DNA from: an uncultured virus (IMG/VR IMGVR_UViG_3300047381_001220)
Taxonomy: Duplodnaviria; Heunggongvirae; Uroviricota; Caudoviricetes
Virus record (IMG/VR): IMGVR_UViG_3300047381_001220
Strand: one strand, 5' to 3'
DNA length: 64,000 nt
Shown here: in pieces, positions 1 through 64,000 of the stretch
Numbering within the stretch: position 1 is the first letter of the stretch
Layout of the letters: every line of letters begins with the position of its first letter
Made by a program: the position numbers and the translations under genes
The notes under the pieces: generated by a model
Database searches by the model: none
Told to the model about the DNA's origin: nothing
What the model saw: only the letters and a program-made list of their open reading frames with translations

Positions 1-246
1 ATGGAAAATAAAAGGATGCCAAACCAACTAGATTTGCCTGATTATATGAATACAAAAACTTGGTATTATTGTGGTAAAGCATATTCAGTAAGTTATGATT
101 TTGCAAAATATATCTCCACAACAGTTTCATCACAAAAAATAGTTGAAGAGCATTCAATTAAAAATGATGAAAATTATCATGAATTTGCAGTCGAGGATTA
201 TATGATCGGTAGAATATTTGAAAAATATATCAAAACAAAAAAATAG
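1..246 (+). CDS. Probable C-terminal part of a GT31-like galactosyltransferase (likely truncated by window edge)
   Basis: YYCGKAYSVS...VEDYMIG resembles the GT31 GxxY.hS and ED motifs. Confidence 0.5.
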   Translation: MENKRMPNQLDLPDYMNTKTWYYCGKAYSVSYDFAKYISTTVSSQKIVEEHSIKNDENYHEFAVEDYMIGRIFEKYIKTKK

Positions 247-257
247 GTTATATCAAA

Positions 258-1262
258 TTGCAATATATAATAACAGAACGTGATGTTGGACTTGCAAGTT
301 TATTATTTCAAGTTATTAACGCATTAAATAGATGCGAGAAAGAAGAACTTGGAACACCTATTGTTTACTTCAAAAATCAATGTGTCTACTATAATCCCGA
401 TGGTCATCAAAACAAAGACAATGTTTGGGAATATTATTTTCGTCCTGTAAATGAAACTGCTGATACATTGATGATTTCTGATAAAAACAAATCGGAAATA
501 GAAAATGCGTATCAAAACACAGAACCAAAGAAATTAAATAATAGTCGTTTCGTCAAATTAAGTGACGGAAACAAAATGTGTTGTCATTACGGAGATAGAA
601 AAATGGGACACACAATGATTGTTCCACCACATTTAATTCCCGAAGTTTACGAAGATGGTCATCGTGAAAAGGCAAATGCAATCATCAACAAATACTTTAA
701 ACTCAGAATGTATCTAAATGATAAAATCCATAACTTTTTTGCAGAAAATTTAGCAGACGCAAACAAAGTTCTTGGTGTTCATATTCGTGGAACAGATGCA
801 CTTGTAAATAAAGCAGAGAGATGGAGAAAGAAATTCGACATTCAAAATTACATAGATTGTATAAAATTATTTACAGAAAAATATAAAGACGAAGGTAAGG
901 TATTTGTAGCAAGTGATGATGCGAAGTTGTTTAATATTGTTAAAAACGAATTTGATGATCTAATTGTTGATTATGATACATTTCGCCAAGAAGAAGACGA
1001 TGTAGGTAAAAGTGGTAATACTACAAAAGGAGATGCAATGATGCCTACCTATTTATGTGATGATGGAGCAAAAGCATCCCAAAATGGAGAAGATGCAATT
1101 GCTGAAATGTATTTACTAAGCAAGTGTGATTATTTGCTTCACAACGCAAGTGGATTTGCTCATGTTGCTTTGCTAATAAATTCGGAAATAAATCACATGG
1201 ATAGTCAACGTCCGGGTGGTCAAATTTTGTTAAATAATTTTAAGGAGATGATAAATGGATAA
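258..1262 (+). CDS. NodZ/GT23-like fucosyltransferase
   Basis: GVHIRGTD, VFVASDD, YLLSKCDYLLHNASGF; TTG start. Confidence 0.7.
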   Translation: MQYIITERDVGLASLLFQVINALNRCEKEELGTPIVYFKNQCVYYNPDGHQNKDNVWEYYFRPVNETADTLMISDKNKSEIENAYQNTEPKKLNNSRFVKLSDGNKMCCHYGDRKMGHTMIVPPHLIPEVYEDGHREKANAIINKYFKLRMYLNDKIHNFFAENLADANKVLGVHIRGTDALVNKAERWRKKFDIQNYIDCIKLFTEKYKDEGKVFVASDDAKLFNIVKNEFDDLIVDYDTFRQEEDDVGKSGNTTKGDAMMPTYLCDDGAKASQNGEDAIAEMYLLSKCDYLLHNASGFAHVALLINSEINHMDSQRPGGQILLNNFKEMING

Positions 1263-2055
1263 TTTTAATATTGAGTCTTTTTTGAGTGAATATAAAAATA
1301 AAAAAATAATATTAGTATGTAATTCAGGAAACGCAGGAGATGCTTTAATTGCCAAAGGAACTTTTGATCTTTTTGAAAAAATAGGAATTGAATATGAATT
1401 TGGTTCTTGGACGTCTAAATACAATAATTCAGAACTATTTTACGGTGGTGGAGGAAATCTGTCCGGTATGTATCCACATTGTAGAAAATTTATTAAAAAT
1501 AATTTTAGAAATAACAATATAGTTGTATTACCTCACACAGTACGTGGAGTGTGGAAAATACTTAGAAAGTTTACAAAAAGAATCAAGATTATTTGTAGGG
1601 AAGAAGTTTCGTATAATCATGTATATAATACAATAAAAAATAAAAATAATGCAATGATTTCGGATGATATGGCATTTCACTGTAATATACCAACTAAATA
1701 TAAGAATATAATCGGAAAAGGTCATGTAAACTGTTTTAGAAAAGCAGGTGAATGTGAATCCCCAAAAAATATTAATTTACCAAATGATAATATTGATTTA
1801 TCTTTAACTTGTGGTGGTGGAGATATGGACTCACACTCGTTTGTAAATGAAATTTTTGAAAATGTAATGCAAGAATTATCAAAGTATAAAACCATCAGCA
1901 CTAATCGTTTACACATGGCAATTGGAGGTGCATTGCTTGGAAAACAAGTCAATTTTTATTCAAACAATTATTATAAGTGTAAAGCCGTGTATGAGTATTC
2001 TTTAAAAAAGTATTCAAATGTAAAGTGGTGTGGAGATTACAATTATGAAAATTGA
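1255..2055 (+). CDS. Polysaccharide pyruvyl transferase family protein
   Basis: GNAGDALI, YGGGGNL, CREEVSY, TNRLHMAIGGALLG. Confidence 0.8.
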   Translation: MDNFNIESFLSEYKNKKIILVCNSGNAGDALIAKGTFDLFEKIGIEYEFGSWTSKYNNSELFYGGGGNLSGMYPHCRKFIKNNFRNNNIVVLPHTVRGVWKILRKFTKRIKIICREEVSYNHVYNTIKNKNNAMISDDMAFHCNIPTKYKNIIGKGHVNCFRKAGECESPKNINLPNDNIDLSLTCGGGDMDSHSFVNEIFENVMQELSKYKTISTNRLHMAIGGALLGKQVNFYSNNYYKCKAVYEYSLKKYSNVKWCGDYNYEN

Positions 2056-2803
2056 CGTAATCATAGGACATTCAAACACACACGATTCCCGTGATAGGAA
2101 TTTGAAATTTATTGTTGCACGATATCAAAAATTGCTTCCAAACGCAAAAATAACAATCGTTGAGCAAAACACCGAAACAGACCTATCTGAATTAAGTGTT
2201 AATCATATACTCAGAAAAACACCTAATCCATTTGATTACAGTCGTGGGTATGGATTTAACGAAGGAGCAAAGATAACTGACGGTGATTATATGATATTCG
2301 CAGATAATGACATTTTATTACACGAAGACTTGTTGAACAACTTTGAAGAACTTGTGAGTGGATATGATTTTTTTGTTCCTTCGCAAAAATTTCTTAACAT
2401 TTCACGTGACGGAACAAAGAAAGTAATTGCAGGTGAAAACTTAGATAAATCGTGGTTGGGTAGAGATAGACCGAGAGTGGCTGCAAATGGTGCAGGGGGA
2501 GTCTGTATTATGTCTAGGAAAGGTTTTTATGAAGTATATGGATGGGAACCGTCAATTGGGTCTTGGTGTCCTGAAGACGAATTAATGCGAAGTAAAGTGG
2601 ATACATTTAGTTTGAAAATTGGAAGATCACCTTACGATATGTATCATCTTGATCACGATACGAAAGCACATCGTAAACTTGCAAGACTAAACGACAAAAA
2701 GCAATGGAAAGAAATGGTAGAAAGAATATCAGTATTCAAGCAAATGAACAAACAGCAACTTTCAGATCACTATGAAAAAATAGGAGAAGATCATTTTAGA
2801 TAA
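2045..2803 (+). CDS. GT2/GT7-C type glycosyltransferase
   Basis: FADNDI (DxD), GGVCIMSR..F..VYGWE...GSWCPED; ATG at 2045 preferred. Confidence 0.75.
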   Translation: MKIDVIIGHSNTHDSRDRNLKFIVARYQKLLPNAKITIVEQNTETDLSELSVNHILRKTPNPFDYSRGYGFNEGAKITDGDYMIFADNDILLHEDLLNNFEELVSGYDFFVPSQKFLNISRDGTKKVIAGENLDKSWLGRDRPRVAANGAGGVCIMSRKGFYEVYGWEPSIGSWCPEDELMRSKVDTFSLKIGRSPYDMYHLDHDTKAHRKLARLNDKKQWKEMVERISVFKQMNKQQLSDHYEKIGEDHFR

Positions 2804-3561
2804 TGAAAGTAAGAAATAAAATAACAAATACATATCCAATTGTATTTCATTTATCTGGTCTTTTTAAGTGGAATCGTCTAGGTCACAGTATACACAATAT
2901 GAGTAAAAAATTAAATCACAAATTTATAAAAATCAGAGAGGATTTAGATTTATGTTTTTTTAGTCATGGGTATAATAATAGAAGTATGGTTGAAGAATCA
3001 TTAAATCAGTTTGGATTGTCAATTGTAAATTTAAATGATTATATAAAGTTACCCGAATCAAATACTTTTAATGAGATAAAAGGTGCAAAATTGACTGCAC
3101 TCAGAGAATATTTAGATACATCAACAAAAAAATATATAATAGGTCAAGACGCAGGTGATGTATTTTTTATTAAACATCCAAATTTAGTTATAGAATTATT
3201 TGAAGAAAAATTTGATTGCGAGATGCTTCTAAACGGAGAAACTATAGTATTTCCACGTGTTGCAACTAACATTTACAAAAGATTAGATACTCAATTAATA
3301 TATAAGGATAAAGGTAAAAAGTTTAAATTTTTAAACTCGGGATTATTTGTTGCTAAAGTAAATTTTCTTAAAACGATAATAGACGAGTTAATTGCTACAC
3401 CATATATTGGTGATGCAAAGGATCAGGGTCAGTTTCAGCAAATATACGAAAAATATTATCCAAAAATACAGGTTGATGTAGATTGTGAGATATTTCAAAC
3501 CACCGTATTTAGGAAAGAAGATCGTGGAAACGATCATAAATTTTTAAAAATAGAGAAATGA
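2803..3561 (+). CDS. PLOD (procollagen lysyl hydroxylase) glycosyltransferase-domain-like protein, apparently circularly permuted
   Basis: QDAGDV, FLNSGLFVA, KDQ, IQVDVDCEIFQT; N-terminal RNKITNTYPIVFH. Confidence 0.65.
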   Translation: MKVRNKITNTYPIVFHLSGLFKWNRLGHSIHNMSKKLNHKFIKIREDLDLCFFSHGYNNRSMVEESLNQFGLSIVNLNDYIKLPESNTFNEIKGAKLTALREYLDTSTKKYIIGQDAGDVFFIKHPNLVIELFEEKFDCEMLLNGETIVFPRVATNIYKRLDTQLIYKDKGKKFKFLNSGLFVAKVNFLKTIIDELIATPYIGDAKDQGQFQQIYEKYYPKIQVDVDCEIFQTTVFRKEDRGNDHKFLKIEK

Positions 3562-4409
3562 ACTACATAAACATACATTTGAAAGGACTTCTCGCAAACC
3601 AAATGTTTTGCGTTTCTGCTTTGTTTGCATATGCTTGGAAACACAACCTAACACCAATTATTAAAAGCAATCAAATATCTCGCAATCACGACAAGGGTAA
3701 AGATTCATTGTTGAAGGTGTTTCCAAACATACCGTTCAACGATGAATTAGATTTTGAGATCGAGGAATTTTTGGAAGAACCAAAGTCGTTGGGATTCCGT
3801 TATCAGGAGATACCATTTTATCCAAACAAAAATGTTCAAATGCGTGGATTTCGCCAAAGTGAAAAATATTTTGTGGAATACAAAAAAGAAATTCAAAAAA
3901 TGTTTGCACCTAAAACTGAAGAACTGCAATACCTTGAAAACAAGTATTCTGATATATTAAAAAACAGTGTTTCACTTCACATTCGCAAGGGTCGTGATAA
4001 TGCCGATACTTATAGTTCTGCTTATTATTGTTTATACGAGGATTTAAACACTTACTATCCAAATGCACTTCGCAAAATTTTAGAAATGAACAAAAAAATT
4101 GATAACATCGTAATATTCTCAGATGCAGTTGATTGGGTAGAAGAAAATCTTGATCTATCTGAGTTTGATTCAAATGTAACTTTTGTTCGTGGGGAGAAGG
4201 ATTACATGGATATTCATTTAATGAGTATGTGTAAGTATAACATCATTGCAAACTCCACATTTAGTTGGTGGGGTGCATGGTTGAATCGCAACGAGGATAA
4301 AGTGGTGATTGCACCAACAGAATGGCACCCGTTGCATAAGAAACGAAAGTTTAGTGATGAAGACATAATTTGTGAAGATTGGATTCGTGTGGAAGTAACT
4401 GATGATTAG
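3558..4409 (+). CDS. Alpha-1,2-fucosyltransferase (GT11)
   Basis: GLLANQMF, SLHIRKG, IIANSTFSWWGAWL, VIAP. Confidence 0.85.
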   Translation: MNYINIHLKGLLANQMFCVSALFAYAWKHNLTPIIKSNQISRNHDKGKDSLLKVFPNIPFNDELDFEIEEFLEEPKSLGFRYQEIPFYPNKNVQMRGFRQSEKYFVEYKKEIQKMFAPKTEELQYLENKYSDILKNSVSLHIRKGRDNADTYSSAYYCLYEDLNTYYPNALRKILEMNKKIDNIVIFSDAVDWVEENLDLSEFDSNVTFVRGEKDYMDIHLMSMCKYNIIANSTFSWWGAWLNRNEDKVVIAPTEWHPLHKKRKFSDEDIICEDWIRVEVTDD

Positions 4410-5004
4410 TCATGCACATAAATTTATTTTTATTCATATTCCAAAAACCGGTGGGACGAGTATTGAAAAAGTTTTTAAAAAACAAATTAAAAATAATCGT
4501 AAACATTTAACATTTTTTCAGTATGAGAATGAGTTAAAATCAGAAATTGAGAAATATTTTATATTTTCTGTAATCAGAAATCCGTGGGATAGACTTGTTT
4601 CGTATTGGAAATATAGACAAGGTAAAATACACGCACCAATTGACGGAAAAATGAATATATTTGATGACTGGTTAAAATTCATATCATCACTAAATTTAGA
4701 TGATTTACATGGAAAAACTGAAAAGAGTAATATTCCTGATTTTAGAATGGGACTAGATTCGCAATTCAATTCTCTAATAAACAAACAAAATAAAATAAAT
4801 GTAAATTTAGTTAGATTTGAAAATTTACAAAACGACTTTAACACAATCTGTGATAAAATTGGAATAAAACGTCATCATCTTCCACATAAAAACAAAAGTA
4901 GACACAAACACTATACTGAATACTACAACGAAGAAACAAAACAAATTGTTGCTGAAAAATATGCAAAGGATATTAAATATTTTGATTACAAGTTTGGTTC
5001 ATAG
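4402..5004 (+). CDS. Sulfotransferase (Sulfotransfer_2 / carbohydrate sulfotransferase-like)
   Basis: FIHIPKTGGTS (5'-PSB loop), RNPWDRLVS (3'-PB), RFENLQ. Confidence 0.85.
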   Translation: MISHAHKFIFIHIPKTGGTSIEKVFKKQIKNNRKHLTFFQYENELKSEIEKYFIFSVIRNPWDRLVSYWKYRQGKIHAPIDGKMNIFDDWLKFISSLNLDDLHGKTEKSNIPDFRMGLDSQFNSLINKQNKINVNLVRFENLQNDFNTICDKIGIKRHHLPHKNKSRHKHYTEYYNEETKQIVAEKYAKDIKYFDYKFGS

Positions 5005-5020
5005 AAAATCACTCGGTTAG

Positions 5021-5028
5021 ATATTTAT
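5021..5028 (+). promoter_or_regulatory. ATATTTAT putative phage promoter element
   Basis: Recurrent intergenic octamer; 4 nt before ATG 5033. Confidence 0.6.
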
Positions 5029-5032
5029 TATA

Positions 5033-5719
5033 ATGATGAAAAGTGATAATCCGTTTGGTTTTTTTGAAAAAATTTATTGTATAAACTTACAAACTAGAAC
5101 AGACCGTTGGGAAGAGGTTCAAGTTCAGTTTGATAAAATCGGTATACTTGACAGAGTTGAGAGACTTAATGCAGTTACAAAAGAAGAAGCAATTAAAATC
5201 TCAAAAGTAAAACTTAAAAAGTCGGGAGATATACAAGGTCAGGCGGCAGGATCACTTAGTCATTATACTTGCTTGAAAAAGTCAATAGAAAGCGGAGTCA
5301 AAAATTATTTAGTATTCGAGGATGATGTATATTTTGAAAATTATGATGCAAATGATTTGACACAATCAATAAAAGAATTGCCAACCGATTGGAAAATGTT
5401 CATGATGGGATATAATGGTTGGAATCGCAAGAGACTTGATAACTTTTCATCTAAATTAAATACGGCAGATGCGTTTGGATTGGCACACGCATATGCAGTT
5501 AATCATGTATTTTATGACCAGTACAAGTCAGAGTTTGAAAAAAGAGTAATCCGTGGGGAAACACATCGTGTGCGATGGTTTAAGAGAATTGAGTATTTTC
5601 TTTCACATACTTGTGATAATTTTCATTTAATGAAAAATAAGTTTGCATTTCAAGAAGTAGGGTATAGTGATATTGCTCAAATGGAAATAGATAGAGAAAC
5701 TGATACAATATTTGAATAA
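5033..5719 (+). CDS. GT25 glycosyltransferase
   Basis: YCINLQTRTDR, SLSH, LVFEDD, AHAYAV. Confidence 0.8.
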   Translation: MMKSDNPFGFFEKIYCINLQTRTDRWEEVQVQFDKIGILDRVERLNAVTKEEAIKISKVKLKKSGDIQGQAAGSLSHYTCLKKSIESGVKNYLVFEDDVYFENYDANDLTQSIKELPTDWKMFMMGYNGWNRKRLDNFSSKLNTADAFGLAHAYAVNHVFYDQYKSEFEKRVIRGETHRVRWFKRIEYFLSHTCDNFHLMKNKFAFQEVGYSDIAQMEIDRETDTIFE

Positions 5720-6455
5720 AAAAATGAGAGATGAACTATTAGATTTTTTTGATGGAATTTACTGCGTTAATTTAGATAGTAGAGTTGACAGATGGAATTC
5801 TGCACAAGAAGCATTTAAAAAACTCGGAATAGATGATAAAGTAGAACGATTCCGTGCTGTTGAATGCAGGAGTAATTTAAGTCGGCAGAAAATTGCAAAA
5901 GACTACTATAATATTGATTTACATGGAAATTTATTTCGTAGAAAATATCCAATTCACGGTGCAGTAGGATGTGCTACGAGTCATATTGAAATTTTAAAAA
6001 TTGCTAAAAGCAAAAATTTAAAAAATGTTTTAGTATTTGAAGATGATTTTAAAATTCTTGACGAATACGATAAAAATAGTTTATTGGTTTTAAATGAATT
6101 GCGAGATTTTAAAAAGTCGTGGGAATTATTATACTTAGGGTGGGAGTATGATGGAAACCCACGTGAAACAACGAAAAGTATAAGTAAAAGTAATCGGGGA
6201 TCTAAGAAATTTGGATTGCGAACAACCCGTGCAATTGCATATAATGAAAATGTATTTGACAAGATAATAAAATCAAATCCTTTTAATTCAAAAAAATATG
6301 GTCGTGGTGGTCATATTGATTTTTTTTATAGAAGAAATACATTTGCGAGAATTTTTACAAGACCTGCACTATTTGGAGTTCATAAAAATTCAATAGGATT
6401 GGGTGATATAGATTTATTAAAAAAATTAAACAAGAGAAATAAAAATGGAAAATGA
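5712..6455 (+). CDS. GT25 glycosyltransferase
   Basis: YCVNLDSRVDR, GCATSH, LVFEDD, LLYLG; start may be ATG 5724. Confidence 0.8.
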   Translation: MNKKMRDELLDFFDGIYCVNLDSRVDRWNSAQEAFKKLGIDDKVERFRAVECRSNLSRQKIAKDYYNIDLHGNLFRRKYPIHGAVGCATSHIEILKIAKSKNLKNVLVFEDDFKILDEYDKNSLLVLNELRDFKKSWELLYLGWEYDGNPRETTKSISKSNRGSKKFGLRTTRAIAYNENVFDKIIKSNPFNSKKYGRGGHIDFFYRRNTFARIFTRPALFGVHKNSIGLGDIDLLKKLNKRNKNGK

Positions 6456-7071
6456 AAAAGTATTATTTTTGGGAGATTCAATAACAAGGCATTATTATCC
6501 GTATGCTGAAATTTTATTGAGTAAGAATGAAATTGAAGCCGTTGTACCTGATAAGTGGGTTTCTTGTCAATGGAAGCAAGTGAGAATGATTGGTCAACTT
6601 TTACAGGGTAAACGAAAGTACGGAGGTCGTAAAGTAAAAGCAGAAACTGTACATTTTAATTTTGGTTTACATAGTATTAAATTGCCACACAAAGGACATG
6701 ATCCCGAGCATCAACGTGCTACGCAAGAAGATATTGATACCTATGAAAAAGAATTAATTGAAGAAATTGAATATCTTAGAAAATTGAATATTAAAAATAT
6801 ATTATTTTCAAATACAACTCCAAGTCCAAAAAATCATGGAGTTCGCAAGGATGCCGATGTTGTAATTCTAAATGAAATTGCAGACAGAATTATGAGAAAG
6901 TATGATGTTCCATTGAATGATCTATATGGGTTTGTAAAATCTCAAGAAGATTATCCAAGATTGTATATGCACCCACGTGCAGAAAATAATTGCCATTTTG
7001 CTGAACATGGTCGTGAGTTACTTGGAAACCAAGTTGGTGAATTTGTTCTTAAGCATATGAAGTCATCGTGA
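6445..7071 (+). CDS. SGNH/GDSL hydrolase (possible O-acetyl esterase or transferase)
   Basis: FLGDSIT, HFNFGLH, NCHF. Confidence 0.75.
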   Translation: MENEKVLFLGDSITRHYYPYAEILLSKNEIEAVVPDKWVSCQWKQVRMIGQLLQGKRKYGGRKVKAETVHFNFGLHSIKLPHKGHDPEHQRATQEDIDTYEKELIEEIEYLRKLNIKNILFSNTTPSPKNHGVRKDADVVILNEIADRIMRKYDVPLNDLYGFVKSQEDYPRLYMHPRAENNCHFAEHGRELLGNQVGEFVLKHMKSS

Positions 7072-7991
7072 AAAAACATTTCATAATCAGGTCCGGAGAT
7101 GAAAATGCAGGATTTACTGCATACATTAAGTTTGCTCTGAACGGTATTTTACACGCAGAGCAACACGACATGATTCCGGTGGTAAACTTTGATAATTCTA
7201 CACGGAATTTTTTTTACGAAGAATGTTATGGAGAAAATACTTGGGATTATTATTTTGAACCCGTTGCAAAAGTATCATATGCAGATGTGATCAAAAATGA
7301 TCTACCTAAGTGTACATTAAAAGATCGTCAGTTTCGCAATCAAAACTCACATCCCAATCCAGATCGTGTGGACACATTTTGGAAAAGTGATCGAAAAATT
7401 GGGGGAGATGAACACAGAGGAGAACCAAAAAAGTGGTTAGAAAATAAACGGAAGATTGCACGTAAACTTATGCAGAAGTATGTTGTCGTAAAACCACACA
7501 TTCAAAAAATCGTAGACAACTTTGTAAATGAGAATTTCTACAACAGGAGTATTATAGGATGTCATGTTCGTGGAACTGACTTTGCGTATGCAACGGCAAC
7601 ATCAGTTGAAAAATATTTCGAGATATTAGATTCACAAAAAGATATACACATTTTTCTCGCAACGGATCAAACTCAGTATGTTGAATTATTTAAGGAACGA
7701 TATGGAGATGAAAAAATTTTAACATACGATAGTATGAGAAGTGATAATGATGTGGCCGCATTTGAACTTGAAAATGGCAGTCCATATAAAAAAGGAGAGG
7801 ATGTATTAATTGATACCTTGCTTTTAAGCAGAACAAATTCAATCATCAAGTGTGCGGCCGCAGGTGGTGAGTTTGCTTTATGGTTCAATGAAAATCTTGA
7901 AGTCCTTCACGACTTTGCATTGGAAAGTAAGTTCCAAAAGGGTGGTCATTGGAATCGGGAAAATACTGCATTTAATCGTTTAAAACTTTAA
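7068..7991 (+). CDS. NodZ/GT23-like fucosyltransferase
   Basis: NTWDYYFEP, GCHVRGTD, FLATD, GEDVLIDTLLLS; paralogue of 258..1262. Confidence 0.7.
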   Translation: MKKHFIIRSGDENAGFTAYIKFALNGILHAEQHDMIPVVNFDNSTRNFFYEECYGENTWDYYFEPVAKVSYADVIKNDLPKCTLKDRQFRNQNSHPNPDRVDTFWKSDRKIGGDEHRGEPKKWLENKRKIARKLMQKYVVVKPHIQKIVDNFVNENFYNRSIIGCHVRGTDFAYATATSVEKYFEILDSQKDIHIFLATDQTQYVELFKERYGDEKILTYDSMRSDNDVAAFELENGSPYKKGEDVLIDTLLLSRTNSIIKCAAAGGEFALWFNENLEVLHDFALESKFQKGGHWNRENTAFNRLKL

Positions 7992-7997
7992 TGAAAA

Positions 7998-8005
7998 ATA
8001 TTTAT
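7998..8005 (+). promoter_or_regulatory. ATATTTAT putative phage promoter element
   Basis: 5 nt before GTG 8011. Confidence 0.6.
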
Positions 8006-8010
8006 ACCGA

Positions 8011-8865
8011 GTGAAAGGAATAATATTAGCAGGAGGAAGTGGAACTCGTTTGTATCCAACAACAAGTGTAGCAAGCAAACAATTGCTTATGCTTTATGAT
8101 AAACCAATGATTTACTATTCGTTGTCGAGTTTATTAAGATTCGGTATCAACGAAATATGTATAATCTCCAACGATATCGGGTTGAAGTTTTTCCGACAAC
8201 TTTTCGGTGATGGCAAAAAGTTCGGATGCAAATTTGAGTATGTTCATCAGGAAAAAAGCAATGGGATTGCTGAAGCATTTATTCTTGCAGAAGACTTTAT
8301 TGGAGATGATCCTGTGTGTTTAATTTTGGGTGACAACTTTTTTCATGCGTCAAATAAATTCTTTGGAATTGAAACTCCAATAAAAGGAGGAACGGTGTTT
8401 GCTTATCGTGTGGAAGATCCTGAAAGATACGGAGTAGTTGAATTTGATAAAAACAACGTTGCGTTAAGCATAGAAGAAAAACCAAAGAAACCTAAAAGCA
8501 ATTATGCAGTTACTGGATTATATTTTTACGACAATGATGTGGTGAATATTTCCAAGAATTTAAAACCATCTGATCGTGGGGAACTTGAAATTACAGATGT
8601 AAACAATGAGTATTTAAAACGAGGTGATCTTAAAGTAAAAGTAATGCCAAACGGAAGTGCTTGGTTAGACGCAGGAACTGCTGAAAGTTTCTTTGATACC
8701 TCATCGTACATCAGAACAATTCAAAGAAGACAGGGAGTGTGTATAGGGTGCTTGGAAAGCATCTGCCTTGAGCAAAACTTTATTGATGTTCAACAATATG
8801 ATCGTTTGCTAAGAAAAATACCAAAATCTTCATATAAAGATGCTTTACGAGGAAAGTTTTTATAA
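8011..8865 (+). CDS. rmlA: Glucose-1-phosphate thymidylyltransferase
   Basis: MKGIILAGGSGTRLYP, SKQLL..YDKPMIYY, YAVTGLYFYD, RGELEITD, WLDAGT. Confidence 0.95.
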   Translation: MKGIILAGGSGTRLYPTTSVASKQLLMLYDKPMIYYSLSSLLRFGINEICIISNDIGLKFFRQLFGDGKKFGCKFEYVHQEKSNGIAEAFILAEDFIGDDPVCLILGDNFFHASNKFFGIETPIKGGTVFAYRVEDPERYGVVEFDKNNVALSIEEKPKKPKSNYAVTGLYFYDNDVVNISKNLKPSDRGELEITDVNNEYLKRGDLKVKVMPNGSAWLDAGTAESFFDTSSYIRTIQRRQGVCIGCLESICLEQNFIDVQQYDRLLRKIPKSSYKDALRGKFL

Positions 8866-8880
8866 AAACTAATATTTATA
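8861..8880 (+). promoter_or_regulatory. Extended promoter-like element TATAAAAACTAATATTTATA
   Basis: Identical 20-mer at 63906-63925 and 18-mer match at 51380-51397; ATATTTAT 5 nt before GTG 8885. Confidence 0.6.
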
Positions 8881-8884
8881 ATAT

Positions 8885-9757
8885 GTGAAAACAAAAGAAT
8901 TTGTGGTGTGTTCTCCTCCATATGATTTAAATTCGGGTGGTGGTGTAGTTCTTCATTATTTATGCTATCTATTAAACCAGCTTGGAGAAACTGCTTATAT
9001 GTTTTTTAACGATAAAATTTGGGTTAGAAAACGGAGACATTTTGAAAAAACATTATTTCGCAATGATTTTAAAAATAAACTTTATCAAGGAAATTTTGAG
9101 AATGCGATTGTGATATATCCCGAGAGAATTAGAGGCAATCCTTATGGTGCAAAAAATGTCGTAAGATTTTTGCTTCATAAACCTGGATTTCATACAAGAG
9201 GAAAAATATGCTTTGGTAAAGATGATCTAGTGGTTGGTTGGGGCAAGGAATGTAGTGGAAGTGGATACAATATAACTGACGAAAATAACATCAAAATTAT
9301 TTACAATATGGATGATGTTTATTATCAAACTAATTTCAATGAAAGAACAAAAACTTGTTATATGATTCGTAAAGCAAATAAACCTTATTATCCACGAAAA
9401 CATCTTGATGCCCACCCAAACGATGCAATTTGTGTGGATCATAAATCACACATAGAAATCGCAAAAATATTTAATGAATGTGATAGATTTATTTGTTATG
9501 ATCCATATACTCATTATTCAACATTTGCGACAAAATGTGGTTGTACAAGCATCGTGATACCGGACGAGGGAGTTTCCAAGGAAGATTGGAAACCTAATGT
9601 AAAAGACACTTATGGAATAGCATATGGTTTAAATGATATAGAGTATGCAAAAGAAACCAAAGATAAATTTTTGGAATACCAAAAAGAAATTGAACAAAAC
9701 AATATAGACGCAGTAAGAAAATTCGTTAAATTGTGTGAAAACTATTTTGTAAATTAA
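8885..9757 (+). CDS. WavQ-like glycan-associated protein
   Basis: SGGGVVLHYLC, VIYPE..GNP, FICYDPYT, GIAYG. Confidence 0.55.
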   Translation: MKTKEFVVCSPPYDLNSGGGVVLHYLCYLLNQLGETAYMFFNDKIWVRKRRHFEKTLFRNDFKNKLYQGNFENAIVIYPERIRGNPYGAKNVVRFLLHKPGFHTRGKICFGKDDLVVGWGKECSGSGYNITDENNIKIIYNMDDVYYQTNFNERTKTCYMIRKANKPYYPRKHLDAHPNDAICVDHKSHIEIAKIFNECDRFICYDPYTHYSTFATKCGCTSIVIPDEGVSKEDWKPNVKDTYGIAYGLNDIEYAKETKDKFLEYQKEIEQNNIDAVRKFVKLCENYFVN

Positions 9758-9787
9758 GTTAGTTTTTATATTATTTAATATTTATCT

Positions 9788-10189
9788 ATGATGGGATATA
9801 ATAATTTAGAATTAGTAAATTGTGGTAAACAATATTGGGAATTTGTTCGTGTATTACGAATGGACAAACGAGTCCTCGATGGCTTTATAGAAAAAGTTGA
9901 AATAACATCTGAACAACAAATTGCTTATATGACCAAATACTCTGACTGCTTCAGAATTGCATTATTAGATAATGAACCTGTGGGATACTTTGGTGTAATA
10001 GAGGATGATATCAGAGTATGTGTGCACCCCGATCATCAAAAAAAAGGTATTGGTAAGTTTCTTGTGAATAGTTGCTTCGAGATTTGGCCAAATGCACTTG
10101 CAAAAATTAAGATTACAAATCAATCAAGTCAGAAGTTATTTGAATCATGTGGGTATGTGCGGGAATATTTTCTATATAAGAAAAACTGA
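9788..10189 (+). CDS. GNAT N-acetyltransferase (probably acting on an amino sugar)
   Basis: VHPDHQKKGIG, N..S.KLFESCGY; ATATTTAT at 9778-9785 favours ATG 9791. Confidence 0.8.
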   Translation: MMGYNNLELVNCGKQYWEFVRVLRMDKRVLDGFIEKVEITSEQQIAYMTKYSDCFRIALLDNEPVGYFGVIEDDIRVCVHPDHQKKGIGKFLVNSCFEIWPNALAKIKITNQSSQKLFESCGYVREYFLYKKN

Positions 10190-10190
10190 A

Positions 10191-11171
10191 ATGATTAAAA
10201 AATATCACATAAATATTGTAATTGATTGTAACTTTAACAAAACTTTTACAACTAAACGATATTCAATTCTTGAGCAAGTATTGATACTGGTTAGATCAAT
10301 TAAAAAAAATTGGAAATTTTCGTATACTATAAATCTTGTGTATAACTCAGTAATAGACGATGCTACATATGATAAATTGAAATTATTGGATATTGAATTG
10401 TACAATGTTCCTGTAGTTTTCAAAACCAGTAAGTTTGAGTTGTCACGATCATTGGCATATACACTTGATTTAAATGTCCAAGGTACTCATAGACTTGTGT
10501 TAGATTGTGATATGGTTGCGGTAAATGATATTTCATCTGTAATTGATGATCTAATTGAATATGATATAAGTGCGATGTATGAATATGGAACTAACACAAG
10601 TAATACGCAGGAAGAATATGATGCGTGTGTAGAGTATATTTGTGATACTATGCATTATGATAAACCAAGAAAGCAATTTTGTGTAAGTGGAAGATGTTAT
10701 GCAACTGACTATCACCTTACAAATATAGAATTGCCGTGCCCTTTATTTAATCCAATATCTTTAATAAAAGAAGATGTTGCAAAAAAGTTTGGTAGTTGTT
10801 ATGAAAAATTGTGGATTGAATTGTTTGAAGAAAAAAATCATAGGAATTCTGTACATTTGCTACAACTTGGAATGTCAATTGCGATGCAACACGTATCTCA
10901 AAATATGGGAGTCTTCATAGGTGGAATGAATATGCTACCTAATCTTTTAGTGTATGACAAATTTAAAAATTTTGAAAATGTATATCTTCTACATTGTTGT
11001 GGTAACTCATATAATTACATAAAATACTTGTGCGACGCATACCTTACTGAAGTTGAATTTCTTGGGTATGAGTTCTATTACGAAAAGATGATACCACTAC
11101 ATCGGCCGATGAAAAAAGAATTAAATAGACTTAAACATCATTACGAAAACTTGAACATTAAGGTTAAATAA
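10191..11171 (+). CDS. GT-A fold (GT8-like) glycosyltransferase
   Basis: GTHRLVLDCDM DxD; ATG 10191 follows upstream stop. Confidence 0.5.
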   Translation: MIKKYHINIVIDCNFNKTFTTKRYSILEQVLILVRSIKKNWKFSYTINLVYNSVIDDATYDKLKLLDIELYNVPVVFKTSKFELSRSLAYTLDLNVQGTHRLVLDCDMVAVNDISSVIDDLIEYDISAMYEYGTNTSNTQEEYDACVEYICDTMHYDKPRKQFCVSGRCYATDYHLTNIELPCPLFNPISLIKEDVAKKFGSCYEKLWIELFEEKNHRNSVHLLQLGMSIAMQHVSQNMGVFIGGMNMLPNLLVYDKFKNFENVYLLHCCGNSYNYIKYLCDAYLTEVEFLGYEFYYEKMIPLHRPMKKELNRLKHHYENLNIKVK

Positions 11172-12052
11172 TGATAGATATAATTTGTTGTTTTAATGAT
11201 ATTGCGAATTCAGATTGGGATAAGCAAAACAAATCCTTTAAACGAGTTCACAACAAATCACTTGACTATTGTGATCAATTTATTGCTCTGTATTATAGCA
11301 TAAAGAAGAATTGGAGTTTTGATTACACAATTTATTTGTGCCATAGTTTGCCAATTTCAAATGAGACATACAATAAACTAAACAAACTTGATATAAAACT
11401 TATACAAATAGAATCCCCTAATCCTGAAAATTTTCCTTATTTGATAAGAAGTAATTCATGGAAACTGAAAACAAAGGGAACGCATAAACTTTATCTTGAT
11501 ACAGACATGATTGCGTTGAAGACTCCCGTGTTTGATTTATCAAAAGACTTTTTGGTTATGCCATGTAATAATAACATTCTATTTAATACAGATGTGTCTG
11601 ACAACTTTTCTAAGATTATAGACCACCCTATTAAAACATGGAAATACGAAAATAATATATTAAACAAAATGTGGATGGGTCAACTTACATCAAAAGAATA
11701 TATTGAGCAAAACTATTTTCCCCATATTAATGGTGGTGCGATTTTGATGAAAAATGAACTTTCTGAAAAATTTGGAAAGTCGTGGTGGCAGATTTTTAGT
11801 AAATTGCAACCGTTGGTTGATGATCTGAGACCACTTCTTTTCACAGACGGATTGACGATTACTAAGATGTCATCTAATTGGTCTATATTTGAGTTGGGTT
11901 TTAATTTCTTTGACTCGGGTGAAATGGGCCCACAACTTGATTCTAAAATTTTTAATAAAGATGCAATATCATTATATCATTATGTAACAGATAAAAATTT
12001 AACATCACGATTTGGAGAATACTTTGAGGTTTTAAACGAGGAAACAAAATGA
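11171..12052 (+). CDS. GT-A fold (GT8-like) glycosyltransferase, paralogue of upstream gene
   Basis: SIKKNW.F.YTI, GTHKLYLDTDM, INGGAIL, LYHY. Confidence 0.55.
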   Translation: MIDIICCFNDIANSDWDKQNKSFKRVHNKSLDYCDQFIALYYSIKKNWSFDYTIYLCHSLPISNETYNKLNKLDIKLIQIESPNPENFPYLIRSNSWKLKTKGTHKLYLDTDMIALKTPVFDLSKDFLVMPCNNNILFNTDVSDNFSKIIDHPIKTWKYENNILNKMWMGQLTSKEYIEQNYFPHINGGAILMKNELSEKFGKSWWQIFSKLQPLVDDLRPLLFTDGLTITKMSSNWSIFELGFNFFDSGEMGPQLDSKIFNKDAISLYHYVTDKNLTSRFGEYFEVLNEETK

Positions 12053-12106
12053 AATACAATGCAGTTTTAGACCACAACTTTGGAGAATATTAGGAGGTAA
12101 TTCAGA

Positions 12107-12703
12107 ATGAAATTTAATAACAAAATATTTGGTATTGGTTTATCTAAAACTGCTACTTGTAGTTTGACCAGTTTACTACACAATGGATTTGGTTTAAACA
12201 TTTCACATGATCCAGTAAAAATACACAACAAACAACTTTCACTAGAACGACTTGGTAACGACCCCACATACCTAGATGGAGAAACAGGACATAGACCAAT
12301 TGACGGCATAACTGATCTTCAGGCGGCAATTTTATATAAACAACTTGACAATATATACCCAACTGCAAAGTTTATATTGACTATACGAGACGAAACCAAA
12401 TGGATTGAATCAATAAGTCACAACTGGTCTACTTATATAGGATTAAATGGGCAATTTGTTAAAAGTAATACATTGAGACATACGATCACAATGCGGATGT
12501 GGGGGACAACCACCTGGTCTAGTGAAAATGTATTAAATGTGTATAGAAAACATAAACATGATGTTATAAGTTATTTTAAATTTAAGGATAATTTATTAGT
12601 TGTTGATTTAACATCAGATACACACGCAATTTCTAAAATAGAAAAGTTTTTAAATAAAAAGTGCCAACTAAAGGAAACGCCTTGGAAAAATAGGAGAAAA
12701 TAA
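12107..12703 (+). CDS. Sulfotransferase (Sulfotransfer_4-like)
   Basis: IFGIGLSKTATCSL, YPTAKFILTIRD...W..S; AGGAGG RBS upstream. Confidence 0.75.
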   Translation: MKFNNKIFGIGLSKTATCSLTSLLHNGFGLNISHDPVKIHNKQLSLERLGNDPTYLDGETGHRPIDGITDLQAAILYKQLDNIYPTAKFILTIRDETKWIESISHNWSTYIGLNGQFVKSNTLRHTITMRMWGTTTWSSENVLNVYRKHKHDVISYFKFKDNLLVVDLTSDTHAISKIEKFLNKKCQLKETPWKNRRK

Positions 12704-12704
12704 A

Positions 12705-13331
12705 ATGAAACATAATCCATTTAAAATAGTTAGAATGTTTGAAGAAGAAATCGCAGAATACGCAGGTTCTAGATACGCAGTATCAGTTGATAGTTGTACC
12801 AATGCATTGTTTTTGTGTTGTAAGTATTTAGACGCAAAAGAAGTGACGATTCCATGTAAAACATATTTGTCAGTTCCTATGAGCATTATTCATTCGGGTG
12901 CGGAGGTTGTTTTTGATAAAACACCTACAACAAATCATTGGAATGGAATTTATCAACTTAAACCATATCCGATATACGATTCTGCAAAAAGATTAACTTC
13001 AAATATGTACATTAAAGATAGTTTCATGTGTTTGTCTTTCCACATTAAAAAGCAACTTCCAATTGGAAAAGGAGGAATGATTTTGACGGACGATGCAGAT
13101 GCAGTTGAATGGTTCAAGAAAGCAAGATACGAAGGAAGAAGTGAAGTTTATTACAAAGAAGATAATGTAAAGACTTTGGGGTGGAATATGTACATGACAC
13201 CACAACAAGCATCGACCGGATTAGCATTATTCCAAAATTATCCTGAACATAACATTGATTTGGAAGAAAAAAATGGATACAGAGATTTAACCGAATTTGA
13301 TGTATTCAAGGATTGTAAAATAATAGAGTAA
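12705..13331 (+). CDS. Short DegT/DnrJ/EryC1/StrS-family sugar aminotransferase
   Basis: FEEEIAEY, AVSVDSCTNAL, DSAK, SFHIKK, GKGGMILTDD; only 208 aa. Confidence 0.75.
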   Translation: MKHNPFKIVRMFEEEIAEYAGSRYAVSVDSCTNALFLCCKYLDAKEVTIPCKTYLSVPMSIIHSGAEVVFDKTPTTNHWNGIYQLKPYPIYDSAKRLTSNMYIKDSFMCLSFHIKKQLPIGKGGMILTDDADAVEWFKKARYEGRSEVYYKEDNVKTLGWNMYMTPQQASTGLALFQNYPEHNIDLEEKNGYRDLTEFDVFKDCKIIE

Positions 13332-13406
13332 AAAATTAATTTTTAGTTAAAAGAAATTGTAACAAATGTACATCAAACAATATAATAACCAACCTTTGTA
13401 TATTTT

Positions 13407-14126
13407 ATGAAAATAGCATTTATATCATCACTTTTTGGTGATCGTGGAAATTATCCATCTTATTTTAGAAGAGTGGATGCATATGATTACTTTTTATTTA
13501 GTGACAGAGAACAAGAAGATTTTAAAACATCGTGGGACGTAATTAATATTTCGGACAACCCTTACATTGTCAATCTTGATTGTAATGTAAAAAAATCAAG
13601 GTATGCAAAATTCTTGGGATATGAGTTATTAGATTCTATGAATATAAAATATGATTGTATATATTATTGCGATGCTCATTACTCACCTGCACTGGTTGAT
13701 TGGGTTGATGTATCTAGTAAATTTATATCAGTAGATTTTAGTTTTGCACAGGACCAGCATTTTTTTAAACACATTAGAAATGGTGGAATACTTGCAGAGT
13801 TTAAAAGTATTGCAATATATCGTAAAGAAAAGCAGGAAAATATAAATAAAACAATTAATTTTTATATGGAAAATTATCCAAATATTAACTTATCTACACA
13901 ACAATATTATGCAAATACTCTACTTGGTTATTATCCGAATGATATTGTCAAAAAAGTAACCCGTGATTTTTGGGATATTTATACTAATTCTGATATTACA
14001 TTTAGGGATCAACCTACATGGAATTTGATATTACTTAAACATGGTGTCAGACCGGTGAGTAAGTTGGGAGCATTGAGACAAAAATTCAATCAGACAGGTA
14101 TTTACGGTAATCATAAATATGCTTAA
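13407..14126 (+). CDS. DUF616-like glycosyltransferase
   Basis: DYFLFSD, KSRYAKF, YYCD, FRDQPTWN. Confidence 0.6.
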   Translation: MKIAFISSLFGDRGNYPSYFRRVDAYDYFLFSDREQEDFKTSWDVINISDNPYIVNLDCNVKKSRYAKFLGYELLDSMNIKYDCIYYCDAHYSPALVDWVDVSSKFISVDFSFAQDQHFFKHIRNGGILAEFKSIAIYRKEKQENINKTINFYMENYPNINLSTQQYYANTLLGYYPNDIVKKVTRDFWDIYTNSDITFRDQPTWNLILLKHGVRPVSKLGALRQKFNQTGIYGNHKYA

Positions 14127-14153
14127 AAATAGTGTATATTAATATATATAAGC

Positions 14154-15098
14154 ATGAAACATATAGTAACCGGTGGGGCAGGATTTATTGGAAGTAATTT
14201 AGTTGATAAACTCATATTGGATGGCCATGAAGTTATAGTAATTGATGATCTATCTCTTGGAAGCAAAGATTATATAAACAAAAATGCCGAGTTTCATAAT
14301 TTTGATATATCAAGTTTAGATCCAACTGTTAATCTAAAATTATATCATAAAGCAAAAAAAATTTTTGAAAATGTAGATACAATATTTCATTTGGCTGCCC
14401 GCACACGAATACAACCTAGCATAAAAGAACCACATTCATTTAATCGTACAAATATAGGAGGTACATTAAATGTGTTGGATTTGGCAAGATTATGTAATGT
14501 GCGAAGATTTGTTTTTAGTTCATCTTCGTCTGTATATGGTAATGTTACCGAGGAAAATTTACCTACAAATGAAAATGCACCAAAAAATCCACTCAGTCCA
14601 TATGGTTTACAAAAATTAGTCGGAGAACAATATTGTAAGTTATATTCTACTATACATAAAATTGATACTGTATGCCTTCGTTATTTTAGTGTATATGGAG
14701 AACGACAACCAACCAAAGGAGATTATTCGTTGGTCATGGGAATCTTTGCTAATTTGAGATTACAAGGTAAACCTCTTACGATAAATGGTGATGGAGAGCA
14801 AAGAAGAGATTTTACTTATGTAGGAGATGTAGTATCTGCAAATATCAAAGCAAGTTCGTCTGATAAAGTCGGAAACGGAGAAGTTTTGAATGTAGGAAAT
14901 GGTGATAATAGATCAGTCAATGATATTGCTAGGATGATAGGTGGACCGACAATAAATAATGCACCTGTTATTGAACCAAGAGAAACTTTAGCAAACAACA
15001 ATAGAACTCAACGACTTTTAGATTGGAAACCTACGATGAAATTAGAGGAATGGATGCCGGAATATATTAAAAGTATCGGAATAGTTGATGAAAAGTGA
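14154..15098 (+). CDS. NAD-dependent nucleotide-sugar epimerase/dehydratase (extended SDR)
   Basis: VTGGAGFIGS, HLAA, SSSSVYG, PYGLQK, LRYFSVYG, RDFTYV. Confidence 0.9.
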   Translation: MKHIVTGGAGFIGSNLVDKLILDGHEVIVIDDLSLGSKDYINKNAEFHNFDISSLDPTVNLKLYHKAKKIFENVDTIFHLAARTRIQPSIKEPHSFNRTNIGGTLNVLDLARLCNVRRFVFSSSSSVYGNVTEENLPTNENAPKNPLSPYGLQKLVGEQYCKLYSTIHKIDTVCLRYFSVYGERQPTKGDYSLVMGIFANLRLQGKPLTINGDGEQRRDFTYVGDVVSANIKASSSDKVGNGEVLNVGNGDNRSVNDIARMIGGPTINNAPVIEPRETLANNNRTQRLLDWKPTMKLEEWMPEYIKSIGIVDEK

Positions 15099-15790
15099 AA
15101 ACGATAACCCTAATAATAACATACTTTAATCAGAAAGACTTTTTAAAAAAAATCGTAACAGATTGGAAAATGTGGAGTGAAGAAGTGAGAAACTCTTTTC
15201 ATTTTTGCATAGTGGATGATTGTAGTAAAATAAAAGCAACAGATGCTTTGTCAGATGTGCAGTTACATGATCTTGATATTGCTATATATCGTGTTTCTGA
15301 AGATAAACCTTGGAATCAACACGGTGCGGCCAACTTAGGTATGAAAATGTGTCCTACTGAATATGCAATTATATTAGATATGGATACAGTCGTCACAGAA
15401 AAATTTGCAATTGATTTATTAAAATTAACTAAACTAAACAGAAAAAATATAGCATATAAATTCAAAAGAAAATTTTTAAATGGAAAAAAACACACCGCAC
15501 ATCCAAAAGTGTGCTTGATAAATAAAAATTCTTTTTGGGAAGTTGATGGTTATGATGAAGATTTTTGTGGAAATTATGGCCATGACGATGATCTATTTTG
15601 GTGGAAATGGAAGTTGCATAAGAAGAAAATAGTTTTAAAAAAAGATATGTTTTTAATCATTGATACAGATGGTGATTCTGAATTTGAAGAAAAAAATTGC
15701 AGTATTAACGAAAAACTATATATTGAAAAGGTGAGGACTAAAAGTTGGTCAAAAAATTGTATTAGATTTAACTCCGAAAAAGTGTTATGA
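15095..15790 (+). CDS. GT2/GT7-C type glycosyltransferase
   Basis: IVDDCS, ANLG, ILDMD, VDGYDEDFCGNYGHDD. Confidence 0.75.
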   Translation: MKTITLIITYFNQKDFLKKIVTDWKMWSEEVRNSFHFCIVDDCSKIKATDALSDVQLHDLDIAIYRVSEDKPWNQHGAANLGMKMCPTEYAIILDMDTVVTEKFAIDLLKLTKLNRKNIAYKFKRKFLNGKKHTAHPKVCLINKNSFWEVDGYDEDFCGNYGHDDDLFWWKWKLHKKKIVLKKDMFLIIDTDGDSEFEEKNCSINEKLYIEKVRTKSWSKNCIRFNSEKVL

Positions 15791-16731
15791 ATGTATATTT
15801 TATAGTAAAAAATAAAAAAATAGGTTCAGCAATAATGAGAGGAGTTCAGATAGGTGAAGAACTAAGCAAACTAGGACTTTCTGCAAAAGTTCTAACACAC
15901 AGACAACTGAATAGTTCAATAGATAATTCAATTTTCATTTGGGTCAAAGAAATCAGTGAAAAATTAATTTTGAAATCACCAAATAATTTTCACATATATG
16001 ATGTAGTTGACGCATATTTACCAAATAAGAATTATGTGCAAGATTTGCTAAATAGAAATGTTTTTAACGGCCTGATTGTAAATAATCTTTACATGAAAGA
16101 TGAAATAGAAAAAACGACTGAATTTTTAGGAAAAATATTTGTATTGCATCATCACTGGGATCCAAGATTAGAAACCGCAAAAAAAATAAATCAGTCTGAG
16201 TTAAAATTGGGATTTTTTGGTTCATTAGCATCATTAAATCACACAGATAATTGCTTACATTATAAAGAACTTATGTCAGAGTTTTCTATTCAAATGTATG
16301 ATTGCGAATCTGGTGTTTATGTTAAAAATTTAGGATTTACTAATAGGTTTTTTAGACCACGAAGAAATTTGAATGCTATGAATAATTTGACTATAAATTT
16401 TAATTGTCATTTGAGTATACGAGAAAACGATACGGATGTTTCAAGATATAAAACTACTGCAAAAATTGCAACTGCATCTGCCTTTGGTCATAATATAATA
16501 ACAACAAACGAGAAATCTGTTGTGGATGTTATGGGTGAAGATTATCCATTTATTTTAAAAAACAGTGAATACAATACGGTGGCAGATATGATTGATCTTG
16601 TAAAAGAAGATTACAATTCGGATAAATTATTGTGGAACAGAGGATTGGCAAAAATGGAACAAGTCAAATATAAATTGTCTATAAATTCTATTGCTAGTAA
16701 ATATTTAGAATTATGCCAAAGTCTAAAGTAA
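15787..16731 (+). CDS. Hypothetical protein, possibly GT-B-like
   Basis: GSAIMRG, YDVVD, LGFFGS, KTTAKI; context only. Confidence 0.4.
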   Translation: MNVYFIVKNKKIGSAIMRGVQIGEELSKLGLSAKVLTHRQLNSSIDNSIFIWVKEISEKLILKSPNNFHIYDVVDAYLPNKNYVQDLLNRNVFNGLIVNNLYMKDEIEKTTEFLGKIFVLHHHWDPRLETAKKINQSELKLGFFGSLASLNHTDNCLHYKELMSEFSIQMYDCESGVYVKNLGFTNRFFRPRRNLNAMNNLTINFNCHLSIRENDTDVSRYKTTAKIATASAFGHNIITTNEKSVVDVMGEDYPFILKNSEYNTVADMIDLVKEDYNSDKLLWNRGLAKMEQVKYKLSINSIASKYLELCQSLK

Positions 16732-17549
16732 AATTAATTGGGTTGATGCTCACATACGAAAACCAAGAAGTGCTTGGTAGTTGGTTAAAATGTAATCATA
16801 AATTCTTTGACAAAATTTTTAATCTTGATGGTTCATTGAAATATAAAGAAACTATAAAAAATATATTTAAGCAATATAAAAATGTAGTGAATTATGATCA
16901 ATCAAACTATAATTTTAAAAGAGTAACAGACGGAGCATTGAGAGGTATTTTGTACAACGAAATTAAGATTTATATAAAGCAGGAAAATTTTATTAATAAT
17001 ATGGAATATGATTATTGGATTTGTGTTTGTCATCCAGATGAATTCTATATTGAGGATATATTGGAACTTGCAAATTATGCAAATGAAAACAATGAATTTA
17101 CAATAATTAAATGTAGAAACTTACACGTGTGTCCTCTTAAAAGTGAATACGATGAATGGAACAAGTTTAAAAGTTTTAAGATTTTTAACAATTTTGTATA
17201 TCCTGGATTTACTGAAAAAAGAATTTTCAAGTTTAATCCAAGGTCCTTTTACAGACCCGGACGACATTCACGTGTAATACCTATAAAGTATTTTGAAAGG
17301 GATTGTGACAGAGTTTTTAATGCATTACATTATAAGATAATAAATCCAGGTACACACGCACAACTCGAAGCACCCTGGAGTGGTTTGAGATGGCACTTTC
17401 CACATAACCATGAATTTACGTCACCCGAATCCTATTTTTTAGATAAACCTGCTGGAAAATATGAAAACAACCAATTAAAATCAAAACAAGAACTTTTAAG
17501 AAATAATGAATTTGTTTTAAAGGAATTGACTATCGAGGATATATTGTGA
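16713..17549 (+). CDS. GT2-like glycosyltransferase
   Basis: LDGS, WICVCHPDEF, ALHYK. Confidence 0.55.
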   Translation: MPKSKVKLIGLMLTYENQEVLGSWLKCNHKFFDKIFNLDGSLKYKETIKNIFKQYKNVVNYDQSNYNFKRVTDGALRGILYNEIKIYIKQENFINNMEYDYWICVCHPDEFYIEDILELANYANENNEFTIIKCRNLHVCPLKSEYDEWNKFKSFKIFNNFVYPGFTEKRIFKFNPRSFYRPGRHSRVIPIKYFERDCDRVFNALHYKIINPGTHAQLEAPWSGLRWHFPHNHEFTSPESYFLDKPAGKYENNQLKSKQELLRNNEFVLKELTIEDIL

Positions 17550-18271
17550 ATTTAGTTGTATTATATTTAAAATATGATGTAAATGATTATCGTGATACGT
17601 TTCAAATATTGCTTGGTAATCTTTCTAATTTAAATTGTAATATTACATTTGTTGATATAGATAATAAATTTGAAGATAAAAAGCCGTGTATAATCGGAGA
17701 TGTTCATTTAATACCGGGATGTAATAAAAATTGGGAGTTTTCTGGATGGCAATCTGGATTAAATTATGTAAATGAAAATTTGGATTATGATTTAATTTTA
17801 TTTGCAAACGATTCGTGTGTAAGGTCTGGAAAAAATTTAGTTGCAAAAAAAATAGACAATACAATACTCGGCAAAATATATAATAACAATTATTTTTTTG
17901 GCAATACAAACGGCAATAGAAAACATAACTTTTTATTTGACGGAAAAAGTTTAAATAATTGGGTAAGAACTGATTCATTTATTTTGACCAAGCATACACT
18001 TGAATGCGTTCAAAAAATTGACTTTTCATCTGAGATTGATATCGATAATTTGATTTTCGATGGCATGAATTTAGATGACTTTTTAGGTAATGAAAGATTA
18101 AATGAATTTGCAAAGAGTTTTTTAGTAAACTGGTTAACAAAACGATGGCATAAAAGATTTAATATAATGGAAAATATTGATTTGTTTAGAAATAAAACAA
18201 ATGCTATTCTAAATGAAAGACTTTTAACTTACTATGTTACAACAAATGGATTTCAGATTGTATCAAATTAA
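17546..18271 (+). CDS. Hypothetical glycan-associated protein
   Basis: WEFSGWQSG, YDLILFANDS, NERLLT; context. Confidence 0.4.
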   Translation: MNLVVLYLKYDVNDYRDTFQILLGNLSNLNCNITFVDIDNKFEDKKPCIIGDVHLIPGCNKNWEFSGWQSGLNYVNENLDYDLILFANDSCVRSGKNLVAKKIDNTILGKIYNNNYFFGNTNGNRKHNFLFDGKSLNNWVRTDSFILTKHTLECVQKIDFSSEIDIDNLIFDGMNLDDFLGNERLNEFAKSFLVNWLTKRWHKRFNIMENIDLFRNKTNAILNERLLTYYVTTNGFQIVSN

Positions 18272-18299
18272 ATAATTTCATAAGTAAAGTGGAATTTGT

Positions 18300-18307
18300 A
18301 TATTTAT
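18300..18307 (+). promoter_or_regulatory. ATATTTAT putative phage promoter element
   Basis: 4 nt before GTG 18312. Confidence 0.6.
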
Positions 18308-18311
18308 ATTC

Positions 18312-19124
18312 GTGAAAATTTGTTTTATATCTACGGTTTTTGGTGATCCAACCACGATAGATAAACCTGCATCATTTAAAAGAATAGAGGGATGTGACCA
18401 TTTCTTGTTCACGGATCATGATGCATCTTATTTTAGTGAAACCTCATGGGACATCGTCAATATAAAAGATAATAAAAATATAAGTGAGATAGAGTCTAAT
18501 ATATTAAAATCAAGATATCCTAAGTTTATGTCTTGGGAATTATTAGAATCTATGGGCAAAGCATATGACTATGTATTTTATTGTGACACTTGGACTTGGC
18601 CTAACATCAATATGGATTGGAATGACATTTGTAAAAAAATTTCTCAAAATAAGGAGTTCCCACTGGTACAATCTATGCACCCAAACCGTGTGGTTAGAAA
18701 GAATGGTATACGAGGGGAGGTTGGGTTGATTCTAAAACTAAAAAGAGAAACAAAAGAGTCACTCGATAGAACATTATCATTCATGCAGTCAACTGCACCG
18801 CAAGTTAATTTGAATGAATCTAATTATTTTTACGAGAATACTTCATTTGGGTATGAGTTTAAAAGTAATATCGTAAGAAATTTTACCAAAGAATTTTGGA
18901 AAACATACACAACCGAAAACATCTCATTCAGAGATCAACCATTATGGAACTTTATGCTTATGAAAAATAAAGTTAGACCATATAATTTACCATTGTTGAA
19001 ATGGCAGTTTAAACCAAAACCACCTATTAAAAAAACATGGATGTTTGGTAATTGTTACTTTTGCCATGACTACAATTTATTGAACGACATGACTCGTAAA
19101 AACTATAATAAAGGAAGCAAATGA
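18312..19124 (+). CDS. DUF616-like glycosyltransferase, paralogue of 13407..14126
   Basis: MKICFISTVFGD, KSRYPKF, FYCD, FRDQPLWN. Confidence 0.6.
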   Translation: MKICFISTVFGDPTTIDKPASFKRIEGCDHFLFTDHDASYFSETSWDIVNIKDNKNISEIESNILKSRYPKFMSWELLESMGKAYDYVFYCDTWTWPNINMDWNDICKKISQNKEFPLVQSMHPNRVVRKNGIRGEVGLILKLKRETKESLDRTLSFMQSTAPQVNLNESNYFYENTSFGYEFKSNIVRNFTKEFWKTYTTENISFRDQPLWNFMLMKNKVRPYNLPLLKWQFKPKPPIKKTWMFGNCYFCHDYNLLNDMTRKNYNKGSK

Positions 19125-19753
19125 ATACATTTAGACGATACAGAAAAGAATTTTTATCTAACACATCTCCAAGAACTAATATAATAAATTGGATAATAAG
19201 TAACAGAAACTACAAAAGATACTTAGAAATTGGTGTTTTTGATCCTAATAAAAATTTTAATAAAATTAAAATACCATTTAAAATAAGTGTTGATCCTGGT
19301 AAAGAAGGTTTATCTGAAGCAACCTATACACTAACATCCGATGAGTTTTTTAAACAAAATACTGAGAAGTTTGATATAATATTTATAGATGGTTTGCATG
19401 AGTCCGAACAAGTATATACAGATATAATGAATTCATTAGATGTTCTTGAAGAAGGAGGTACTATATTGACACATGATATGAATCCGCAAAAAAAGAGAAG
19501 TCAAGTCGTCCCACAAGTGCCTGGACTTTGGAATGGAGATTGTTGGAAAGCATTTGTTAAAATAAGAACTGAATTTAATAATCTAAAAATGAATGTAATA
19601 GACCATGATTGGGGGGTTGGTGTAATCAGAAGAGGACACCAAGAATTATTAAAAAATGTAGATTATACATACGAAGACTTTGATTTGAATAGAAATAAGT
19701 GGTTAAATTTAATTTCCTTTGAAAAATTCAAAAATGAGTTTTATTTTGATTAA
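19121..19753 (+). CDS. Class I SAM-dependent methyltransferase (Methyltransf_24-like)
   Basis: YLEIGV, FDIIFIDGLH, GGTILTHD, WNGDCWKA. Confidence 0.85.
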   Translation: MNTFRRYRKEFLSNTSPRTNIINWIISNRNYKRYLEIGVFDPNKNFNKIKIPFKISVDPGKEGLSEATYTLTSDEFFKQNTEKFDIIFIDGLHESEQVYTDIMNSLDVLEEGGTILTHDMNPQKKRSQVVPQVPGLWNGDCWKAFVKIRTEFNNLKMNVIDHDWGVGVIRRGHQELLKNVDYTYEDFDLNRNKWLNLISFEKFKNEFYFD

Positions 19754-19795
19754 TTTTATATTCGTTTTATTTGGTAAAATAAATTATAATAATTA

Positions 19796-19803
19796 ATATT
19801 TAT
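19796..19803 (+). promoter_or_regulatory. ATATTTAT putative phage promoter element
   Basis: 4 nt before GTG 19808 of a 9-codon mini-ORF coupled to 19834. Confidence 0.55.
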
Positions 19804-19833
19804 TAGTGTGAAATTGTTAATGGTAGGTGTGGC

Positions 19834-20622
19834 GTGAAGAAGGTAATATTATGGTGTTTTGCTGGTCGCAAGTTGTATATGGAAATACAACTTAAATATG
19901 TTACAAGATTGTTAGAGAAATACGATTTCATTGAAAGATATGACATTTGGGATATGTGCAGAACTCCCGAAGATAGAGAATACTTAAAAACTCTAGATGA
20001 TCTACATGAAAAAATAAGAATTTGCCACACACCAATTAAAGAATATGCAAGTTGGGACGATGATATATGTCATAACCATTTTGCTTATTTATATAAAAAC
20101 GCATACCCCACGGAAAAATATTACGATTATATATTTGTTAAACTAGATGACGACATAACATATTTAGATGTTGATAATTTTGACAAGTTTATAGAAATTA
20201 GAAGCAAAGATGAATCGAGTTTTTTAGTATCGGCAAATGTAGTAAATAATCAACATATGGATTATCATGGAATGTATAGAAACCATGATAACTTTCTAAA
20301 AAATTTTGAGGAGAATAAAAACAAAAAAATTGATGAAACAAACAATGAAATTTTTCAAAGGTATCATAGATTATCAATAAATTTTGCATCCTACCTTGGA
20401 AGTGATTTGCACCACATTGAACGTGAATTCGCAAACGGAATTGGATCAAAGGATGAGTGGAGGTTGTGTTCTATAATTCCAAAAAGACTTAATAAACAAA
20501 ATTTAATAGTTTCTGATTACTATGTATCACATTTTTCATTCAATAGTCAACTTAGAATAAGTGATAGTGAAGAGAACAAAATTTTGTTGGAAAGATATTG
20601 GAATTTGTTAAAAAGTAATTAA
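19834..20622 (+). CDS. GT-A-like hypothetical protein
   Basis: FAGRK.Y, FVKLDDDI, SANVVNN, SINF, SHFSF. Confidence 0.5.
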   Translation: MKKVILWCFAGRKLYMEIQLKYVTRLLEKYDFIERYDIWDMCRTPEDREYLKTLDDLHEKIRICHTPIKEYASWDDDICHNHFAYLYKNAYPTEKYYDYIFVKLDDDITYLDVDNFDKFIEIRSKDESSFLVSANVVNNQHMDYHGMYRNHDNFLKNFEENKNKKIDETNNEIFQRYHRLSINFASYLGSDLHHIEREFANGIGSKDEWRLCSIIPKRLNKQNLIVSDYYVSHFSFNSQLRISDSEENKILLERYWNLLKSN

Positions 20623-20642
20623 CTTTAAGTTTTATACCACGG

Positions 20643-21635
20643 ATGAAAATCAATATAATAGGATGTGGGTTATCGGGAATAACTTCGGCAATTTTGCTAA
20701 AAGAGCAAGGTCACGATGTTGAAATATTTGAAACACGTGAACATATTGGTGGAAATTGTTATGATGAAAAGCAAGACGGAATAACGGTACACAAATATGG
20801 TTCTCATATTTTTCATACACCCGACAAAAAAGTTTGGGAATTTGTAAATCGTTATTCAAAGTTTAACGATTATACCCACAAAGTTCGTGCGAATACAAAA
20901 CACGGACTTATATCAATTCCATACAACAAAAAAACAACTGAACAAATCGGCAAGGAATTATCACCTCAAGAAATACAAGATTTAATATTCAAAGAATATT
21001 CAGAACGACATTGGGGAATAACTTGGGATAAACTTCCTACATCTATAACAAAACGAGTTCCAAACAAACGTGATAATTATGATGAACGATATTTTGCGGA
21101 AGATTATCAAGGTATTCCTGTAAACGGATATACTGTTATGATGAATAATATGCTTGATGGAATTAAGGTAAATGTCGGAGTTGACAAAGAAGAATACAAA
21201 AATCTTAAATGTGACAAAATGATTTATACAGGAAAACCAGATGAATTTTTTGATTTTAAATTTGGTAAACTTCCGTATCGTTCATTGAGATTTGAACACT
21301 ATAAAGCAAAAAGAGATGAAAGATTTTCATACGAATTGGGTTCTGTGATAAACGAATGTAATACTAAACCTTACAATCGCACAGGAGATAACGGAGTGTT
21401 CTTAAACGAAACAAATTTAGAGCATACAATTTATACACGTGATTATCCAGAAGAACACGATGAAACGAATGATCCAATTTATCCAAAAAATTTTGGTGAA
21501 GGTCTTGAAAAATATAAATTATATAAAAAAGCAATTGATTCTGAAAAAAATGTGATGTTTTTGGGAAGACTTGCGAGTTACAAATATTTAGATATGTGGA
21601 TGGCAATAAAACAAGTAATGGGAAACGTAAAATGA
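20643..21635 (+). CDS. glf: UDP-galactopyranose mutase
   Basis: IIGCGLSG, HIGGNCYD, HKYGSHIFHT, YQGIP, LPYRSL, GRLASYKYLDM. Confidence 0.92.
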   Translation: MKINIIGCGLSGITSAILLKEQGHDVEIFETREHIGGNCYDEKQDGITVHKYGSHIFHTPDKKVWEFVNRYSKFNDYTHKVRANTKHGLISIPYNKKTTEQIGKELSPQEIQDLIFKEYSERHWGITWDKLPTSITKRVPNKRDNYDERYFAEDYQGIPVNGYTVMMNNMLDGIKVNVGVDKEEYKNLKCDKMIYTGKPDEFFDFKFGKLPYRSLRFEHYKAKRDERFSYELGSVINECNTKPYNRTGDNGVFLNETNLEHTIYTRDYPEEHDETNDPIYPKNFGEGLEKYKLYKKAIDSEKNVMFLGRLASYKYLDMWMAIKQVMGNVK

Positions 21636-21638
21636 AAA
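21570..21638 (+). repeat. 69-bp direct repeat, copy 1 (3' end of glf plus next start codon)
   Basis: Matches 22246-22314 with 3 mismatches. Confidence 0.95.
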
Positions 21639-22267
21639 ATAAAATTATTGAAAATATACCAGATCTTGGCAAATATAGTCTTTATTATATATTTGAGAAC
21701 TTAAAATTAACGCATAAACAACATACATTATGGCTGGAATTTGGAGTGTATTCGGGCAAAACAATTAATTACATATCAAAATTTACTGACGGTAAGGTGT
21801 ATGGTTTTGATAGTTTTGAAGGTCTGCCTGAGTTTTGGAGGAAGGGGTGGTTTGGTGAAGTGGGATCGTTTAGTTTGCAAGGTAAACTGCCAAAAGTAAA
21901 TGAAAATGTAGAGTTAGTTAAAGGTTGGTTTAATGAAACTTTAGAACCATTTCTAGAATCAACACCGGGAAAGGTTAGTTTCTTACACCTAGATGCAGAT
22001 TTATACAGTTCTACAAAATATGTTCTAGATACATTGACTAAACAAAACCGTATAGATAAAAATTGTATTATTGTCTTTGATGAATTATTAAACTTTCCTG
22101 AGTTTGATGGGGATACATCTGAATTAAAAGCATTGTGTGAGTGGACCGAAGAAAACTCAAATTTAACATGGCAATGGATTGGTATGAATGGTAAAATTGG
22201 AGACTCGGGTATTGACCAAACAGAGAACAATTATGAAGGGGCTTGCTTGCAAGTTACAAATATTTAG
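21632..22267 (+). CDS. TylF/MycF-like sugar O-methyltransferase
   Basis: WLEFGVYSG, YGFDSFEGLPE, VKGWF, LHLDADLYSST, IVFDE; ATG 21632 overlaps glf stop. Confidence 0.85.
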   Translation: MKNKIIENIPDLGKYSLYYIFENLKLTHKQHTLWLEFGVYSGKTINYISKFTDGKVYGFDSFEGLPEFWRKGWFGEVGSFSLQGKLPKVNENVELVKGWFNETLEPFLESTPGKVSFLHLDADLYSSTKYVLDTLTKQNRIDKNCIIVFDELLNFPEFDGDTSELKALCEWTEENSNLTWQWIGMNGKIGDSGIDQTENNYEGACLQVTNI

Positions 22268-22314
22268 ATATGTGGATGGTAATAAAAAAAGTAATGGGAA
22301 ACGTAAAATGAAAA
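22246..22314 (+). repeat. 69-bp direct repeat, copy 2
   Basis: Duplicate of glf 3' end; supplies the stop codon of the methyltransferase. Confidence 0.95.
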
Positions 22315-23030
22315 CCTGTATCATAACAGCGTGTACAGGAAACTATAAAGCACATTTAAGATCAATCGATCACTTGGATGTTGATGGATTTATTTTCGGT
22401 GATATCGAAGATAAAAATTTACAAATAGACGGAACTCGGTGGACACGAATAAAAGAAACTTATTTTTGTCACACCAATCCATTTATGGCTGCTAAATATT
22501 ATAAGTGTTTTTGGCATCATATTTCAATCTTAAATGAATATGATGTAGTTGTGTGGATTGATGCTACACTTGAAATAAAAAGTTTACCTTTGAATGAATT
22601 AAAAGACCACGATTTGGTGGTATATCAACACGGGATAAGATTTAGCACATACGAAGAAATAGATTTTTCAAGAGATGTTAGATACAAAGAGTATCAACAC
22701 GGATTGAAAGAACAAAAACAATTGAAAAACATTGATTGGTTAGCAATTACTTGCTTTGTGGTAAACAAACGTTGTGAATCCGTTATTAAAATGAATAACA
22801 AGTGGTTTTCAGATATAATATTGTATAGTCCACAAGACCAAGTCAGTTTTCCAACTGCGTGTGAATATGCAAATGTAAATGGAAAATTATACAAATTTTC
22901 AAAACCATATCGTGGTAATGTCCGAATTAGAGATTGGAGACGAACTGCATGGAAATCACATACGGAAACGGAACATTATATAAAACACAATCACCTTATA
23001 GGACATGAAGAATATGGGGATGGAAACTAA
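22308..23030 (+). CDS. DUF616-like glycosyltransferase, copy A
   Basis: AAKYYK, VWIDA, QDQVSFP; ATG 22308 matches start of copy B. Confidence 0.7.
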   Translation: MKTCIITACTGNYKAHLRSIDHLDVDGFIFGDIEDKNLQIDGTRWTRIKETYFCHTNPFMAAKYYKCFWHHISILNEYDVVVWIDATLEIKSLPLNELKDHDLVVYQHGIRFSTYEEIDFSRDVRYKEYQHGLKEQKQLKNIDWLAITCFVVNKRCESVIKMNNKWFSDIILYSPQDQVSFPTACEYANVNGKLYKFSKPYRGNVRIRDWRRTAWKSHTETEHYIKHNHLIGHEEYGDGN

Positions 23031-23202
23031 AAACATATTAATAACAGGAGGTTGTGGATTTATTGGTTCAAACCTTGTTCTGCATCTTGCGAAGAAATAT
23101 CCGAATTACAAGTTAATCAACTTGGATTTAATGACTTATGCTTCTGATGAAAGTTATTTAAAAACATTAAAAGACAATCCAAATTACATATTCGTGAAGT
23201 AA
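23020..23202 (+). pseudogene. rmlB: 5' fragment (60 codons) of dTDP-glucose 4,6-dehydratase
   Basis: METKNILITGGCGFIGSNLVLHLAKKYP... closely matches the start of the intact gene at 26169; stops after YIFVK. Confidence 0.9.
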
Positions 23203-23203
23203 A

Positions 23204-23929
23204 ATGAAAACCTGTATCATAACAGCCTGTACAGGAAACTATAAAGCACATTTAAGATCAATCGATCACTTGGATGTTGATGGATTTATTTTCGGTGATA
23301 TCGAAGATAAAAATTTACAAATAGACGGAACTCGGTGGACACGAATAAAAGAAACTTATTTTTGTCACACCAATCCATTTATGGCTGCTAAATATTATAA
23401 GTGTTTTTGGCATCATATTTCAATCTTAAATGAATATGATGTAGTTGTGTGGATTGATGCTACACTTGAAATAAAAAGTTTACCTTTGAATGAATTAAAA
23501 GACCACGATTTGGTGGTATATCAACACGGGATAAGATTTAGCACATACGAAGAAATAGATTTTTCAAGAGATGTTAGATACAAAGAGTATCAACACGGAT
23601 TGAAAGAACAAAAACAATTGAAAAACATTGATTGGTTAGCAATTACTTGCTTTGTGGTAAACAAACGTTGTGAATCCGTTATTAAAATGAATAACAAGTG
23701 GTTTTCAGATATAATATTGTATAGTCCACAAGACCAAGTCAGTTTTCCAACTGCGTGTGAATATGCAAATGTAAATGGAAAATTATACAAATTTTCAAAA
23801 CCATACAATGGTGAAGGTTGTCGTAGATGGCTTAGGAGTAGAATTTCATATGAGTCCCACACGGAAACGGAACATTATATAAAACACAATCACCTTATAG
23901 GACATGAAGAATATGGGGATGGAAACTAA
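23204..23929 (+). CDS. DUF616-like glycosyltransferase, copy B
   Basis: Same protein as copy A except the C-terminal loop. Confidence 0.7.
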   Translation: MKTCIITACTGNYKAHLRSIDHLDVDGFIFGDIEDKNLQIDGTRWTRIKETYFCHTNPFMAAKYYKCFWHHISILNEYDVVVWIDATLEIKSLPLNELKDHDLVVYQHGIRFSTYEEIDFSRDVRYKEYQHGLKEQKQLKNIDWLAITCFVVNKRCESVIKMNNKWFSDIILYSPQDQVSFPTACEYANVNGKLYKFSKPYNGEGCRRWLRSRISYESHTETEHYIKHNHLIGHEEYGDGN

Positions 23930-23957
23930 AAACATATTAATAACAGGAGTGTTGTGA
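23919..23957 (+). pseudogene. rmlB: Second, shorter rmlB 5' remnant (METKNILITGVL*)
   Basis: First ~30 nt match 23020 and 26169. Confidence 0.8.
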
Positions 23958-24135
23958 AACTTTAAAATGATTTATACGTTTCAGACGTGACCAACTTACT
24001 ATAAATTATTTGATATGGAAATATGATATAAAAGAATATGTTTTGGTTGATGACTTGGAAAGTGTCATAAAAACGAAAAAATATGGAGAATTCCGGACTC
24101 AAAAAGGAAAACAAGAGAGAACTGGTAACTTCTGA
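23947..24135 (+). pseudogene. 3' remnant of another DUF616-like glycosyltransferase
   Basis: Frame reads ECCETLK*FIRFRRDQLTINYLIWKYDIKEY...GNF*; RDQ..NY..WK motif; lacks its N-terminal part. Confidence 0.55.
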
Positions 24136-24164
24136 TATTATGAAAACAATATTATGTGTAGCAG

Positions 24165-24172
24165 ATATTTAT
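24165..24172 (+). promoter_or_regulatory. ATATTTAT putative phage promoter element
   Basis: 4 nt before ATG 24177. Confidence 0.6.
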
Positions 24173-24176
24173 AACT

Positions 24177-25061
24177 ATGATATTATTAATAGGTGGTACA
24201 GGGTATGTTGGACTTAAATTTCAAGAGATTTTGTCTTCACGAAACATAAAGTTCAGAAATCTTTCAAGAAGTGAAGTAGATTATTACGATTTCAAGACTT
24301 TGAATGATGTAATTGCTAATGCCAAACCTGAGTTCATATTAAACGCAGGAGGTTTCACAGGAAAACCAAATGTTGATCAGTGCGAAATCAATAAAAGTGG
24401 AACAATCATCGGAAACGTGCTTCTTCCTCAGATTCTTGGTCAAGTATGTGAACTTAATGATGTTCCATTGGTTCACGTAAGCAGTGGTTGCATTTATGCA
24501 GGTGACAAAGGAGAAGGCGCAGGTGGAAACAAAATCGGATTCACAGAAGAAGATGCTCCAAACTTTTCATACGATCAACCTCCTTGTAGTTTTTATAGTG
24601 GAAGTAAAGCACTTGGTGAAGAAATTTTAAGCAAGTTTGAAAAAGTATACACTTGTAGACTTAGAATTCCGTTTGATCAATTTGATTCAAATCGTAATTA
24701 CTTATCCAAGATTCAAAGATACGACAAAGTGTACAATGCAGTAAACTCAATTTCACATCGTGAAGAATTTGTAAATGCTTGTCTTGACTTACCATTGAAT
24801 AAATGCGACTATGGAATCTATAATGTAACCAACGGAGGATATGTTACAACAAAGCAAGTCGTTGAATGTATGAAAAAGAAGTTTAAGTTAGAAAAAGAAT
24901 TTGAATATTGGGAAGATGATTCAGAGTTTTATAGCAAAGGAGCAACTGCACCAAGATCAAACTGCGTAATGGACAACAGTAAATTGTTAAACGCAGGAAT
25001 TAAAATGCGTTATTGCATGGATGCCATTGAGGATTCGTTTGACAAATGGGTGAAAGAGTAA
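24177..25061 (+). CDS. RmlD-family / NRS-ER-type NDP-4-keto-6-deoxyglucose (epimerase-)reductase
   Basis: IGGTGYVG, GFTGKPNVDQCE, HVSSGCIY, FYSGSKA, RLRIPF, APRSNC. Confidence 0.8.
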   Translation: MILLIGGTGYVGLKFQEILSSRNIKFRNLSRSEVDYYDFKTLNDVIANAKPEFILNAGGFTGKPNVDQCEINKSGTIIGNVLLPQILGQVCELNDVPLVHVSSGCIYAGDKGEGAGGNKIGFTEEDAPNFSYDQPPCSFYSGSKALGEEILSKFEKVYTCRLRIPFDQFDSNRNYLSKIQRYDKVYNAVNSISHREEFVNACLDLPLNKCDYGIYNVTNGGYVTTKQVVECMKKKFKLEKEFEYWEDDSEFYSKGATAPRSNCVMDNSKLLNAGIKMRYCMDAIEDSFDKWVKE

Positions 25062-25065
25062 TTTA

Positions 25066-26172
25066 ATGAAAACAATTTTATATGGAGCATTTGGAAGGCA
25101 TAACTTTGGAGATTTATTGTTCCCACACATCGTACATAGATTAATCAAAGAAAATATAAATGAATCAGAAATAGAATTCTGTGATGTCGTATCAAGAGAC
25201 ATGACTGAATTTGGTGGCCACGATGTGAAGTCAATTGCAAATTTTATAGATTATGAGAACGATGTAAATGTGATACACGTTGGTGGTGAAATTGGAGGGT
25301 GTACACTTATAGATGCGGTAAAAATGTGCGAACCATTATCTGATAAACAAAAAATAGAATTCAAAAAATTAAAAACATATAAAATGCCTCTTGGATATGT
25401 TTTACCAAAGTCATTATTTAAAAAACCTAAAACATTTATAGCAAACTCAGTGGGTGGGTTGTCAATACCATATGCTGGATTCTATAAAGATTTCGATTAT
25501 GTAAGTTTTAGAGATGAAAAATCATACAAAGAACTAAGTGCAAAAAAAATTAAGTGCAATTTATCACCTGACTCTGCAATTTTAACAAAGTATTTTTTTA
25601 ATGATTTGATTTCTAACCGAAGTTCTTTTGACTCGATTAAAACTATACATAATAAAATTGGCACAGAATATATTGCGGTTCAAATTAAAACCCGATATCT
25701 TAAAAAAGTAGTTTCATTTGAGAAAGTTTTGAGTAAAATTATATCAAAAACAAATTTGCCTATTTTATTTTTTTGTGCAGGAGTTGCACCAGGACATGAT
25801 TCACTTGATTTATATAAAGAAAAATTTAAAAATTTACCAAATGATAAAGTTCATTTTTTTGATAGTCTAAATATATGGGATATATGTAATGTCATTTCAA
25901 ACTCAAAACTCGTAATCGGAACAAGTCTTCATGTTAGAATATTATCACAACAATTTTTAAGACCAAGGATTACACTGGATACCAAGGGTAAGCATAGATC
26001 TTTTATAGAAAAGTGGGATAATATAAACAATCTAAATATAAATTTAAAAACAATTACTTCATGTATAAATGAAATAATTCAAAATCATGATTTTGAAGCA
26101 GACGAAAAACAATTAAAATTTTTACAATCCAAATATTTGGAAAAAGCAAATTGGGTAAATTTATTAAAATGA
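25066..26172 (+). CDS. Polysaccharide pyruvyl transferase family protein
   Basis: HNFGDLLF, VGGE, SFRD..S, SPDSA, GTSLH. Confidence 0.75.
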   Translation: MKTILYGAFGRHNFGDLLFPHIVHRLIKENINESEIEFCDVVSRDMTEFGGHDVKSIANFIDYENDVNVIHVGGEIGGCTLIDAVKMCEPLSDKQKIEFKKLKTYKMPLGYVLPKSLFKKPKTFIANSVGGLSIPYAGFYKDFDYVSFRDEKSYKELSAKKIKCNLSPDSAILTKYFFNDLISNRSSFDSIKTIHNKIGTEYIAVQIKTRYLKKVVSFEKVLSKIISKTNLPILFFCAGVAPGHDSLDLYKEKFKNLPNDKVHFFDSLNIWDICNVISNSKLVIGTSLHVRILSQQFLRPRITLDTKGKHRSFIEKWDNINNLNINLKTITSCINEIIQNHDFEADEKQLKFLQSKYLEKANWVNLLK

Positions 26173-27143
26173 AAACTAAAAACATATTAATAACAGGAGG
26201 TTGTGGATTCATAGGTTCAAACCTTGTTCTGCATCTTGCGAAAAAGTATCCGAATTACAAACTCGTCAACTTGGATTTAATGACTTATGCTTCTGACGCA
26301 AGTTACTTAAAAACGTTGGAAAGTAATCCAAATTACATATTCGTGAAAGGAGACATCCGTGATGAGAAGTTGGTGAACAAACTTTTTGATGAACACAACA
26401 TTGATTCAGTAATTCATCTTGCAGCCGAATCACACGTAGACAATAGCATCAAAAGACCATTAGACTTTGTTACAACGAATGTAGTAGGCACTTGTGTGCT
26501 TCTTGAAGCATTTCGTAATCAAGGCAAAGGAAGATTTCATTATGTATCCACAGATGAAATTTACGGAACATTAGGAGCAACAGGAAAATTTTCGGAAAAT
26601 ACACCGTTTGATCCTAATAGTCCTTATAGTGCAAGTAAAGCAAGTGGTAACTTCTTTGTAAATGCTTATTTTGAAACATACAAACTAAATGTAATTACAA
26701 CAAGTTGTTCAAACAATTATGGTCCTCATCAGCATCGTGAGAAATTAATTCCAACGATTGTTCGTACTGCACTTGCTAATAAGAATATTCCTATTTACGG
26801 AAAAGGAGATAATGTTCGTGATTGGTTGTTTGTTGAAGATCATTGCATTGCAATTGACGAAGTATTTCACAACGGAAAAACTGGTGAAATATATAATGTA
26901 GGTGGGAATAAAGAACTTAACAATCTTGAACTTGCAAATAAAATTTGTGATATTCTTGATGAATTGAAACCCAAAGACACCAAATACTCAGAACAATTGA
27001 CTTTTGTTGAAGATCGCAAAGGACACGATTTTCGTTATGCAGTTGATTTTAGTAAAATTCACAATGAATTAAATTGGAATCCAACAAAGAATTTTGAAGG
27101 AAAACTTCGTGAAACTATAAAATGGTGTATGTCTAATTTGTAA
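26169..27143 (+). CDS. rmlB: dTDP-glucose 4,6-dehydratase
   Basis: TGGCGFIGS, HLAAESHVDNSI, VSTDEIYG, SPYSASKA, CSNNYGP, RDWLFVEDH, DRKGHDFRY. Confidence 0.95.
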   Translation: MKTKNILITGGCGFIGSNLVLHLAKKYPNYKLVNLDLMTYASDASYLKTLESNPNYIFVKGDIRDEKLVNKLFDEHNIDSVIHLAAESHVDNSIKRPLDFVTTNVVGTCVLLEAFRNQGKGRFHYVSTDEIYGTLGATGKFSENTPFDPNSPYSASKASGNFFVNAYFETYKLNVITTSCSNNYGPHQHREKLIPTIVRTALANKNIPIYGKGDNVRDWLFVEDHCIAIDEVFHNGKTGEIYNVGGNKELNNLELANKICDILDELKPKDTKYSEQLTFVEDRKGHDFRYAVDFSKIHNELNWNPTKNFEGKLRETIKWCMSNL

Positions 27144-27151
27144 TATATATT

Positions 27152-27159
27152 ATATTTAT
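27152..27159 (+). promoter_or_regulatory. ATATTTAT putative phage promoter element
   Basis: 5 nt before ATG 27165. Confidence 0.6.
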
Positions 27160-27164
27160 GTTAG

Positions 27165-28382
27165 ATGGAATATACATATACAATTGATTTACTAACTGTT
27201 ATTTGTGGAAAAGATTATTGTTTTGAAAAATGGTTTAATTATATTCAAACTCTTTTAAAACAAAATAAAATTAACACATGGATAATTGTAAATAATTCAC
27301 CAAGTAAATTTTTTGAAAATCTTAAGTTACAAATAGCAATAAACAAGGTCAACCTTTTAACAAAAATTGTGTATCTTAATGGTCCTGGTAAATTTTATCC
27401 ACCTGCTGGTATGGACTGGAGAGATCCGGAGATTTGTATTGGAAAGCACAGAAGCACAGGTTCATCATTTTCACTTGGTTTTAATGCAAGTTCTGCTGAT
27501 TGTATTCTTACAATTGATGATGATATTATTCCACCTGAGGATGGATTCCAAAAATTGTTAAACTATAAGTTGAGACACAAAGAGTCAGTAGGAGTTATCG
27601 GTGGTCTATATTTTAATCACGGAGGATGGAATTCGGACAATCCTTGGAGAACTCGTTCTCAGTTGAGAAGGACCGTTGTTGCATCTATTAGAAAAGAAGA
27701 TTGGTTACCTGCAATGATTGATGATTATTGGAACAAAGGCATTGTAGAAAGTGGTTATTTGGGTACAGGATTTACATTGTATGATGGTGTTTATACGAGA
27801 AAGTGTTTACCAATGCAAACAATTAGAAATCATAAAAAAGGTACTATAATGGGTCCAGATGGACATTTATGTAAACAACTGCGTGAACTTCATTGTAAAC
27901 AAACATATGTTGATTCGAGTATTTTATGTCAACATTATGAATCTGAAACTGAAGAGGCCGGAATGGGTGCTATTCAGTTTTTAAAAACATTGGAGGCATC
28001 GTCTCCAATCGTTTTATGTGGTTCTTTTAAAAACTATCATCACCGAAGAGAAAATTATTTAAATGCAAAAAAAGTATCTGAAAAAATTAATTCAAAACTT
28101 ATGGTCATTTGGATAGATGATTTAGTTGAGCAATGCGACTTTATCGATGAATCTAAAGATTCAATTTTAAAAGTGAACTATGATAAAGAGAAAAATGATT
28201 TTATAAAAATAAAAGATGAGAAGAGAATAAAGCAAAAGATTTTAGATGAAACATATTTTCGTATTTTAAATGAAGGAGCAAATTATATATTTAATTTTAT
28301 GGAAACAACGGATAAAGTAATTAGTTTTGCAAAAATAAATAAGATATTAAAAAATAAATCAAAAATTAGGATAAAAAAATGA
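27165..28382 (+). CDS. GT2-like glycosyltransferase with C-terminal extension
   Basis: LTIDDDIIP, GVIGGLY, GTGFTL, GPD..LC, LCQH. Confidence 0.6.
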   Translation: MEYTYTIDLLTVICGKDYCFEKWFNYIQTLLKQNKINTWIIVNNSPSKFFENLKLQIAINKVNLLTKIVYLNGPGKFYPPAGMDWRDPEICIGKHRSTGSSFSLGFNASSADCILTIDDDIIPPEDGFQKLLNYKLRHKESVGVIGGLYFNHGGWNSDNPWRTRSQLRRTVVASIRKEDWLPAMIDDYWNKGIVESGYLGTGFTLYDGVYTRKCLPMQTIRNHKKGTIMGPDGHLCKQLRELHCKQTYVDSSILCQHYESETEEAGMGAIQFLKTLEASSPIVLCGSFKNYHHRRENYLNAKKVSEKINSKLMVIWIDDLVEQCDFIDESKDSILKVNYDKEKNDFIKIKDEKRIKQKILDETYFRILNEGANYIFNFMETTDKVISFAKINKILKNKSKIRIKK

Positions 28383-29002
28383 TCCACCATGAACATAGAT
28401 GTATATTTATACATATCAATAAAACTGCGGGTACGAGTGTAGGTGATGCACTCGGTATGCTTCAAACTCATGTAAGTGCAAAGATGGTCTTTTCCGAGGA
28501 CATTTTAGATGATGATCAAAATCGGTGGTGGCAAGACTGGTTAAAAACAAAAAAACAAAATGAATTTAACTGGATTCCATTAAACGAGGTAAAAAACTAT
28601 TGGGAAGATTATTACAAGTTTACAATTGTGAGAAATCCTTGGGATAGAATAGTTTCAGATTTTTCATTTTGTAAGAAGAAAAAATTTGTTTCAGATGATT
28701 ATACAATAAGAGATGAAGTTACTGGAAACTTAGATAATTATGAAAGATGGAAGCAGCCGTGTTATGATTGGATTGAGTATGAAAATAAAAATTCTATGGA
28801 TTTTATCTTACGATTTGAAAATTTACAAAATGATTTTGATCAGTTATGCAAAAATCTTGGAATTCAGACAAAAACTCTTCCCCATATAAATCCTACAAAT
28901 CACAAACATTATACTGAATACTTTGACGATGAAACAAAATCTCTTGTTGCAGAAAAATACGCAAAAGACATTGAGTATTTTGGATATGAGTTTGGTCAGT
29001 AA
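28379..29002 (+). CDS. Sulfotransferase (Sulfotransfer_2-like)
   Basis: FIHINKTAGTS, RNPWDRIVS. Confidence 0.85.
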   Translation: MIHHEHRCIFIHINKTAGTSVGDALGMLQTHVSAKMVFSEDILDDDQNRWWQDWLKTKKQNEFNWIPLNEVKNYWEDYYKFTIVRNPWDRIVSDFSFCKKKKFVSDDYTIRDEVTGNLDNYERWKQPCYDWIEYENKNSMDFILRFENLQNDFDQLCKNLGIQTKTLPHINPTNHKHYTEYFDDETKSLVAEKYAKDIEYFGYEFGQ

Positions 29003-29005
29003 TAG

Positions 29006-29641
29006 ATGGTAAATCACAAATGTAAATTCATATTTGTTCATATACCTAAAACTGGTGGGACAAGCATCGAAGCATATTTATATTCTATTTTTAAAAATAA
29101 TTCTTTCAAAAACAGCAATCGTTTACAGAAAGGTGGGTATATACCAAAGCATAAATTATTTGCTCAACACGCAACACTTAAACAATTAAAATCCAACTTA
29201 AATATTCAAATTGATGACTACTTTAAATTCACTGTCTGTAGAAATCCATTTGAAAGAGCCGTGTCTGATTATTTTTGGTGTTCACGACTTTTACAAACTC
29301 CTAAACCATTTAAGGATTATTTGTTAGTTCGTAATGGGTATGAAAAACTCAATCATTTAGAGAGCAATAAAGGTCGTGGTGATCATTTTTATACACAATT
29401 TGAGTTTATTGAAATCAACGGTAGAAGCAAGATTGATTTTATTATAAGATTTGAAAATCTTCAAAAAGACTTTAATATCGTTTGTGGCAAACTAAAAATT
29501 CCACACCATAATTTACCACACAATAACAGATCAAAAAACCGCAAACATTATACTGAATATTATGATGATGAAACACGTGAAATTGTTGCGAAAAAATTCG
29601 CAAAGGACATTGAATTTTTTGGGTATAAATTTGGAGAATAG
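29006..29641 (+). CDS. Sulfotransferase (Sulfotransfer_2-like)
   Basis: FVHIPKTGGTS, RNPFERAVS. Confidence 0.85.
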   Translation: MVNHKCKFIFVHIPKTGGTSIEAYLYSIFKNNSFKNSNRLQKGGYIPKHKLFAQHATLKQLKSNLNIQIDDYFKFTVCRNPFERAVSDYFWCSRLLQTPKPFKDYLLVRNGYEKLNHLESNKGRGDHFYTQFEFIEINGRSKIDFIIRFENLQKDFNIVCGKLKIPHHNLPHNNRSKNRKHYTEYYDDETREIVAKKFAKDIEFFGYKFGE

Positions 29642-29644
29642 GAA

Positions 29645-30202
29645 ATGAAATATCTTTATCACACAGATAATAACTTGCAGTATGTATATTTTATTACACC
29701 AAAATGTGCGACTCGTACATTTTTCAATTTATTAAATTGTAATCCTGCAAAATATAGAAAATTTATTTCAGAATATAATGATTATTTTTCTTGGACATTC
29801 GTGAGAAATCCCTGGGATCGTCTAGTTTCTTCATACTTTAATAAAATAGTAGATAAATTTCAAAGTGGTCTTGTTTCGTGGAGGGGAAAGATTAAATCAT
29901 TTGAGGAATTTATTTTGGAAATTGAAAAAAATGATGTAATTGATTTAAAGTGTGACAGACATATTCGTAGTCTACATACATTCTTCCCATCTAATGTAAA
30001 TTTTGTAGGTAAATTTGAAAAACTCCAAGAAGACTTTAATTTAATTTGTGACAAAACTGGAATTCAGCAAAAAGAACTATTGGTTGAAAACAAATCAAGA
30101 CATAATCACTATACAGAATATTATAATGATAAAACTCGTTTAATAGTTGCTGAGAAATATGCAAAAGACATTGAATACTTTGGATATAAATTTGGGGAAT
30201 AG
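29645..30202 (+). CDS. Sulfotransferase (Sulfotransfer_2-like)
   Basis: TPKCATRT, RNPWDRLVSSY, DRH. Confidence 0.8.
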   Translation: MKYLYHTDNNLQYVYFITPKCATRTFFNLLNCNPAKYRKFISEYNDYFSWTFVRNPWDRLVSSYFNKIVDKFQSGLVSWRGKIKSFEEFILEIEKNDVIDLKCDRHIRSLHTFFPSNVNFVGKFEKLQEDFNLICDKTGIQQKELLVENKSRHNHYTEYYNDKTRLIVAEKYAKDIEYFGYKFGE

Positions 30203-30205
30203 TAA

Positions 30206-30943
30206 ATGAAACACATAATAACAGTACATCATAAGACTAACAAATGGATTGATTTACAAGTAAAGCAAATTGGTAAGCACATTTCAAATTGCAAAGTTTG
30301 GTCATATTGTGATGGGTTTGACATTTTACCACATAAGCATAAATTCGACTTTTGTGAAAATAGTAATATTGATATTATGAACGGAAGTTCTTTAAATCAT
30401 ATGGCAAAACTGAATAGTTTAACAGATAATGTATTAAAAAGTAAGGATGTGAATGAAAATGATTTATTGATTTGGTTAGATAGTGATGCGTTTCCTATCA
30501 AAGATTTAGATGAATACATTTCAAAAAAAATGTCAAGATATAATTTTATTGCAATAAATCGTCCAGAAAATGGTGGTGATAGAATTCCACACCCAAGTTT
30601 CACTTGCAGTACTGTGTCTTTTTGGAAAAAACATAACCTTAATTGGGATGGTTTGCCTGATATCAAAAAACATGGACTAAACGATACAGGTGGTTACATA
30701 TATAAAGTTCTTACATTAAAAAATATTGAATGGTATAAATTATTAAGAACAAGTTCTTTGACTAAACATGAAGTATTTTTTACAATTTACGATAATCTAA
30801 TTTACCATCATGGTGCTGGGACAAGACATCGTGGTAGGACTTCTGGAAACTGTAGAGGAGGTGATTTTGGTGCTACATATAACCAAAAAGAAATATTCAA
30901 AATGGTCAAAGAAAAAATTGAAAAAGAAACTTTTAATATTTAA
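30206..30943 (+). CDS. GT-A-like hypothetical protein
   Basis: WLDSDAFP, PHPSF, DTGG, IYHHGAG. Confidence 0.5.
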   Translation: MKHIITVHHKTNKWIDLQVKQIGKHISNCKVWSYCDGFDILPHKHKFDFCENSNIDIMNGSSLNHMAKLNSLTDNVLKSKDVNENDLLIWLDSDAFPIKDLDEYISKKMSRYNFIAINRPENGGDRIPHPSFTCSTVSFWKKHNLNWDGLPDIKKHGLNDTGGYIYKVLTLKNIEWYKLLRTSSLTKHEVFFTIYDNLIYHHGAGTRHRGRTSGNCRGGDFGATYNQKEIFKMVKEKIEKETFNI

Positions 30944-30948
30944 TTTTT

Positions 30949-31563
30949 ATGATTGATCAGGAATATAAATTTATATTTGTTCATATACCAAGAACTGGTG
31001 GAACAAGTATAGAAAAACTTTTGTTTAAGGGTTCAAACGATTACAAAGAATGGTTGGGATACAATTCGGAATACAAATTATTTGCTCAACACGCAACAAT
31101 CAAGCAATTAAAAAACGAGTTAAATGTTCGAGTTGATGACTATTTTAAATTTACAATCATTAGAAATCCTTATGAAAGAGCAGTTTCTGATTACTTCTGG
31201 CTTTCTAAACGGAAATTGTCACACCCAACCTCATTTAAAGACTATTTATTACTACGTAATGGATTTGAAAAACTTAATCATCTGAGAGACGAGACTGGTC
31301 GTGGGGATCATTTTCTCACGCAATTTCAGTTTATTGAAATTGAGGGCAAACTGGAAATTGATTTTATTATAAGATTTGAAAACCTCCAAACTGACTTCAA
31401 TGTTGTCTGCGACAAAATTGGAATTCCGAAACAACAACTTCCACATGATCACAAATCAAAACACAAACATTATACCGAATACTACGATGAAGAAACAAAA
31501 CAAATTGTTGCGGAAAAATTCTCAAAAGACATTGAGTATTTCGGGTATGAATTTGGAAAATGA
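30949..31563 (+). CDS. Sulfotransferase (Sulfotransfer_2-like), close paralogue of 29006..29641
   Basis: FVHIPRTGGTS, LFAQHAT, RNPYERAVSDYFW, GRGDHF. Confidence 0.85.
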   Translation: MIDQEYKFIFVHIPRTGGTSIEKLLFKGSNDYKEWLGYNSEYKLFAQHATIKQLKNELNVRVDDYFKFTIIRNPYERAVSDYFWLSKRKLSHPTSFKDYLLLRNGFEKLNHLRDETGRGDHFLTQFQFIEIEGKLEIDFIIRFENLQTDFNVVCDKIGIPKQQLPHDHKSKHKHYTEYYDEETKQIVAEKFSKDIEYFGYEFGK

Positions 31564-31566
31564 GTA

Positions 31567-32253
31567 ATGATAAGTCATACACATAAATTTATATTTATTC
31601 AAATTCCAAAGACTGCGTGTACATCTGTTCAAAATGCATTACACAAATACGGGTGTGGTGGTGTGGATCACGGTAAAGATTTTTGGAACAAAACCAGTTT
31701 CAAGCATATTAAGTATAGTGAACTAGAAAAAAAATTAAATATGGATATCTTAAATTCATACTTTAAATTTACATTTGTCAGAAATCCATTTGATTGGTTG
31801 GTATCGAATTATCATTACAGTCGTGGACTTCATATCCCTTACTTAAAACGAAATATTTCTGATAAAAATAAAAATATAATTTATGATGAAAATTTAAATT
31901 GTATAAATGTAGTAAAAGCAAATCGTAAAAAATTTAATGCAATGAAGATTTCATCTATGGAATTTAAAGACTGGATTCGTTGGTATGTTAGAAATATACA
32001 TGGGACTCAGTTCGAGATGTTTCAGAATAAAGACAAAAAAAATTGCATGGACATCGTTGGCAAGGTTGAAAACTTACAAAAAGACTTTGACTTAATATGT
32101 GAAAAACTTAGAATATCAGATTTAAAACTATCCCATGAAAACAAAACTAATCACGATCACTACACAACATATTACGATAGTAAAACACGTGATTTTGTTT
32201 TGAAAAATTATTATGAAGATTTAAATTACTTTAATTATAAATTCGAGGATTAG
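31567..32253 (+). CDS. Sulfotransferase (Sulfotransfer_2-like)
   Basis: FIQIPKTACTS, RNPFDWLVS. Confidence 0.85.
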   Translation: MISHTHKFIFIQIPKTACTSVQNALHKYGCGGVDHGKDFWNKTSFKHIKYSELEKKLNMDILNSYFKFTFVRNPFDWLVSNYHYSRGLHIPYLKRNISDKNKNIIYDENLNCINVVKANRKKFNAMKISSMEFKDWIRWYVRNIHGTQFEMFQNKDKKNCMDIVGKVENLQKDFDLICEKLRISDLKLSHENKTNHDHYTTYYDSKTRDFVLKNYYEDLNYFNYKFED

Positions 32254-32257
32254 AATT

Positions 32258-32998
32258 TTGAAAAACAATACCATAGTTTTTAGTTGCACAGATAAGAATT
32301 ATATGAAACTTGCCGTCTTTTGGGCAGAGTTTTTAGAAAGTTTAAAAATTTATTATATGATTTATTGCGTTGATAATGAGAGTTTTGAATATCTTAAAAA
32401 AAATAAAATATCATGTGAAAATATTAGAACAAGTGAAACATATAATTTTAAAAAAATTGATTTATTACGATTTGAATTAATAATAGATTTATTAAAAACA
32501 TATGATAGTGTTGTATATTCTGATTTAGATGCAATTTGGTTGGAAAATCCACTTCAAAAAATAAATTATCAAAATTGTGATGCTAATTTGTCTACTGCAA
32601 CGCATATTCATGCGTGTCCTTGGCGAGTAAGGGATATTTGGGGATTTACATTTTGTACGGGATGGATGCAATATAAAAGGACAATGCGTGAGTTAATTTC
32701 ATATTTCGTAAAAAATTATACTTCATTTAAGGGAAACGGTCAGGCAAAATTTAATCACTTTTTATTTTCACTAAACCATGAATATAACGAACATACCCAT
32801 TTTAATTTTTATTTTGATGGCGGTGTAAAGTATATAAACGATTTGAATCAATCAATAATTTCGAGAAGAAAACAAGAGTATTATTTAGAAAATAATGAAA
32901 TAGATTTTTCGTCGGTGGAGCACCCAATATTAGGAACTGCACACGATCAAATGCAAAAAATAAAAGTTATTAAGGATATTTATATAAATGATAAGTGA
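32258..32998 (+). CDS. Nucleotide-diphospho-sugar transferase (GT77-like)
   Basis: VVYSDLDAIWLENP, FCTGW; TTG start. Confidence 0.6.
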   Translation: MKNNTIVFSCTDKNYMKLAVFWAEFLESLKIYYMIYCVDNESFEYLKKNKISCENIRTSETYNFKKIDLLRFELIIDLLKTYDSVVYSDLDAIWLENPLQKINYQNCDANLSTATHIHACPWRVRDIWGFTFCTGWMQYKRTMRELISYFVKNYTSFKGNGQAKFNHFLFSLNHEYNEHTHFNFYFDGGVKYINDLNQSIISRRKQEYYLENNEIDFSSVEHPILGTAHDQMQKIKVIKDIYINDK

Positions 32999-33584
32999 AG
33001 ACCCAAAATTTATTTTTGTTGGTCCACAAAAGACGGGATCAACATCTGTGGTAAAGTCACTTTTGCCATATTGTAAGATAGTAAGAAAAATAGAGCAAAG
33101 AAAAGAAAATTTTGATGTAAAATTTGTAATTGGGGCAGACGGTGTTCTTGGTGATAAGCACACACCGTTGGCAAGATACTTCAAAGAGTTTAAAAAATCA
33201 AACTTAGACATAGAATCGTATTTTAAAATTGCAACTGTAAGAAATCCTTTTTCAAGATTAGTTTCTTACTACAATTGGAAGAGTAAAGTACATTCAAAAT
33301 TTAATTTCGATGAGATACAACACTGGGGAAGAATTAAACCTTTGGTGAAATATATTTCTTACGAAGATAAAGTAAGGACCGACTTTTTAATAAAAACAGA
33401 AAATTTGACTGAAGATTTTGAAAGATTGTGTAATATATTAAAAATTTCCCCAGAACCAATTGACCACATAAATAAAACAAAAGAAGTAGATTATACAAAA
33501 TATTATAATAACAAAACTAGAAAATATGTTGAAGAATTTTATTCAGATGATTTGAAAATGCTAGGTTACAAGTTTGGGGATTAA
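32988..33584 (+). CDS. Sulfotransferase (Sulfotransfer_2-like)
   Basis: FVGPQKTGSTS, RNPFSRLVSYY. Confidence 0.8.
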   Translation: MISEDPKFIFVGPQKTGSTSVVKSLLPYCKIVRKIEQRKENFDVKFVIGADGVLGDKHTPLARYFKEFKKSNLDIESYFKIATVRNPFSRLVSYYNWKSKVHSKFNFDEIQHWGRIKPLVKYISYEDKVRTDFLIKTENLTEDFERLCNILKISPEPIDHINKTKEVDYTKYYNNKTRKYVEEFYSDDLKMLGYKFGD

Positions 33585-33595
33585 AACTAATTAAA

Positions 33596-34441
33596 ATGAG
33601 ATTTTTGACCTTAAAAAAGAATTCTGTATCAGATGGAATGTGTTCACAGCTGATGAGAAGGTTGCGAATTTGGGGGTATTGTTTATTACATAAAGAAGCA
33701 TTTACTTATGTTCATTCACAAATAACAAAGGTAGCACATGGTGTGAGTGCAGATGAAGTAGAAACTTTTTTTAACTTAGGATATGATGAAATTAGTATTG
33801 AAAAATGTAAAAGTGAAGATTTAGAATATAGAAGTGGACGATACGGAGACAATGTTGAATGCAGTAGGTATTTCAAACTAAATCCAGAAAAATACAATCT
33901 AGTCAGAGATGAACTTCTTGCCAAAATGAGTATTACAGGTAAACCAAAATTAGAGTTTGATTCTAAAAAAAATAAAATTGCTGTTCATATACGTCGTGGT
34001 GATATTTGCAATAACGATGAACTTTTTTCCAAAAAAGCCTGTTCGGATGAATATTACATAAAGGCAATTGAAAACGTTTTGCAACGTGAAACAAAAAAAG
34101 AATCTGAGATCTATATTTATTCAGAAAATGTGTATAACAATAACGCACTCAAGGGTATTGACATTTTTAAAAAAATAAAAAATACTAAAAAGTTTAAATC
34201 AAAAATTTTTATTGACACTTGCCCATTTCATTCTTTGTGGCATATGATAAATTCAGATTATTTAGTAACAAGTCATGGTGCTTATAGTGAGTTTGCATCT
34301 ATATTATGTAGAGGTAAGGTGCTTGTACCTGATAAAAGTGTAAATTCACAATATAATAGGTCTCTGTATAATAGTGAGTACATAAAAGTGGTAGATGATG
34401 TGAGTTTAGATGGATTAAATTATTTTTATGAGGAAAGTTGA
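33596..34441 (+). CDS. Fucosyltransferase-like (GT11/GT23-related) protein
   Basis: DGMCSQ, IAVHIRRGD, IYSE, SDYLVTS. Confidence 0.6.
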   Translation: MRFLTLKKNSVSDGMCSQLMRRLRIWGYCLLHKEAFTYVHSQITKVAHGVSADEVETFFNLGYDEISIEKCKSEDLEYRSGRYGDNVECSRYFKLNPEKYNLVRDELLAKMSITGKPKLEFDSKKNKIAVHIRRGDICNNDELFSKKACSDEYYIKAIENVLQRETKKESEIYIYSENVYNNNALKGIDIFKKIKNTKKFKSKIFIDTCPFHSLWHMINSDYLVTSHGAYSEFASILCRGKVLVPDKSVNSQYNRSLYNSEYIKVVDDVSLDGLNYFYEES

Positions 34442-35237
34442 AATGAAAATTGCAGTAATTATGTCAGGATATATTAAGAATTATGATCATTTGTTAAACT
34501 GGGGTGGGTTATTAAATTCACTTGAAGGTTTTGATTTTAAAATATTTGGATGTTGTTATGATAGGTATGTAAATGCTCGTACATGGGCATCTGATGTTGA
34601 TTTAAGTAATTCACCTATGTTAGATTTTGATTTCGTTGATAAATTTTATACTAAAATAAAGTATGTATCTGAAGAATCATCTGAGCATTGTAATGAAAAT
34701 CGTATATATAAGCAATGGAAAAATGTTAAAGATGGATTGACTTTATGTAAAGAATATGAAAAAGAAAATTCATTAAAATTTGATTTAATATTTCGTTCAA
34801 GACCTGATATAAATTTAAATTATTTAACTCCAAATGAACTAATAGAAATTTTTGAAAATTTCAATAATTCAGAATCATGGGATGTGGTATGGAAAAAAGA
34901 TTGGGAAGTTTTAGGTAGAAATCAAATTATGACAGAGATACTGAGTCTTGTAGATTATTATCATGAATACCATAATCTACCTTGTTTTATTGAAAAGGCA
35001 GAAAAACATAAAAAAAGTGAAAAACATAAAAAAAGTGGAGTCAGGTTTTCAATGGAATCCGAGGCACTACTTCATTATCACATAAAAAACCAATGCCAGA
35101 TTAATGGACTTAAATTTAAAAGAAAACATTGGTCTCGTATTCGTAGATCATACTTACATAGATCATATGGCACATATAATAAAATGTTAAAAAATATTGA
35201 GATGTTTAATTCAAAATTTCCAAAAAATATAAAATGA
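34428..35237 (+). CDS. Hypothetical glycan-associated protein
   Basis: MKIAVIMSG, FDLIFRSRPD, E.LL..H; start may be ATG 34443. Confidence 0.45.
   Translation: MRKVEMKIAVIMSGYIKNYDHLLNWGGLLNSLEGFDFKIFGCCYDRYVNARTWASDVDLSNSPMLDFDFVDKFYTKIKYVSEESSEHCNENRIYKQWKNVKDGLTLCKEYEKENSLKFDLIFRSRPDINLNYLTPNELIEIFENFNNSESWDVVWKKDWEVLGRNQIMTEILSLVDYYHEYHNLPCFIEKAEKHKKSEKHKKSGVRFSMESEALLHYHIKNQCQINGLKFKRKHWSRIRRSYLHRSYGTYNKMLKNIEMFNSKFPKNIK
35001..35036 (+). repeat. Perfect 18-bp in-frame tandem duplication (EKHKKS x2)
   Basis: GAAAAACATAAAAAAAGT twice. Confidence 0.9.
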
Positions 35238-35788
35238 TAAGTCACAAATTAAAATTTATATTTGTCCATGTTCCAAAGACAGGTGGGGTATCTGTACAAA
35301 GTCAATTAAGGGAATATACAGAGGAGTGGTATGGTAGGCATAATCGTATAGGTTTTTACAATACTAAATCTCAAACAGATTTATGTGATTATTTCAAATT
35401 TACAATGGTAAGAAATCCTTGGTGCAGAATTGTTTCATGTTATCACTTTTTAAAAAAATCTGATGTAATTCCAAATGTGACATTTACAGAGTGGATTACT
35501 CAAAAAAAATGTGATTCTTTTAAAACTAGATGGGAATGTAAAAGTTCATTGGATTGGATTACAATCAAAGGACATAATAAAATGGATTTCGTAGGTAGAT
35601 TTGAAAATTTAGAAAGTGACTTTAAAATAATTTGTGAAAGAATAGGAATTGATAATAAAAAACTACCCCATGTTAATAAGAGTAATCATAAAGATTATCA
35701 ATCTTATTATGATGATACAACTCAGCAAATTGTCAAAAATAGGTATATTGATGAAATACTACAATTTGGTTATAGGTTTGAGAAATAA
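35234..35788 (+). CDS. Sulfotransferase (Sulfotransfer_2-like)
   Basis: FVHVPKTGGVS, RNPWCRIVS. Confidence 0.85.
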   Translation: MISHKLKFIFVHVPKTGGVSVQSQLREYTEEWYGRHNRIGFYNTKSQTDLCDYFKFTMVRNPWCRIVSCYHFLKKSDVIPNVTFTEWITQKKCDSFKTRWECKSSLDWITIKGHNKMDFVGRFENLESDFKIICERIGIDNKKLPHVNKSNHKDYQSYYDDTTQQIVKNRYIDEILQFGYRFEK

Positions 35789-35790
35789 TA

Positions 35791-36576
35791 ATGAAACCTA
35801 AATTATCAATAGTTGTTAGTGGTAATAAAGATTATTTTACTAAGGAACCGTATGCCCCAATAAAAGCACTTCAAAGCTTTCGTAATAATTTCGGTGACAA
35901 TGCAGATTACTTTTGTATATGTGATGATGATAGTGAAAGTATAAACGAAATCATACATAAGAATGGATTTAAATTATTACACTCTGACAAGTTAAAAAAA
36001 TTTGACAAAGAGCATCATGGTCATCCTGGTGGAAATTTTCCGTCTGCTTGTTGTTATCTATTTTTAGCACACGAACTTATGTTTGAACTTGGGTATGAAT
36101 ATACATTATGCGTAGATGGTGATGTATATTGTAATTCTGTATTTAAATTACCGAACAATCTAAAGTCATTTCATTTTGCCGGATTACACGAACCTCCTAA
36201 AAATGAAAATTCGGAAATTAATACAGGAATTATTTTCTTTAATAATAGTAAGTGTGTGCAAGATAATTTGTTAAATGGGATAATGCATTTATATAAAAGT
36301 AATGAATATTCAAGTGACCAACAATTGTTTAATGATTTAATAAGTAAAGGTGAGTTTAAATTGCTTGAACTGCACTATACATATCATATAATCTTCAGAG
36401 TGGAGAAGATGATGAAAATGTCAGATTACGGATTAAAGATGTTCAATTGTAGATATGAAGATGCTAAAATGGTTCATTTCGTAAGAGGAAAACCGTGGTT
36501 AAACAGAAAAAATAGTAATTATCCTATTAAAAATCACTTTGCTTCTTTGTACAATAATTTAAAAATAGAAACATAA
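35791..36576 (+). CDS. GT8 glycosyltransferase
   Basis: CVDGD, INTGI, SDQQLFN, VHFVRGKPW. Confidence 0.8.
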   Translation: MKPKLSIVVSGNKDYFTKEPYAPIKALQSFRNNFGDNADYFCICDDDSESINEIIHKNGFKLLHSDKLKKFDKEHHGHPGGNFPSACCYLFLAHELMFELGYEYTLCVDGDVYCNSVFKLPNNLKSFHFAGLHEPPKNENSEINTGIIFFNNSKCVQDNLLNGIMHLYKSNEYSSDQQLFNDLISKGEFKLLELHYTYHIIFRVEKMMKMSDYGLKMFNCRYEDAKMVHFVRGKPWLNRKNSNYPIKNHFASLYNNLKIET

Positions 36577-36596
36577 AACACACATATATATAAAAA

Positions 36597-37682
36597 GTGG
36601 ATTCTAAACTTAAAAAATTTGAAAATATATTAGTTTTGCCCTGGGAAAGTAAGTACAAGTGGGTTAAACCAGTTGGTGGTCCAATCTACCCTGAATGGGA
36701 CTCTCATGTAGATATAAGACATATACGATGTGGTGAAACTTGGGATACATACCCAACGGAACTACCAAACTTAGATAATATTGAAACTTATCATGGTGAA
36801 GTTTATTACGGTGGAAATTTAAAAGAGCATTTTGGTCATTTTATTCAGGAGTATTTAAGTAGATGTGTTAAATATAAAAATCTAATTAAACGAAATGTAA
36901 ATGCAAAACTATGTTTGACTGGAGATTCAAATCAAACTTGGGATAAAATACCGTCTTATATAAAAGAAATTTTAAATTTTTTTGGATTTGACAAAACTAA
37001 TGTATTATTGGTGAATAAACCTCTCATTTGTAAAAAACTATTTACGACATCACAAGAAGAATATTTGGGAAAAACAGAACTTACCTCTCTTGATTATATA
37101 GATATTCTAGATAAAAATTTTAAACCTAAACCAAAAAAGGAAAGGTCTGGAATGTTCTTTATTTCTAGGAAAAATGTTTCGTATGATAAAGGAGGTCTGC
37201 TGGGTGAGTCGTATATAGAAGAAATATTAAAAAAACTAAATTATAAGATTATATATCCAGAAAAAATATCAGTACGAGATCAAATTGAAATATATTCCTC
37301 TGCAAGTAAATTAATATTTGTTGAGGGTTCTGCTATACATGGTTTGCAATTACTTGGTCGTAATGAGGTAGATGTTACTATATTTTCAAGAAGAAAGGAT
37401 GAAAAGTTTGCATTGGGTGAATTGAGTCCAAGAGTCTCAAAATTAAACTACATAGACGTGGATAGCACCGTTCATAGAATTTATAGGAGACGAGATAAAA
37501 CAAAATTTCTTACCGCAACGGGTGGTGCAAAGTCGTTTGGTATACCAGCACAGGGTCAAACTAAAAACTTCTTAAGTAAAATATCAAGAGAGCAACAAGA
37601 AAAAATAAATTTTTCAATAGACGAACTGCATGAACGAATAATCCGTGATTACAAGAAGTATGTAAATTATTTAGATATATGA
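36597..37682 (+). CDS. GT61 (DUF563)-like glycosyltransferase
   Basis: HFGHFIQE, FISR, YPEK.S..DQI, EGSAIH. Confidence 0.7.
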   Translation: MDSKLKKFENILVLPWESKYKWVKPVGGPIYPEWDSHVDIRHIRCGETWDTYPTELPNLDNIETYHGEVYYGGNLKEHFGHFIQEYLSRCVKYKNLIKRNVNAKLCLTGDSNQTWDKIPSYIKEILNFFGFDKTNVLLVNKPLICKKLFTTSQEEYLGKTELTSLDYIDILDKNFKPKPKKERSGMFFISRKNVSYDKGGLLGESYIEEILKKLNYKIIYPEKISVRDQIEIYSSASKLIFVEGSAIHGLQLLGRNEVDVTIFSRRKDEKFALGELSPRVSKLNYIDVDSTVHRIYRRRDKTKFLTATGGAKSFGIPAQGQTKNFLSKISREQQEKINFSIDELHERIIRDYKKYVNYLDI

Positions 37683-38419
37683 AAAATAAGCAAAAATATC
37701 CAGACTTTATTGGAGTGGGGTTTACGAAGTGTGGTACGACTGCATTTGCTCAAAATCTAAATCAACATCCAAATATTTCAATTCCGAAAAATGCCTTGAC
37801 TAATAGATATGAATTTGATTTTTTCCGTCCACCAAATCAACATTCATCTAAAATACACCTTGGTATTGACTGGTATAAAAGTCATTTTTTGGATGATGGA
37901 AAAGTGCATGGAGAGTTTTCACCTAACTATGCAATACAACATCACCTTACTGCAACAACTATAAAAAGATTTATTGATACTGATTTGAAAATAATTTTTT
38001 TGGTTAGGAATCCAGCCGACAGAATTTTTTCTTGGTATAATTTCTGCAAAGAATTATATCCAAAAGACTGGATGAATTTTGATGTAAACGAAAGTTTCAT
38101 GGAAAATTTTAGAAATAATAAGTCATTTAAAGAGACAATCTACATTGATGTTATCAAAAGTTACGAAAAAGTATTTTCAAAAAATAATATCTTAGTTGTA
38201 GTTCAAGAAAAATTAATTTCAAATCCTAAACAAGAATTCAAAAAAATTTTTAAATACCTAAATGTTTCTGACTTTCCTATAATGAATAGAAAAGTAAATA
38301 AAACAAAGTATGTTGATGTATTAAACAATGATGATAGAAAATTTTGTATGGACTTCTATCGTAATAAAAATGAAGAATTGTTTGAATACTTGGGATATGA
38401 AATTTCAGAGTGGATTTGA
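37679..38419 (+). CDS. Sulfotransferase (Sulfotransfer_1 / heparan-sulfate ST-like)
   Basis: PDFIGVGFTKCGTT, LNQHP, GEFSPNY, LVRNPADR..S. Confidence 0.85.
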   Translation: MKNKQKYPDFIGVGFTKCGTTAFAQNLNQHPNISIPKNALTNRYEFDFFRPPNQHSSKIHLGIDWYKSHFLDDGKVHGEFSPNYAIQHHLTATTIKRFIDTDLKIIFLVRNPADRIFSWYNFCKELYPKDWMNFDVNESFMENFRNNKSFKETIYIDVIKSYEKVFSKNNILVVVQEKLISNPKQEFKKIFKYLNVSDFPIMNRKVNKTKYVDVLNNDDRKFCMDFYRNKNEELFEYLGYEISEWI

Positions 38420-38420
38420 C

Positions 38421-39266
38421 ATGAAAGATAAACTTTATATGGCAATTGATGAACCCCACTACGATGGTATGACTTCTCAACTTTACAGGCAAGTGATGTT
38501 ATGGGTATACTGTAATCTAAACAATCTGAATTTTGTATATATACCTTTTAAAAAAATTGCACACAATTGCGATCCAACAGATGCTGAACAATTTTTTAAT
38601 TTTGGCCAAGGTGAATTGAGAGAGCATGAAGTTGATGAAAAAATTAATTATTGCTTTGTACCTAAATTTGATACAGACATATCGTATGAAGATATATCTA
38701 AAAACTTGGATTACTTTGAAAATTTTTCTAATCAATTTTGGAATAAACTAAGAAAAACAAAAAAACCAAATCTTATTTATGATAAAAATTATGTCAATGT
38801 TGCAGTTCACGTAAGACGTGGTGATATATTAGAACATCAGAAAGATTTTGGGTGGAAGTTTCACTCAGATGAATATTTTATATCAACAATGTATAAATTA
38901 AAAAAACAAAATGAGAATATTAGATTTTATATTTTCTCAGAAGATGTGACTAGCAAATCATTAAAAAAATTTCCGAACTATTTTAAGAATTGCGATATTT
39001 TTAGTAAGTTTAAGAAAATTAATGATTTGGATATAAAACTGATAATTGATGGGTGTCCATATTTTGCACTTTGGCATCTTTTTAATTCTGACATTTTAAT
39101 TGCAAGCAAAGGATGCTTTAGTGGATTACCGATATTATTTCATACAGGAAAAATTGTAGTGCCTCGGGGAAGAATATTTAGTAAGAAAAAAAACTTAACA
39201 TATAGCATTGATCCAACTTCTGAACTTAACTTTAGTTATTATGAAAATAAAATATATAAAATTTGA
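38421..39266 (+). CDS. Fucosyltransferase-like protein, paralogue of 33596..34441
   Basis: DGMTSQ, VAVHVRRGD, SDEYF, LWHL.NSDILIAS; ATG 38421. Confidence 0.6.
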   Translation: MKDKLYMAIDEPHYDGMTSQLYRQVMLWVYCNLNNLNFVYIPFKKIAHNCDPTDAEQFFNFGQGELREHEVDEKINYCFVPKFDTDISYEDISKNLDYFENFSNQFWNKLRKTKKPNLIYDKNYVNVAVHVRRGDILEHQKDFGWKFHSDEYFISTMYKLKKQNENIRFYIFSEDVTSKSLKKFPNYFKNCDIFSKFKKINDLDIKLIIDGCPYFALWHLFNSDILIASKGCFSGLPILFHTGKIVVPRGRIFSKKKNLTYSIDPTSELNFSYYENKIYKI

Positions 39267-40068
39267 TTGTCCCGATGGAATTGGTAGTCAAATCATAATG
39301 TACGACAAAATTATTAGATTTTCAAAAAAATATAATTTGGTACCTGTAATTGATTTTTCTACTATGTGCTACTTTAGAGGAAAAAAGTTTGGTTTTGATA
39401 AAAGTATATTTGACAAATTATTTACAATTCACACTGACATTGTTTACGATCCTGATGTGGTTAATGAAATTGACGATGATAAAGTTTTAAAAATCAAAAA
39501 TAAAAAAAAATTTATTTTAAATTGTGAAAGTGAATATGAAAGTTTACTAAATCATTTTTACAAATTTAAGTTCAAAGGTGATGTTAAATTATTTCTAAAA
39601 CCAAACATGGATTTAAAACCTTTATGCACTGAAATAAAAAATTGTACAGGAGTCCATATTAGATTTGGTAATGGAGAATTTGAAAATCATGGTTTTCATA
39701 GAAAAATTAATAAATTTTTACTTGATGAAAAAATAGATAATATCTTTTCAAAAAATAATTCATTTTATGTTTGCTCTGATACTAAATCCTTATTGGATGA
39801 AATAAAATTAAAATATGATAAAAAAATTATATTATATGATCGTATACATATGGATGCTGGACTCGGACCTGGACATAATGTAAAACCAAAGTACAAAGGT
39901 AACTTTAAAAAAGAAACAGAACATGAAATTTTAAGAGATGCAGTTGTAGAGATACTATTATTGGCCAAAACAAAAAAAGTATACCACACTGGAGGTTGTT
40001 TTCCGGAATATGCAATCAGAATGGGAGTAGAACATCAAAAATTATTTGAGTGGAAGTGGGATAATTAA
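39241..40068 (+). CDS. NodZ-like fucosyltransferase
   Basis: DGIGSQ, GVHIRFGNGE, YVCSD, AVVEILLLA. Confidence 0.6.
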   Translation: MKIKYIKFDCPDGIGSQIIMYDKIIRFSKKYNLVPVIDFSTMCYFRGKKFGFDKSIFDKLFTIHTDIVYDPDVVNEIDDDKVLKIKNKKKFILNCESEYESLLNHFYKFKFKGDVKLFLKPNMDLKPLCTEIKNCTGVHIRFGNGEFENHGFHRKINKFLLDEKIDNIFSKNNSFYVCSDTKSLLDEIKLKYDKKIILYDRIHMDAGLGPGHNVKPKYKGNFKKETEHEILRDAVVEILLLAKTKKVYHTGGCFPEYAIRMGVEHQKLFEWKWDN

Positions 40069-40075
40069 TATTTAT
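40068..40075 (+). promoter_or_regulatory. ATATTTAT putative phage promoter element
   Basis: 5 nt before ATG 40081. Confidence 0.6.
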
Positions 40076-40080
40076 ATGTT

Positions 40081-40725
40081 ATGGAAATGCATGAAAAGTT
40101 TTTTTATAGACTTGGGGATGGATGGAATATAGGTGGAACGGGTATTAAAAATAGGCCGATATATAAACGAACACTGGAAGAATATCCAAATACGATTTTG
40201 AGTGAGTATTTAAAGAGTGCTAGAAAAAAGCATGATGTGAAGTTAATGTCTCAGATTATTGACGAATATGTGCTAAAAAATAATATTCAATGCAATGACA
40301 CTTGGAATTTTCACATAAGACTTGGTGATGTAATTGATAACTCAAAACATTCAGTAGATGCACATTTTAATAAATCTTTACCAAGTGAAGGTGATGGTTT
40401 GGGTGGTAGGTTTTATATTGAACCGAGAGAGTATTTTTTAAAAAAAATAAAAAAAGCAAAAAAAACTTTGAAATTAGAAAGTGTAACATTATATTCATCT
40501 TACCACGGTCTTTGCAAAAGTAATAAAAAAACAATTAATTATTTGGAAAAAGTAATAGATTTATTTAATGATAGTGGTATTAGAGTTACAAAACAAATTA
40601 ATAATTTAGATATAGATTTAGATTTTGTAACATTATGTAAGAGTAAATATTTTACTCATACAAATGGTGGGTTTTCGAGACTTGTAACGAGGATGGTAAA
40701 TTATTATAATAATTGCATAATATAA
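40081..40725 (+). CDS. Fucosyltransferase-like hypothetical protein
   Basis: YRLGD, FHIRLGDV, DLDF, GGFSRL. Confidence 0.45.
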   Translation: MEMHEKFFYRLGDGWNIGGTGIKNRPIYKRTLEEYPNTILSEYLKSARKKHDVKLMSQIIDEYVLKNNIQCNDTWNFHIRLGDVIDNSKHSVDAHFNKSLPSEGDGLGGRFYIEPREYFLKKIKKAKKTLKLESVTLYSSYHGLCKSNKKTINYLEKVIDLFNDSGIRVTKQINNLDIDLDFVTLCKSKYFTHTNGGFSRLVTRMVNYYNNCII

Positions 40726-40749
40726 ACTTTTAAAATACTTATATTTGAG

Positions 40750-42414
40750 ATGATTAAAACAGCAGTATACGCATATTGGGCAAAACCTTTTTTGGAAAAG
40801 GATTCATATAGTAATTTTGAACGGAAAAACGATTTGTTGGTATCGTTAAGATTAAGTGTAGAGCAATCACGCAAATTTTTTGATAAAATTGTTTTTTACG
40901 GAGATCACGAAGCAATTGCACAAATTTGTAACATTGTTAAATTTGATGAGGTGTATGATGATGTAGAAGAGTTGAACGAAAAAAATATACCAGGTTATTT
41001 TTATTCACTTCCAAAAGTAATTGCTTGTGAAAAAATGAAAGAACCCTTCGTTCTACTTGAAAATGATTTTTATTTGTGGGAAATTCCCGAGACGAGTAAT
41101 TTCTTTAATGCACCTATAATTGTGGAGGATTTTCACGACACACCCATTGAATATTATGACGAAATTGATAGAATGAAATCATTTAATATGGCAACTCGTC
41201 CTAGATGGTATCGTTACGCAAAAAAAGGTAAATTTCAGGTACCAACAAAAGGTATTTATGGTGGCACAGATGTTAAATTCATAAATGATCATGCTTTGGA
41301 AGTAATGAGACTTGTAGATAATGAAGACAATATCAAAATTTTTCAAAATGAAGAAAATGATAAGTTTTTTAAGAATACCCATAAAATATATGATTTGTGG
41401 TATTGTGGTGCAAAATTAGATGGAAGTGATGTAAATACATTTACATTATCTAATTCAGATATAAAGTATACTCATTTGTATGCTGAAAAGAAAAACGATC
41501 CGGAAATTTCAATTAAGTTGTATAATCGTGTTCGTAAAGATTTACCTGACTTTATGAAAAAAATTGATACAGACGGAAACGGAGTTTATGATCCCGTTGA
41601 AAACTACGATTATTTCATTGAACCTACTCCTGGTATTAAGAATATTGAAGTTGGGAAAAAGAAACTTACTTTTGTTATGGCATTAATGAATCGTAAGCAT
41701 CAAATAGAGAAAACTTTAGTTAAAAATTTAGAAGATAACTGGGAAGATAGAGATGATGTAGAGTTCGTATTGATGGATGTAAGTAGTAAAGATGGTTTCC
41801 GTGAATGGTTGCAAGAACAAGACTTGGGTAAGTACACTAAGTCAGGATATTTACGTTGCTTTGAAACGGATGTAATTGATAACTGGCACGCAAGCATTGG
41901 TAAAAATACTGCAACTCACCAAGCAAAAGGAAAAATTGTGGTGACACTAGATTGCGACAATTTTACAGGATTTAGAGGTGGACGTTTTGTGATAAAGCAC
42001 TTTGAGGATAATAATTACAATTGCGTTGTACATCAATTTGATTGGAATCCAAAAAATGGTAACTTTGGTAGAATTGGAATTACAAAGCAAAAGTTTGATG
42101 AAATTGGTGGATACGATCAATCTCTTTTGCCTATGGGTTACCAAGACTGGGACATTATCAAAAGAGCAGAAGCAACCGGATGTAAATATGTCAATCCGGT
42201 AGATGCAGAGTATAATCAGGCAATTGAAAATGAAGGTGGAAAAGAATTAAGCATGGCAAATCAAACCGACAATCATAAGAAACTTGGTTGGACAGAGATG
42301 AACCGAATAAACAAATTAAAATGCCACCACAATTTATACAGAAAAAAATATATTGCAAACGAAGGATACTACGGAATTAGATCAAATGTACGAAATCTTT
42401 TTGATGCAGAGTAA
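40750..42414 (+). CDS. Two-domain glycosyltransferase (N-terminal GT-A-like domain plus C-terminal GT2/GT7-C domain)
   Basis: PFVLLENDFYL; MNRKHQI, TLDCDNF, GRIG, IGGYDQ...GYQD. Confidence 0.65.
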   Translation: MIKTAVYAYWAKPFLEKDSYSNFERKNDLLVSLRLSVEQSRKFFDKIVFYGDHEAIAQICNIVKFDEVYDDVEELNEKNIPGYFYSLPKVIACEKMKEPFVLLENDFYLWEIPETSNFFNAPIIVEDFHDTPIEYYDEIDRMKSFNMATRPRWYRYAKKGKFQVPTKGIYGGTDVKFINDHALEVMRLVDNEDNIKIFQNEENDKFFKNTHKIYDLWYCGAKLDGSDVNTFTLSNSDIKYTHLYAEKKNDPEISIKLYNRVRKDLPDFMKKIDTDGNGVYDPVENYDYFIEPTPGIKNIEVGKKKLTFVMALMNRKHQIEKTLVKNLEDNWEDRDDVEFVLMDVSSKDGFREWLQEQDLGKYTKSGYLRCFETDVIDNWHASIGKNTATHQAKGKIVVTLDCDNFTGFRGGRFVIKHFEDNNYNCVVHQFDWNPKNGNFGRIGITKQKFDEIGGYDQSLLPMGYQDWDIIKRAEATGCKYVNPVDAEYNQAIENEGGKELSMANQTDNHKKLGWTEMNRINKLKCHHNLYRKKYIANEGYYGIRSNVRNLFDAE

Positions 42415-42425
42415 TATATATTTAT

Positions 42426-42851
42426 GTGAAAAAACACATAAAAGAAGTTGCATCGGTAGGAACATCCGCATCATCTGATACAGAACCAGATTTCGGTAAT
42501 TGGTTAGCGGGAGGTCAAGTACGAGAACTTGGCAAGGAGATGCGAGGGGAGTGTGATCAGTGGTACTATAAAGGTGGTTATACTCAGACTGAATTTCCAA
42601 AAGCAGATCCTATTTGGTCGGGTAACTTTGATGATTTAACCGTGTTTAATATGGACCCAGGTATTTATAGAAAATCGGCACAATCGAGAATAAAAGTTCC
42701 AAGGTCATGGGTTAAGAAATCTAAACCAAGTGATGGTATTTCTGTTGAAAAACCAAATACAACAAACAATATTGAGTTTGAACATTTACCTGATGTTGAT
42801 CCAATAGATGACTTTTCTAATGAAGTCCCAAAATATAAAGATTTCTTTTGA
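42426..42851 (+). CDS. Hypothetical protein
   Basis: 141-aa ORF preceded by AT-rich motif; no family recognised. Confidence 0.55.
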   Translation: MKKHIKEVASVGTSASSDTEPDFGNWLAGGQVRELGKEMRGECDQWYYKGGYTQTEFPKADPIWSGNFDDLTVFNMDPGIYRKSAQSRIKVPRSWVKKSKPSDGISVEKPNTTNNIEFEHLPDVDPIDDFSNEVPKYKDFF

Positions 42852-42884
42852 CTATAATTCATTTTTATAATATTTATAGTAGTA

Positions 42885-43445
42885 ATGAATATTCCAATGA
42901 TAATAGGTTTGACGGGTCTTGCTCGTTGTGGAAAAGATACATTCTGCAAATATGCAAGACAACATTTAGATACTTTAAATTATACTTCACAACGACTTGC
43001 ATTTGCAGACGAACTTAAAAAGGATGTAGACGCATTTTTAATTGAGAAACTTGGTATATCAGCATTTACAGAGGTTACCGCAGAAAAAGAAATTATTCGT
43101 CCTATGCTAACTACATGGGGAACTGAAATAATGCGTAAAAAAGATGATTTGCATTGGGTTAAAAAGGTAGAAGAAGTAATTGTTGAAAATCAAAAAAATA
43201 ATGTCGTAAGCATTGTTACTGATTTAAGATTTCCAAATGAAATTGATTATATTCATAAAATCGGAGGAAAAGTAGTTCATTTAACAATGACGGGTAATAA
43301 ACCAGCAAATGATTATGAAAAGAAAAACGATCCTTTGTTAAGAGATAATTCAGATTGCTTTGTTGTTTGGAAAAGATATGGTGATGATGCTTTACAAAAG
43401 TGTTTAAAGCACGTTAAAACTGCGTTAGAAGAATTATCCGAGTAA
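42885..43445 (+). CDS. Phage-type deoxynucleoside monophosphate kinase
   Basis: IIGLTGLARCGKDT, AFADELK, R..L..WGTE.MR, VTDLRFPNE; ATATTTAT at 42870-42877. Confidence 0.85.
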   Translation: MNIPMIIGLTGLARCGKDTFCKYARQHLDTLNYTSQRLAFADELKKDVDAFLIEKLGISAFTEVTAEKEIIRPMLTTWGTEIMRKKDDLHWVKKVEEVIVENQKNNVVSIVTDLRFPNEIDYIHKIGGKVVHLTMTGNKPANDYEKKNDPLLRDNSDCFVVWKRYGDDALQKCLKHVKTALEELSE

Positions 43446-43469
43446 TTATTATAATTTCATATAAATATA

Positions 43470-43477
43470 ATATTTAT
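43470..43477 (+). promoter_or_regulatory. ATATTTAT putative phage promoter element
   Basis: 5 nt before ATG 43483. Confidence 0.6.
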
Positions 43478-43482
43478 GTTAT

Positions 43483-44247
43483 ATGAAGTATAACCCAAGA
43501 AAACGAAAAAGCACCAAAGAAGCACACGAAAATTCAACATTTCTAAATTCACGTGAAGCACGATGGTTGAGAGTTCTTGCGGAATTAATGGAAACGGAAG
43601 CCCGTATGAAAAAAATGGGAGTTCGTAATACAATCGTATTCCAAGGAAGTGCAAGAATTAACGAAGAAGATGAAAAATTTAAGAAGAATGGATATGACCG
43701 ATATTATACAGAGGCATATGAATTAAGTAAGCAACTCACCCAATGGTCTGAAGATACTTTTTCAGAACGAGAAACAAAATTTTACATCAGCAGTGGTGCA
43801 GGTCCAGGAATTATGGAAGCAGCCAACAAAGGAGCACATGATGCAGGAGGAAAATCTGTAGGTCTTGGTATCAAGTTACCTTTTGAACAAACAAACAATG
43901 AATATGTAACACCTGAACTAGATTTTGTGTATCATTATTTCTTTACAAGAAAATATTGGTTTATGTATCAAGCAAAAGCATTGGTAATTTTTCCTGGTGG
44001 ATTCGGAACAATGGATGAACTATTTGAAGCACTTACTTTAATTCAATGTCAGAAAGTTAAGAAACCTGTTCCGACTGTTTTATACGGAAAAGATTTTTGG
44101 GAAAATGTAATCGGATGGAATAAGTTTGTAGAAGCAGGAACAATAAGCAAAAAAGATTTAAATTTATTCAAAATCGTTGATGATGTAGATACTGCTAAGA
44201 CTTTCTTAATTGACGAAATAACCAAATATTATAAGTTACATTTTTAA
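43483..44247 (+). CDS. LOG-family (TIGR00730-like) nucleotide phosphoribohydrolase
   Basis: GSAR, GAGPGIMEAANKGA, LPFEQ..N, YFFTRK, FPGGFGTMDE. Confidence 0.9.
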   Translation: MKYNPRKRKSTKEAHENSTFLNSREARWLRVLAELMETEARMKKMGVRNTIVFQGSARINEEDEKFKKNGYDRYYTEAYELSKQLTQWSEDTFSERETKFYISSGAGPGIMEAANKGAHDAGGKSVGLGIKLPFEQTNNEYVTPELDFVYHYFFTRKYWFMYQAKALVIFPGGFGTMDELFEALTLIQCQKVKKPVPTVLYGKDFWENVIGWNKFVEAGTISKKDLNLFKIVDDVDTAKTFLIDEITKYYKLHF

Positions 44248-44915
44248 TGAGACTTTCTTGGAAGAATAGTTTTGTGTATATTTCAATTCACAAAACGGCA
44301 AGTGAAACAGTTCGTTCATTGCTTGATCCATATTCAGATATTAAGTCATGTGGTGAACGCAAAACAATTTGTTACCATCATATTCCTGCAAAAAAAATGA
44401 AGTATTATTTTGACGAACGATACTATAAAGCAAATCAAAAAAATTGGGAATGGAATAAGTGGTTTAAGTTTACTACTGTAAGAAATCCTTGGGCAAGAAA
44501 GTTGTCTACATTTTCATATATCAAAAAACGTGCGGAAGAATTTAAAGTGGTAGATATGGGTTACGACAACTGGTTTCGTGAAAAAGCACTTAAAATTGAT
44601 TCCGAATGTGGAAATTTTAAAGAATATCTCAAAAAATATTGCAATCCAAGTAAAACACGAAATCGTCAATTAGATTGGATACTCGACAACAACGGAAATA
44701 ATATGTTAGATTTTGTCGGTAAAGTCGAAAATCTAGAGAATGATTTAAAATATGCTTTTAAACAAATTGGATTACCTGAACCAAAAATTGTTCACAATAA
44801 TAAAAGTGATCATGCTCCTTATACAGATGCGTACAACGAACAATGGATGATTGATGTCGTGCGTGAAAGATACATTGACGATATAAATTATTTTAATTAT
44901 GAGTTTGGGAATTAA
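44247..44915 (+). CDS. Sulfotransferase (Sulfotransfer_2-like)
   Basis: ISIHKTASET, RNPWARKLS. Confidence 0.8.
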   Translation: MRLSWKNSFVYISIHKTASETVRSLLDPYSDIKSCGERKTICYHHIPAKKMKYYFDERYYKANQKNWEWNKWFKFTTVRNPWARKLSTFSYIKKRAEEFKVVDMGYDNWFREKALKIDSECGNFKEYLKKYCNPSKTRNRQLDWILDNNGNNMLDFVGKVENLENDLKYAFKQIGLPEPKIVHNNKSDHAPYTDAYNEQWMIDVVRERYIDDINYFNYEFGN

Positions 44916-44961
44916 TTTAGTTTCTTGACTAAATAATCAATTTTGCTTATTATTTATCTTA

Positions 44962-46119
44962 GTGAAAAATAAGAAGTTATTTACATCCGAGAGTGTATCA
45001 AGTGGACATCCTGATAAGGTCTGTGATCAAATAAGTGATGCAGTTCTTGATGCTTTTTTAAAACAAGATCCTAATGCAAGAGTTGCTTGTGAAACATTCG
45101 CAACAACTGGATTAGTAGTAATTGGTGGGGAAATTACTGCGGAAGGGTGGGTCAATTTCCAAGATATAGCACGTGAAGTATTATCAGATATAGGATACAC
45201 CGAAGAAAAATACGGAATAAGTGCAAACGGATGTTCAGTATTATTTACCATTGACCGACAAAGTGCTGATATTGCATTAGGAGTCAACGAAGGTGAAGGT
45301 GAACACAAAGAAGCAGGAGCAGGTGACCAAGGACTTATGTTCGGATATGCTTGCAACGAAACACCTGAACTTATGCCATTGCCTATTATGTTGTCGCATC
45401 AAATTATTAAAAAGGTAGAAGAAGCACGACATTCTCAGAGCATTTCGTATCTTCGTCCAGATGCTAAATCACAAGTTACTGTGGAATACGATGAAAACGA
45501 TAAACCAATTCGTGTAGATACAATTGTGTTATCAACTCAGCATGATGAAGATGTTACACAAGAAACAATCAAAAAGGATATTGAAGCACTTATTCGTGAA
45601 GTTGTAGATGAAAAGTATTTAATAGACACCAAATTTCATATCAATCCAACGGGTCAATTCATTATCGGTGGACCACACGGAGATACTGGTCTTACTGGTC
45701 GTAAAATTATCGTTGATACTTACGGAGGAATGGCACGACACGGAGGTGGAGCATTCAGTGGCAAAGACCCAACAAAAGTAGATAGAAGTGCGGCCTATAT
45801 GGCACGACACGTTGCTAAAACAATCGTTGCAAGTGGAATAGCAGAAAAATGCGAAGTTCAACTTGCTTATGCTATTGGAGTTGCAGAACCTGTAAGTGTT
45901 CGTGTTGATACATTTGGAACAAGCAAAATCGCCGAGACCAACATTGAAAATGCAGTAACTCAGAATTTCAATTTAACTCCGAATGGGATCATTGAGTTTC
46001 TTGGATTAAGAAAACCAATTTACCGCAAAACTTCTTATCACGGACATTTTGGTCGCAACGATGTTTCATGGGAGATGGTTGATGAAAATAAAAAGCAAAT
46101 TTTTGCGGAACTTAAATAA
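44962..46119 (+). CDS. metK: S-adenosylmethionine synthetase
   Basis: [52 protein letters not shown]. Confidence 0.97.
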
Positions 46120-46120
46120 A

Positions 46121-46567
46121 ATGGCAGACGAAAAGGAAAAGATATTATTGTACGATGCGATTGATTCAAGCATTCTAAAAAGCATTCCAAATCCAAGCAA
46201 AGAACCTTACGAAATCAAAGTAAAAGTTCCTGAGTTTACATTTCTTGGTGTAAACGAACAACCCGATTTCGGTGTACTTTATATTACTTTTTATCCAACC
46301 AAGAAAATCATTGAACTTAAAAGTTTAAAGCAATACACATATCAGTTACGTAACATCGTTGTATCGTATGAACGACTTATCAATGTTGTGTATGATCATT
46401 TAATGGAAGTGTATAATCCCGACCGTCTTCGTATAGTTTTAAAAAGCAATCCGAGGGGTGGTATCAGCAGTCGTTTAGTTATAGATAGTGATTGGTCGGC
46501 ACGTGGTGGAGACGAAAAATATCGTGATTGGGGATCAACTGATGATTCCTGGGAAGTGACGATGTAA
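46121..46567 (+). CDS. QueF-family T-fold protein lacking the catalytic Cys
   Basis: PEFTFLGVNEQPDFG, ELKSLKQY, PRGGIS; ATG 46121 directly after metK stop. Confidence 0.75.
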   Translation: MADEKEKILLYDAIDSSILKSIPNPSKEPYEIKVKVPEFTFLGVNEQPDFGVLYITFYPTKKIIELKSLKQYTYQLRNIVVSYERLINVVYDHLMEVYNPDRLRIVLKSNPRGGISSRLVIDSDWSARGGDEKYRDWGSTDDSWEVTM

Positions 46568-46604
46568 ATAAAAACATTATTTATGCATACTATTTATAAT
46601 ATGT

Positions 46605-47252
46605 ATGCTAATATCTCATAAAAATAAGTTTGTTTTTGTAGCAATAAATAAAACCGGAACTACGTCTATACATGATGCATTGGAATGTGTGTCGGAAATC
46701 AAATCAGTAGGTGATTCACAATCTCCATTTTATTTTCATGCAACTGCAAAAAAAATAAAAAGTAAATTTAAAAAGAATAATTGGGATTGGGATTCTTACT
46801 TTAAATTTTCATTTGTAAGGAACCCGTGGGATCGTATGGTATCTGCATATTTTTATCGTTTAAAAATGGTAAAGAGGTGGAATATAACAAAACCCAAGGA
46901 CAAACACACTCAAGATGTTTATGAAAGTTTTCAAGTGCAATTACATTCCACTAATAATTTTAATGAGTGGCTAAAAAAATACATAAAACATGAGTCGGTT
47001 GCATTTCATCAGCATAAGTTTCTTTATGACAACGACGAAAAATTAGTAGATTTTGTTGGAAAGTTTGAAAATTTGAATAATGATTTTAATCATGCGATGA
47101 ATAAAATAAAATGTGGACATATTAAATTACCTTTTCTGAATAGATCATCTAGAAAATCATACAAAGAATATTATACAGAAGAAACTTGGGATATGATAAA
47201 AAACTATTATAAGAAAGACATAAAATTATTTAATTACTATTATGATAATTAA
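46605..47252 (+). CDS. Sulfotransferase (Sulfotransfer_2-like)
   Basis: FVAINKTGTTS, RNPWDRMVSAY. Confidence 0.85.
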   Translation: MLISHKNKFVFVAINKTGTTSIHDALECVSEIKSVGDSQSPFYFHATAKKIKSKFKKNNWDWDSYFKFSFVRNPWDRMVSAYFYRLKMVKRWNITKPKDKHTQDVYESFQVQLHSTNNFNEWLKKYIKHESVAFHQHKFLYDNDEKLVDFVGKFENLNNDFNHAMNKIKCGHIKLPFLNRSSRKSYKEYYTEETWDMIKNYYKKDIKLFNYYYDN

Positions 47253-48162
47253 TACCAAGTTAAAAAAATATTTTATTTTAAAACCGGTAAACGGACTTGC
47301 AAATAGATTGAGAGTGTTATTTTCATACAAGGTAATAGCAGATTATCTAAAATTGCCTTTTTATGTATATTGGGAAAACTCAAGTGGTTTTGATGACACG
47401 GACATCTTAGATTTAATTTCCAATCCCACTTTTAATTTTGTTGATAAAAAAACTTGGGAATCCTCAAGATTAGAATCTTTTAAAATTGATCGTAAAATAT
47501 CAAATACAAGTGAGTTTATTGTTGATGAAAAAATAAATAAAAACACACAAACTTCAATATTATTAAATAATTCATTTAGTAAAATAACCGGAGAGGTTAG
47601 TAATTTACCGAACTGGTCGTTTGGATCGGCATTGCAAATAAAAATACCAAACCACAAGCAGTTATATAAGTCATATTTAAGAACTTTAGAAGTAAGCAAT
47701 AAAATAAAAAAGTCAGCAGAGACTACACTCGGTAAATTTACAGAGAATACAATCGGTATACACATAAGGTGTGGTGATGCAATGGATGAAAGAAACAACA
47801 AACATAATTTGTATCAAACGCATACGGATAATACAGAACTAATGGAATATATTAGGACTCATGTTGGTAATGTTTTTCTATCAACCGATGATGAGAATGT
47901 TTTAAGTTATTTTAAAAGTAAATTTAAAGATAAAATTATTTTTTATCCTAAAAAATTTCAAATAAGTAACTATGGTGAAACTAAACATGGTCAATATGAT
48001 GCAATGGTTGATTTATATTTATTATCAAGAACTCAGTTCATGATTCCAATGAGTCCAAGTTCATTTTCTAAATTTGCGTCTGACTTAGGTGGTAATTTGT
48101 ACCAAAAGTGTCAGTTTAAATATTTGCAAGATAATAAAATTTTAGATGTGGTAAACTGGTAA
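47242..48162 (+). CDS. Fucosyltransferase-like (GT23/O-FucT-related) protein
   Basis: NGLANRLR, GIHIRCGD, FLSTDD, AMVDLYLLS, SSFS. Confidence 0.65.
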   Translation: MIINTKLKKYFILKPVNGLANRLRVLFSYKVIADYLKLPFYVYWENSSGFDDTDILDLISNPTFNFVDKKTWESSRLESFKIDRKISNTSEFIVDEKINKNTQTSILLNNSFSKITGEVSNLPNWSFGSALQIKIPNHKQLYKSYLRTLEVSNKIKKSAETTLGKFTENTIGIHIRCGDAMDERNNKHNLYQTHTDNTELMEYIRTHVGNVFLSTDDENVLSYFKSKFKDKIIFYPKKFQISNYGETKHGQYDAMVDLYLLSRTQFMIPMSPSSFSKFASDLGGNLYQKCQFKYLQDNKILDVVNW

Positions 48163-48212
48163 TTCGTTCAAATATTATTATGTTTTTTTATATTTATAAA
48201 AAGTAGGAGAGG

Positions 48213-50036
48213 GTGAATGTGACAAACGAAGAAAATAATCCATTAGTTTCAATAATTTGTTCAATGTATAAAGGTGAGGATTACATTGAGCAATTTCTGC
48301 GTAACATAGTAAATCAAACTATATTCACAGAATGCGAACTTATTATAATTAATGCAAATTCACCAGAAAATGAAGATCCAGTTGTTAAAAAATATCAGGA
48401 AGAGTACACGAATATTAAATATTCAAAATTAGATAATGATCCTGGTATATACGAAACCTGGAATACTGCTATAAGGAAATCCAGAGGAAAATACATTACC
48501 AATGCAAATTTAGATGATTTGAGATTAAATAATCACATTGAAAAGTGTATTGAGGTTCTTGAAGAAAATAATCAGATTGATATTGTATCAACTGGAGTTT
48601 ATGTGGTTCATGAAAGAGATGAATTTGATTTTAGTGAACTTGATAAGTATGAAACTTGGTTTACTGGTAATAGTGTACCAAAATTTTATAATGTCAATGA
48701 TATGCTATTATACAAAGAAAAATCATGGCAATCTCGTAACCCACCCCACAATGCTCCTGTGTGGAGAACAAGTTTACATAACAAGTTTGGTTTTTTTAAT
48801 GAGAATAAATTTAATTACGCAGCCGATTTTGAGTTTTGGTTGAGATGTTTGGACGGAGGTTCTTCTGCGTTTCACCTAAATATTCCTCTTGCAGTTTATC
48901 GTATTGTTTCTGATTCACATAACAGAAGAAACAGAGAAAATCATGATGAATTGATGAAAAGTCTTGCAGACAAGTATAAATCAAATCAGTTGGTAAATGA
49001 TGTATTTAGTTTAGAAAACCAAGTAAACGTAAGTTACGGAAATCATAGAAGTGGTTGGAGTTTCGTAATGGATAATTTAGCAAAACTTGGAAATAATAAT
49101 AAAGGATATATCTTTTCTTCATTTATAGAACGGGATTTTGGTTGGGGATTTTCTGGTCCAACTTGTCAAAATATGCTAAGACGAGGGTGGGTAGGAATTG
49201 CCCATGCTCCACATAAATATCCTGAATTTATAGGTGAAATAGTAAATCAATATCCAGAATATTATGTCAAGAAATTTAAATTTAAAAGTCTTTGGAAACG
49301 ATGCCACGGATTGTTTACTTTATCTGAGTATGTTGCGGAGGAGTGGAGACGATTACTTCCCGATGTGAAAGTAGAGGTTTTACACCACCCAACTGAACTT
49401 GTATCTAATAAATTTACATTCAAAAAGTTTCAGAGAAATAAAAATAAACAAATTTTGCAGGTTGGTTATTGGCTTAGAAAACTCGGTTCTATTATGAAAA
49501 TTGAAACAGAGTATGTTCAAAAAACACTTATTTCTCCTGAAATTTCATATTTTATACCTCATATTTCAAAAATAGTTGAATCGTGTGTCAGAAATGAATT
49601 GGATGAACCAGAATTTAAATTTACATACGGACAGAAAAACTTTAGTAATAACAAAATCAAATTTGAAAATCTTTGTAGCAAGTATAATGTAAATTTAATA
49701 GAAAAAGTCTCAAATGAAAAGTATGATGATTTGTTGTCTCAAAATATAGTTTTATTTGATTTTTATGATATTTCTGCAAGTAATCTGCTCGTTGAGTGTA
49801 TTGTAAGAAACACACCAATCGTGGTTAAGAAACATCCTGCCGTAATTGAATATTTAGGTGAGAATTATCCATTATACTTTGAAGATTTATCAGAAGTAAA
49901 TAAAATGCTTACATCTGATAATATTAAATCTGCATTTGATTATTTGATAAAAATAGATAAAAGTAAGTTCACAATTGGTAAATTCATGAAAAATTTCATG
50001 GGCAGTGAAATAGTAAAAAAATTAAAGGATAATTAA
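48213..50036 (+). CDS. GT2 glycosyltransferase fused to a second (GT-B-like) domain
   Basis: PLVSII, IINANSP, NANLDD, AADFEFWLR; C-terminal HRSGW, ASNLLVECIVRNTP..V; ATATTTAT 48190 and AGGAG RBS. Confidence 0.75.
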   Translation: MNVTNEENNPLVSIICSMYKGEDYIEQFLRNIVNQTIFTECELIIINANSPENEDPVVKKYQEEYTNIKYSKLDNDPGIYETWNTAIRKSRGKYITNANLDDLRLNNHIEKCIEVLEENNQIDIVSTGVYVVHERDEFDFSELDKYETWFTGNSVPKFYNVNDMLLYKEKSWQSRNPPHNAPVWRTSLHNKFGFFNENKFNYAADFEFWLRCLDGGSSAFHLNIPLAVYRIVSDSHNRRNRENHDELMKSLADKYKSNQLVNDVFSLENQVNVSYGNHRSGWSFVMDNLAKLGNNNKGYIFSSFIERDFGWGFSGPTCQNMLRRGWVGIAHAPHKYPEFIGEIVNQYPEYYVKKFKFKSLWKRCHGLFTLSEYVAEEWRRLLPDVKVEVLHHPTELVSNKFTFKKFQRNKNKQILQVGYWLRKLGSIMKIETEYVQKTLISPEISYFIPHISKIVESCVRNELDEPEFKFTYGQKNFSNNKIKFENLCSKYNVNLIEKVSNEKYDDLLSQNIVLFDFYDISASNLLVECIVRNTPIVVKKHPAVIEYLGENYPLYFEDLSEVNKMLTSDNIKSAFDYLIKIDKSKFTIGKFMKNFMGSEIVKKLKDN

Positions 50037-50037
50037 G

Positions 50038-50634
50038 ATGATTATATGCCACGAACCAAAAATTGTATTTGTAAAACCAAATAAAATTGCAGGAACCTCA
50101 ATAGTCAATACATTATCAATGAGTATTGAATTTGATGATTCTTTGCGGAATTTACGTAAAGGTGATCACGAAAGTTATAGGCAGATAGAACAAACTATAT
50201 CTATAGAAAAATACTATGTTTTTTCATTTACAAGAAATCCTTGGGATCGGTTGATTTCAATGTTTAAATACATGAAAGAGATTGAAATTCCAAAAAGAAA
50301 AAAAATGAATATTCAATATGACGAGAAACTTGAGAAAATGACTTTTACTGAGTATATCAATTCGGATGATGTATTTAAACCAAGGTCATTCTATGATTTT
50401 TTTAAAAACAATGATGGTAAAATTAATTTAGATTTCATAGGGAAATTTGAAGATTTGGTTATTGATTTTAAGAGGGTAGAACGTCACACAAATTTAAAGT
50501 TTGAAAAATTAGCACATAGATATAAAACAAACCACAAAGAATATACAGAGTATTATACAGATGAAACCCAAAAAATCGTTGCAAAGCAGTATGCAAATGA
50601 CATCAAATATTTTAATTACGAATTTGGATCGTGA
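50038..50634 (+). CDS. Sulfotransferase (Sulfotransfer_2-like)
   Basis: VKPNKIAGTS, RNPWDRLIS. Confidence 0.8.
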   Translation: MIICHEPKIVFVKPNKIAGTSIVNTLSMSIEFDDSLRNLRKGDHESYRQIEQTISIEKYYVFSFTRNPWDRLISMFKYMKEIEIPKRKKMNIQYDEKLEKMTFTEYINSDDVFKPRSFYDFFKNNDGKINLDFIGKFEDLVIDFKRVERHTNLKFEKLAHRYKTNHKEYTEYYTDETQKIVAKQYANDIKYFNYEFGS

Positions 50635-51377
50635 TGAAAATTTCTTTTTTAACCTGTTCAATGAACAGACTTCATCATCTTAAAAAAACCTATTTACATA
50701 ATATTATAAATTCTTTATCAACTTCTAGTTTGGATGTAGAATTTATATTGTTAAATTATAACTCAAAAGATAAAATTAATGATTGGGTTTTTGCTAACAA
50801 AAAAGAATTTGAAAAAAATGTAGAGTTTAAATACATCAAAACAACAAAACCTAAGTTTTTCGATATGTCAGTCGTGAAAAATATTTTAGGAAAAAATGCC
50901 ACGGGAACTCATTTATGCTGGTTAGATGCAGATAATCTTACAGAAGATGGTTTTGTTGATTTTGTATATTCCAATTTTAAATTGCATCCTAATTGTATAT
51001 TGAATGTTCCTTATTCAGATGATACAAAGGGATTCGGAGGTAGGATAGTTTGTAGTAAACACCATTTTCTAAAAGTAAATGGATATGATGAATCATTTGT
51101 AGGTTGGGGTTACGAAGAAATTGATTTTGTAAATAGACTTTGTAAAACAGGGTGCAAAACAATATCAATACCAAAAAAGTATCTCGGTAAACTTGAACAC
51201 AGTGAAGATGAAAGAGTTTCTAATTATGATCCAAGGTTCGTAGGTAAAATAAATCCTACTCATAAAAATTCTCATATGAAATATAAATCTAATTTAAGTA
51301 ATTTTATGAGAAGCACTTTAAATATTAAAAAAAATAAACTCATTGCAAATGAAAGTATACCTTGGGGTGTATTATAA
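50631..51377 (+). CDS. GT2/GT7-C glycosyltransferase
   Basis: MNRLHHL, WLDADN, GRI, VNGYDESFVGWGYEE; paralogue of the 40750 C-terminal domain. Confidence 0.8.
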   Translation: MMKISFLTCSMNRLHHLKKTYLHNIINSLSTSSLDVEFILLNYNSKDKINDWVFANKKEFEKNVEFKYIKTTKPKFFDMSVVKNILGKNATGTHLCWLDADNLTEDGFVDFVYSNFKLHPNCILNVPYSDDTKGFGGRIVCSKHHFLKVNGYDESFVGWGYEEIDFVNRLCKTGCKTISIPKKYLGKLEHSEDERVSNYDPRFVGKINPTHKNSHMKYKSNLSNFMRSTLNIKKNKLIANESIPWGVL

Positions 51378-51414
51378 ATTATAAAAACTAATATTTAAGA
51401 TATTTATTATAATA

Positions 51415-51954
51415 ATGGGAGCATCTTCAAAAGATAAAGGAAATGCGTGGGAACTTGAAGTTGCAAAGTTTCTTGAAGAAAATTTTGAGGGTAAATTCAG
51501 TCGTGTTCCAAGATCAGGTGCTATGTTTGGTGGTGAAAACGCAGAGAATGCAAACGGAGAAAGATCAGATGTTGTTGAAATACTTACTGGTGATATAATC
51601 ACACCTAAAGATTTTCCTTTTACAATAGAAGCAAAGCATTACGAAGACTTTAAATTTTCTCATTTACTACACGGAGAAAATAAATTGCTTGACGGATGGA
51701 TTGAATCGGCTGAATCAGACGCAAAATTAGCAAAAAGACTTCCTATGATAATGTGTAAATTTAGTTACATTGGTAGTTATGTTGTTTTTGATTACAAAAT
51801 TATTAAAACTGATGATGGTATTTGCCCAAGTACCTATTTTGAAAATCACTTAATATATAAACGAAAATGGATGATGATTTCATTCAGTGAATTTGTTAAT
51901 TCTAAGAATATAATTGTTGATATGGCAAGAATTCGCCTTAGGAATCTGCAATGA
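51415..51954 (+). CDS. Phage Holliday junction resolvase (PD-(D/E)xK, Hjc-like)
   Basis: SKDKGNAWELEVAKFL, RVPRSGA, GDII, IEAK; ATATTTAT at 51400-51407. Confidence 0.8.
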   Translation: MGASSKDKGNAWELEVAKFLEENFEGKFSRVPRSGAMFGGENAENANGERSDVVEILTGDIITPKDFPFTIEAKHYEDFKFSHLLHGENKLLDGWIESAESDAKLAKRLPMIMCKFSYIGSYVVFDYKIIKTDDGICPSTYFENHLIYKRKWMMISFSEFVNSKNIIVDMARIRLRNLQ

Positions 51955-52076
51955 AAGAAAAACTTTTTTCGTTGTTTTTGTATTTTCATATGTTTTTAGG
52001 AACACTAATAATATTAGGATTATTTGGTAACATTATTTATGTTTCAATTTGTAAATTTTTAGAATGGATAAATTAA
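51951..52076 (+). CDS. Small membrane protein (41 aa), not in ORF track
   Basis: MKEKLFSLFLYFHMFLGTLIILGLFGNIIYVSICKFLEWIN; ATGA overlap with upstream stop. Confidence 0.55.
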   Translation: MKEKLFSLFLYFHMFLGTLIILGLFGNIIYVSICKFLEWIN

Positions 52077-52204
52077 AAATTTTTGCGAAATACCTTGGTT
52101 ACGGTTTAAATGTATCAATCGTTGGTTTTTTGGTGTGGTACATGATTGCGTATATAATATTAGCAGTTCGTGTGTCTGATTTTTTTTTAAAATACTTGAT
52201 ATAA
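52064..52204 (+). CDS. Small membrane protein (46 aa), not in ORF track
   Basis: MDKLKIFAKYLGYGLNVSIVGFLVWYMIAYIILAVRVSDFFLKYLI; overlaps previous ORF end. Confidence 0.5.
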   Translation: MDKLKIFAKYLGYGLNVSIVGFLVWYMIAYIILAVRVSDFFLKYLI

Positions 52205-52244
52205 TAAAATTATAAAAACTCGTATATACAATAGTTATTATAAT

Positions 52245-52721
52245 ATGAAGAAAGTACTATTTATCGGAAGTGGAGATATGTACCGTAGTAAATTTGCGGA
52301 AGCATATTTTAATAATATTGGCAAACTTGAGTGTTTATTTATGCTCAACACACACGGAATGGGTAGATACCCGAGTTCTCGTTACCCGAATGCCATTAGT
52401 ACGAATGTTGATATTTCTGAATCGTGTGAACTAAATAAATTTTCAGAGGAAGTATGCAACGGATATTTGTTGTACGGAAATGATTGTTATACAAAAGAAC
52501 ATTCTTCTATATCAGACGATGATTTTAAATATTGCGACAAAATTATTGTTGTAAGTGAAAAAGAGCAAAAAGAATTTTTAGAAGATAACTATAAAAAATA
52601 TATTGATAAAATGGTTTTTTGGAATATTAAACCAGTCAAAGGTGATAATAAAGTAAAACAAAAAGTGGTAAATAAAATTAAAAAGAAAGTCAAAGAATTG
52701 TATATGGAACTTAAAAAATAA
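52245..52721 (+). CDS. LMW-PTP/ArsC-fold protein with degenerate active site
   Basis: KKVLFIGSGDMYRSKFAEAYF versus canonical VLFVCxGNxCRSxxAE; D.I.V, FWNI. Confidence 0.65.
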   Translation: MKKVLFIGSGDMYRSKFAEAYFNNIGKLECLFMLNTHGMGRYPSSRYPNAISTNVDISESCELNKFSEEVCNGYLLYGNDCYTKEHSSISDDDFKYCDKIIVVSEKEQKEFLEDNYKKYIDKMVFWNIKPVKGDNKVKQKVVNKIKKKVKELYMELKK

Positions 52722-52746
52722 TTTTTTTTATTATTTATAAAAAGAG

Positions 52747-53184
52747 ATGGTGATTGAAAAGGAGAGAATAAGCATCCGTGCATACGATAATCAGGATGCA
52801 AACGAGAGAATAGTAATAAACTATTCTTCTGTTACTTATGAAAATGCTTATAGTCAATGGAGTGCTGTAAGTAAATTTTTTGTTTTTTGTAAGGATTCAC
52901 ACTTCTACATAAATGTAGATTCATGTGAAATAGAATCAGAGGTAGGAAGTGTGCCAAGTACAATAGAAACTAGAAATTATTTAGTGCAAAAAATAGGAAG
53001 AGTGGGTCAACGAGAAATACTTTTTTCAACAAAATTTAAAAATAAATTTAAAATGCTTTTTGAAGATAGACTAAAAAGTTTAAGAATCATAGAAAATGAC
53101 TATGAAATGAACAAAGTGAAAGGATCACTTTTTAAAAGAAATCATGTAATACTGGATTATTTGGAGTATATAGAAAAAATTTAA
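52747..53184 (+). CDS. Hypothetical protein
   Basis: 145-aa ORF with TTATTTAT upstream. Confidence 0.55.
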   Translation: MVIEKERISIRAYDNQDANERIVINYSSVTYENAYSQWSAVSKFFVFCKDSHFYINVDSCEIESEVGSVPSTIETRNYLVQKIGRVGQREILFSTKFKNKFKMLFEDRLKSLRIIENDYEMNKVKGSLFKRNHVILDYLEYIEKI

Positions 53185-53207
53185 TCTAACCTGGAGATAA
53201 TAAAAAA

Positions 53208-56200
53208 ATGGCAGATGGTAAAAAAATCAGTGAATTAACAAAACTCAGCAATCTTGCAGATGCTGATGAATTTGTTGTAGTAAATAAGGATGTAACAAGT
53301 GGTGATGAGTCTGGAATTGGTGGTCAGACAAGCAGAATCACTTTTTCAGACCTTAAAAGTGAAATTGGAACTCAAGGACCACAAGGTCCTGCGGGTGGAG
53401 ACGGAGCAGCCGGTAAAAGTGCTTATGATCTATGGATTGAAGCAGGAAATACAGGATCAATTGCTCAGTTTTTGGAATCTTTAAAAGGATCATCCGGATC
53501 AGACGGAGCAGTCGGACCATCAGGACCAACTGGACCTAAAGGTGAAACAGGAGACTCTGCGTTTACTGTAACAAGTAGTGGTCAACTTTCTTTGGGTGAT
53601 AATAAAGTAGGCATCGGTACAGATTCTGCTGAAGCAACATTGCACATTAAAGATTCACGTCCTACATTAAGATTAACAGATGGTGCATCACCTGGAGTTG
53701 CAGATTATGAAATTGCAAATGACAATGATATTCTGTTTATTCGTTCAATCCCTGGTGAAAATATTTTAGTTATTGATAATAAAAATGTAGGTATAGGAAC
53801 TACTCCAAGTGCAGGTAGACTTCACGTAGTTGGTGGAAATTCACCAACGGAAGGTTTTTGTTTAGGTGGTAGAAAAGATGATGGTAGTGAATTGACCACC
53901 ATGAGATTTTTTCATGACGATAATGATCATGCACACATATCACGTGGCTTGGTGAAGACATTATCTTTGAGTCAATCCGGTAATGTTGGAATTGGTATAG
54001 ATAAACCAGAATCCTTGCTTCATGTAAAATCTGATACTGCTGGAGCACACGTCCTTATCGAAACAACTAAAAATACCGGTAGTACAGAGGCAATTTTGCA
54101 CTTAAAAACCCCAACAAGTCTTTATGGTTTGTATGCAAATGATGGAACTGATCAGTTTGGAATTGCTAATTATAGAAGTGGTGCTGAATCAAAGTATCCA
54201 ATGAAGATAAACGGAAATGGTAATGTAACATTTGATGGTGTTGTTAGTGCTAAAGGATTTTCTATAAACGGAAAAGATCTTACAGGTGCTGACTTAAGAG
54301 GTCCAGAAGGACCCGCAGGACCTGCTGGTAAAGACGGAACGAATGGAACAGATGGTGCAGTAGGTAGTTCAAATGCACATCTCGGTCTAATTATGGATAG
54401 TACCATTACTTTGAATGATTCAGAAAATCAAGTATTCAAAAAGACTGGATCAAACGGATGGAACGCATCAGTTCGTTCTTCTATTGGATACAACTCTGGA
54501 TGCTCTCTGAGTTTTACTGCTAATATCAACAATAGAGCAGGAATGATTGGTATCAATACTGATCCAACAACAAACAATAATTACAACACAATTGATTTTG
54601 CATGGTATATGACTGGTAGTGGAGCCGCATACATTTATGAAAATGGTAAAAGCAAAGGATCATTTGGTGCATTTTCAGTGGGAAATATTTTTGTAATTAC
54701 ATACGATAATAATACTGTAAGATATTATTTGAATGGAACACTAAAACGTTCAGTTACCGTGGGAGCAGGAAAAACTTATTATTTAGATTCAAGTTTTCAT
54801 ACTGTAGATTCTCGTCCATACACAAGAACTCTTTCTTTTCATCCTATGGGTGCAGTCGGCACAAAGGGTGATAAAGGTGACAAAGGTAACACGGGAGAAC
54901 GAGGAATTCAAGGTGTAGCAGGACCTTCTGGACCGGTTGGTATCCAAGGACCATCAGGACCAAGTGGACAACCTGTTTCAGTAACATCTCCAGTTAGTCG
55001 TTGGGATGCGTCCTCATGGTCAACTGGTGGAACATTACAAGCAATTATTGGTAGTAAACCAATTTATCTTGGTGGAGAAGATACCGATTTCGGTAAAGAT
55101 TCTACAATTGTTTTAGACGGATCACGTGGTAAAGTATTTAACTTTCCAGCAAGAGGTAATCGTAGAAGTGGTGGAAATTATGTCCAAGCAGGTGATATAC
55201 ACGATAATATATTCATGTCAGGAAATTTCAGTATTTCATTTTGGGTATATGTCAGAGACTATAAAACAACCACAGGAAATTCTACCCATTTAAAAAATAA
55301 TCCAGGAACCATTATGTCAAAGTGGTGGACACAGAACAGAAACGGAACAAACAATTCGTTTATTATTTATTCAACTGGTCAGTTTTATAGTGCATATTCA
55401 CATAGTCATACATTTGTTAATACAAGTGATTATCCAAAACTTAATAATTGGACGCACTTTACATATGTTCTTAACAAAGGTCAGTTGACCGTTTATCGCA
55501 ATGGTAAATCAATTCCATTGAAATGGAACTTGAATCCAGGTGCGGCTAACAAAACTGTTAGACACTTATTTAATAATGTATCAGGAAGTTATCCACTTGA
55601 AGTTGGTTCTATTCGTAAAAATGGTGCATACTCTCTTGACGGAATGGTTGATGATATTCGTATTTTTGACGAACCGTTGACTGCCGGTGAAGCATGGTTT
55701 ACTTACAATGGTGTAGGTGGTGGTGGTCTCGTTGGACCACAAGGACCACAGGGACCTAAAGGATCAACTGGATCAACAGGATCAAGAGGTCAAACGGGAC
55801 CAGCAGGACCAAGAGGTGTTGCGGGACCACGAGGACCACAAGGTATCCCAGGACCATCTGGACCTAAAGGAACAACAGGTGCGGCCGGTGCAAAAGGTGC
55901 TGACGGAATTAGTTCAACTCAGAATTATGCGTCAAATAAACGTTGGGAAATTGCAAAAAATAAAGGTTCTTTTGCAGACGAAGGCACAGGTGGTGCATTT
56001 ACTGTAAATGGTTCAGCTTCTGAGAATTATATTGATTGGGAAATTGGTCCATTTGGTCGCAGAACAAAAGTTTGGAAAGCAAGAAACAATGATACTGCTT
56101 CCAACGCAGATGGTGGGTGGAATAAAACTATCACTAATCTTAAAAAGAACGCCGCATATATGTCAGTTGTTTATGTTCGTCGTACAAGTAGTAATACAAG

Positions 56201-58199
56201 TGGACTATTTTATCATGGATGTGCTCAAGGTACGCATACAAAGAATCTTAGTGGTTCAACAAATAGTAATCCTTATTTTAAATATTTCAACATTTCAACT
56301 CTTCCATTAAACGTATGGTGCTTGTCTGTTGGATATATTCATGCAAACAATGATCCTGATAAATCTTCATATGGAGGTGGTTTGTATAGAATTGATAATG
56401 GTAAGAAACTTGTATCATATACTGACTATAAAATGGGAACCAGTGGTGTACAAAACCATCGTACGTATTTGTATTACTCTACAAGTCCTGCGGCTGCTCT
56501 TGATTGGACATTGCCTGGATTCTATGAAGTATGTAGTGATTCACCAACTTTAGGACAACTTCTTGGTGGAGGTGGAGTATTAGGTGGAGGAGAAAAAGGA
56601 CCACAAGGACCTGCTGGATCAAGAGGACCTGCGGGACCTGCTGGACCAATGCCTAATATCGGTGAACTTCAAAGTCACCAATTTGGTGTTCTTAAAACAA
56701 ATCGTTTAGACATGAGTGGTGATATTGAAATGGATAGAAATGGTCAAACTTCTCGTATGATCAAATTTAATAGTTCCTGTAATATATATTCAAGTTCCTC
56801 AAATAATATGCACTATCGTTCTGCTGGTGGTAAGCACCACTTTACAAACGGAAGCAATGGTGCAGGAACAATTGTTGTTGATAGATTAGAAGCAAATAAA
56901 CTTGATTTATCTGCAATTTCATTCAGTGGAAGTACAAGTACATTCAAGGGAACATCAAATTGGTCAAATGTTACTATTGACGGAATGGGTGCAAAAGCAT
57001 GGAGAGGTAATGGTTTTTATGTTCATCGTGCTGATAACAAAATGTATGCAGCTTGGGTAATGGATGTAAATGGTGCAACACGATTTGGTATTCATGCTCA
57101 CTCTGGTGCAGGAGTATACAAAGATTGGAAAAAATATATTTTCGATAATCGTTTGATGATTGATACAAATCGAAGTTCTGTCACTGGATTGCACTCAACA
57201 ATTCGCACACATCAAGAAAGCACCAATTCGCATCCTAATTCATTGCATATTCTTGCGAACCACGGAGATTTGCTTCTTGAAGCAAATAACATTCGTAAAG
57301 GTACAAATCAGAATGCAACTGTAGGTGGTCATGGAAGTGTGATATTCAGAGCACACGGAATTCCTGTGATAGGTCATGTTGTAGATACAACGAATAGTAA
57401 TTCTACTATTTACAAAAGACAACGTGGTGATTATGTTTATGGTGGAACGACTGGTGCGAATGCGTACAATCGTTACCGTCAAAAACACTTCCAAGGAAAT
57501 GCACGTTCCGGTGTAAGTATAAAACTTATTGGAGGTGCGTTGATTCCAACATACGGAGTTGTTGACCTTGGTGCTCCAGTTCATGCTCATCGTTTTGATA
57601 CATTGTGGTGTCGTAATGCTCCTGATGTTTATTCTGATAAACGAGCAAAAACAAAAATTGAAACAAGTGATCTCGGACTTGACTTCATTAATAAATTGAA
57701 ACCTGTAAGTTACAAATATAAGGATGTTAAAATTCTTACTGATAAACTTAAAAATCTTGATGGAGACGAAGAAAACGAAGATAGAGAAAAAGATGAATTG
57801 GAAATTACCAAAGAGACTCACGGAAGAACTCACTACGGAATGATTGCACAAGATGTTGAAGAAGTTCTTAAAGGAAAGGACTTTGGTGGTTTTGTTGATC
57901 CAAATTATGCATTGGATGATGAAGACGAGGGTAAAGGTGAACTTCACATGAGTCTTCGTTACGAAGAGTTCATTTCACCTATGATCAAAGCAATTCAAGA
58001 AGTTGATGACAAAATTGAAGACCTTGAGAAGTACAAAAAATTCAGTGCAGGACGTGTTTCTAAATTAGAGTCTAAGCACGAAACTCGTAACAAAAATTCT
58101 AATAAGGAAATCAAAGAGATTAAGGATTCTCAGAAGAAGATATTAGATGCTATAAGTGAAATTACAAAAAGGTTAGACAACATAGAAAAGTCTAAGTAA
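53208..58199 (+). CDS. Long tail fibre/adhesin with collagen segments, LamG-like domain and C-terminal S74 intramolecular chaperone
   Basis: KKISEL N-terminus, G-X-Y runs, VGIGT repeats, FSISFWV...WTHFTYV...GMVDDIRIFD, SDKRAK...GLDFINKLKPVSY...HYGMIAQDV...LRYEEFI; GGAG RBS. Confidence 0.88.
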   Translation: MADGKKISELTKLSNLADADEFVVVNKDVTSGDESGIGGQTSRITFSDLKSEIGTQGPQGPAGGDGAAGKSAYDLWIEAGNTGSIAQFLESLKGSSGSDGAVGPSGPTGPKGETGDSAFTVTSSGQLSLGDNKVGIGTDSAEATLHIKDSRPTLRLTDGASPGVADYEIANDNDILFIRSIPGENILVIDNKNVGIGTTPSAGRLHVVGGNSPTEGFCLGGRKDDGSELTTMRFFHDDNDHAHISRGLVKTLSLSQSGNVGIGIDKPESLLHVKSDTAGAHVLIETTKNTGSTEAILHLKTPTSLYGLYANDGTDQFGIANYRSGAESKYPMKINGNGNVTFDGVVSAKGFSINGKDLTGADLRGPEGPAGPAGKDGTNGTDGAVGSSNAHLGLIMDSTITLNDSENQVFKKTGSNGWNASVRSSIGYNSGCSLSFTANINNRAGMIGINTDPTTNNNYNTIDFAWYMTGSGAAYIYENGKSKGSFGAFSVGNIFVITYDNNTVRYYLNGTLKRSVTVGAGKTYYLDSSFHTVDSRPYTRTLSFHPMGAVGTKGDKGDKGNTGERGIQGVAGPSGPVGIQGPSGPSGQPVSVTSPVSRWDASSWSTGGTLQAIIGSKPIYLGGEDTDFGKDSTIVLDGSRGKVFNFPARGNRRSGGNYVQAGDIHDNIFMSGNFSISFWVYVRDYKTTTGNSTHLKNNPGTIMSKWWTQNRNGTNNSFIIYSTGQFYSAYSHSHTFVNTSDYPKLNNWTHFTYVLNKGQLTVYRNGKSIPLKWNLNPGAANKTVRHLFNNVSGSYPLEVGSIRKNGAYSLDGMVDDIRIFDEPLTAGEAWFTYNGVGGGGLVGPQGPQGPKGSTGSTGSRGQTGPAGPRGVAGPRGPQGIPGPSGPKGTTGAAGAKGADGISSTQNYASNKRWEIAKNKGSFADEGTGGAFTVNGSASENYIDWEIGPFGRRTKVWKARNNDTASNADGGWNKTITNLKKNAAYMSVVYVRRTSSNTSGLFYHGCAQGTHTKNLSGSTNSNPYFKYFNISTLPLNVWCLSVGYIHANNDPDKSSYGGGLYRIDNGKKLVSYTDYKMGTSGVQNHRTYLYYSTSPAAALDWTLPGFYEVCSDSPTLGQLLGGGGVLGGGEKGPQGPAGSRGPAGPAGPMPNIGELQSHQFGVLKTNRLDMSGDIEMDRNGQTSRMIKFNSSCNIYSSSSNNMHYRSAGGKHHFTNGSNGAGTIVVDRLEANKLDLSAISFSGSTSTFKGTSNWSNVTIDGMGAKAWRGNGFYVHRADNKMYAAWVMDVNGATRFGIHAHSGAGVYKDWKKYIFDNRLMIDTNRSSVTGLHSTIRTHQESTNSHPNSLHILANHGDLLLEANNIRKGTNQNATVGGHGSVIFRAHGIPVIGHVVDTTNSNSTIYKRQRGDYVYGGTTGANAYNRYRQKHFQGNARSGVSIKLIGGALIPTYGVVDLGAPVHAHRFDTLWCRNAPDVYSDKRAKTKIETSDLGLDFINKLKPVSYKYKDVKILTDKLKNLDGDEENEDREKDELEITKETHGRTHYGMIAQDVEEVLKGKDFGGFVDPNYALDDEDEGKGELHMSLRYEEFISPMIKAIQEVDDKIEDLEKYKKFSAGRVSKLESKHETRNKNSNKEIKEIKDSQKKILDAISEITKRLDNIEKSK

Positions 58200-58212
58200 T
58201 AGATTAAAGTTT

Positions 58213-58246
58213 GGGGTGGGGAACTTAAAAATCCCCACCCCTTTTT
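58213..58246 (+). terminator. Rho-independent terminator
   Basis: GGGGTGGGGA / TCCCCACCCC 10-bp stem, 9-nt loop, then TTTTT. Confidence 0.85.
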
Positions 58247-58261
58247 ATAAAGAGAACAAAA

Positions 58262-59497
58262 ATGGAATACGAAACAAAACTTCCCGAATACAATAAAAAC
58301 GAAGAACTCGGATCACTTAGTCAAAGAATTGATTGGGGATTAAGACAACTTAATGTTCCTTCTACTTGGAGTGTAACTAAAGGTGAAGGAATTACTGCAA
58401 TGGTAATTGACACAGGGCATCCTGTGCATCCTGATATAGGAGATAATGCAATTAAAGGAAAGAACTGCATTTCTGGTGAACCAATAGAAGATGAAAATGG
58501 ACACCAACTTCATTGCACAGGTATTATTAATGCAAAAGACAATCAAACTGGTATGGTAGGAGTTGCACCTGAAGCAAAATGTATTTCAGTAAAAGCATTA
58601 GCAAAAAACGGAAGTGGAACTTATTACGGATTAGCAGAAGCATTAGATTATGCAATTGAAATGAAACCTGATGTAGTAAGCATGAGTTTAGGAGGACCTG
58701 CTCCGTCATCAGTTTTGCACGACAGAATCAAAACATTATATGAAATGAATATACCTGTTGTGTGTGCGGCTGGAAACTCAGGAGACGGAGGAGTTAATTA
58801 TCCGGCTGCATTTGACGAAACAATTGCAGTTGCGGCTTATGATCGTTGGGGAAAAATTGCTAACTTTTCTTCTAAAGGAGAAAAAGTAGAATGGGCTGCA
58901 CCTGGTGTAAACATTTATAGTACCTTTCTTAACAACGGATATGCAAGTTTAAGTGGAACATCAATGGCTTGTCCATTTATTACAGGTGTTATTTGTTTGA
59001 TGCTTGCAAAACATAAAAAACAAGAAGCAGAAACAGGTAAGAATGATTGCAAAACGGTTGCACAAATACGTGAGCATTTATTAAAATACACAAAAGATAA
59101 AGGTGAAGTAGGAAAAGACAACTCTTGGGGATATGGTGTAATAGATGTGGAAAAGATGATTAAAGACGGAGAGGAAGTATCAGAACCTACTCCAACACCA
59201 ACAAATACTGCAACTAATACACCCACCAAAACACCAACACCTACTAATACCAAAACTCCAACCAAAACTCATACCAAAACACAAACTCCGACAAATACTC
59301 CTGATAAAGTAAAACCAAAACCAAAAAAGAATAAACTACCTTTGATTATTGGTGGAGTAGTTGTGGTGATTGGGATTATTGGAGCAGTAATTTATTTTGC
59401 GACAAAACAAGATGAAGTAATTATTCCGAATCCTCCATATATAAATGAACATGGAGAAATTGATTGGGATAAAAAATATGAACAGGAAATAAAATAA
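58262..59497 (+). CDS. Subtilisin-like (S8) serine protease with Pro/Thr linker and C-terminal membrane anchor
   Basis: VIDTG, NGHQLHCTG, AAGNSG, SGTSMACP; PT/KT repeats; LPLIIGGVVVVIGIIGAVIYF. Confidence 0.9.
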   Translation: MEYETKLPEYNKNEELGSLSQRIDWGLRQLNVPSTWSVTKGEGITAMVIDTGHPVHPDIGDNAIKGKNCISGEPIEDENGHQLHCTGIINAKDNQTGMVGVAPEAKCISVKALAKNGSGTYYGLAEALDYAIEMKPDVVSMSLGGPAPSSVLHDRIKTLYEMNIPVVCAAGNSGDGGVNYPAAFDETIAVAAYDRWGKIANFSSKGEKVEWAAPGVNIYSTFLNNGYASLSGTSMACPFITGVICLMLAKHKKQEAETGKNDCKTVAQIREHLLKYTKDKGEVGKDNSWGYGVIDVEKMIKDGEEVSEPTPTPTNTATNTPTKTPTPTNTKTPTKTHTKTQTPTNTPDKVKPKPKKNKLPLIIGGVVVVIGIIGAVIYFATKQDEVIIPNPPYINEHGEIDWDKKYEQEIK

Positions 59498-60093
59498 TGG
59501 CAGAGGACATCAACAAACGAGTAGAAGCATTTGAGGCCGCACTTGATTTACTTGAACAACAAGTAGATTGGCAAAAAGATCATTTTCAAGAATTGTTTGA
59601 AGCAGATGAAAAGAAAAATACCGAAATTCATATTAAGTATGCAGAATTATCATCAGTTGTTGAACTAATCAAAGAACAATTAAAGTGGCAAAAAGACTTT
59701 GTAAATAATTTTGTAAGACAAGATACTTCTCTTGATAAAAAAATGGCAGACCGTGTAAATGAAATGTCACGATTAGTAGGATTAATGGCAGACAAACTTG
59801 ATTTACAAAAAGATAAATTAGATTCATATATAAAAACTGGTGCGACTAAAAACAATAGCATGACGGATCGTTTGGGTGGTTTAAAAGACGACATTACGAA
59901 ATTAAAGTCTGTAAAAGATATTGATGCAAAAAGAGAAATTAACGATGTAAAAGGTTCAGTTCGTAAAATGAAAAATGTAAATAAATTTCATGGTGATTAC
60001 ATAAAAAAACTTGAACGTAAAATAGAAAATAAACAAAACGCAATTAAAAAACGATTTAAGCAAATAGAGAATAAAATAGATGAATCAAACTAA
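59497..60093 (+). CDS. Coiled-coil hypothetical protein
   Basis: Heptad-rich; internal repeats of L..Q..WQKD type. Confidence 0.55.
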   Translation: MAEDINKRVEAFEAALDLLEQQVDWQKDHFQELFEADEKKNTEIHIKYAELSSVVELIKEQLKWQKDFVNNFVRQDTSLDKKMADRVNEMSRLVGLMADKLDLQKDKLDSYIKTGATKNNSMTDRLGGLKDDITKLKSVKDIDAKREINDVKGSVRKMKNVNKFHGDYIKKLERKIENKQNAIKKRFKQIENKIDESN

Positions 60094-60658
60094 CAAATTT
60101 ATATCAACTGATTATTTAAATCAATCTGCGTTTGAAGCAAAGTATAATAGAAAAGCATATGCTTTTTGGTTGGTTGGTAATAGTGGAAGTGGAAAAAGCA
60201 CTCTTGCAAAAGAAGTAGAAAAAAAACTTTTTGATGTCAATATTAAGGTAAAATGTTTAGACGGAGATAATATGAGAAACACTATCAATTCAGATTTAGA
60301 TTTATCAATTGAATCTAGAAATGAAAATATAAGAAGAAGTGCGGAAATTTCCAAAATGTTTTTAGAAACTGGCATTAGTACATTAAATTGTTTTATTTCA
60401 CCACTTGAAATATATCGTGAGCAAGCAAAGAAAATAATTGGAAATCGTTTTCGTTTAATTTATATAAAAGCATCTAATGATGAAGTAAAAAAACGAGATG
60501 TTAAAGGATTTTACAAAAATGATGCAGATGCAATGAATAAGTCACTTAATATGTTTGAAAAACCAATTAATCCAGACTTGATAATTGATACCACAAATAA
60601 ATCAATAAAATATTCCGCAAACATTTTGTATAATTTTGTATTAAATCAACCAATCTAA
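60080..60658 (+). CDS. cysC: Adenylyl-sulfate (APS) kinase
   Basis: GNSGSGKST, LDGDNMR, R.ENIRR, FISP, RDVKGFY, PDL.IDT. Confidence 0.88.
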   Translation: MNQTNKFISTDYLNQSAFEAKYNRKAYAFWLVGNSGSGKSTLAKEVEKKLFDVNIKVKCLDGDNMRNTINSDLDLSIESRNENIRRSAEISKMFLETGISTLNCFISPLEIYREQAKKIIGNRFRLIYIKASNDEVKKRDVKGFYKNDADAMNKSLNMFEKPINPDLIIDTTNKSIKYSANILYNFVLNQPI

Positions 60659-60666
60659 ATATTTAT
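60659..60666 (+). promoter_or_regulatory. ATATTTAT putative phage promoter element
   Basis: 7 nt before ATG 60674. Confidence 0.55.
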
Positions 60667-60673
60667 AAATGAG

Positions 60674-61579
60674 ATGAAAAAATGTAACTTAACACACCTA
60701 GAGGAACTTGAAGCAGAAAGCATTCATGTATTAAGAGAAACGGCTGCTCAGTTTTCAAGTTCAACATTGCTTTTTAGTGGTGGTAAAGATAGTTTAGTCT
60801 GTCTTCACCTAATTGCAAAAGCATTTTATCCTGCCAACTCACCCTTTGTTGCTCTGCACGTTGATACAGGTCACAATTTTCCGGAGGTAATGGAATTTCG
60901 TGACAAAGTGTTAAAGCAATACAATATGAAGTTATTTGATCGCAAAGTAGAAGATGCGATTAAAGAGGGACTTGTTCATGATGAAACTGGTGTTGGGGCA
61001 ACACGCAATGAACTTCAAATACCTGTGCTTCTTGATGCAATTGAACATCATAAATTTGATGTTTGTATTGGTGGAGCAAGACGTGACGAAGAAAAAGCAA
61101 GAGCAAAAGAACGTTTCTTTTCTCATCGTGATGATTTCGGTCAATGGGACCCAAAAAATCAACGACCAGAAATTTGGGATTTATACAACGGAAAGAAAAA
61201 CCAAGGAGAGCATTTCCGAGTGTTTCCAATAAGTAATTGGACAGAACTTGATGTTTGGACTTATTTAAAAATGGAAAACATTCCCTTGCCATCACTTTAC
61301 TTTTCACATAAAAGAAAATGTTATCAACGTGACGGAGTTTGGTATGGTCACGCAGATTATGTGCAGTTAAAGGAAGGTGAACGTTTAAAAGAAAAAGTAG
61401 TTCGTTTTCGTTCAATCGGAGATGTTACTTGCACAGGTGCTTGTGAAAGTAAAGCAGATAACATTGATGATATTATTGCGGAAGTAGCAAGTGCTACTAC
61501 AACAGAAAGAGGAACAAGAGGAGACGATAAGAAATCTGAAACAAGTATGGAAGACCGCAAGCAACAAGGATATTTCTAA
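60674..61579 (+). CDS. cysD: Sulfate adenylyltransferase subunit 2
   Basis: LEAESIH, FSGGKDS, HVDTG, GGARRDEEKARAKER, WDPKNQRPE, RVFPISNWTE, MEDRK..GYF. Confidence 0.97.
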   Translation: MKKCNLTHLEELEAESIHVLRETAAQFSSSTLLFSGGKDSLVCLHLIAKAFYPANSPFVALHVDTGHNFPEVMEFRDKVLKQYNMKLFDRKVEDAIKEGLVHDETGVGATRNELQIPVLLDAIEHHKFDVCIGGARRDEEKARAKERFFSHRDDFGQWDPKNQRPEIWDLYNGKKNQGEHFRVFPISNWTELDVWTYLKMENIPLPSLYFSHKRKCYQRDGVWYGHADYVQLKEGERLKEKVVRFRSIGDVTCTGACESKADNIDDIIAEVASATTTERGTRGDDKKSETSMEDRKQQGYF

Positions 61580-61580
61580 A

Positions 61581-62906
61581 ATGGGTGATAATAAAAATAA
61601 TAAAAAGAAGTCTGATAAAACAAAATCAGATAATAAACCAAACGTAAATAAATTACAGAATAATGAACTTCTTCGTCTTTCTACTGCTGGTAGTGTAGAT
61701 GATGGTAAAAGCACTTTAATTGGTCGTTTGCTTTATGATACAAAAAGTGTTATGAAAGATCAATACGAAGCAGTTCGTGCTACAAGTAAAAAGAAAGGTG
61801 AAGATGATGTAAATCTTGCGTATCTTACAGATGGTCTTAAAAGTGAACGTGAACAAGGAATTACAATTGATGTAGCATATCGTTATTTTAATACTGCAAA
61901 TCGTAAGTTCATTATTTCAGATACACCTGGTCATGTTCAATATACTCGTAACATGGTAACGGGTGCAAGTAAAAGTAATGTCGCAATTATTTTAGTGGAT
62001 GCACGAAACGGAATTTCAGAACAAACACGAAGACATTCGTTTATTGCAAGTTTATTGAAAATACCTCATGTTATTTATGCAGTAAATAAAATGGACTTGA
62101 TAGATTATGATCAAGAAAAGTTTAATAAAATAAAACAAGATTTAAAGAAATTTAGTGCAAAACTTCGTTGCAATGATATTCGTTTTATTCCTATATCAGC
62201 ATTGAAAGGTGATAATGTTACAACCAAATCACAAAAAACAAAATGGTACAAAGGTGGTCATTTGCTTGGTATGCTTGAAAACATTGAAATCTTCTCAGAC
62301 AACAATTTAGTGGACGCACGATTTGATATTCAAACTGTGATTCGTCCTCATAGTGATGAATGGCATGACTTTCGTGGATATGCAGGTAAAATCATAAGTG
62401 GTCGTTTTGAGAAAGGACAAAAAGTTCAAGTGCTTCCTAGTGGATTTGAAACTCGTATCAAAGATATGCGTGTATATAAAGATTTAGTGGATGAAGCCTG
62501 CACTCCTGCAAGTATTGTAATGCAACTTGAAGATGATATAGATGCAGGACGAGGTGATATGATTGCACGGATTGATAATCTACCAAAGGTATCTCAGAAA
62601 TTTGATGCAATGATTTGTTGGATGTCTGACGATGTTATGCTTCCTCGTAAAAAATATTTACTTAAACACGGAAGTAACGAAGTAACTGCAATGATTACAA
62701 AAAAAGTTTATACATTAGATGTCAATACTTTCAGTAAAGCAGAAGATCAAAGTTTGCAAATCGGTCTGAATGACATAGCAAGAATAAGTATTAAAACAAG
62801 TAAACCATTAAACTTTGATGACTTTGAAAGCAATCGTGCGAATGGAAGTTTCATTTTAATTGATACACAAACAAATGAAACGATTGCGGCCGGAATGATT
62901 AAGTGA
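61581..62906 (+). CDS. cysN: Sulfate adenylyltransferase subunit 1 (GTPase)
   Basis: TAGSVDDGKSTLIGRLL, EREQGITIDVAYRYF, DTPGHVQYTRNM, NKMD; ATG 61581. Confidence 0.97.
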   Translation: MGDNKNNKKKSDKTKSDNKPNVNKLQNNELLRLSTAGSVDDGKSTLIGRLLYDTKSVMKDQYEAVRATSKKKGEDDVNLAYLTDGLKSEREQGITIDVAYRYFNTANRKFIISDTPGHVQYTRNMVTGASKSNVAIILVDARNGISEQTRRHSFIASLLKIPHVIYAVNKMDLIDYDQEKFNKIKQDLKKFSAKLRCNDIRFIPISALKGDNVTTKSQKTKWYKGGHLLGMLENIEIFSDNNLVDARFDIQTVIRPHSDEWHDFRGYAGKIISGRFEKGQKVQVLPSGFETRIKDMRVYKDLVDEACTPASIVMQLEDDIDAGRGDMIARIDNLPKVSQKFDAMICWMSDDVMLPRKKYLLKHGSNEVTAMITKKVYTLDVNTFSKAEDQSLQIGLNDIARISIKTSKPLNFDDFESNRANGSFILIDTQTNETIAAGMIK

Positions 62907-63910
62907 ATACTATTATAGTTACGGGAGGTTTGGGATACATCGGTAGTCATACCGTTGTAGAATTGCTAAACGAAGGATATGAAGTAGTTGTAATTGATAA
63001 TTTGTCAAATTCTTCGGAGGATGTTATTGATGGTATTCGTGCAATCACGAAAAAAGGTGTCCACTTTTTTAATGTGGACATTCGTGATTATGATGAATTA
63101 GAAAAAGCATTTGGTTATTATCAACAAGACATAAAAGCAGTTGTGCATTTCGCTGCGTGTAAAAGTGTTGGTGAAAGTATGAAAGAACCAAGCAAATACT
63201 ACGACAACAATGTTGCGGGTACAAACAATTTGCTTATGGTGATGAAATACTATAACATCAAGAATTTGATATTCAGTAGCAGTTGTACCGTTTATGGTCA
63301 AGCAGACGAACTTCCTATTACAGAGAAAACTCCGCAAAAACCTGCGGAAAGTGTTTATGGTCGTACCAAACAAATATGTGAACAAATGATAACTGATTTT
63401 CATATTGAACACGATTTTAATTCAACATTGCTTCGTTATTTTAATCCAATAGGATCACACGAAAGTGCATTAATTGGAGAACTACCAAACGGAGTACCTG
63501 ATAATTTAATTCCGTATGTTACGCAAACTGCAATTGGTAAACGAAAAGAACTTACTGTATTTGGAACAGATTATGATACACCAGATGGAACTTGTATTCG
63601 TGATTATATCCACGTAGTAGATTTAGCAAAAGCACACGTTAAAGCAATTGTGGTATGCAACGAGAAAAAATTTAATGCCATTCCAATAAATTTGGGAACA
63701 GGTAATGGATACTCAGTAAAAGAGGTTCTTGATACGTTTCAAAAAGAAAATGATATAGAACTTAACATAAAATACGGAAAACGAAGAGAAGGTGACATTA
63801 CAAGTGCATATGCAGATGCTTCTCTTGCATACGAATTATTACAATGGAAGGCAGAATTAGGTTTAATTGAAATGGTGAAATCTGCTTGGGAGTGGGAGCA
63901 AAAATTATAA
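62903..63910 (+). CDS. galE: UDP-glucose 4-epimerase
   Basis: TGGLGYIGSHT, HFAA.KSVGES, YGRTK, LRYFNPIG, PDGTCIRDYIHV, NLGTG. Confidence 0.95.
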   Translation: MNTIIVTGGLGYIGSHTVVELLNEGYEVVVIDNLSNSSEDVIDGIRAITKKGVHFFNVDIRDYDELEKAFGYYQQDIKAVVHFAACKSVGESMKEPSKYYDNNVAGTNNLLMVMKYYNIKNLIFSSSCTVYGQADELPITEKTPQKPAESVYGRTKQICEQMITDFHIEHDFNSTLLRYFNPIGSHESALIGELPNGVPDNLIPYVTQTAIGKRKELTVFGTDYDTPDGTCIRDYIHVVDLAKAHVKAIVVCNEKKFNAIPINLGTGNGYSVKEVLDTFQKENDIELNIKYGKRREGDITSAYADASLAYELLQWKAELGLIEMVKSAWEWEQKL

Positions 63911-63925
63911 AAACTAATATTTATA
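63906..63925 (+). promoter_or_regulatory. Extended promoter-like element TATAAAAACTAATATTTATA
   Basis: Identical to 8861-8880. Confidence 0.6.
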
Positions 63926-63961
63926 AGAAAAGACTTTATTAATTAATGGGAGAAAATCAAA

Positions 63962-64000
63962 ATGATTACAAGTGAAGGTGATGCAGTAGTATCTTTTAAG
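63962..64000 (+). CDS. Start of an ORF running off the window (MITSEGDAVVSFK...)
   Basis: GGAG RBS upstream; open to window end. Confidence 0.4.
   Translation, partial: MITSEGDAVVSFK

What the first reader, a model, noticed from the sequence alone, without database searches (positions are those of the whole stretch)
1..63910. Phage-encoded glycan factory with its own activated-donor supply and no export machinery
Seen: about 30 GT-like genes, 13 sulfotransferases, pyruvyl/methyl/acetyl transferases, nucleotide-sugar enzymes, metK and cysCDN, interleaved with phage genes (resolvase, dNMP kinase, S74 tail fibre). I see no Wzx, Wzy, ABC exporter or polyprenyl-phosphate priming transferase, and no obvious membrane anchors on the GTs. 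Known: bacterial capsule and O-antigen loci need those membrane components, whereas Mimivirus glycosylates its own fibrils with virus-encoded enzymes. Inference: the product is built in the cytoplasm on a phage substrate, most simply a heavily decorated glycan coat on the virion, at a scale unusual for a bacteriophage.
Basis: partly seen in the sequence, partly recalled or inferred. Interest (0 to 1): 0.92.

Follow-up and report, generated by a model that had tools for sequence, protein, structure and literature searches.

The report
Giant phage sulfated-glycan gene island
An uncultured marine virus of bacteria carries at least 64 kb of soluble enzymes that make activated sugars and activated sulfate and should assemble a heavily sulfated sugar chain inside the infected cell, with no way of its own to export it; what the chain is attached to is still unknown.

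Summary
The window is one 75-ORF, single-strand, 98.8%-coding block at about 30% GC.

- **Content:** 13 sulfotransferases; 14 glycosyltransferases (GTs) above Pfam cut-offs, up to 24 with weaker, fold and look-alike support; 2 pyruvyl-, 2 methyl- and 1 acetyl-transferase.
- **Donor supply:** RmlA, RmlB, GalE, Glf, MetK and a complete PAPS (activated sulfate) route, CysD/CysN/CysC.
- **Interleaved phage genes:** a resolvase, a dNMP kinase and a 1663-aa collagen/S74 fibre.
- **No export:** no priming transferase, flippase, polymerase or ABC exporter. Only 1 of 75 proteins has a membrane-type segment. A flavobacterial locus with the same enzyme families does carry these genes.
- **Relatives:** seven complete 195–239 kb phage genomes lack them too. 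Five of the seven carry 2–10 sulfotransferase matches, and five carry an APS-kinase-like gene.

Phage origin is indirect but good: no capsid or terminase lies in the window, and its own genome could not be fetched. The virion-coat reading is plausible but untested; remodelling of the host surface through host carriers is the main rival.

Known precedents are cyanophage "LPS clusters" of unknown function and giant-virus fibril-glycan clusters with a sulfotransferase. This scan noted eight smaller islands of this kind on other DNA; this is the largest, and it uses canonical CysDNC.

The parts
1..7991 (+). Left block; the island runs off the window's 5' end. NodZ/FUT8-like GT 258-1262; pyruvyl transferase 1255-2055; weak GT2 2030-2803; PLOD-GT-like 2803-3561; GT11 3558-4409; Sulfotransfer_2 4402-5004; GT25 5033-5719 and 5712-6455; weak SGNH/GDSL 6445-7071; weak FUT8/NodZ-like 7068-7991.
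   Evidence: Pfam. The first ORF (1-246) is a fragment with no family.
8011..15098 (+). Nucleotide-sugar and tailoring block. RmlA 8011-8865; unassigned 8885-9757; GNAT 9788-10189; paralogous GT-A-like leads 10092-11171 and 11171-12052; Sulfotransfer_4 12107-12703; short (208 aa) DegT-type aminotransferase 12705-13331; GT6-like GT-A fold 13407-14126; SDR epimerase 14154-15098.
   Evidence: Pfam; NCBIfam; Atlas; AlphaFold2 and Foldseek; paralogy.
15095..28382 (+). GT2 15095-15790; GT-B fold 15787-16731; unassigned 16713-17549 and 17546-18271; GT6-like paralog 18312-19124; methyltransferase 19121-19753; GT (phrog_4447) 19834-20622; UDP-galactopyranose mutase 20643-21635; TylF-like methyltransferase 21596-22267; 94.6%-identical unassigned pair 22188-23030 and 23204-23929; RmlD-like 24177-25061; pyruvyl transferase 25066-26172; RmlB 26151-27143; weak GT2 27165-28382.
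28379..42414 (+). Sulfotransferase-rich core. Sulfotransfer_2 at 28379, 29006, 29645, 30949, 31567, 32988 and 35234; Sulfotransfer_1 37679-38419. Interleaved with GT-A-like lead 30206-30943, Nucleotid_trans GT 32258-32998, GT11 33596-34441 and 38328-39266, GT61 36597-37682, DUF6734+GT2 40750-42414. Unassigned: 34428, 35791, 39208, 40081.
   Evidence: Pfam; alignment A1 with invariant RNP..S and a near-invariant Lys in the P-loop-like motif; Atlas.
42426..51377 (+). Mixed block. Unassigned 42426-42851; dNMP kinase 42885-43445; LOG/SLOG-like 43483-44247; Sulfotransfer_2 44247-44915; MetK 44962-46119; QueF-like 46049-46567; Sulfotransfer_2 46605-47252; NodZ/O-FucT-like GT 47242-48162; GT2 (607 aa) 48213-50036; Sulfotransfer_2 50038-50634; GT2/GT7C 50631-51377.
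   Evidence: Pfam; PHROGs; NCBIfam.
51415..51954 (+). Phage PDDEXK_15 / RusA-like Holliday-junction resolvase.
   Evidence: Pfam 2.5e-28; phrog_244. It is 70% identical to the copy beside the sulfotransferase array of phage contig G005.
52245..58199 (+). Two small unassigned ORFs (52245-52721, 52747-53184) and the 1663-aa fibre 53208-58199. The fibre has six G-X-Y runs with 8 Lys in the Y position, a LamG-like domain and a C-terminal Peptidase_S74 chaperone.
   Evidence: Pfam; PHROGs tail-fibre families; tblastn to Cellulophaga, cyanophage and SPO1-type structural proteins; repeat scan.
58262..60093 (+). S8 subtilase with a Pro/Thr-rich linker (303-351) and the window's only membrane-type segment (356-384); a 198-aa coiled-coil ORF follows.
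   Evidence: It is 57-75% identical to proteases on eight IMG/VR loci.
60080..63910 (+). PAPS and UDP-galactose supply: CysC 60080-60658, CysD 60674-61579, CysN 61491-62906, GalE 62903-63910.
   Evidence: Pfam; NCBIfam. pN/pS is 0.04-0.13 against the 94.7%-identical contig L001.

Best explanation
The window is part of the variable accessory region of a large, uncultured, marine tailed phage. It encodes a self-supplied, cytoplasmic assembly line for one or more complex, heavily sulfated heteroglycans.

Shown by sequence:
- CysD/CysN make APS from sulfate, and CysC turns it into PAPS.
- Thirteen sulfotransferases that keep the PAPS-binding motifs would use that PAPS.
- MetK supplies SAM for two methyltransferases.
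- RmlA/RmlB (with an RmlD-like reductase), GalE and Glf supply dTDP-6-deoxyhexose, UDP-galactose and UDP-galactofuranose.
- At least 18, and probably 24 or more, soluble GTs of many families build the chain. These include GT2, GT11, GT25, GT61, NodZ/FUT8-like, GT6-like and GT-B types.
- Two pyruvyl transferases and a GNAT acetyltransferase tailor it.

Inferred:
- The many old, diverged sulfotransferase and GT subfamilies each add one specific linkage or sulfate. The product would then be intricate rather than a simple repeat.
- The phage brings no priming or export step, so the chain is finished in the cytoplasm.
- My best guess for the acceptor is a phage particle protein (about 0.45 within this reading). 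Candidates are fibres such as the collagen-like 1663-aa protein encoded inside the island, or capsid decoration. Giant viruses glycosylate their fibrils in this way, and some mycobacteriophages their capsids and tails.

A corollary: phage cysC/cysDN in large phages feed phage sulfotransferases rather than host sulfur assimilation.
For: Content and motifs.

Solubility and missing export:
- 1 of 75 proteins has a membrane-type segment.
- 0 of 73 ORFs hit a priming or export family.
- The Psychroserpens locus L121 has the same Sulfotransfer_2, Sulfotransfer_1, pyruvyl transferase, Nucleotid_trans and GT2 families. It also shows Bac_transf, ABC2_membrane, ABC_tran+Wzt_C and a Wzc-like kinase.

Phage affiliation:
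- Resolvase 70% identical to G005. G005 holds a terminase, 8 Sulfotransfer_2 genes plus a Stf0-like one, the S8 protease and an APS-kinase-like gene.
- dNMP kinase found in 7 of 8 records of that terminase lineage and in 0 of 2 T4-like ones.
- Protease 57-75% identical on 8 IMG/VR loci.
- Fibre domains match phage structural proteins.
- Atlas look-alike clusters are 86-100% viral.
- Homologs 94-95% identical to two island ORFs lie on a 178,040-bp contig.

Generality:
- 476 or more Sulfotransfer_2 stretches in IMG/VR, with up to 8 per 20 kb.
- 5 of 7 complete 195-239 kb phage genomes have 2-10 Sulfotransfer_2 matches. 5 of 7 have an APS-kinase-like gene; 4 have both.
- 0 of 7 have Bac_transf, Glycos_transf_4, Polysacc_synt or Wzy_C. 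0 of 7 have ABC2_membrane above the cut-off; there is one sub-threshold match in G002. The control genomes ring for each family.

Functionality:
- pN/pS is 0.087 over the protease, ORF198, cysC/D/N and galE against a 94.7%-identical relative.
- 9 of 13 sulfotransferases are closer to a copy in another phage island than to any copy in the window.
- The DNA recurs in 15 seawater runs of 12 studies.

Analogy for the acceptor:
- Megavirinae fibril-glycan clusters of 6-33 genes combine NDP-sugar enzymes, GTs, pyruvyl-, methyl- and acetyl-transferases. In Moumouvirus australiensis and Cotonvirus they also include an adenylyl-sulfate kinase and a sulfotransferase (PMC10117803, passages read).
- The fold of 15787-16731 is closest to SenB, then to Gtf3 and GtfC. 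The latter extend O-glycans on serine-rich proteins in the cytoplasm.
Against: - No capsid, portal or terminase gene is in the window or in the 6.4 kb downstream. The window's own genome is not held. No close relative was found in IMG/VR.
- The nearest phage lineage shares only a handful of genes at 32-75% identity. It does not use the window's upstream motif. The backbone lineage is therefore unknown.
- Nothing in the sequence identifies the acceptor. No protein-specific GT was demonstrated and no lysyl hydroxylase was found. The fibre has no Ser/Thr-rich tract.
- Cellular homologs of the same sulfotransferase family sit in surface-polysaccharide and LPS-core loci. This favours a lipid-linked glycan as the ancestral substrate.
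- Three of the 17 Pfam GT hits are below the curated cut-offs. Nine island ORFs have no assignment.
- The selection test covers only the right-hand 5.6 kb, not the GT and sulfotransferase genes.
- RNA-library contigs cover the fibre, cys and metK genes. DNA carry-over in those libraries cannot be excluded.
Confidence: 0.5

Rival explanations
1. Host-envelope remodelling. The phage enzymes work on a host lipid-linked intermediate (undecaprenyl-diphosphate primed by the host). The finished or altered chain leaves through the host's own ABC transporter or flippase. This changes the infected cell's capsule, O-antigen or LPS core, for example to block superinfection or to stop progeny from sticking to debris.
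For: - In bona fide bacterial genomes the same Sulfotransfer_2 family sits in surface-glycan loci. Psychroserpens has Bac_transf and Wzm/Wzt; Thioalkalivibrio has GT9 heptosyltransferases.
- In ABC-transporter-type pathways all glycosylation and tailoring is cytoplasmic and done by soluble or peripheral enzymes (established knowledge). The lack of membrane anchors therefore fits equally well.
- Cyanomyophage 'LPS gene clusters' are a long-known parallel (PMC3037559).
- GT25, GT11 and GT2 have many LPS/LOS members (Pfam descriptions).
Against: - Not one priming, flippase, polymerase, ligase or exporter gene in at least 64 kb here or in 7 complete phage genomes. The phage would depend entirely on host parts that must accept a foreign chain.
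- Investing 64 kb or more in a cell that is about to lyse is hard to rationalise.
- GT4 enzymes, the staple of the bacterial loci examined, are absent from the window.
- Fibre genes are embedded in the island.
Confidence: 0.3
2. Not a phage. The block is a bacterial exopolysaccharide or O-antigen region, or a giant-virus fragment, and a few phage-like genes lie in it by chance.
For: - No hallmark phage gene in the window.
- The sulfotransferase family occurs in 190 stretches of bacterial-collection genomes.
- cysDN is a typical bacterial gene set and is rare in isolated phages.
Against: - 75 genes on one strand with 98.8% coding and no tRNA or housekeeping gene.
- Phage-specific resolvase, dNMP kinase and S74 fibre, with best relatives on terminase-bearing phage contigs.
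- Bacterial-collection loci mostly have a single copy of the sulfotransferase: 52 of 79 have one and the maximum is 4. Viral loci have up to 8.
- The closest 'bacterial' hits are low-GC contigs in MAGs. One of them carries the phage terminase.
- No export genes, unlike the bacterial control.
- Overlapping prokaryote-style genes and CysDN argue against a eukaryotic virus.
Confidence: 0.05
3. The genes are largely non-functional cargo ('stuffer DNA' for headful packaging), or they serve DNA hypermodification rather than glycan building.
For: - The stuffer idea was raised for cyanophage LPS clusters (PMC3037559).
- A dNMP kinase, a QueF-like gene and a LOG-like gene lie inside the island.
- Phage GTs are known to decorate DNA (cited in PMC12619734).
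- One aminotransferase is truncated, and one recent duplication scar is present.
Against: - Intact frames throughout, conserved catalytic motifs, and pN/pS of 0.087 where it could be measured.
- Old sulfotransferase subfamilies are kept across phages.
- The DNA recurs in 12 studies.
- Thirteen sulfotransferases and pyruvyl transferases have no known role on DNA. Extra negative charge on packaged DNA would also be costly (inference).
Confidence: 0.05

Closest known systems
Megavirinae (Mimivirus, Moumouvirus australiensis, Cotonvirus, Tupanvirus) fibril-glycosylation gene clusters
   Same: - Virus-encoded clusters of 6-33 genes that combine NDP-sugar synthesis (4,6-dehydratase, aminotransferase, N-acetyltransferase), several GTs, a pyruvyl transferase and a methyltransferase.
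- In M. australiensis and Cotonvirus they also include an adenylyl-sulfate kinase plus a sulfotransferase.
- The glycans end up on virion fibrils, and the structural fibril gene lies in the cluster (PMC10117803, passages read).
   Different: - Eukaryotic giant viruses, not a tailed phage.
- One sulfotransferase there, against 13 here.
- No CysDN there.
- At most 33 genes there, against about 60 glycan-related ORFs here.
- No sequence relationship was tested. For the giant viruses the virion location of the glycan is experimentally shown; here it is not.
'LPS gene clusters' of T4-like cyanomyophages P-SSM2, S-SSM7 and S-SM2
   Same: - Large blocks of polysaccharide-type genes in marine myovirus genomes that account for most of the extra genome size.
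- Function unknown; 'functional or stuffer DNA' was left open (PMC3037559, passages read).
   Different: - No sulfotransferase array or PAPS pathway is mentioned in the passages read.
- My protein search of isolated phages found this sulfotransferase family only as single distant copies at 31.5% identity or less, mostly in Synechococcus phage ACG-2014f.
- The window's phage does not share the lineage-specific genes tested with T4-like records.
Mycobacteriophage virion glycosylation (Che8-type; Freeman et al. 2023)
   Same: Phage-encoded soluble GTs that glycosylate capsid and tail-tube proteins in the cytoplasm. Known to me from citations in PMC12619734 and the listing; the paper itself was not read.
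   Different: A few GTs per genome, no sulfation, no donor-supply genes, and a different host phylum.
Bacterial ABC-transporter-dependent sulfated/pyruvylated surface-polysaccharide loci (example found here: Psychroserpens mesophilus locus L121)
   Same: Same enzyme families: Sulfotransfer_2, Sulfotransfer_1, PS_pyruv_trans, Nucleotid_trans, GT2 and methyltransferases.
   Different: - The bacterial locus has a priming transferase, a Wzm/Wzt exporter, a Wzc-like kinase and GT4 enzymes. The window has none of these.
- One to two sulfotransferases there, against 13 here.

Membership tests
Bacterial capsule / O-antigen biosynthesis locus (Wzx/Wzy- or ABC-transporter-dependent) | Polyprenyl-phosphate priming transferase (Bac_transf PF02397 or Glycos_transf_4 PF00953) | tested here: not met
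   0 of 73 window ORFs. 0 of 7 complete related-type phage genomes. Found at once in the bacterial control L121.
Bacterial capsule / O-antigen biosynthesis locus (Wzx/Wzy- or ABC-transporter-dependent) | Export or polymerisation machinery (Wzx, Wzy, or Wzm/Wzt ABC-2 transporter) | tested here: not met
   No Polysacc_synt, Wzy_C, ABC2_membrane or ABC_tran hit in the window. 1 of 75 proteins has a membrane-type segment. 0 of 7 phage genomes are above the cut-off.
Bacterial capsule / O-antigen biosynthesis locus (Wzx/Wzy- or ABC-transporter-dependent) | GTs and NDP-sugar enzymes clustered together | tested here: met
Tailed bacteriophage genome | Major capsid, portal and large terminase genes on the same molecule | not testable with these tools
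   None in the window or in the 6.4 kb downstream. Relatives of individual genes lie on contigs with a terminase or Gp23.
Tailed bacteriophage genome | Phage-specific structural and DNA-handling genes | tested here: met
   S74/collagen tail fibre with 39 PHROG families, mostly tail; PDDEXK_15 resolvase; gp1-type dNMP kinase.
PAPS-dependent carbohydrate sulfotransferases (Pfam Sulfotransfer_1/2/4) | Family profile match above the curated cut-off | tested here: met
   13 of 13, at 39.5-79.4 bits against cut-offs of 22-22.8.
PAPS-dependent carbohydrate sulfotransferases (Pfam Sulfotransfer_1/2/4) | 5'-phosphosulfate loop with catalytic Lys, and 3'-phosphate motif (Arg...Ser). The motif names are recalled, not from a call. 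| tested here: met
   In alignment A1 of 11 paralogs: R72, N73, P74 and S80 are invariant; K15 is present in 90% or more. The closest solved chain is heparan sulfate 6-O-sulfotransferase, weakly (E 8.8e-4).
PAPS-dependent carbohydrate sulfotransferases (Pfam Sulfotransfer_1/2/4) | Sulfate transfer to a sugar acceptor | not testable with these tools
   Needs an enzyme assay.
Assimilatory sulfate activation (CysD/CysN ATP sulfurylase + CysC APS kinase) | All three proteins match equivalog or subfamily models | tested here: met
   CysD 430.9 bits (cut-off 195). CysN 540.2 bits (cut-off 336.1). CysC 137.0 bits against 138.7, so marginal.
Assimilatory sulfate activation (CysD/CysN ATP sulfurylase + CysC APS kinase) | Downstream reduction to sulfite and sulfide (CysH, CysIJ), as expected for an assimilation role | tested here: not met
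   The only PAPS_reduct-family ORF is CysD by NCBIfam. No CysH or CysIJ in the window. This favours PAPS as the end product.
Virus-encoded virion glycosylation (giant-virus fibril or chlorovirus capsid type; mycobacteriophage type) | Virus-encoded soluble GTs and sugar-nucleotide enzymes clustered, with structural genes nearby | tested here: met
   The fibre gene lies inside the island.
Virus-encoded virion glycosylation (giant-virus fibril or chlorovirus capsid type; mycobacteriophage type) | Glycan shown on a virion protein | not testable with these tools
   Needs purified particles and glycoproteomics.

The most novel reading that the evidence does not exclude
A widespread group of large marine phages dresses its particles in a virus-built, highly sulfated, fucoidan- or glycosaminoglycan-like coat, made entirely in the bacterial cytoplasm with the phage's own PAPS, SAM and NDP-sugar supply. 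The coat would act as bait or camouflage. For example, it might engage the sulfated-polysaccharide-binding uptake proteins of algal-glycan-degrading hosts such as Flavobacteriia, or shield the particle from sticking to marine gels. If so, the 'sulfur-assimilation' cysC/cysDN genes reported in large phages are really glycan-sulfation genes, and bacteria-infecting viruses can make protein-linked sulfated glycans of near-eukaryotic complexity.
Probability: 0.2. Interest if true: 0.92.

Novelty: new variant of a known kind. Interest (0 to 1): 0.78.

Why it matters
**Sulfated glycans and phages.** Sulfated glycans are central to marine carbon cycling and to eukaryotic cell surfaces, but no phage has been shown to make one. 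My searches for papers joining sulfotransferase, jumbo phage and glycosyltransferase, or phage, sulfotransferases, PAPS and auxiliary metabolic genes, found none. One paper states that the role of phage sulfotransferases 'remains unclear' (PMC10580990).

**A testable explanation.** This locus is the fullest example so far of a self-supplied phage sulfation and glycosylation line. It offers an explanation for two loose ends. The first is why large phages carry cysC, which has been read as sulfur assimilation (PMC10914622). The second is what the big 'LPS clusters' of marine myoviruses are for (PMC3037559).

**A source of enzymes.** It is also a rich source of soluble, membrane-free carbohydrate sulfotransferases and GTs, including families with no Pfam model, for enzymology.

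Tried and rejected
**Finding the window's own genome or a close relative**
- No genome is held.
- Two exact 50-mers are absent from IMG/VR.
- One metagenome contig is 94.7% identical but adds only 6.4 kb.
- A peptide scan with ORF 15787 found nothing in IMG/VR.
- Megablast against isolated phages gave one irrelevant 84-bp hit.

**G001 as a relative**
- The 205-kb phage G001 was fetched in full. By my blastp it shares only the protease and three weak GT/sulfotransferase matches.
- Its dNMP kinase homolog was missed by my ORF filter and found later.
- The MYG1-like gene downstream of the window was not found in 10 phage records. Nothing rang, so this shows nothing.
- Portal_T4 rang nowhere, so that search is uninformative.

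**Profile-profile classification of unassigned ORFs**
- Abandoned. The local database of 6,771 ORFs gave 0-4 homologs for most of them.
- Relaxed Pfam (E <= 1), NCBIfam and PHROGs gave nothing credible for 19 of 20 unassigned ORFs. PHROGs assigned 19834.

**Collagen-glycosylation idea (GT25 + PLOD-GT-like + collagen-like fibre)**
- Kept only as a lead. The sole solved match of the GT25 is procollagen galactosyltransferase, but weakly (E about 1e-4).
- The PLOD-like and GT61 ORFs have no solved relative by sequence.
- No hydroxylase was seen.

**Late-promoter idea**
- TATAAATA gave 20 matches against 12.7 expected, with 3 of 100 shuffles reaching 20.
- This led instead to the coding-strand motif ATATTTATA. 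That motif precedes glycan, nucleotide and fibre genes alike, so it gives no timing inference. It is not used by G001, G003 or G005.

**RNA libraries**
- Contigs of three metatranscriptome runs cover the fibre, protease, cys, metK and dNMP kinase parts.
- The stretch 47.3-50.0 kb had almost no cover. This is no evidence of silence, and DNA carry-over is possible.

**Not run:** complex prediction, because I claim no specific binding pair.

Full report
**What is there**

The 64-kb window is a single run of 75 non-nested ORFs, all on the + strand. 34 of 74 junctions overlap or abut, and 98.8% of the sequence is coding. GC is 28-36% and there is no tRNA. I scanned all 73 ORFs of 100 aa or more against Pfam.

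- **Sulfotransferases.** Thirteen ORFs are sulfotransferases, all above the curated cut-offs: eleven Sulfotransfer_2, one Sulfotransfer_1 and one Sulfotransfer_4.
- **Glycosyltransferases (GTs) by family search.** Seventeen ORFs hit a GT family. Fourteen are above the cut-off: NodZ/FUT8-like, GT11 x3, GT25 x2, PLOD-GT-like, GT2, GT61, Nucleotid_trans, DUF6734+GT2 and GT2/GT7C. Three are below it. PHROGs adds one more.
- **Tailoring enzymes.** Two pyruvyl transferases, two methyltransferases and a GNAT acetyltransferase are present.
- **Donor supply.** NCBIfam places RmlA, RmlB, GalE, CysD and CysN above equivalog or subfamily cut-offs. CysC is at the cut-off (137.0 against 138.7 bits). Glf is strong. 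MetK has all three domains.
- **Interleaved phage genes.** These are a PDDEXK_15/RusA-like resolvase, a gp1-type dNMP kinase and a 1663-aa fibre. The fibre has six collagen-like runs, a LamG-like domain and an S74 chaperone. An S8 protease follows it.

**The unassigned ORFs**

Nineteen ORFs had no credible family in Pfam (even at E <= 1), NCBIfam or PHROGs. I folded two of them from alignments of database homologs. Both models have pLDDT 93-94 and pTM 0.91.

- 13407-14126 is a GT-A fold. Its nearest solved structures are GT6 histo-blood-group-type transferases (Foldseek E 3e-5, TM about 0.5). 18312-19124 is its 38.7%-identical paralog.
- 15787-16731 is a GT-B fold. Its best matches are SenB, then Gtf3 and GtfC, the streptococcal enzymes that extend O-glycans on serine-rich adhesins in the cytoplasm (E 2e-9, TM 0.65).
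- ESM-Atlas look-alikes of 30206-30943 and 10092-11171 are viral clusters (86-100% Viruses) with GT-A-type leads. These are leads only.

This makes 21 GT-like ORFs with support, 3 with leads and 9 still blank. 'About 30' is therefore plausible but not shown.

**No export, no anchors**

No ORF hits Bac_transf, Glycos_transf_4, Polysacc_synt, Wzy_C, ABC2_membrane or ABC_tran. Only the S8 protease has a hydrophobic segment, that is 1 of 75 proteins.

The absence is meaningful because of a control. The isolate Psychroserpens mesophilus carries the same Sulfotransfer_2 family in a locus with Sulfotransfer_1, pyruvyl transferase, Nucleotid_trans, GT2 and methyltransferases. In that locus Pfam immediately finds Bac_transf, ABC2_membrane, ABC_tran+Wzt_C and a Wzc-like kinase.

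**Is it a phage?**

The window holds no capsid, portal or terminase. No genome is held for it, and isolated phages have nothing close. A metagenome contig 94.7% identical over 10 kb adds 6.4 kb downstream. That stretch holds an 1818-aa DUF285 protein and a MYG1-like gene. The evidence for phage origin is therefore indirect.

- The resolvase is 70% identical to one on IMG/VR contig G005. On that contig it lies beside 8 Sulfotransfer_2 genes and a Stf0-like one, 7 Pfam GT-family ORFs, the S8 protease (60%) and an APS-kinase-like gene. All are on a contig with a terminase and a structural module.
- That terminase defines an uncultured lineage of about 200 kb. G001, G003, G005 and G007-G010 share it at 63-76% identity. 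A 210-kb contig binned into a MAG shares it at 64%.
- The window's dNMP kinase has homologs in 7 of 8 records of that lineage and in 0 of 2 T4-like ones.
- The window is not a close member, however. G001 shares only a handful of genes, and the window's upstream motif is not used there.
- Homologs 94-95% identical to two island ORFs lie on a 178,040-bp contig that I could not fetch.
- The DNA recurs in seawater metagenomes. 15 runs from 12 studies hold half or more of the sampled words; two of these runs may be the source of this DNA.

I put phage origin at about 0.9.

**How general is it?**

There are up to 8 genes per 20-kb locus, often next to Glf, RmlB, RmlD-like and epimerase genes.
- Of seven complete (CheckV 100%) phage genomes of 195-239 kb, five have 2-10 Sulfotransfer_2 matches. 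Five have an APS-kinase-like gene, and four have both.
- None of the seven has any of the five priming or export families above the cut-off. The control genomes ring for each family.
- At least two backbones carry such islands: the lineage above and T4-like phages with Gp23.
- Among 50,697 isolated-phage records the family appears only as distant single copies at 31.5% identity or less. These are mostly in Synechococcus phage ACG-2014f, next to a GT25. A near-full-length cysN is in 3 records.
- In bacterial-collection loci the family is mostly single-copy: 52 of 79 loci have one copy, and the maximum is 4.
- This scan's earlier notes list eight similar islands of 2.4-19 kb in seven other genomes. 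They are unchecked AI notes and not independent support. They do show that the kind was seen before on other DNA. The present window is the largest and has the most sulfotransferases.

**Function**

- The sulfotransferase paralogs keep an invariant RNP..S motif and a near-invariant Lys in a PKTGGTS-like loop. I recall these as the 3'-phosphate and 5'-phosphosulfate PAPS-binding motifs.
- Nine of 13 are closer to a copy in another phage's island than to any copy in the window. They are old subfamilies, presumably with different specificities.
- CysD/N/C without CysH or CysIJ makes PAPS the end product.
- Against the 94.7%-identical relative, the protease, ORF198, cysC, cysD, cysN and galE show pN/pS of 0.087. 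These genes are under purifying selection. The GT and sulfotransferase genes could not be tested this way.
- RNA-library contigs cover the fibre, protease, cys, metK and dNMP kinase genes. DNA carry-over cannot be excluded.

**The acceptor**

This is the open point, and the sequence does not settle it.

For a virion target:
- Fibre genes are embedded in the island.
- The closest known systems are the Megavirinae fibril-glycan clusters. These combine the same enzyme classes and, in two viruses, an adenylyl-sulfate kinase and a sulfotransferase (PMC10117803, passages read).
- Mycobacteriophage virion glycosylation is a further precedent (listing and citations only).
- A Gtf3/GtfC-like fold is present.
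- Several GT families here have eukaryotic members that modify proteins: O-FucT, GT61, GT25 and PLOD-GT.

For a host-envelope target:
- Cellular homologs work in surface-polysaccharide loci.
- ABC-transporter-type pathways finish and tailor the chain in the cytoplasm with soluble enzymes. A phage could therefore borrow host priming and export.
- Cyanophage 'LPS clusters' are a long-known parallel of unknown function (PMC3037559).

I rate the virion reading about 0.45 and host remodelling about 0.3 within the overall picture.

**Literature**

- Searches joining sulfotransferase, jumbo phage and glycosyltransferase found 0 papers. So did a search joining phage, sulfotransferases, PAPS, auxiliary metabolic and marine.
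- The COBRA paper reads phage cysC as assimilatory sulfate reduction and notes that cysC phages have larger genomes (PMC10914622, passages).
- An OM43-phage paper says the function of phage sulfotransferases is unclear (PMC10580990, passages).
- The moraphage paper lists four core GTs and reviews DNA, serotype and virion roles (PMC12619734, passages).
- I did not see supplements of any of these. They may list sulfotransferases among phage auxiliary genes.

**Verdict**

This is a new variant of a known kind, virus-encoded glycan factories. It is notable for being in a bacteriophage, for its size, for the 13 sulfotransferases and for a complete canonical PAPS pathway.

Noticed in passing
window, upstream of 21 starts (e.g. 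7999-8006, 8873-8880, 18301-18308, 24166-24173, 32977-32984, 40069-40076, 42871-42878, 46591-46598, 52732-52739, 60660-60667, 63918-63925): The coding-strand motif (A)ATATTTAT(A) lies within 25 nt upstream of 21 of 75 starts, against 1.2 +/- 1.1 (max 5) at random positions. It usually sits 3-7 nt before the start codon of genes that follow a gap. SD-like cores precede only 15 of 75 starts (random 8.6 +/- 2.9). This may be a promoter for leaderless or short-leader transcripts, or a non-SD initiation signal. It is not enriched in G001, G003 or G005.
   Followed up: partly
window 22188-23929: Two unassigned ORFs (22188-23030 and 23204-23929) are 94.6% identical. A 65-aa fragment lies between them (23005-23202) that is 87.5% identical to an SDR epimerase of the window. 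This looks like a recent duplication or recombination scar.
   Followed up: no
window 12705-13331: A DegT/PseC-type aminotransferase of only 208 aa. It matches the family profile in two separate stretches and is about 150 aa short, so it is probably a deletion derivative.
   Followed up: no
window 42426-46567: A nucleotide-type mini-cluster inside the glycan island: dNMP kinase, a LOG/SLOG-like protein, MetK and a QueF-II-like preQ1 synthase (86.7 bits against a cut-off of 86.9). This hints at a 7-deazaguanine or other DNA-modification side function. Homologs of QueF (58%) and LOG (52%) lie together in T4-like record G006.
   Followed up: partly
window 58262-59497: An S8 subtilase with no signal peptide, a mucin-like (PT)n linker (303-351) and a single C-terminal membrane segment (356-384). 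Its catalytic domain is 57-75% identical on eight IMG/VR loci, among them records of both phage backbones, often near the sulfation genes.
   Followed up: partly
G001, G005-G008 and G010 (e.g. L032:3130-3957, minus strand): The ~200-kb phages carry a 270-292-aa protein instead of CysC/CysDN. It has an APS-kinase-like N-terminal half (profile positions 5-91 only) and a weak cytidylyltransferase-like C-terminal part.
   Followed up: partly
L120/L188 (contig C4 of G011) and L109: Low-GC contigs filed in bacterial MAGs (Cellvibrionales, 210,818 bp; Thermodesulfobacteriota, 49,716 bp) look like mis-binned phage DNA. The first carries the jumbo-phage terminase (64% identical, read through one stop) and a split dNMP kinase.
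   Followed up: partly
L001:10113-15569: Directly downstream of the window's galE lies an 1818-aa protein with a DUF285 (BspA-like repeat) region and no PHROG family. It may be a second adhesin or fibre gene flanking the island.
   Followed up: no

Follow-up and report, generated by a model that had tools for sequence, protein, structure and literature searches.

GCNGC sites of a marine phage persist only over an otherwise depleted VGCB motif, a likely footprint of self-applied cytosine methylation

We found that a marine phage genome fragment carries a two-layer word signature, in which the motif VGCB (GC without T before it and without A after it) is depleted and GCNGC is absent wherever it is not shielded by an overlapping VGCB. 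The signature runs evenly along the contig and covers the whole window, that is, the entire 64,000-nucleotide stretch analysed (positions 1..64000, no strand assigned), which lies within a 74-kb fragment from a phage of roughly 360–380 kb. Judged from its sequence, the pattern is likely the footprint of cytosine methylation that the phage applies to itself.

Shielded GCNGC sites and the depleted motif

The window contains 31 GCNGC sites (2480..63156, + strand), every one of which (31/31) overlaps RGCB on one strand. Within each site a single GC, no more and no less, stands in VGCB context, and 30 of the sites encode Ala-Ala. They start at 2480, 5243, 7755, 7854, 7857, 12323, 14394, 15326, 22488, 23384, 26421, 28753, 43819, 45790, 48819, 53406, 54624, 55542, 55881, 56151, 56490, 56493, 57048, 58766, 58805, 58832, 58895, 59536, 60743, 62886 and 63152. 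The whole contig has 32 (30 in-frame Ala-Ala pairs, one out of frame and one intergenic). In synonymous-codon shuffles the total proved barely low (31 versus 36.8 expected), so GCNGC is not under-represented as such and a standard site count would miss the rule. Ala-Ala pairs were near normal (30 versus 35 expected), only the unshielded forms being missing: GCAGCA/TGCTGC occurred 0 times against 16.9 expected (lowest shuffle, 9), and 30 of 30 pairs were shielded, although 26.2 unshielded ones would be predicted from the way the genome itself uses Ala contexts (log10 P −28.2). The original prediction that no Ala-Ala pair is spelled GCA-GCA or T-GCT-GC (0 versus 17), and that every pair contains RGCB (30/30, although 26 would be expected to lack it; P about 1e-28), was thus borne out, and all the GCNGC positions it quoted were correct. 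Two of the checks it proposed, codon-preserving shuffles and a full listing of GCNGC flanks, reproduce the two-layer pattern.

The shuffles (300 synonymous-codon shuffles) also confirmed the predicted depletion of RGCB, which stood at 83 against 367.6±13.2 expected (lowest shuffle, 332), with AGCT at 8 versus 101.5, AGCG/CGCT at 5 versus 101.7 and GGCG/CGCC at 12 versus 52.3. AGCT, described as very rare, lies at exactly five positions of the window (8979, 33648, 35875, 56015 and 57050), and TGCA is abundant as claimed (348 copies). The motif may be wider than predicted, as CGCG, which is not an RGCB word, was also gone (0 versus 23.4 expected; 0.04 in relatives) and GGCC was at its normal level. 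CGCG being missing too, the motif is better written VGCB, and VGCB (RGCB plus CGCG) describes the depleted set as well as or better than RGCB; either this, or CGCG is a separate ban beside RGCB. Under the same null GGCC was undepleted (19 versus 18.5), an observation that goes against the methylation model discussed below, and GGWCC, CCWGG, GAATTC and GANTC showed no depletion.

VGCB was depleted 4–5-fold overall; at freely synonymous sites the reduction was about 100-fold, with 2/412 of VGCB type versus 113/305 at control sites. Its density was 7–14 per full 8-kb bin over the whole contig; VGCY stood at 149 versus 1184 by base composition (0.13), and the ratio for RGCG/CGCY was 0.08 in the contig and 0.11 in relatives. 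Several palindromes were absent altogether: ACATGT (15.9 expected), CTGCAG (14.1), CCATGG (11.7), TTCGAA (11.3) and ACTAGT (8.6). A context-preserving shuffle let AGCT rise from 8 to 30, and its results were used for longer words only. RGCB still has 84 copies in the 74 kb, whereas six-base palindromes are down to zero, which argues that RGCB is not itself an unprotected target.

Relatives, controls and the extent of the shield

A clade marker ORF without a family (52747..53184, + strand) led to syntenic relatives (L008–L017); those of 359 and 374 kb were examined over 20 kb around the marker. In seven of these relatives GCNGC was shielded in 34/34 cases, and their Ala-Ala pairs in 32/32 against 27.3 expected to be unshielded. 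Pooled counts omit L015 (counts the same as L017) and L008 and L009 (93–95% identical to the contig; 18/18 GCNGC shielded in each). At 52389..52395 (+ strand) the contig encodes Asn-Ala and the seven relatives Ala-Ala, spelled in six ways, all of them shielded. The relatives' aligned DNA is only about 66–83% identical, yet the GCNGC rule and a ban on RCATGY hold in all; CTGCAG, TTCGAA, ACTAGT and CCATGG reappear in them.

Unrelated phages do not follow the rule, as control phages had 46/128 Ala-Ala pairs unshielded versus 45.2 expected, and 16 distant resolvase loci all carried unshielded GCNGC (4–32 each). Four records sharing a subtilisin (G002–G005) were rejected as kin, having only 1–6 genes in common with the contig and no signature, and were used as controls; none of the three methyltransferase families was found in them. 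Scans of viral contigs with MetK, the resolvase, the marker alignment, the subtilisin and an ORF at contig position 69968 returned no clade member, nor did a scan of genome contigs with the marker, and the annotated phages searched included no close relative.

In the contig and seven relatives together, 66/66 GCNGC sites carry exactly one VGCB. Thirteen of the 66 are covered by the asymmetric word RGCG/CGCY only, as in GGCGGCA (5242..5248, + strand) and at 12322, 56150 and 63151, which suggests that the shield extends beyond RGCY. A GG/CC step is missing from the 7-mer in 16/66 sites, among them TGCAGCT (57047..57053, + strand), one of the five AGCT copies, inside an Ala-Ala pair; in the same pool the unshielded forms that do bear the step (GGCAGCA, TGCTGCC, TGCGGCA and TGCCGCA) are all absent. 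GCGC obeys the GCNGC rule: 5/5 copies overlap RGCB, including the sole copy in the contig (24516..24521, + strand), which is overlapped by GGCG, and YGCGCR is at 0 versus 7.0 expected.

These counts bear on whether any mark is needed. The pattern might instead be tiled by chance, by unconnected bans on GCAGCA/TGCTGC and on TGCSGCA together with separate avoidance of AGCT, GCGC, CGCG and their kin. The genome does avoid many restriction-like words, TGCGGCA/TGCCGCA are expected only 1.6 times under a plain shuffle, and GGCC escapes depletion. However, such a coincidence needs several independent bans which jointly match the complement of a single motif, both in the contig and in seven relatives, and a phage that prefers words it otherwise avoids about 100-fold. 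Moreover, unshielded GCSGC is banned like GCWGC: given a ban on GCWGC only, 8.3 unshielded GCSGC are expected in the contig and 6.8 in the relatives, and none was seen in either. We regard a pattern without a mark as very improbable.

Origin of the pattern

The original prediction combined a methylation shield over GCNGC with erosion of RGCB by deamination of m5C, placed there by an M.CviJI-type enzyme (the specificity of M.CviJI is RGCB). Its first layer is supported, by inference, as 0/66 GCNGC sites are unshielded; erosion as the sole cause was not supported, since the motif is also missing from positions that neutral C-to-T decay could not have cleared. Deamination at a conserved Ala codon would give Val or Thr, yet such codons avoid the motif, which indicates that the sites are selected against: for Ala in tripeptides conserved with L017, V-GCB was used in 1/28 cases versus T-GCB in 24/48, and Ala following K, E, Q, M or W was GCA in 133/140. 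Asymmetric words were cleared on both strands (AGC-G 1 versus AGT-G 178; CGC-Y 3 versus CGT-Y 84). Third-base redistribution, where an excess of T would mark deamination and none would mark selection, was too noisy to separate the two. RGTB at 1.10 and RGTA at 0.89 of expectation fit decay, but any synonymous avoidance gives likewise. A lethal-deamination load in a very large population might itself act as selection; a chlorovirus RGCB m5C enzyme is listed (M.CviAIV, a pseudogene; PMC7248222), and two RGCY records are called m5C in PMC8919816. Against these stand the roughly 100-fold reduction at free sites and the C5 methyltransferase family named for checking (PF00145), which had 0 matches in the 74-kb contig, itself roughly one-fifth as long as the relatives. 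We consider m5C erosion unlikely.

The contig thus lacks unshielded GCNGC, keeps near-normal numbers of Ala-Ala pairs with exactly one VGCB each, and avoids VGCB elsewhere. The explanation we favour, and hold to be reasonably probable, is that GCNGC is kept only over VGCB because a self-methylated C of VGCB blocks a GCNGC endonuclease, and because the mark is costly. The phage would methylate the C of VGCB, probably as m4C, with an enzyme whose gene we predict in the remaining four-fifths of the genome. A single mark would be enough to stop an endonuclease that the phage meets and that cuts GCNGC, presumably protecting from either strand. Against this, blocking of a GCNGC enzyme by a lone hemi-mark, at position 2 or 5, is known for m5C only, and no account of it was found in the literature searched. 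Each mark would also carry a cost, the likeliest being attack by modification-dependent, McrBC-like nucleases that recognise RmC, or cutting at unmarked sites. Marks being costly, selection would strip VGCB to a minimum and retain it where protection is gained, and palindromes beyond the mark's reach (RCATGY, CTGCAG, TTCGAA, ACTAGT and CCATGG) would simply be deleted. McrBC targets RmC with 5mC, 5hmC or 4mC (PMC12707154), and McrC is present in 20 of 201 Flavobacteriales genomes. More tentatively, this clade of jumbo phages might carry an undescribed cytosine methyltransferase that reads GC by exclusion (VGCB), its genome being a trade-off in which two host defences pull in opposite directions: each mark would block a Type II enzyme (GCNGC, GCGC) and invite a modification-dependent one, which, we propose, would leave exactly one mark per unavoidable site.

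Besides PF00145, neither PF02086 nor PF01555 matched in the 74-kb contig, and a D12 profile of 77 proteins, run against the contig, nine related loci (fragments only) and a positive control, matched the control alone. With no DNA methyltransferase on the fragment, we infer the mark. A SAM synthetase (MetK; 44962..46119, + strand) could possibly supply methyl donor for DNA methylation, or may instead have a role in a glycan cluster. On the host side, the family of the GCNGC endonuclease Bsp6I (PF09504) gave 0/5, 0/301 Verrucomicrobiae and 0/301 Flavobacteriales genomes (candidate hosts only, searched without a positive control); CysD is 58–65% identical to both Bacteroidota and Verrucomicrobiota.

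The nuclease might alternatively belong to the phage, as a CviJI-like VGCB restriction-modification pair and/or a GCNGC nuclease that degrades host DNA, self-cutting being avoided. Host restriction systems usually turn over faster than would fit a GCNGC rule and an RCATGY ban that span relatives of 66–83% identity, in which the other purged palindromes reappear. However, the contig yielded no nuclease of this sort, its sole PD-(D/E)XK match being a RusA-like resolvase, and most of the marine viral methyltransferases described in PMC8919816 lacked a partner nuclease. A nuclease of the phage's own therefore seems rather improbable to us.

The shield could also be another sequence-specific base change, e.g. 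7-deazaguanine inserted by DpdA at a G of VGCB. A gene for a QueF-like protein (46121..46567, + strand), whose phage matches include Dp-1 and HVTV-1, adjoins metK; DpdA enzymes act on particular motifs, GA and GGC in the case of CAjan (PMC10484667), and phages with QueF are reported to contain dPreQ1 (10.1101/2023.04.13.536721). However, the Cys found in phage QueF reductases is missing from this protein, which reads EFTFLG in the window and L017 where Dp-1 and Flasso have EFTSLC, and the active-site Cys of QueF is catalytic. In addition, the QueF-like family is widespread, with Bacteroidota-labelled members at 70–77% identity; Pfam recognised no other deazaguanine gene (dpdA, preQ0 synthesis) among the 63 window proteins scanned; and numerous palindromes that contain G are nonetheless purged completely. 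A deazaguanine shield thus appears highly unlikely.

Under the favoured methylation model, deletion of GCNGC unless the presumed mark sits inside it would be sequence evidence that such a mark protects, and its purge elsewhere evidence of its cost. Ordinary counts of sites do not reveal the rule, which surveys of restriction-site avoidance would therefore overlook. If the trade-off reading is true, codon pairs alone could reveal, for uncultured phages, the specificity of the enzyme, the nuclease it blocks and what the mark costs.

Comparison with known systems

We found no description of the VGCB/GCNGC rule in the open-licence literature. Lytic dsDNA phages avoid restriction sites (PMC6286503), with palindromes reduced to no copies or very few, as here, and GCNGC is mostly over-abundant in that survey; in the present phage, in contrast, total GCNGC is not low and avoidance depends on the flanks. 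The chlorovirus m5C enzymes M.CviJI and M.CviAIV, the latter an RGCB enzyme and a pseudogene (PMC7248222 Table 1), share the motif label RGCB with this contig; however, they are enzymes of eukaryotic viruses, whereas here the contig has no C5 methyltransferase and CGCG is missing as well.

Viral loci with a D12/DPPY methyltransferase (n=80) have RGCY at 0.12. These T4-like loci deplete RGCY only (RGCG/CGCY at 0.82, against 0.08 in the contig and 0.11 in relatives) and keep 678/1078 GCNGC unshielded, whereas the present clade keeps none. RGCY was also depleted without a PF02086 match in HTVC008M (0.09–0.15) and S-SSM7 (0.32–0.41), so the depletion is not one-to-one with that enzyme family.

The closest precedent is the RGCY/VGCY methylation of marine myoviruses (PMC8919816), lytic-type phages as here, with the same core word, VGCY being the reverse complement of RGCB. 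There, Myoviridae-like viral MAGs with M.Ssp6803II/M.AvaVII-like methyltransferases are methylated; RGCY was measured by SMRT in nine marine viral MAGs and VGCY in CM1_5m.V32 (350/545 sites, called m4C), the marks being mostly called m4C. Since host genomes showed few partner nucleases, that study questioned whether defence is the main role of viral methyltransferases. The depletion is similar, the measured motifs standing at 0.10–0.24 of base-composition expectation (for LC629486, with measured VGCY, computed from supplement counts assuming that both strands were counted) and the contig at 0.13. Some of the measured phages bear extra marks on YGCYGC or TGCTGSH, the very words that the present clade has deleted.

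VGCB depletion and the GCNGC rule

We compared word counts with 300 synonymous-codon shuffles. RGCB occurs 83 times against 367.6 expected, AGCT only 8 times in the contig (101.5 expected) and AGCG/CGCT 5 times (101.7 expected), while GCAGCA/TGCTGC is absent (16.9 expected). The original prediction had named RGCB and AGCT as rare and GCAGCA/TGCTGC as missing, and all positions it cited were correct. RGCB as a whole is indeed depleted, but the motif is probably wider. CGCG is missing too (0 versus 23.4 expected), so that, unless CGCG is avoided separately, the depleted set is VGCB, that is, any GC that neither follows T nor precedes A. GGCC, in contrast, is not depleted (19 versus 18.5 expected); of its 19 copies, 7 belong to Ala-Ala pairs and Trp-Pro forces 2 more. 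One of the eight AGCT copies falls within a tRNA-Met (CAT) just beyond the window, at 69870–69945 of the contig (11870–11945 of locus L001).

Total GCNGC is barely reduced (31 versus 36.8 expected), and 30 Ala-Ala pairs are present against 35 expected. The claim that GCNGC survives only where RGCB overlaps it proved right: none of the 30 Ala-Ala pairs is unshielded (free of such overlap), against 26.2 expected from how this genome chooses Ala codons following each base (log10 P −28.2). This second layer is real and spans all GCNGC; under a ban on unshielded GCWGC only, 8.3 unshielded GCSGC would be expected and 0 were seen (log10 P −6.5). In seven syntenic relatives (43 kb) all 32 Ala-Ala pairs are shielded, whereas six control loci leave 46 of 128 unshielded (45.2 expected). 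At position 52389 a single Ala-Ala is written six ways across the seven relatives, every form being shielded. When the contig and these relatives are taken together, each of the 66 GCNGC has exactly one GC in VGCB context, 13 of them are covered through RGCG/CGCY alone, and 16 lack a GG/CC step. As for GCGC, RGCB overlaps all 5 copies seen, and YGCGCR is absent (7.0 expected). The rule is real and clade-wide; it was missing from the unrelated phages counted (four whole records, eight subtilisin loci and sixteen distant resolvase loci).

Words out of VGCB's reach are missing from the contig entirely: ACATGT (0 versus 15.9 expected), ACATGC/GCATGT (0 versus 11.5), CTGCAG (0 versus 14.1), TTCGAA (0 versus 11.3) and ACTAGT (0 versus 8.6). 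ACTAGT aside, we take the corresponding enzymes to be NspI, PstI and BstBI. RCATGY is missing from the contig and from all related loci counted (L008–L017); the other palindromes return in distant relatives. Partially depleted in the contig are ACNGT (90 versus 163 expected), TTATAA (25 versus 61), CTNNAG (85 versus 142) and TCGA (42 versus 152). A rival reading of the shielding is that separate bans tile the pattern by chance. Cutters listed in PMC3459991 include Fnu4HI for GCNGC, TseI for GCWGC, HhaI for GCGC and SpeI for ACTAGT.

The phage fragment

The window makes up the first 64 kb of a virus record of 74,046 bases (CheckV completeness 50%) with 31% G+C and 84 of its 85 called ORFs on the + strand; the stretch occurs in 20 runs, from seawater or marine metagenomes. 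Since a contig of 383,395 bases carries a protein 99% identical to the product of the ORF at 52747, and syntenic relatives sit on 359- and 374-kb contigs, we infer that the contig is probably about one fifth of a jumbo phage genome.

Most genes encode glycosyltransferases, sulfotransferases and sugar-nucleotide enzymes, which with CysC/D/N form a very large cluster around the fibre protein gene (258–51377 and 60080–63910); CysD is 58–65% identical to proteins of Bacteroidota and of Verrucomicrobiota alike. MetK, a dNMP kinase, a resolvase and a subtilisin are also encoded. A tandem pair of near-identical genes without Pfam hit (22188–23030 and 23204–23929) encodes proteins that differ in one short segment close to the C-terminus. 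A resolvase 70% identical to that of the window lies on the opposite strand within the glycan cluster of L007 (10001–10528), a phage without the VGCB/GCNGC signature, and was possibly shared by gene transfer.

Selection and a proposed mechanism

The original prediction attributed the loss of sites to deamination of m5C at RGCB, a view the codons argue against. At freely synonymous sites aligned to the relative L008, the word is present in either genome at 2 of 412 VGCB-capable sites versus 113 of 305 control sites. Asymmetric words are cleared on both strands (AGC-G 1 versus AGT-G 178; CGC-Y 3 versus CGT-Y 84). Lys, Glu and Gln codons before CB end in G 5 times and in A 344 times, after K/E/Q/M/W, 133 of 140 Ala codons are GCA, and conserved Ala codons show V-GCB in 1 of 28 cases versus T-GCB in 24 of 48. 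Deamination in an Ala codon would yield Val or Thr and therefore leaves the choice of third base untouched. What is disfavoured is the word itself, and the first layer reflects selection rather than simple decay. This only weakens the m5C version of the mark: if the population is very large, mutational load could be the source of that selection.

The most likely mechanism, and on sequence evidence a reasonably probable one, is that phage methylation of VGCB shields GCNGC at a cost per mark. A phage enzyme would methylate the C of VGCB, and a single mark would block a GCNGC endonuclease. As each mark would be costly, only unavoidable VGCB would be kept. A lone mark at position 2 or 5 should block GCNGC cutters if it is m5C, an effect we did not find described in the open-licence papers searched. 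A candidate cost is cutting by McrBC, which acts at RmC on 5mC, 5hmC or 4mC alike (PMC12707154); the McrC family was found in 20 of 201 Flavobacteriales genomes. A methyltransferase search of the 74-kb contig, about a fifth of the genome, gave no match. A search of candidate host groups, made without a working positive control, gave no GCNGC endonuclease; alternatively, the nucleases could be encoded by the phage itself.

Another rival replaces the methyl with a deazaguanine mark (pathway background in 10.1101/2023.04.13.536721 and PMC10484667). The window does carry a QueF-like gene (46121–46567), but its product lacks the usual Cys, present in Dp-1 and Flasso QueF, which speaks against this alternative. 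Its family comprises 2454 clusters at E ≤ 1e-30; among the best 120 of these, 114 contain E[FL]TFLG and several are labelled Bacteroidota.

Comparison with known systems

Restriction-site avoidance and phage methyltransferases are already known, and PMC7248222 lists a chlorovirus m5C enzyme with RGCB as its motif. GCNGC is mostly over-abundant across the phages covered by PMC6286503, so the present rule would be hidden from plain counts. We found no account of the VGCB/GCNGC rule in the open-licence papers searched; new here are the VGCB shield, the purge of VGCB itself and the connection with a motif whose methylation has been measured.

That motif comes from 9 marine viral MAGs with measured RGCY methylation, most of it called m4C, and from CM1_5m.V32, where VGCY was measured at 350 of 545 sites; M.Ssp6803II and M.AvaVII, two m4C methyltransferases of GGCC, are the enzymes that the candidates resemble (PMC8919816). 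By the counts in that source the measured motifs stand at 0.10–0.24 of expectation, and VGCY of the contig at 0.13. Further marks reported there are YGCYGC in V1 and V14 and TGCTGSH in V32, both words that the present clade deletes.

RGCY is also depleted in three cultured D12-bearing cyanophages and in 80 viral loci around D12 relatives (0.12, pooled over the 80 loci). GATC is abundant in the three cultured phages, suggesting that the D12/DPPY methyltransferase of T4-like cyanophages marks RGCY, not GATC. Depletion without a PF02086 match in HTVC008M (0.09–0.15) and S-SSM7 (0.32–0.41) counts against a tight link between enzyme and depletion; in HTVC008M, TCGA and CGCG are both 0 in 40 kb. Unlike the present clade, the D12 phages and loci do not deplete RGCG/CGCY (0.82), and they keep unshielded GCNGC (678 of 1078), of which the present clade has none.
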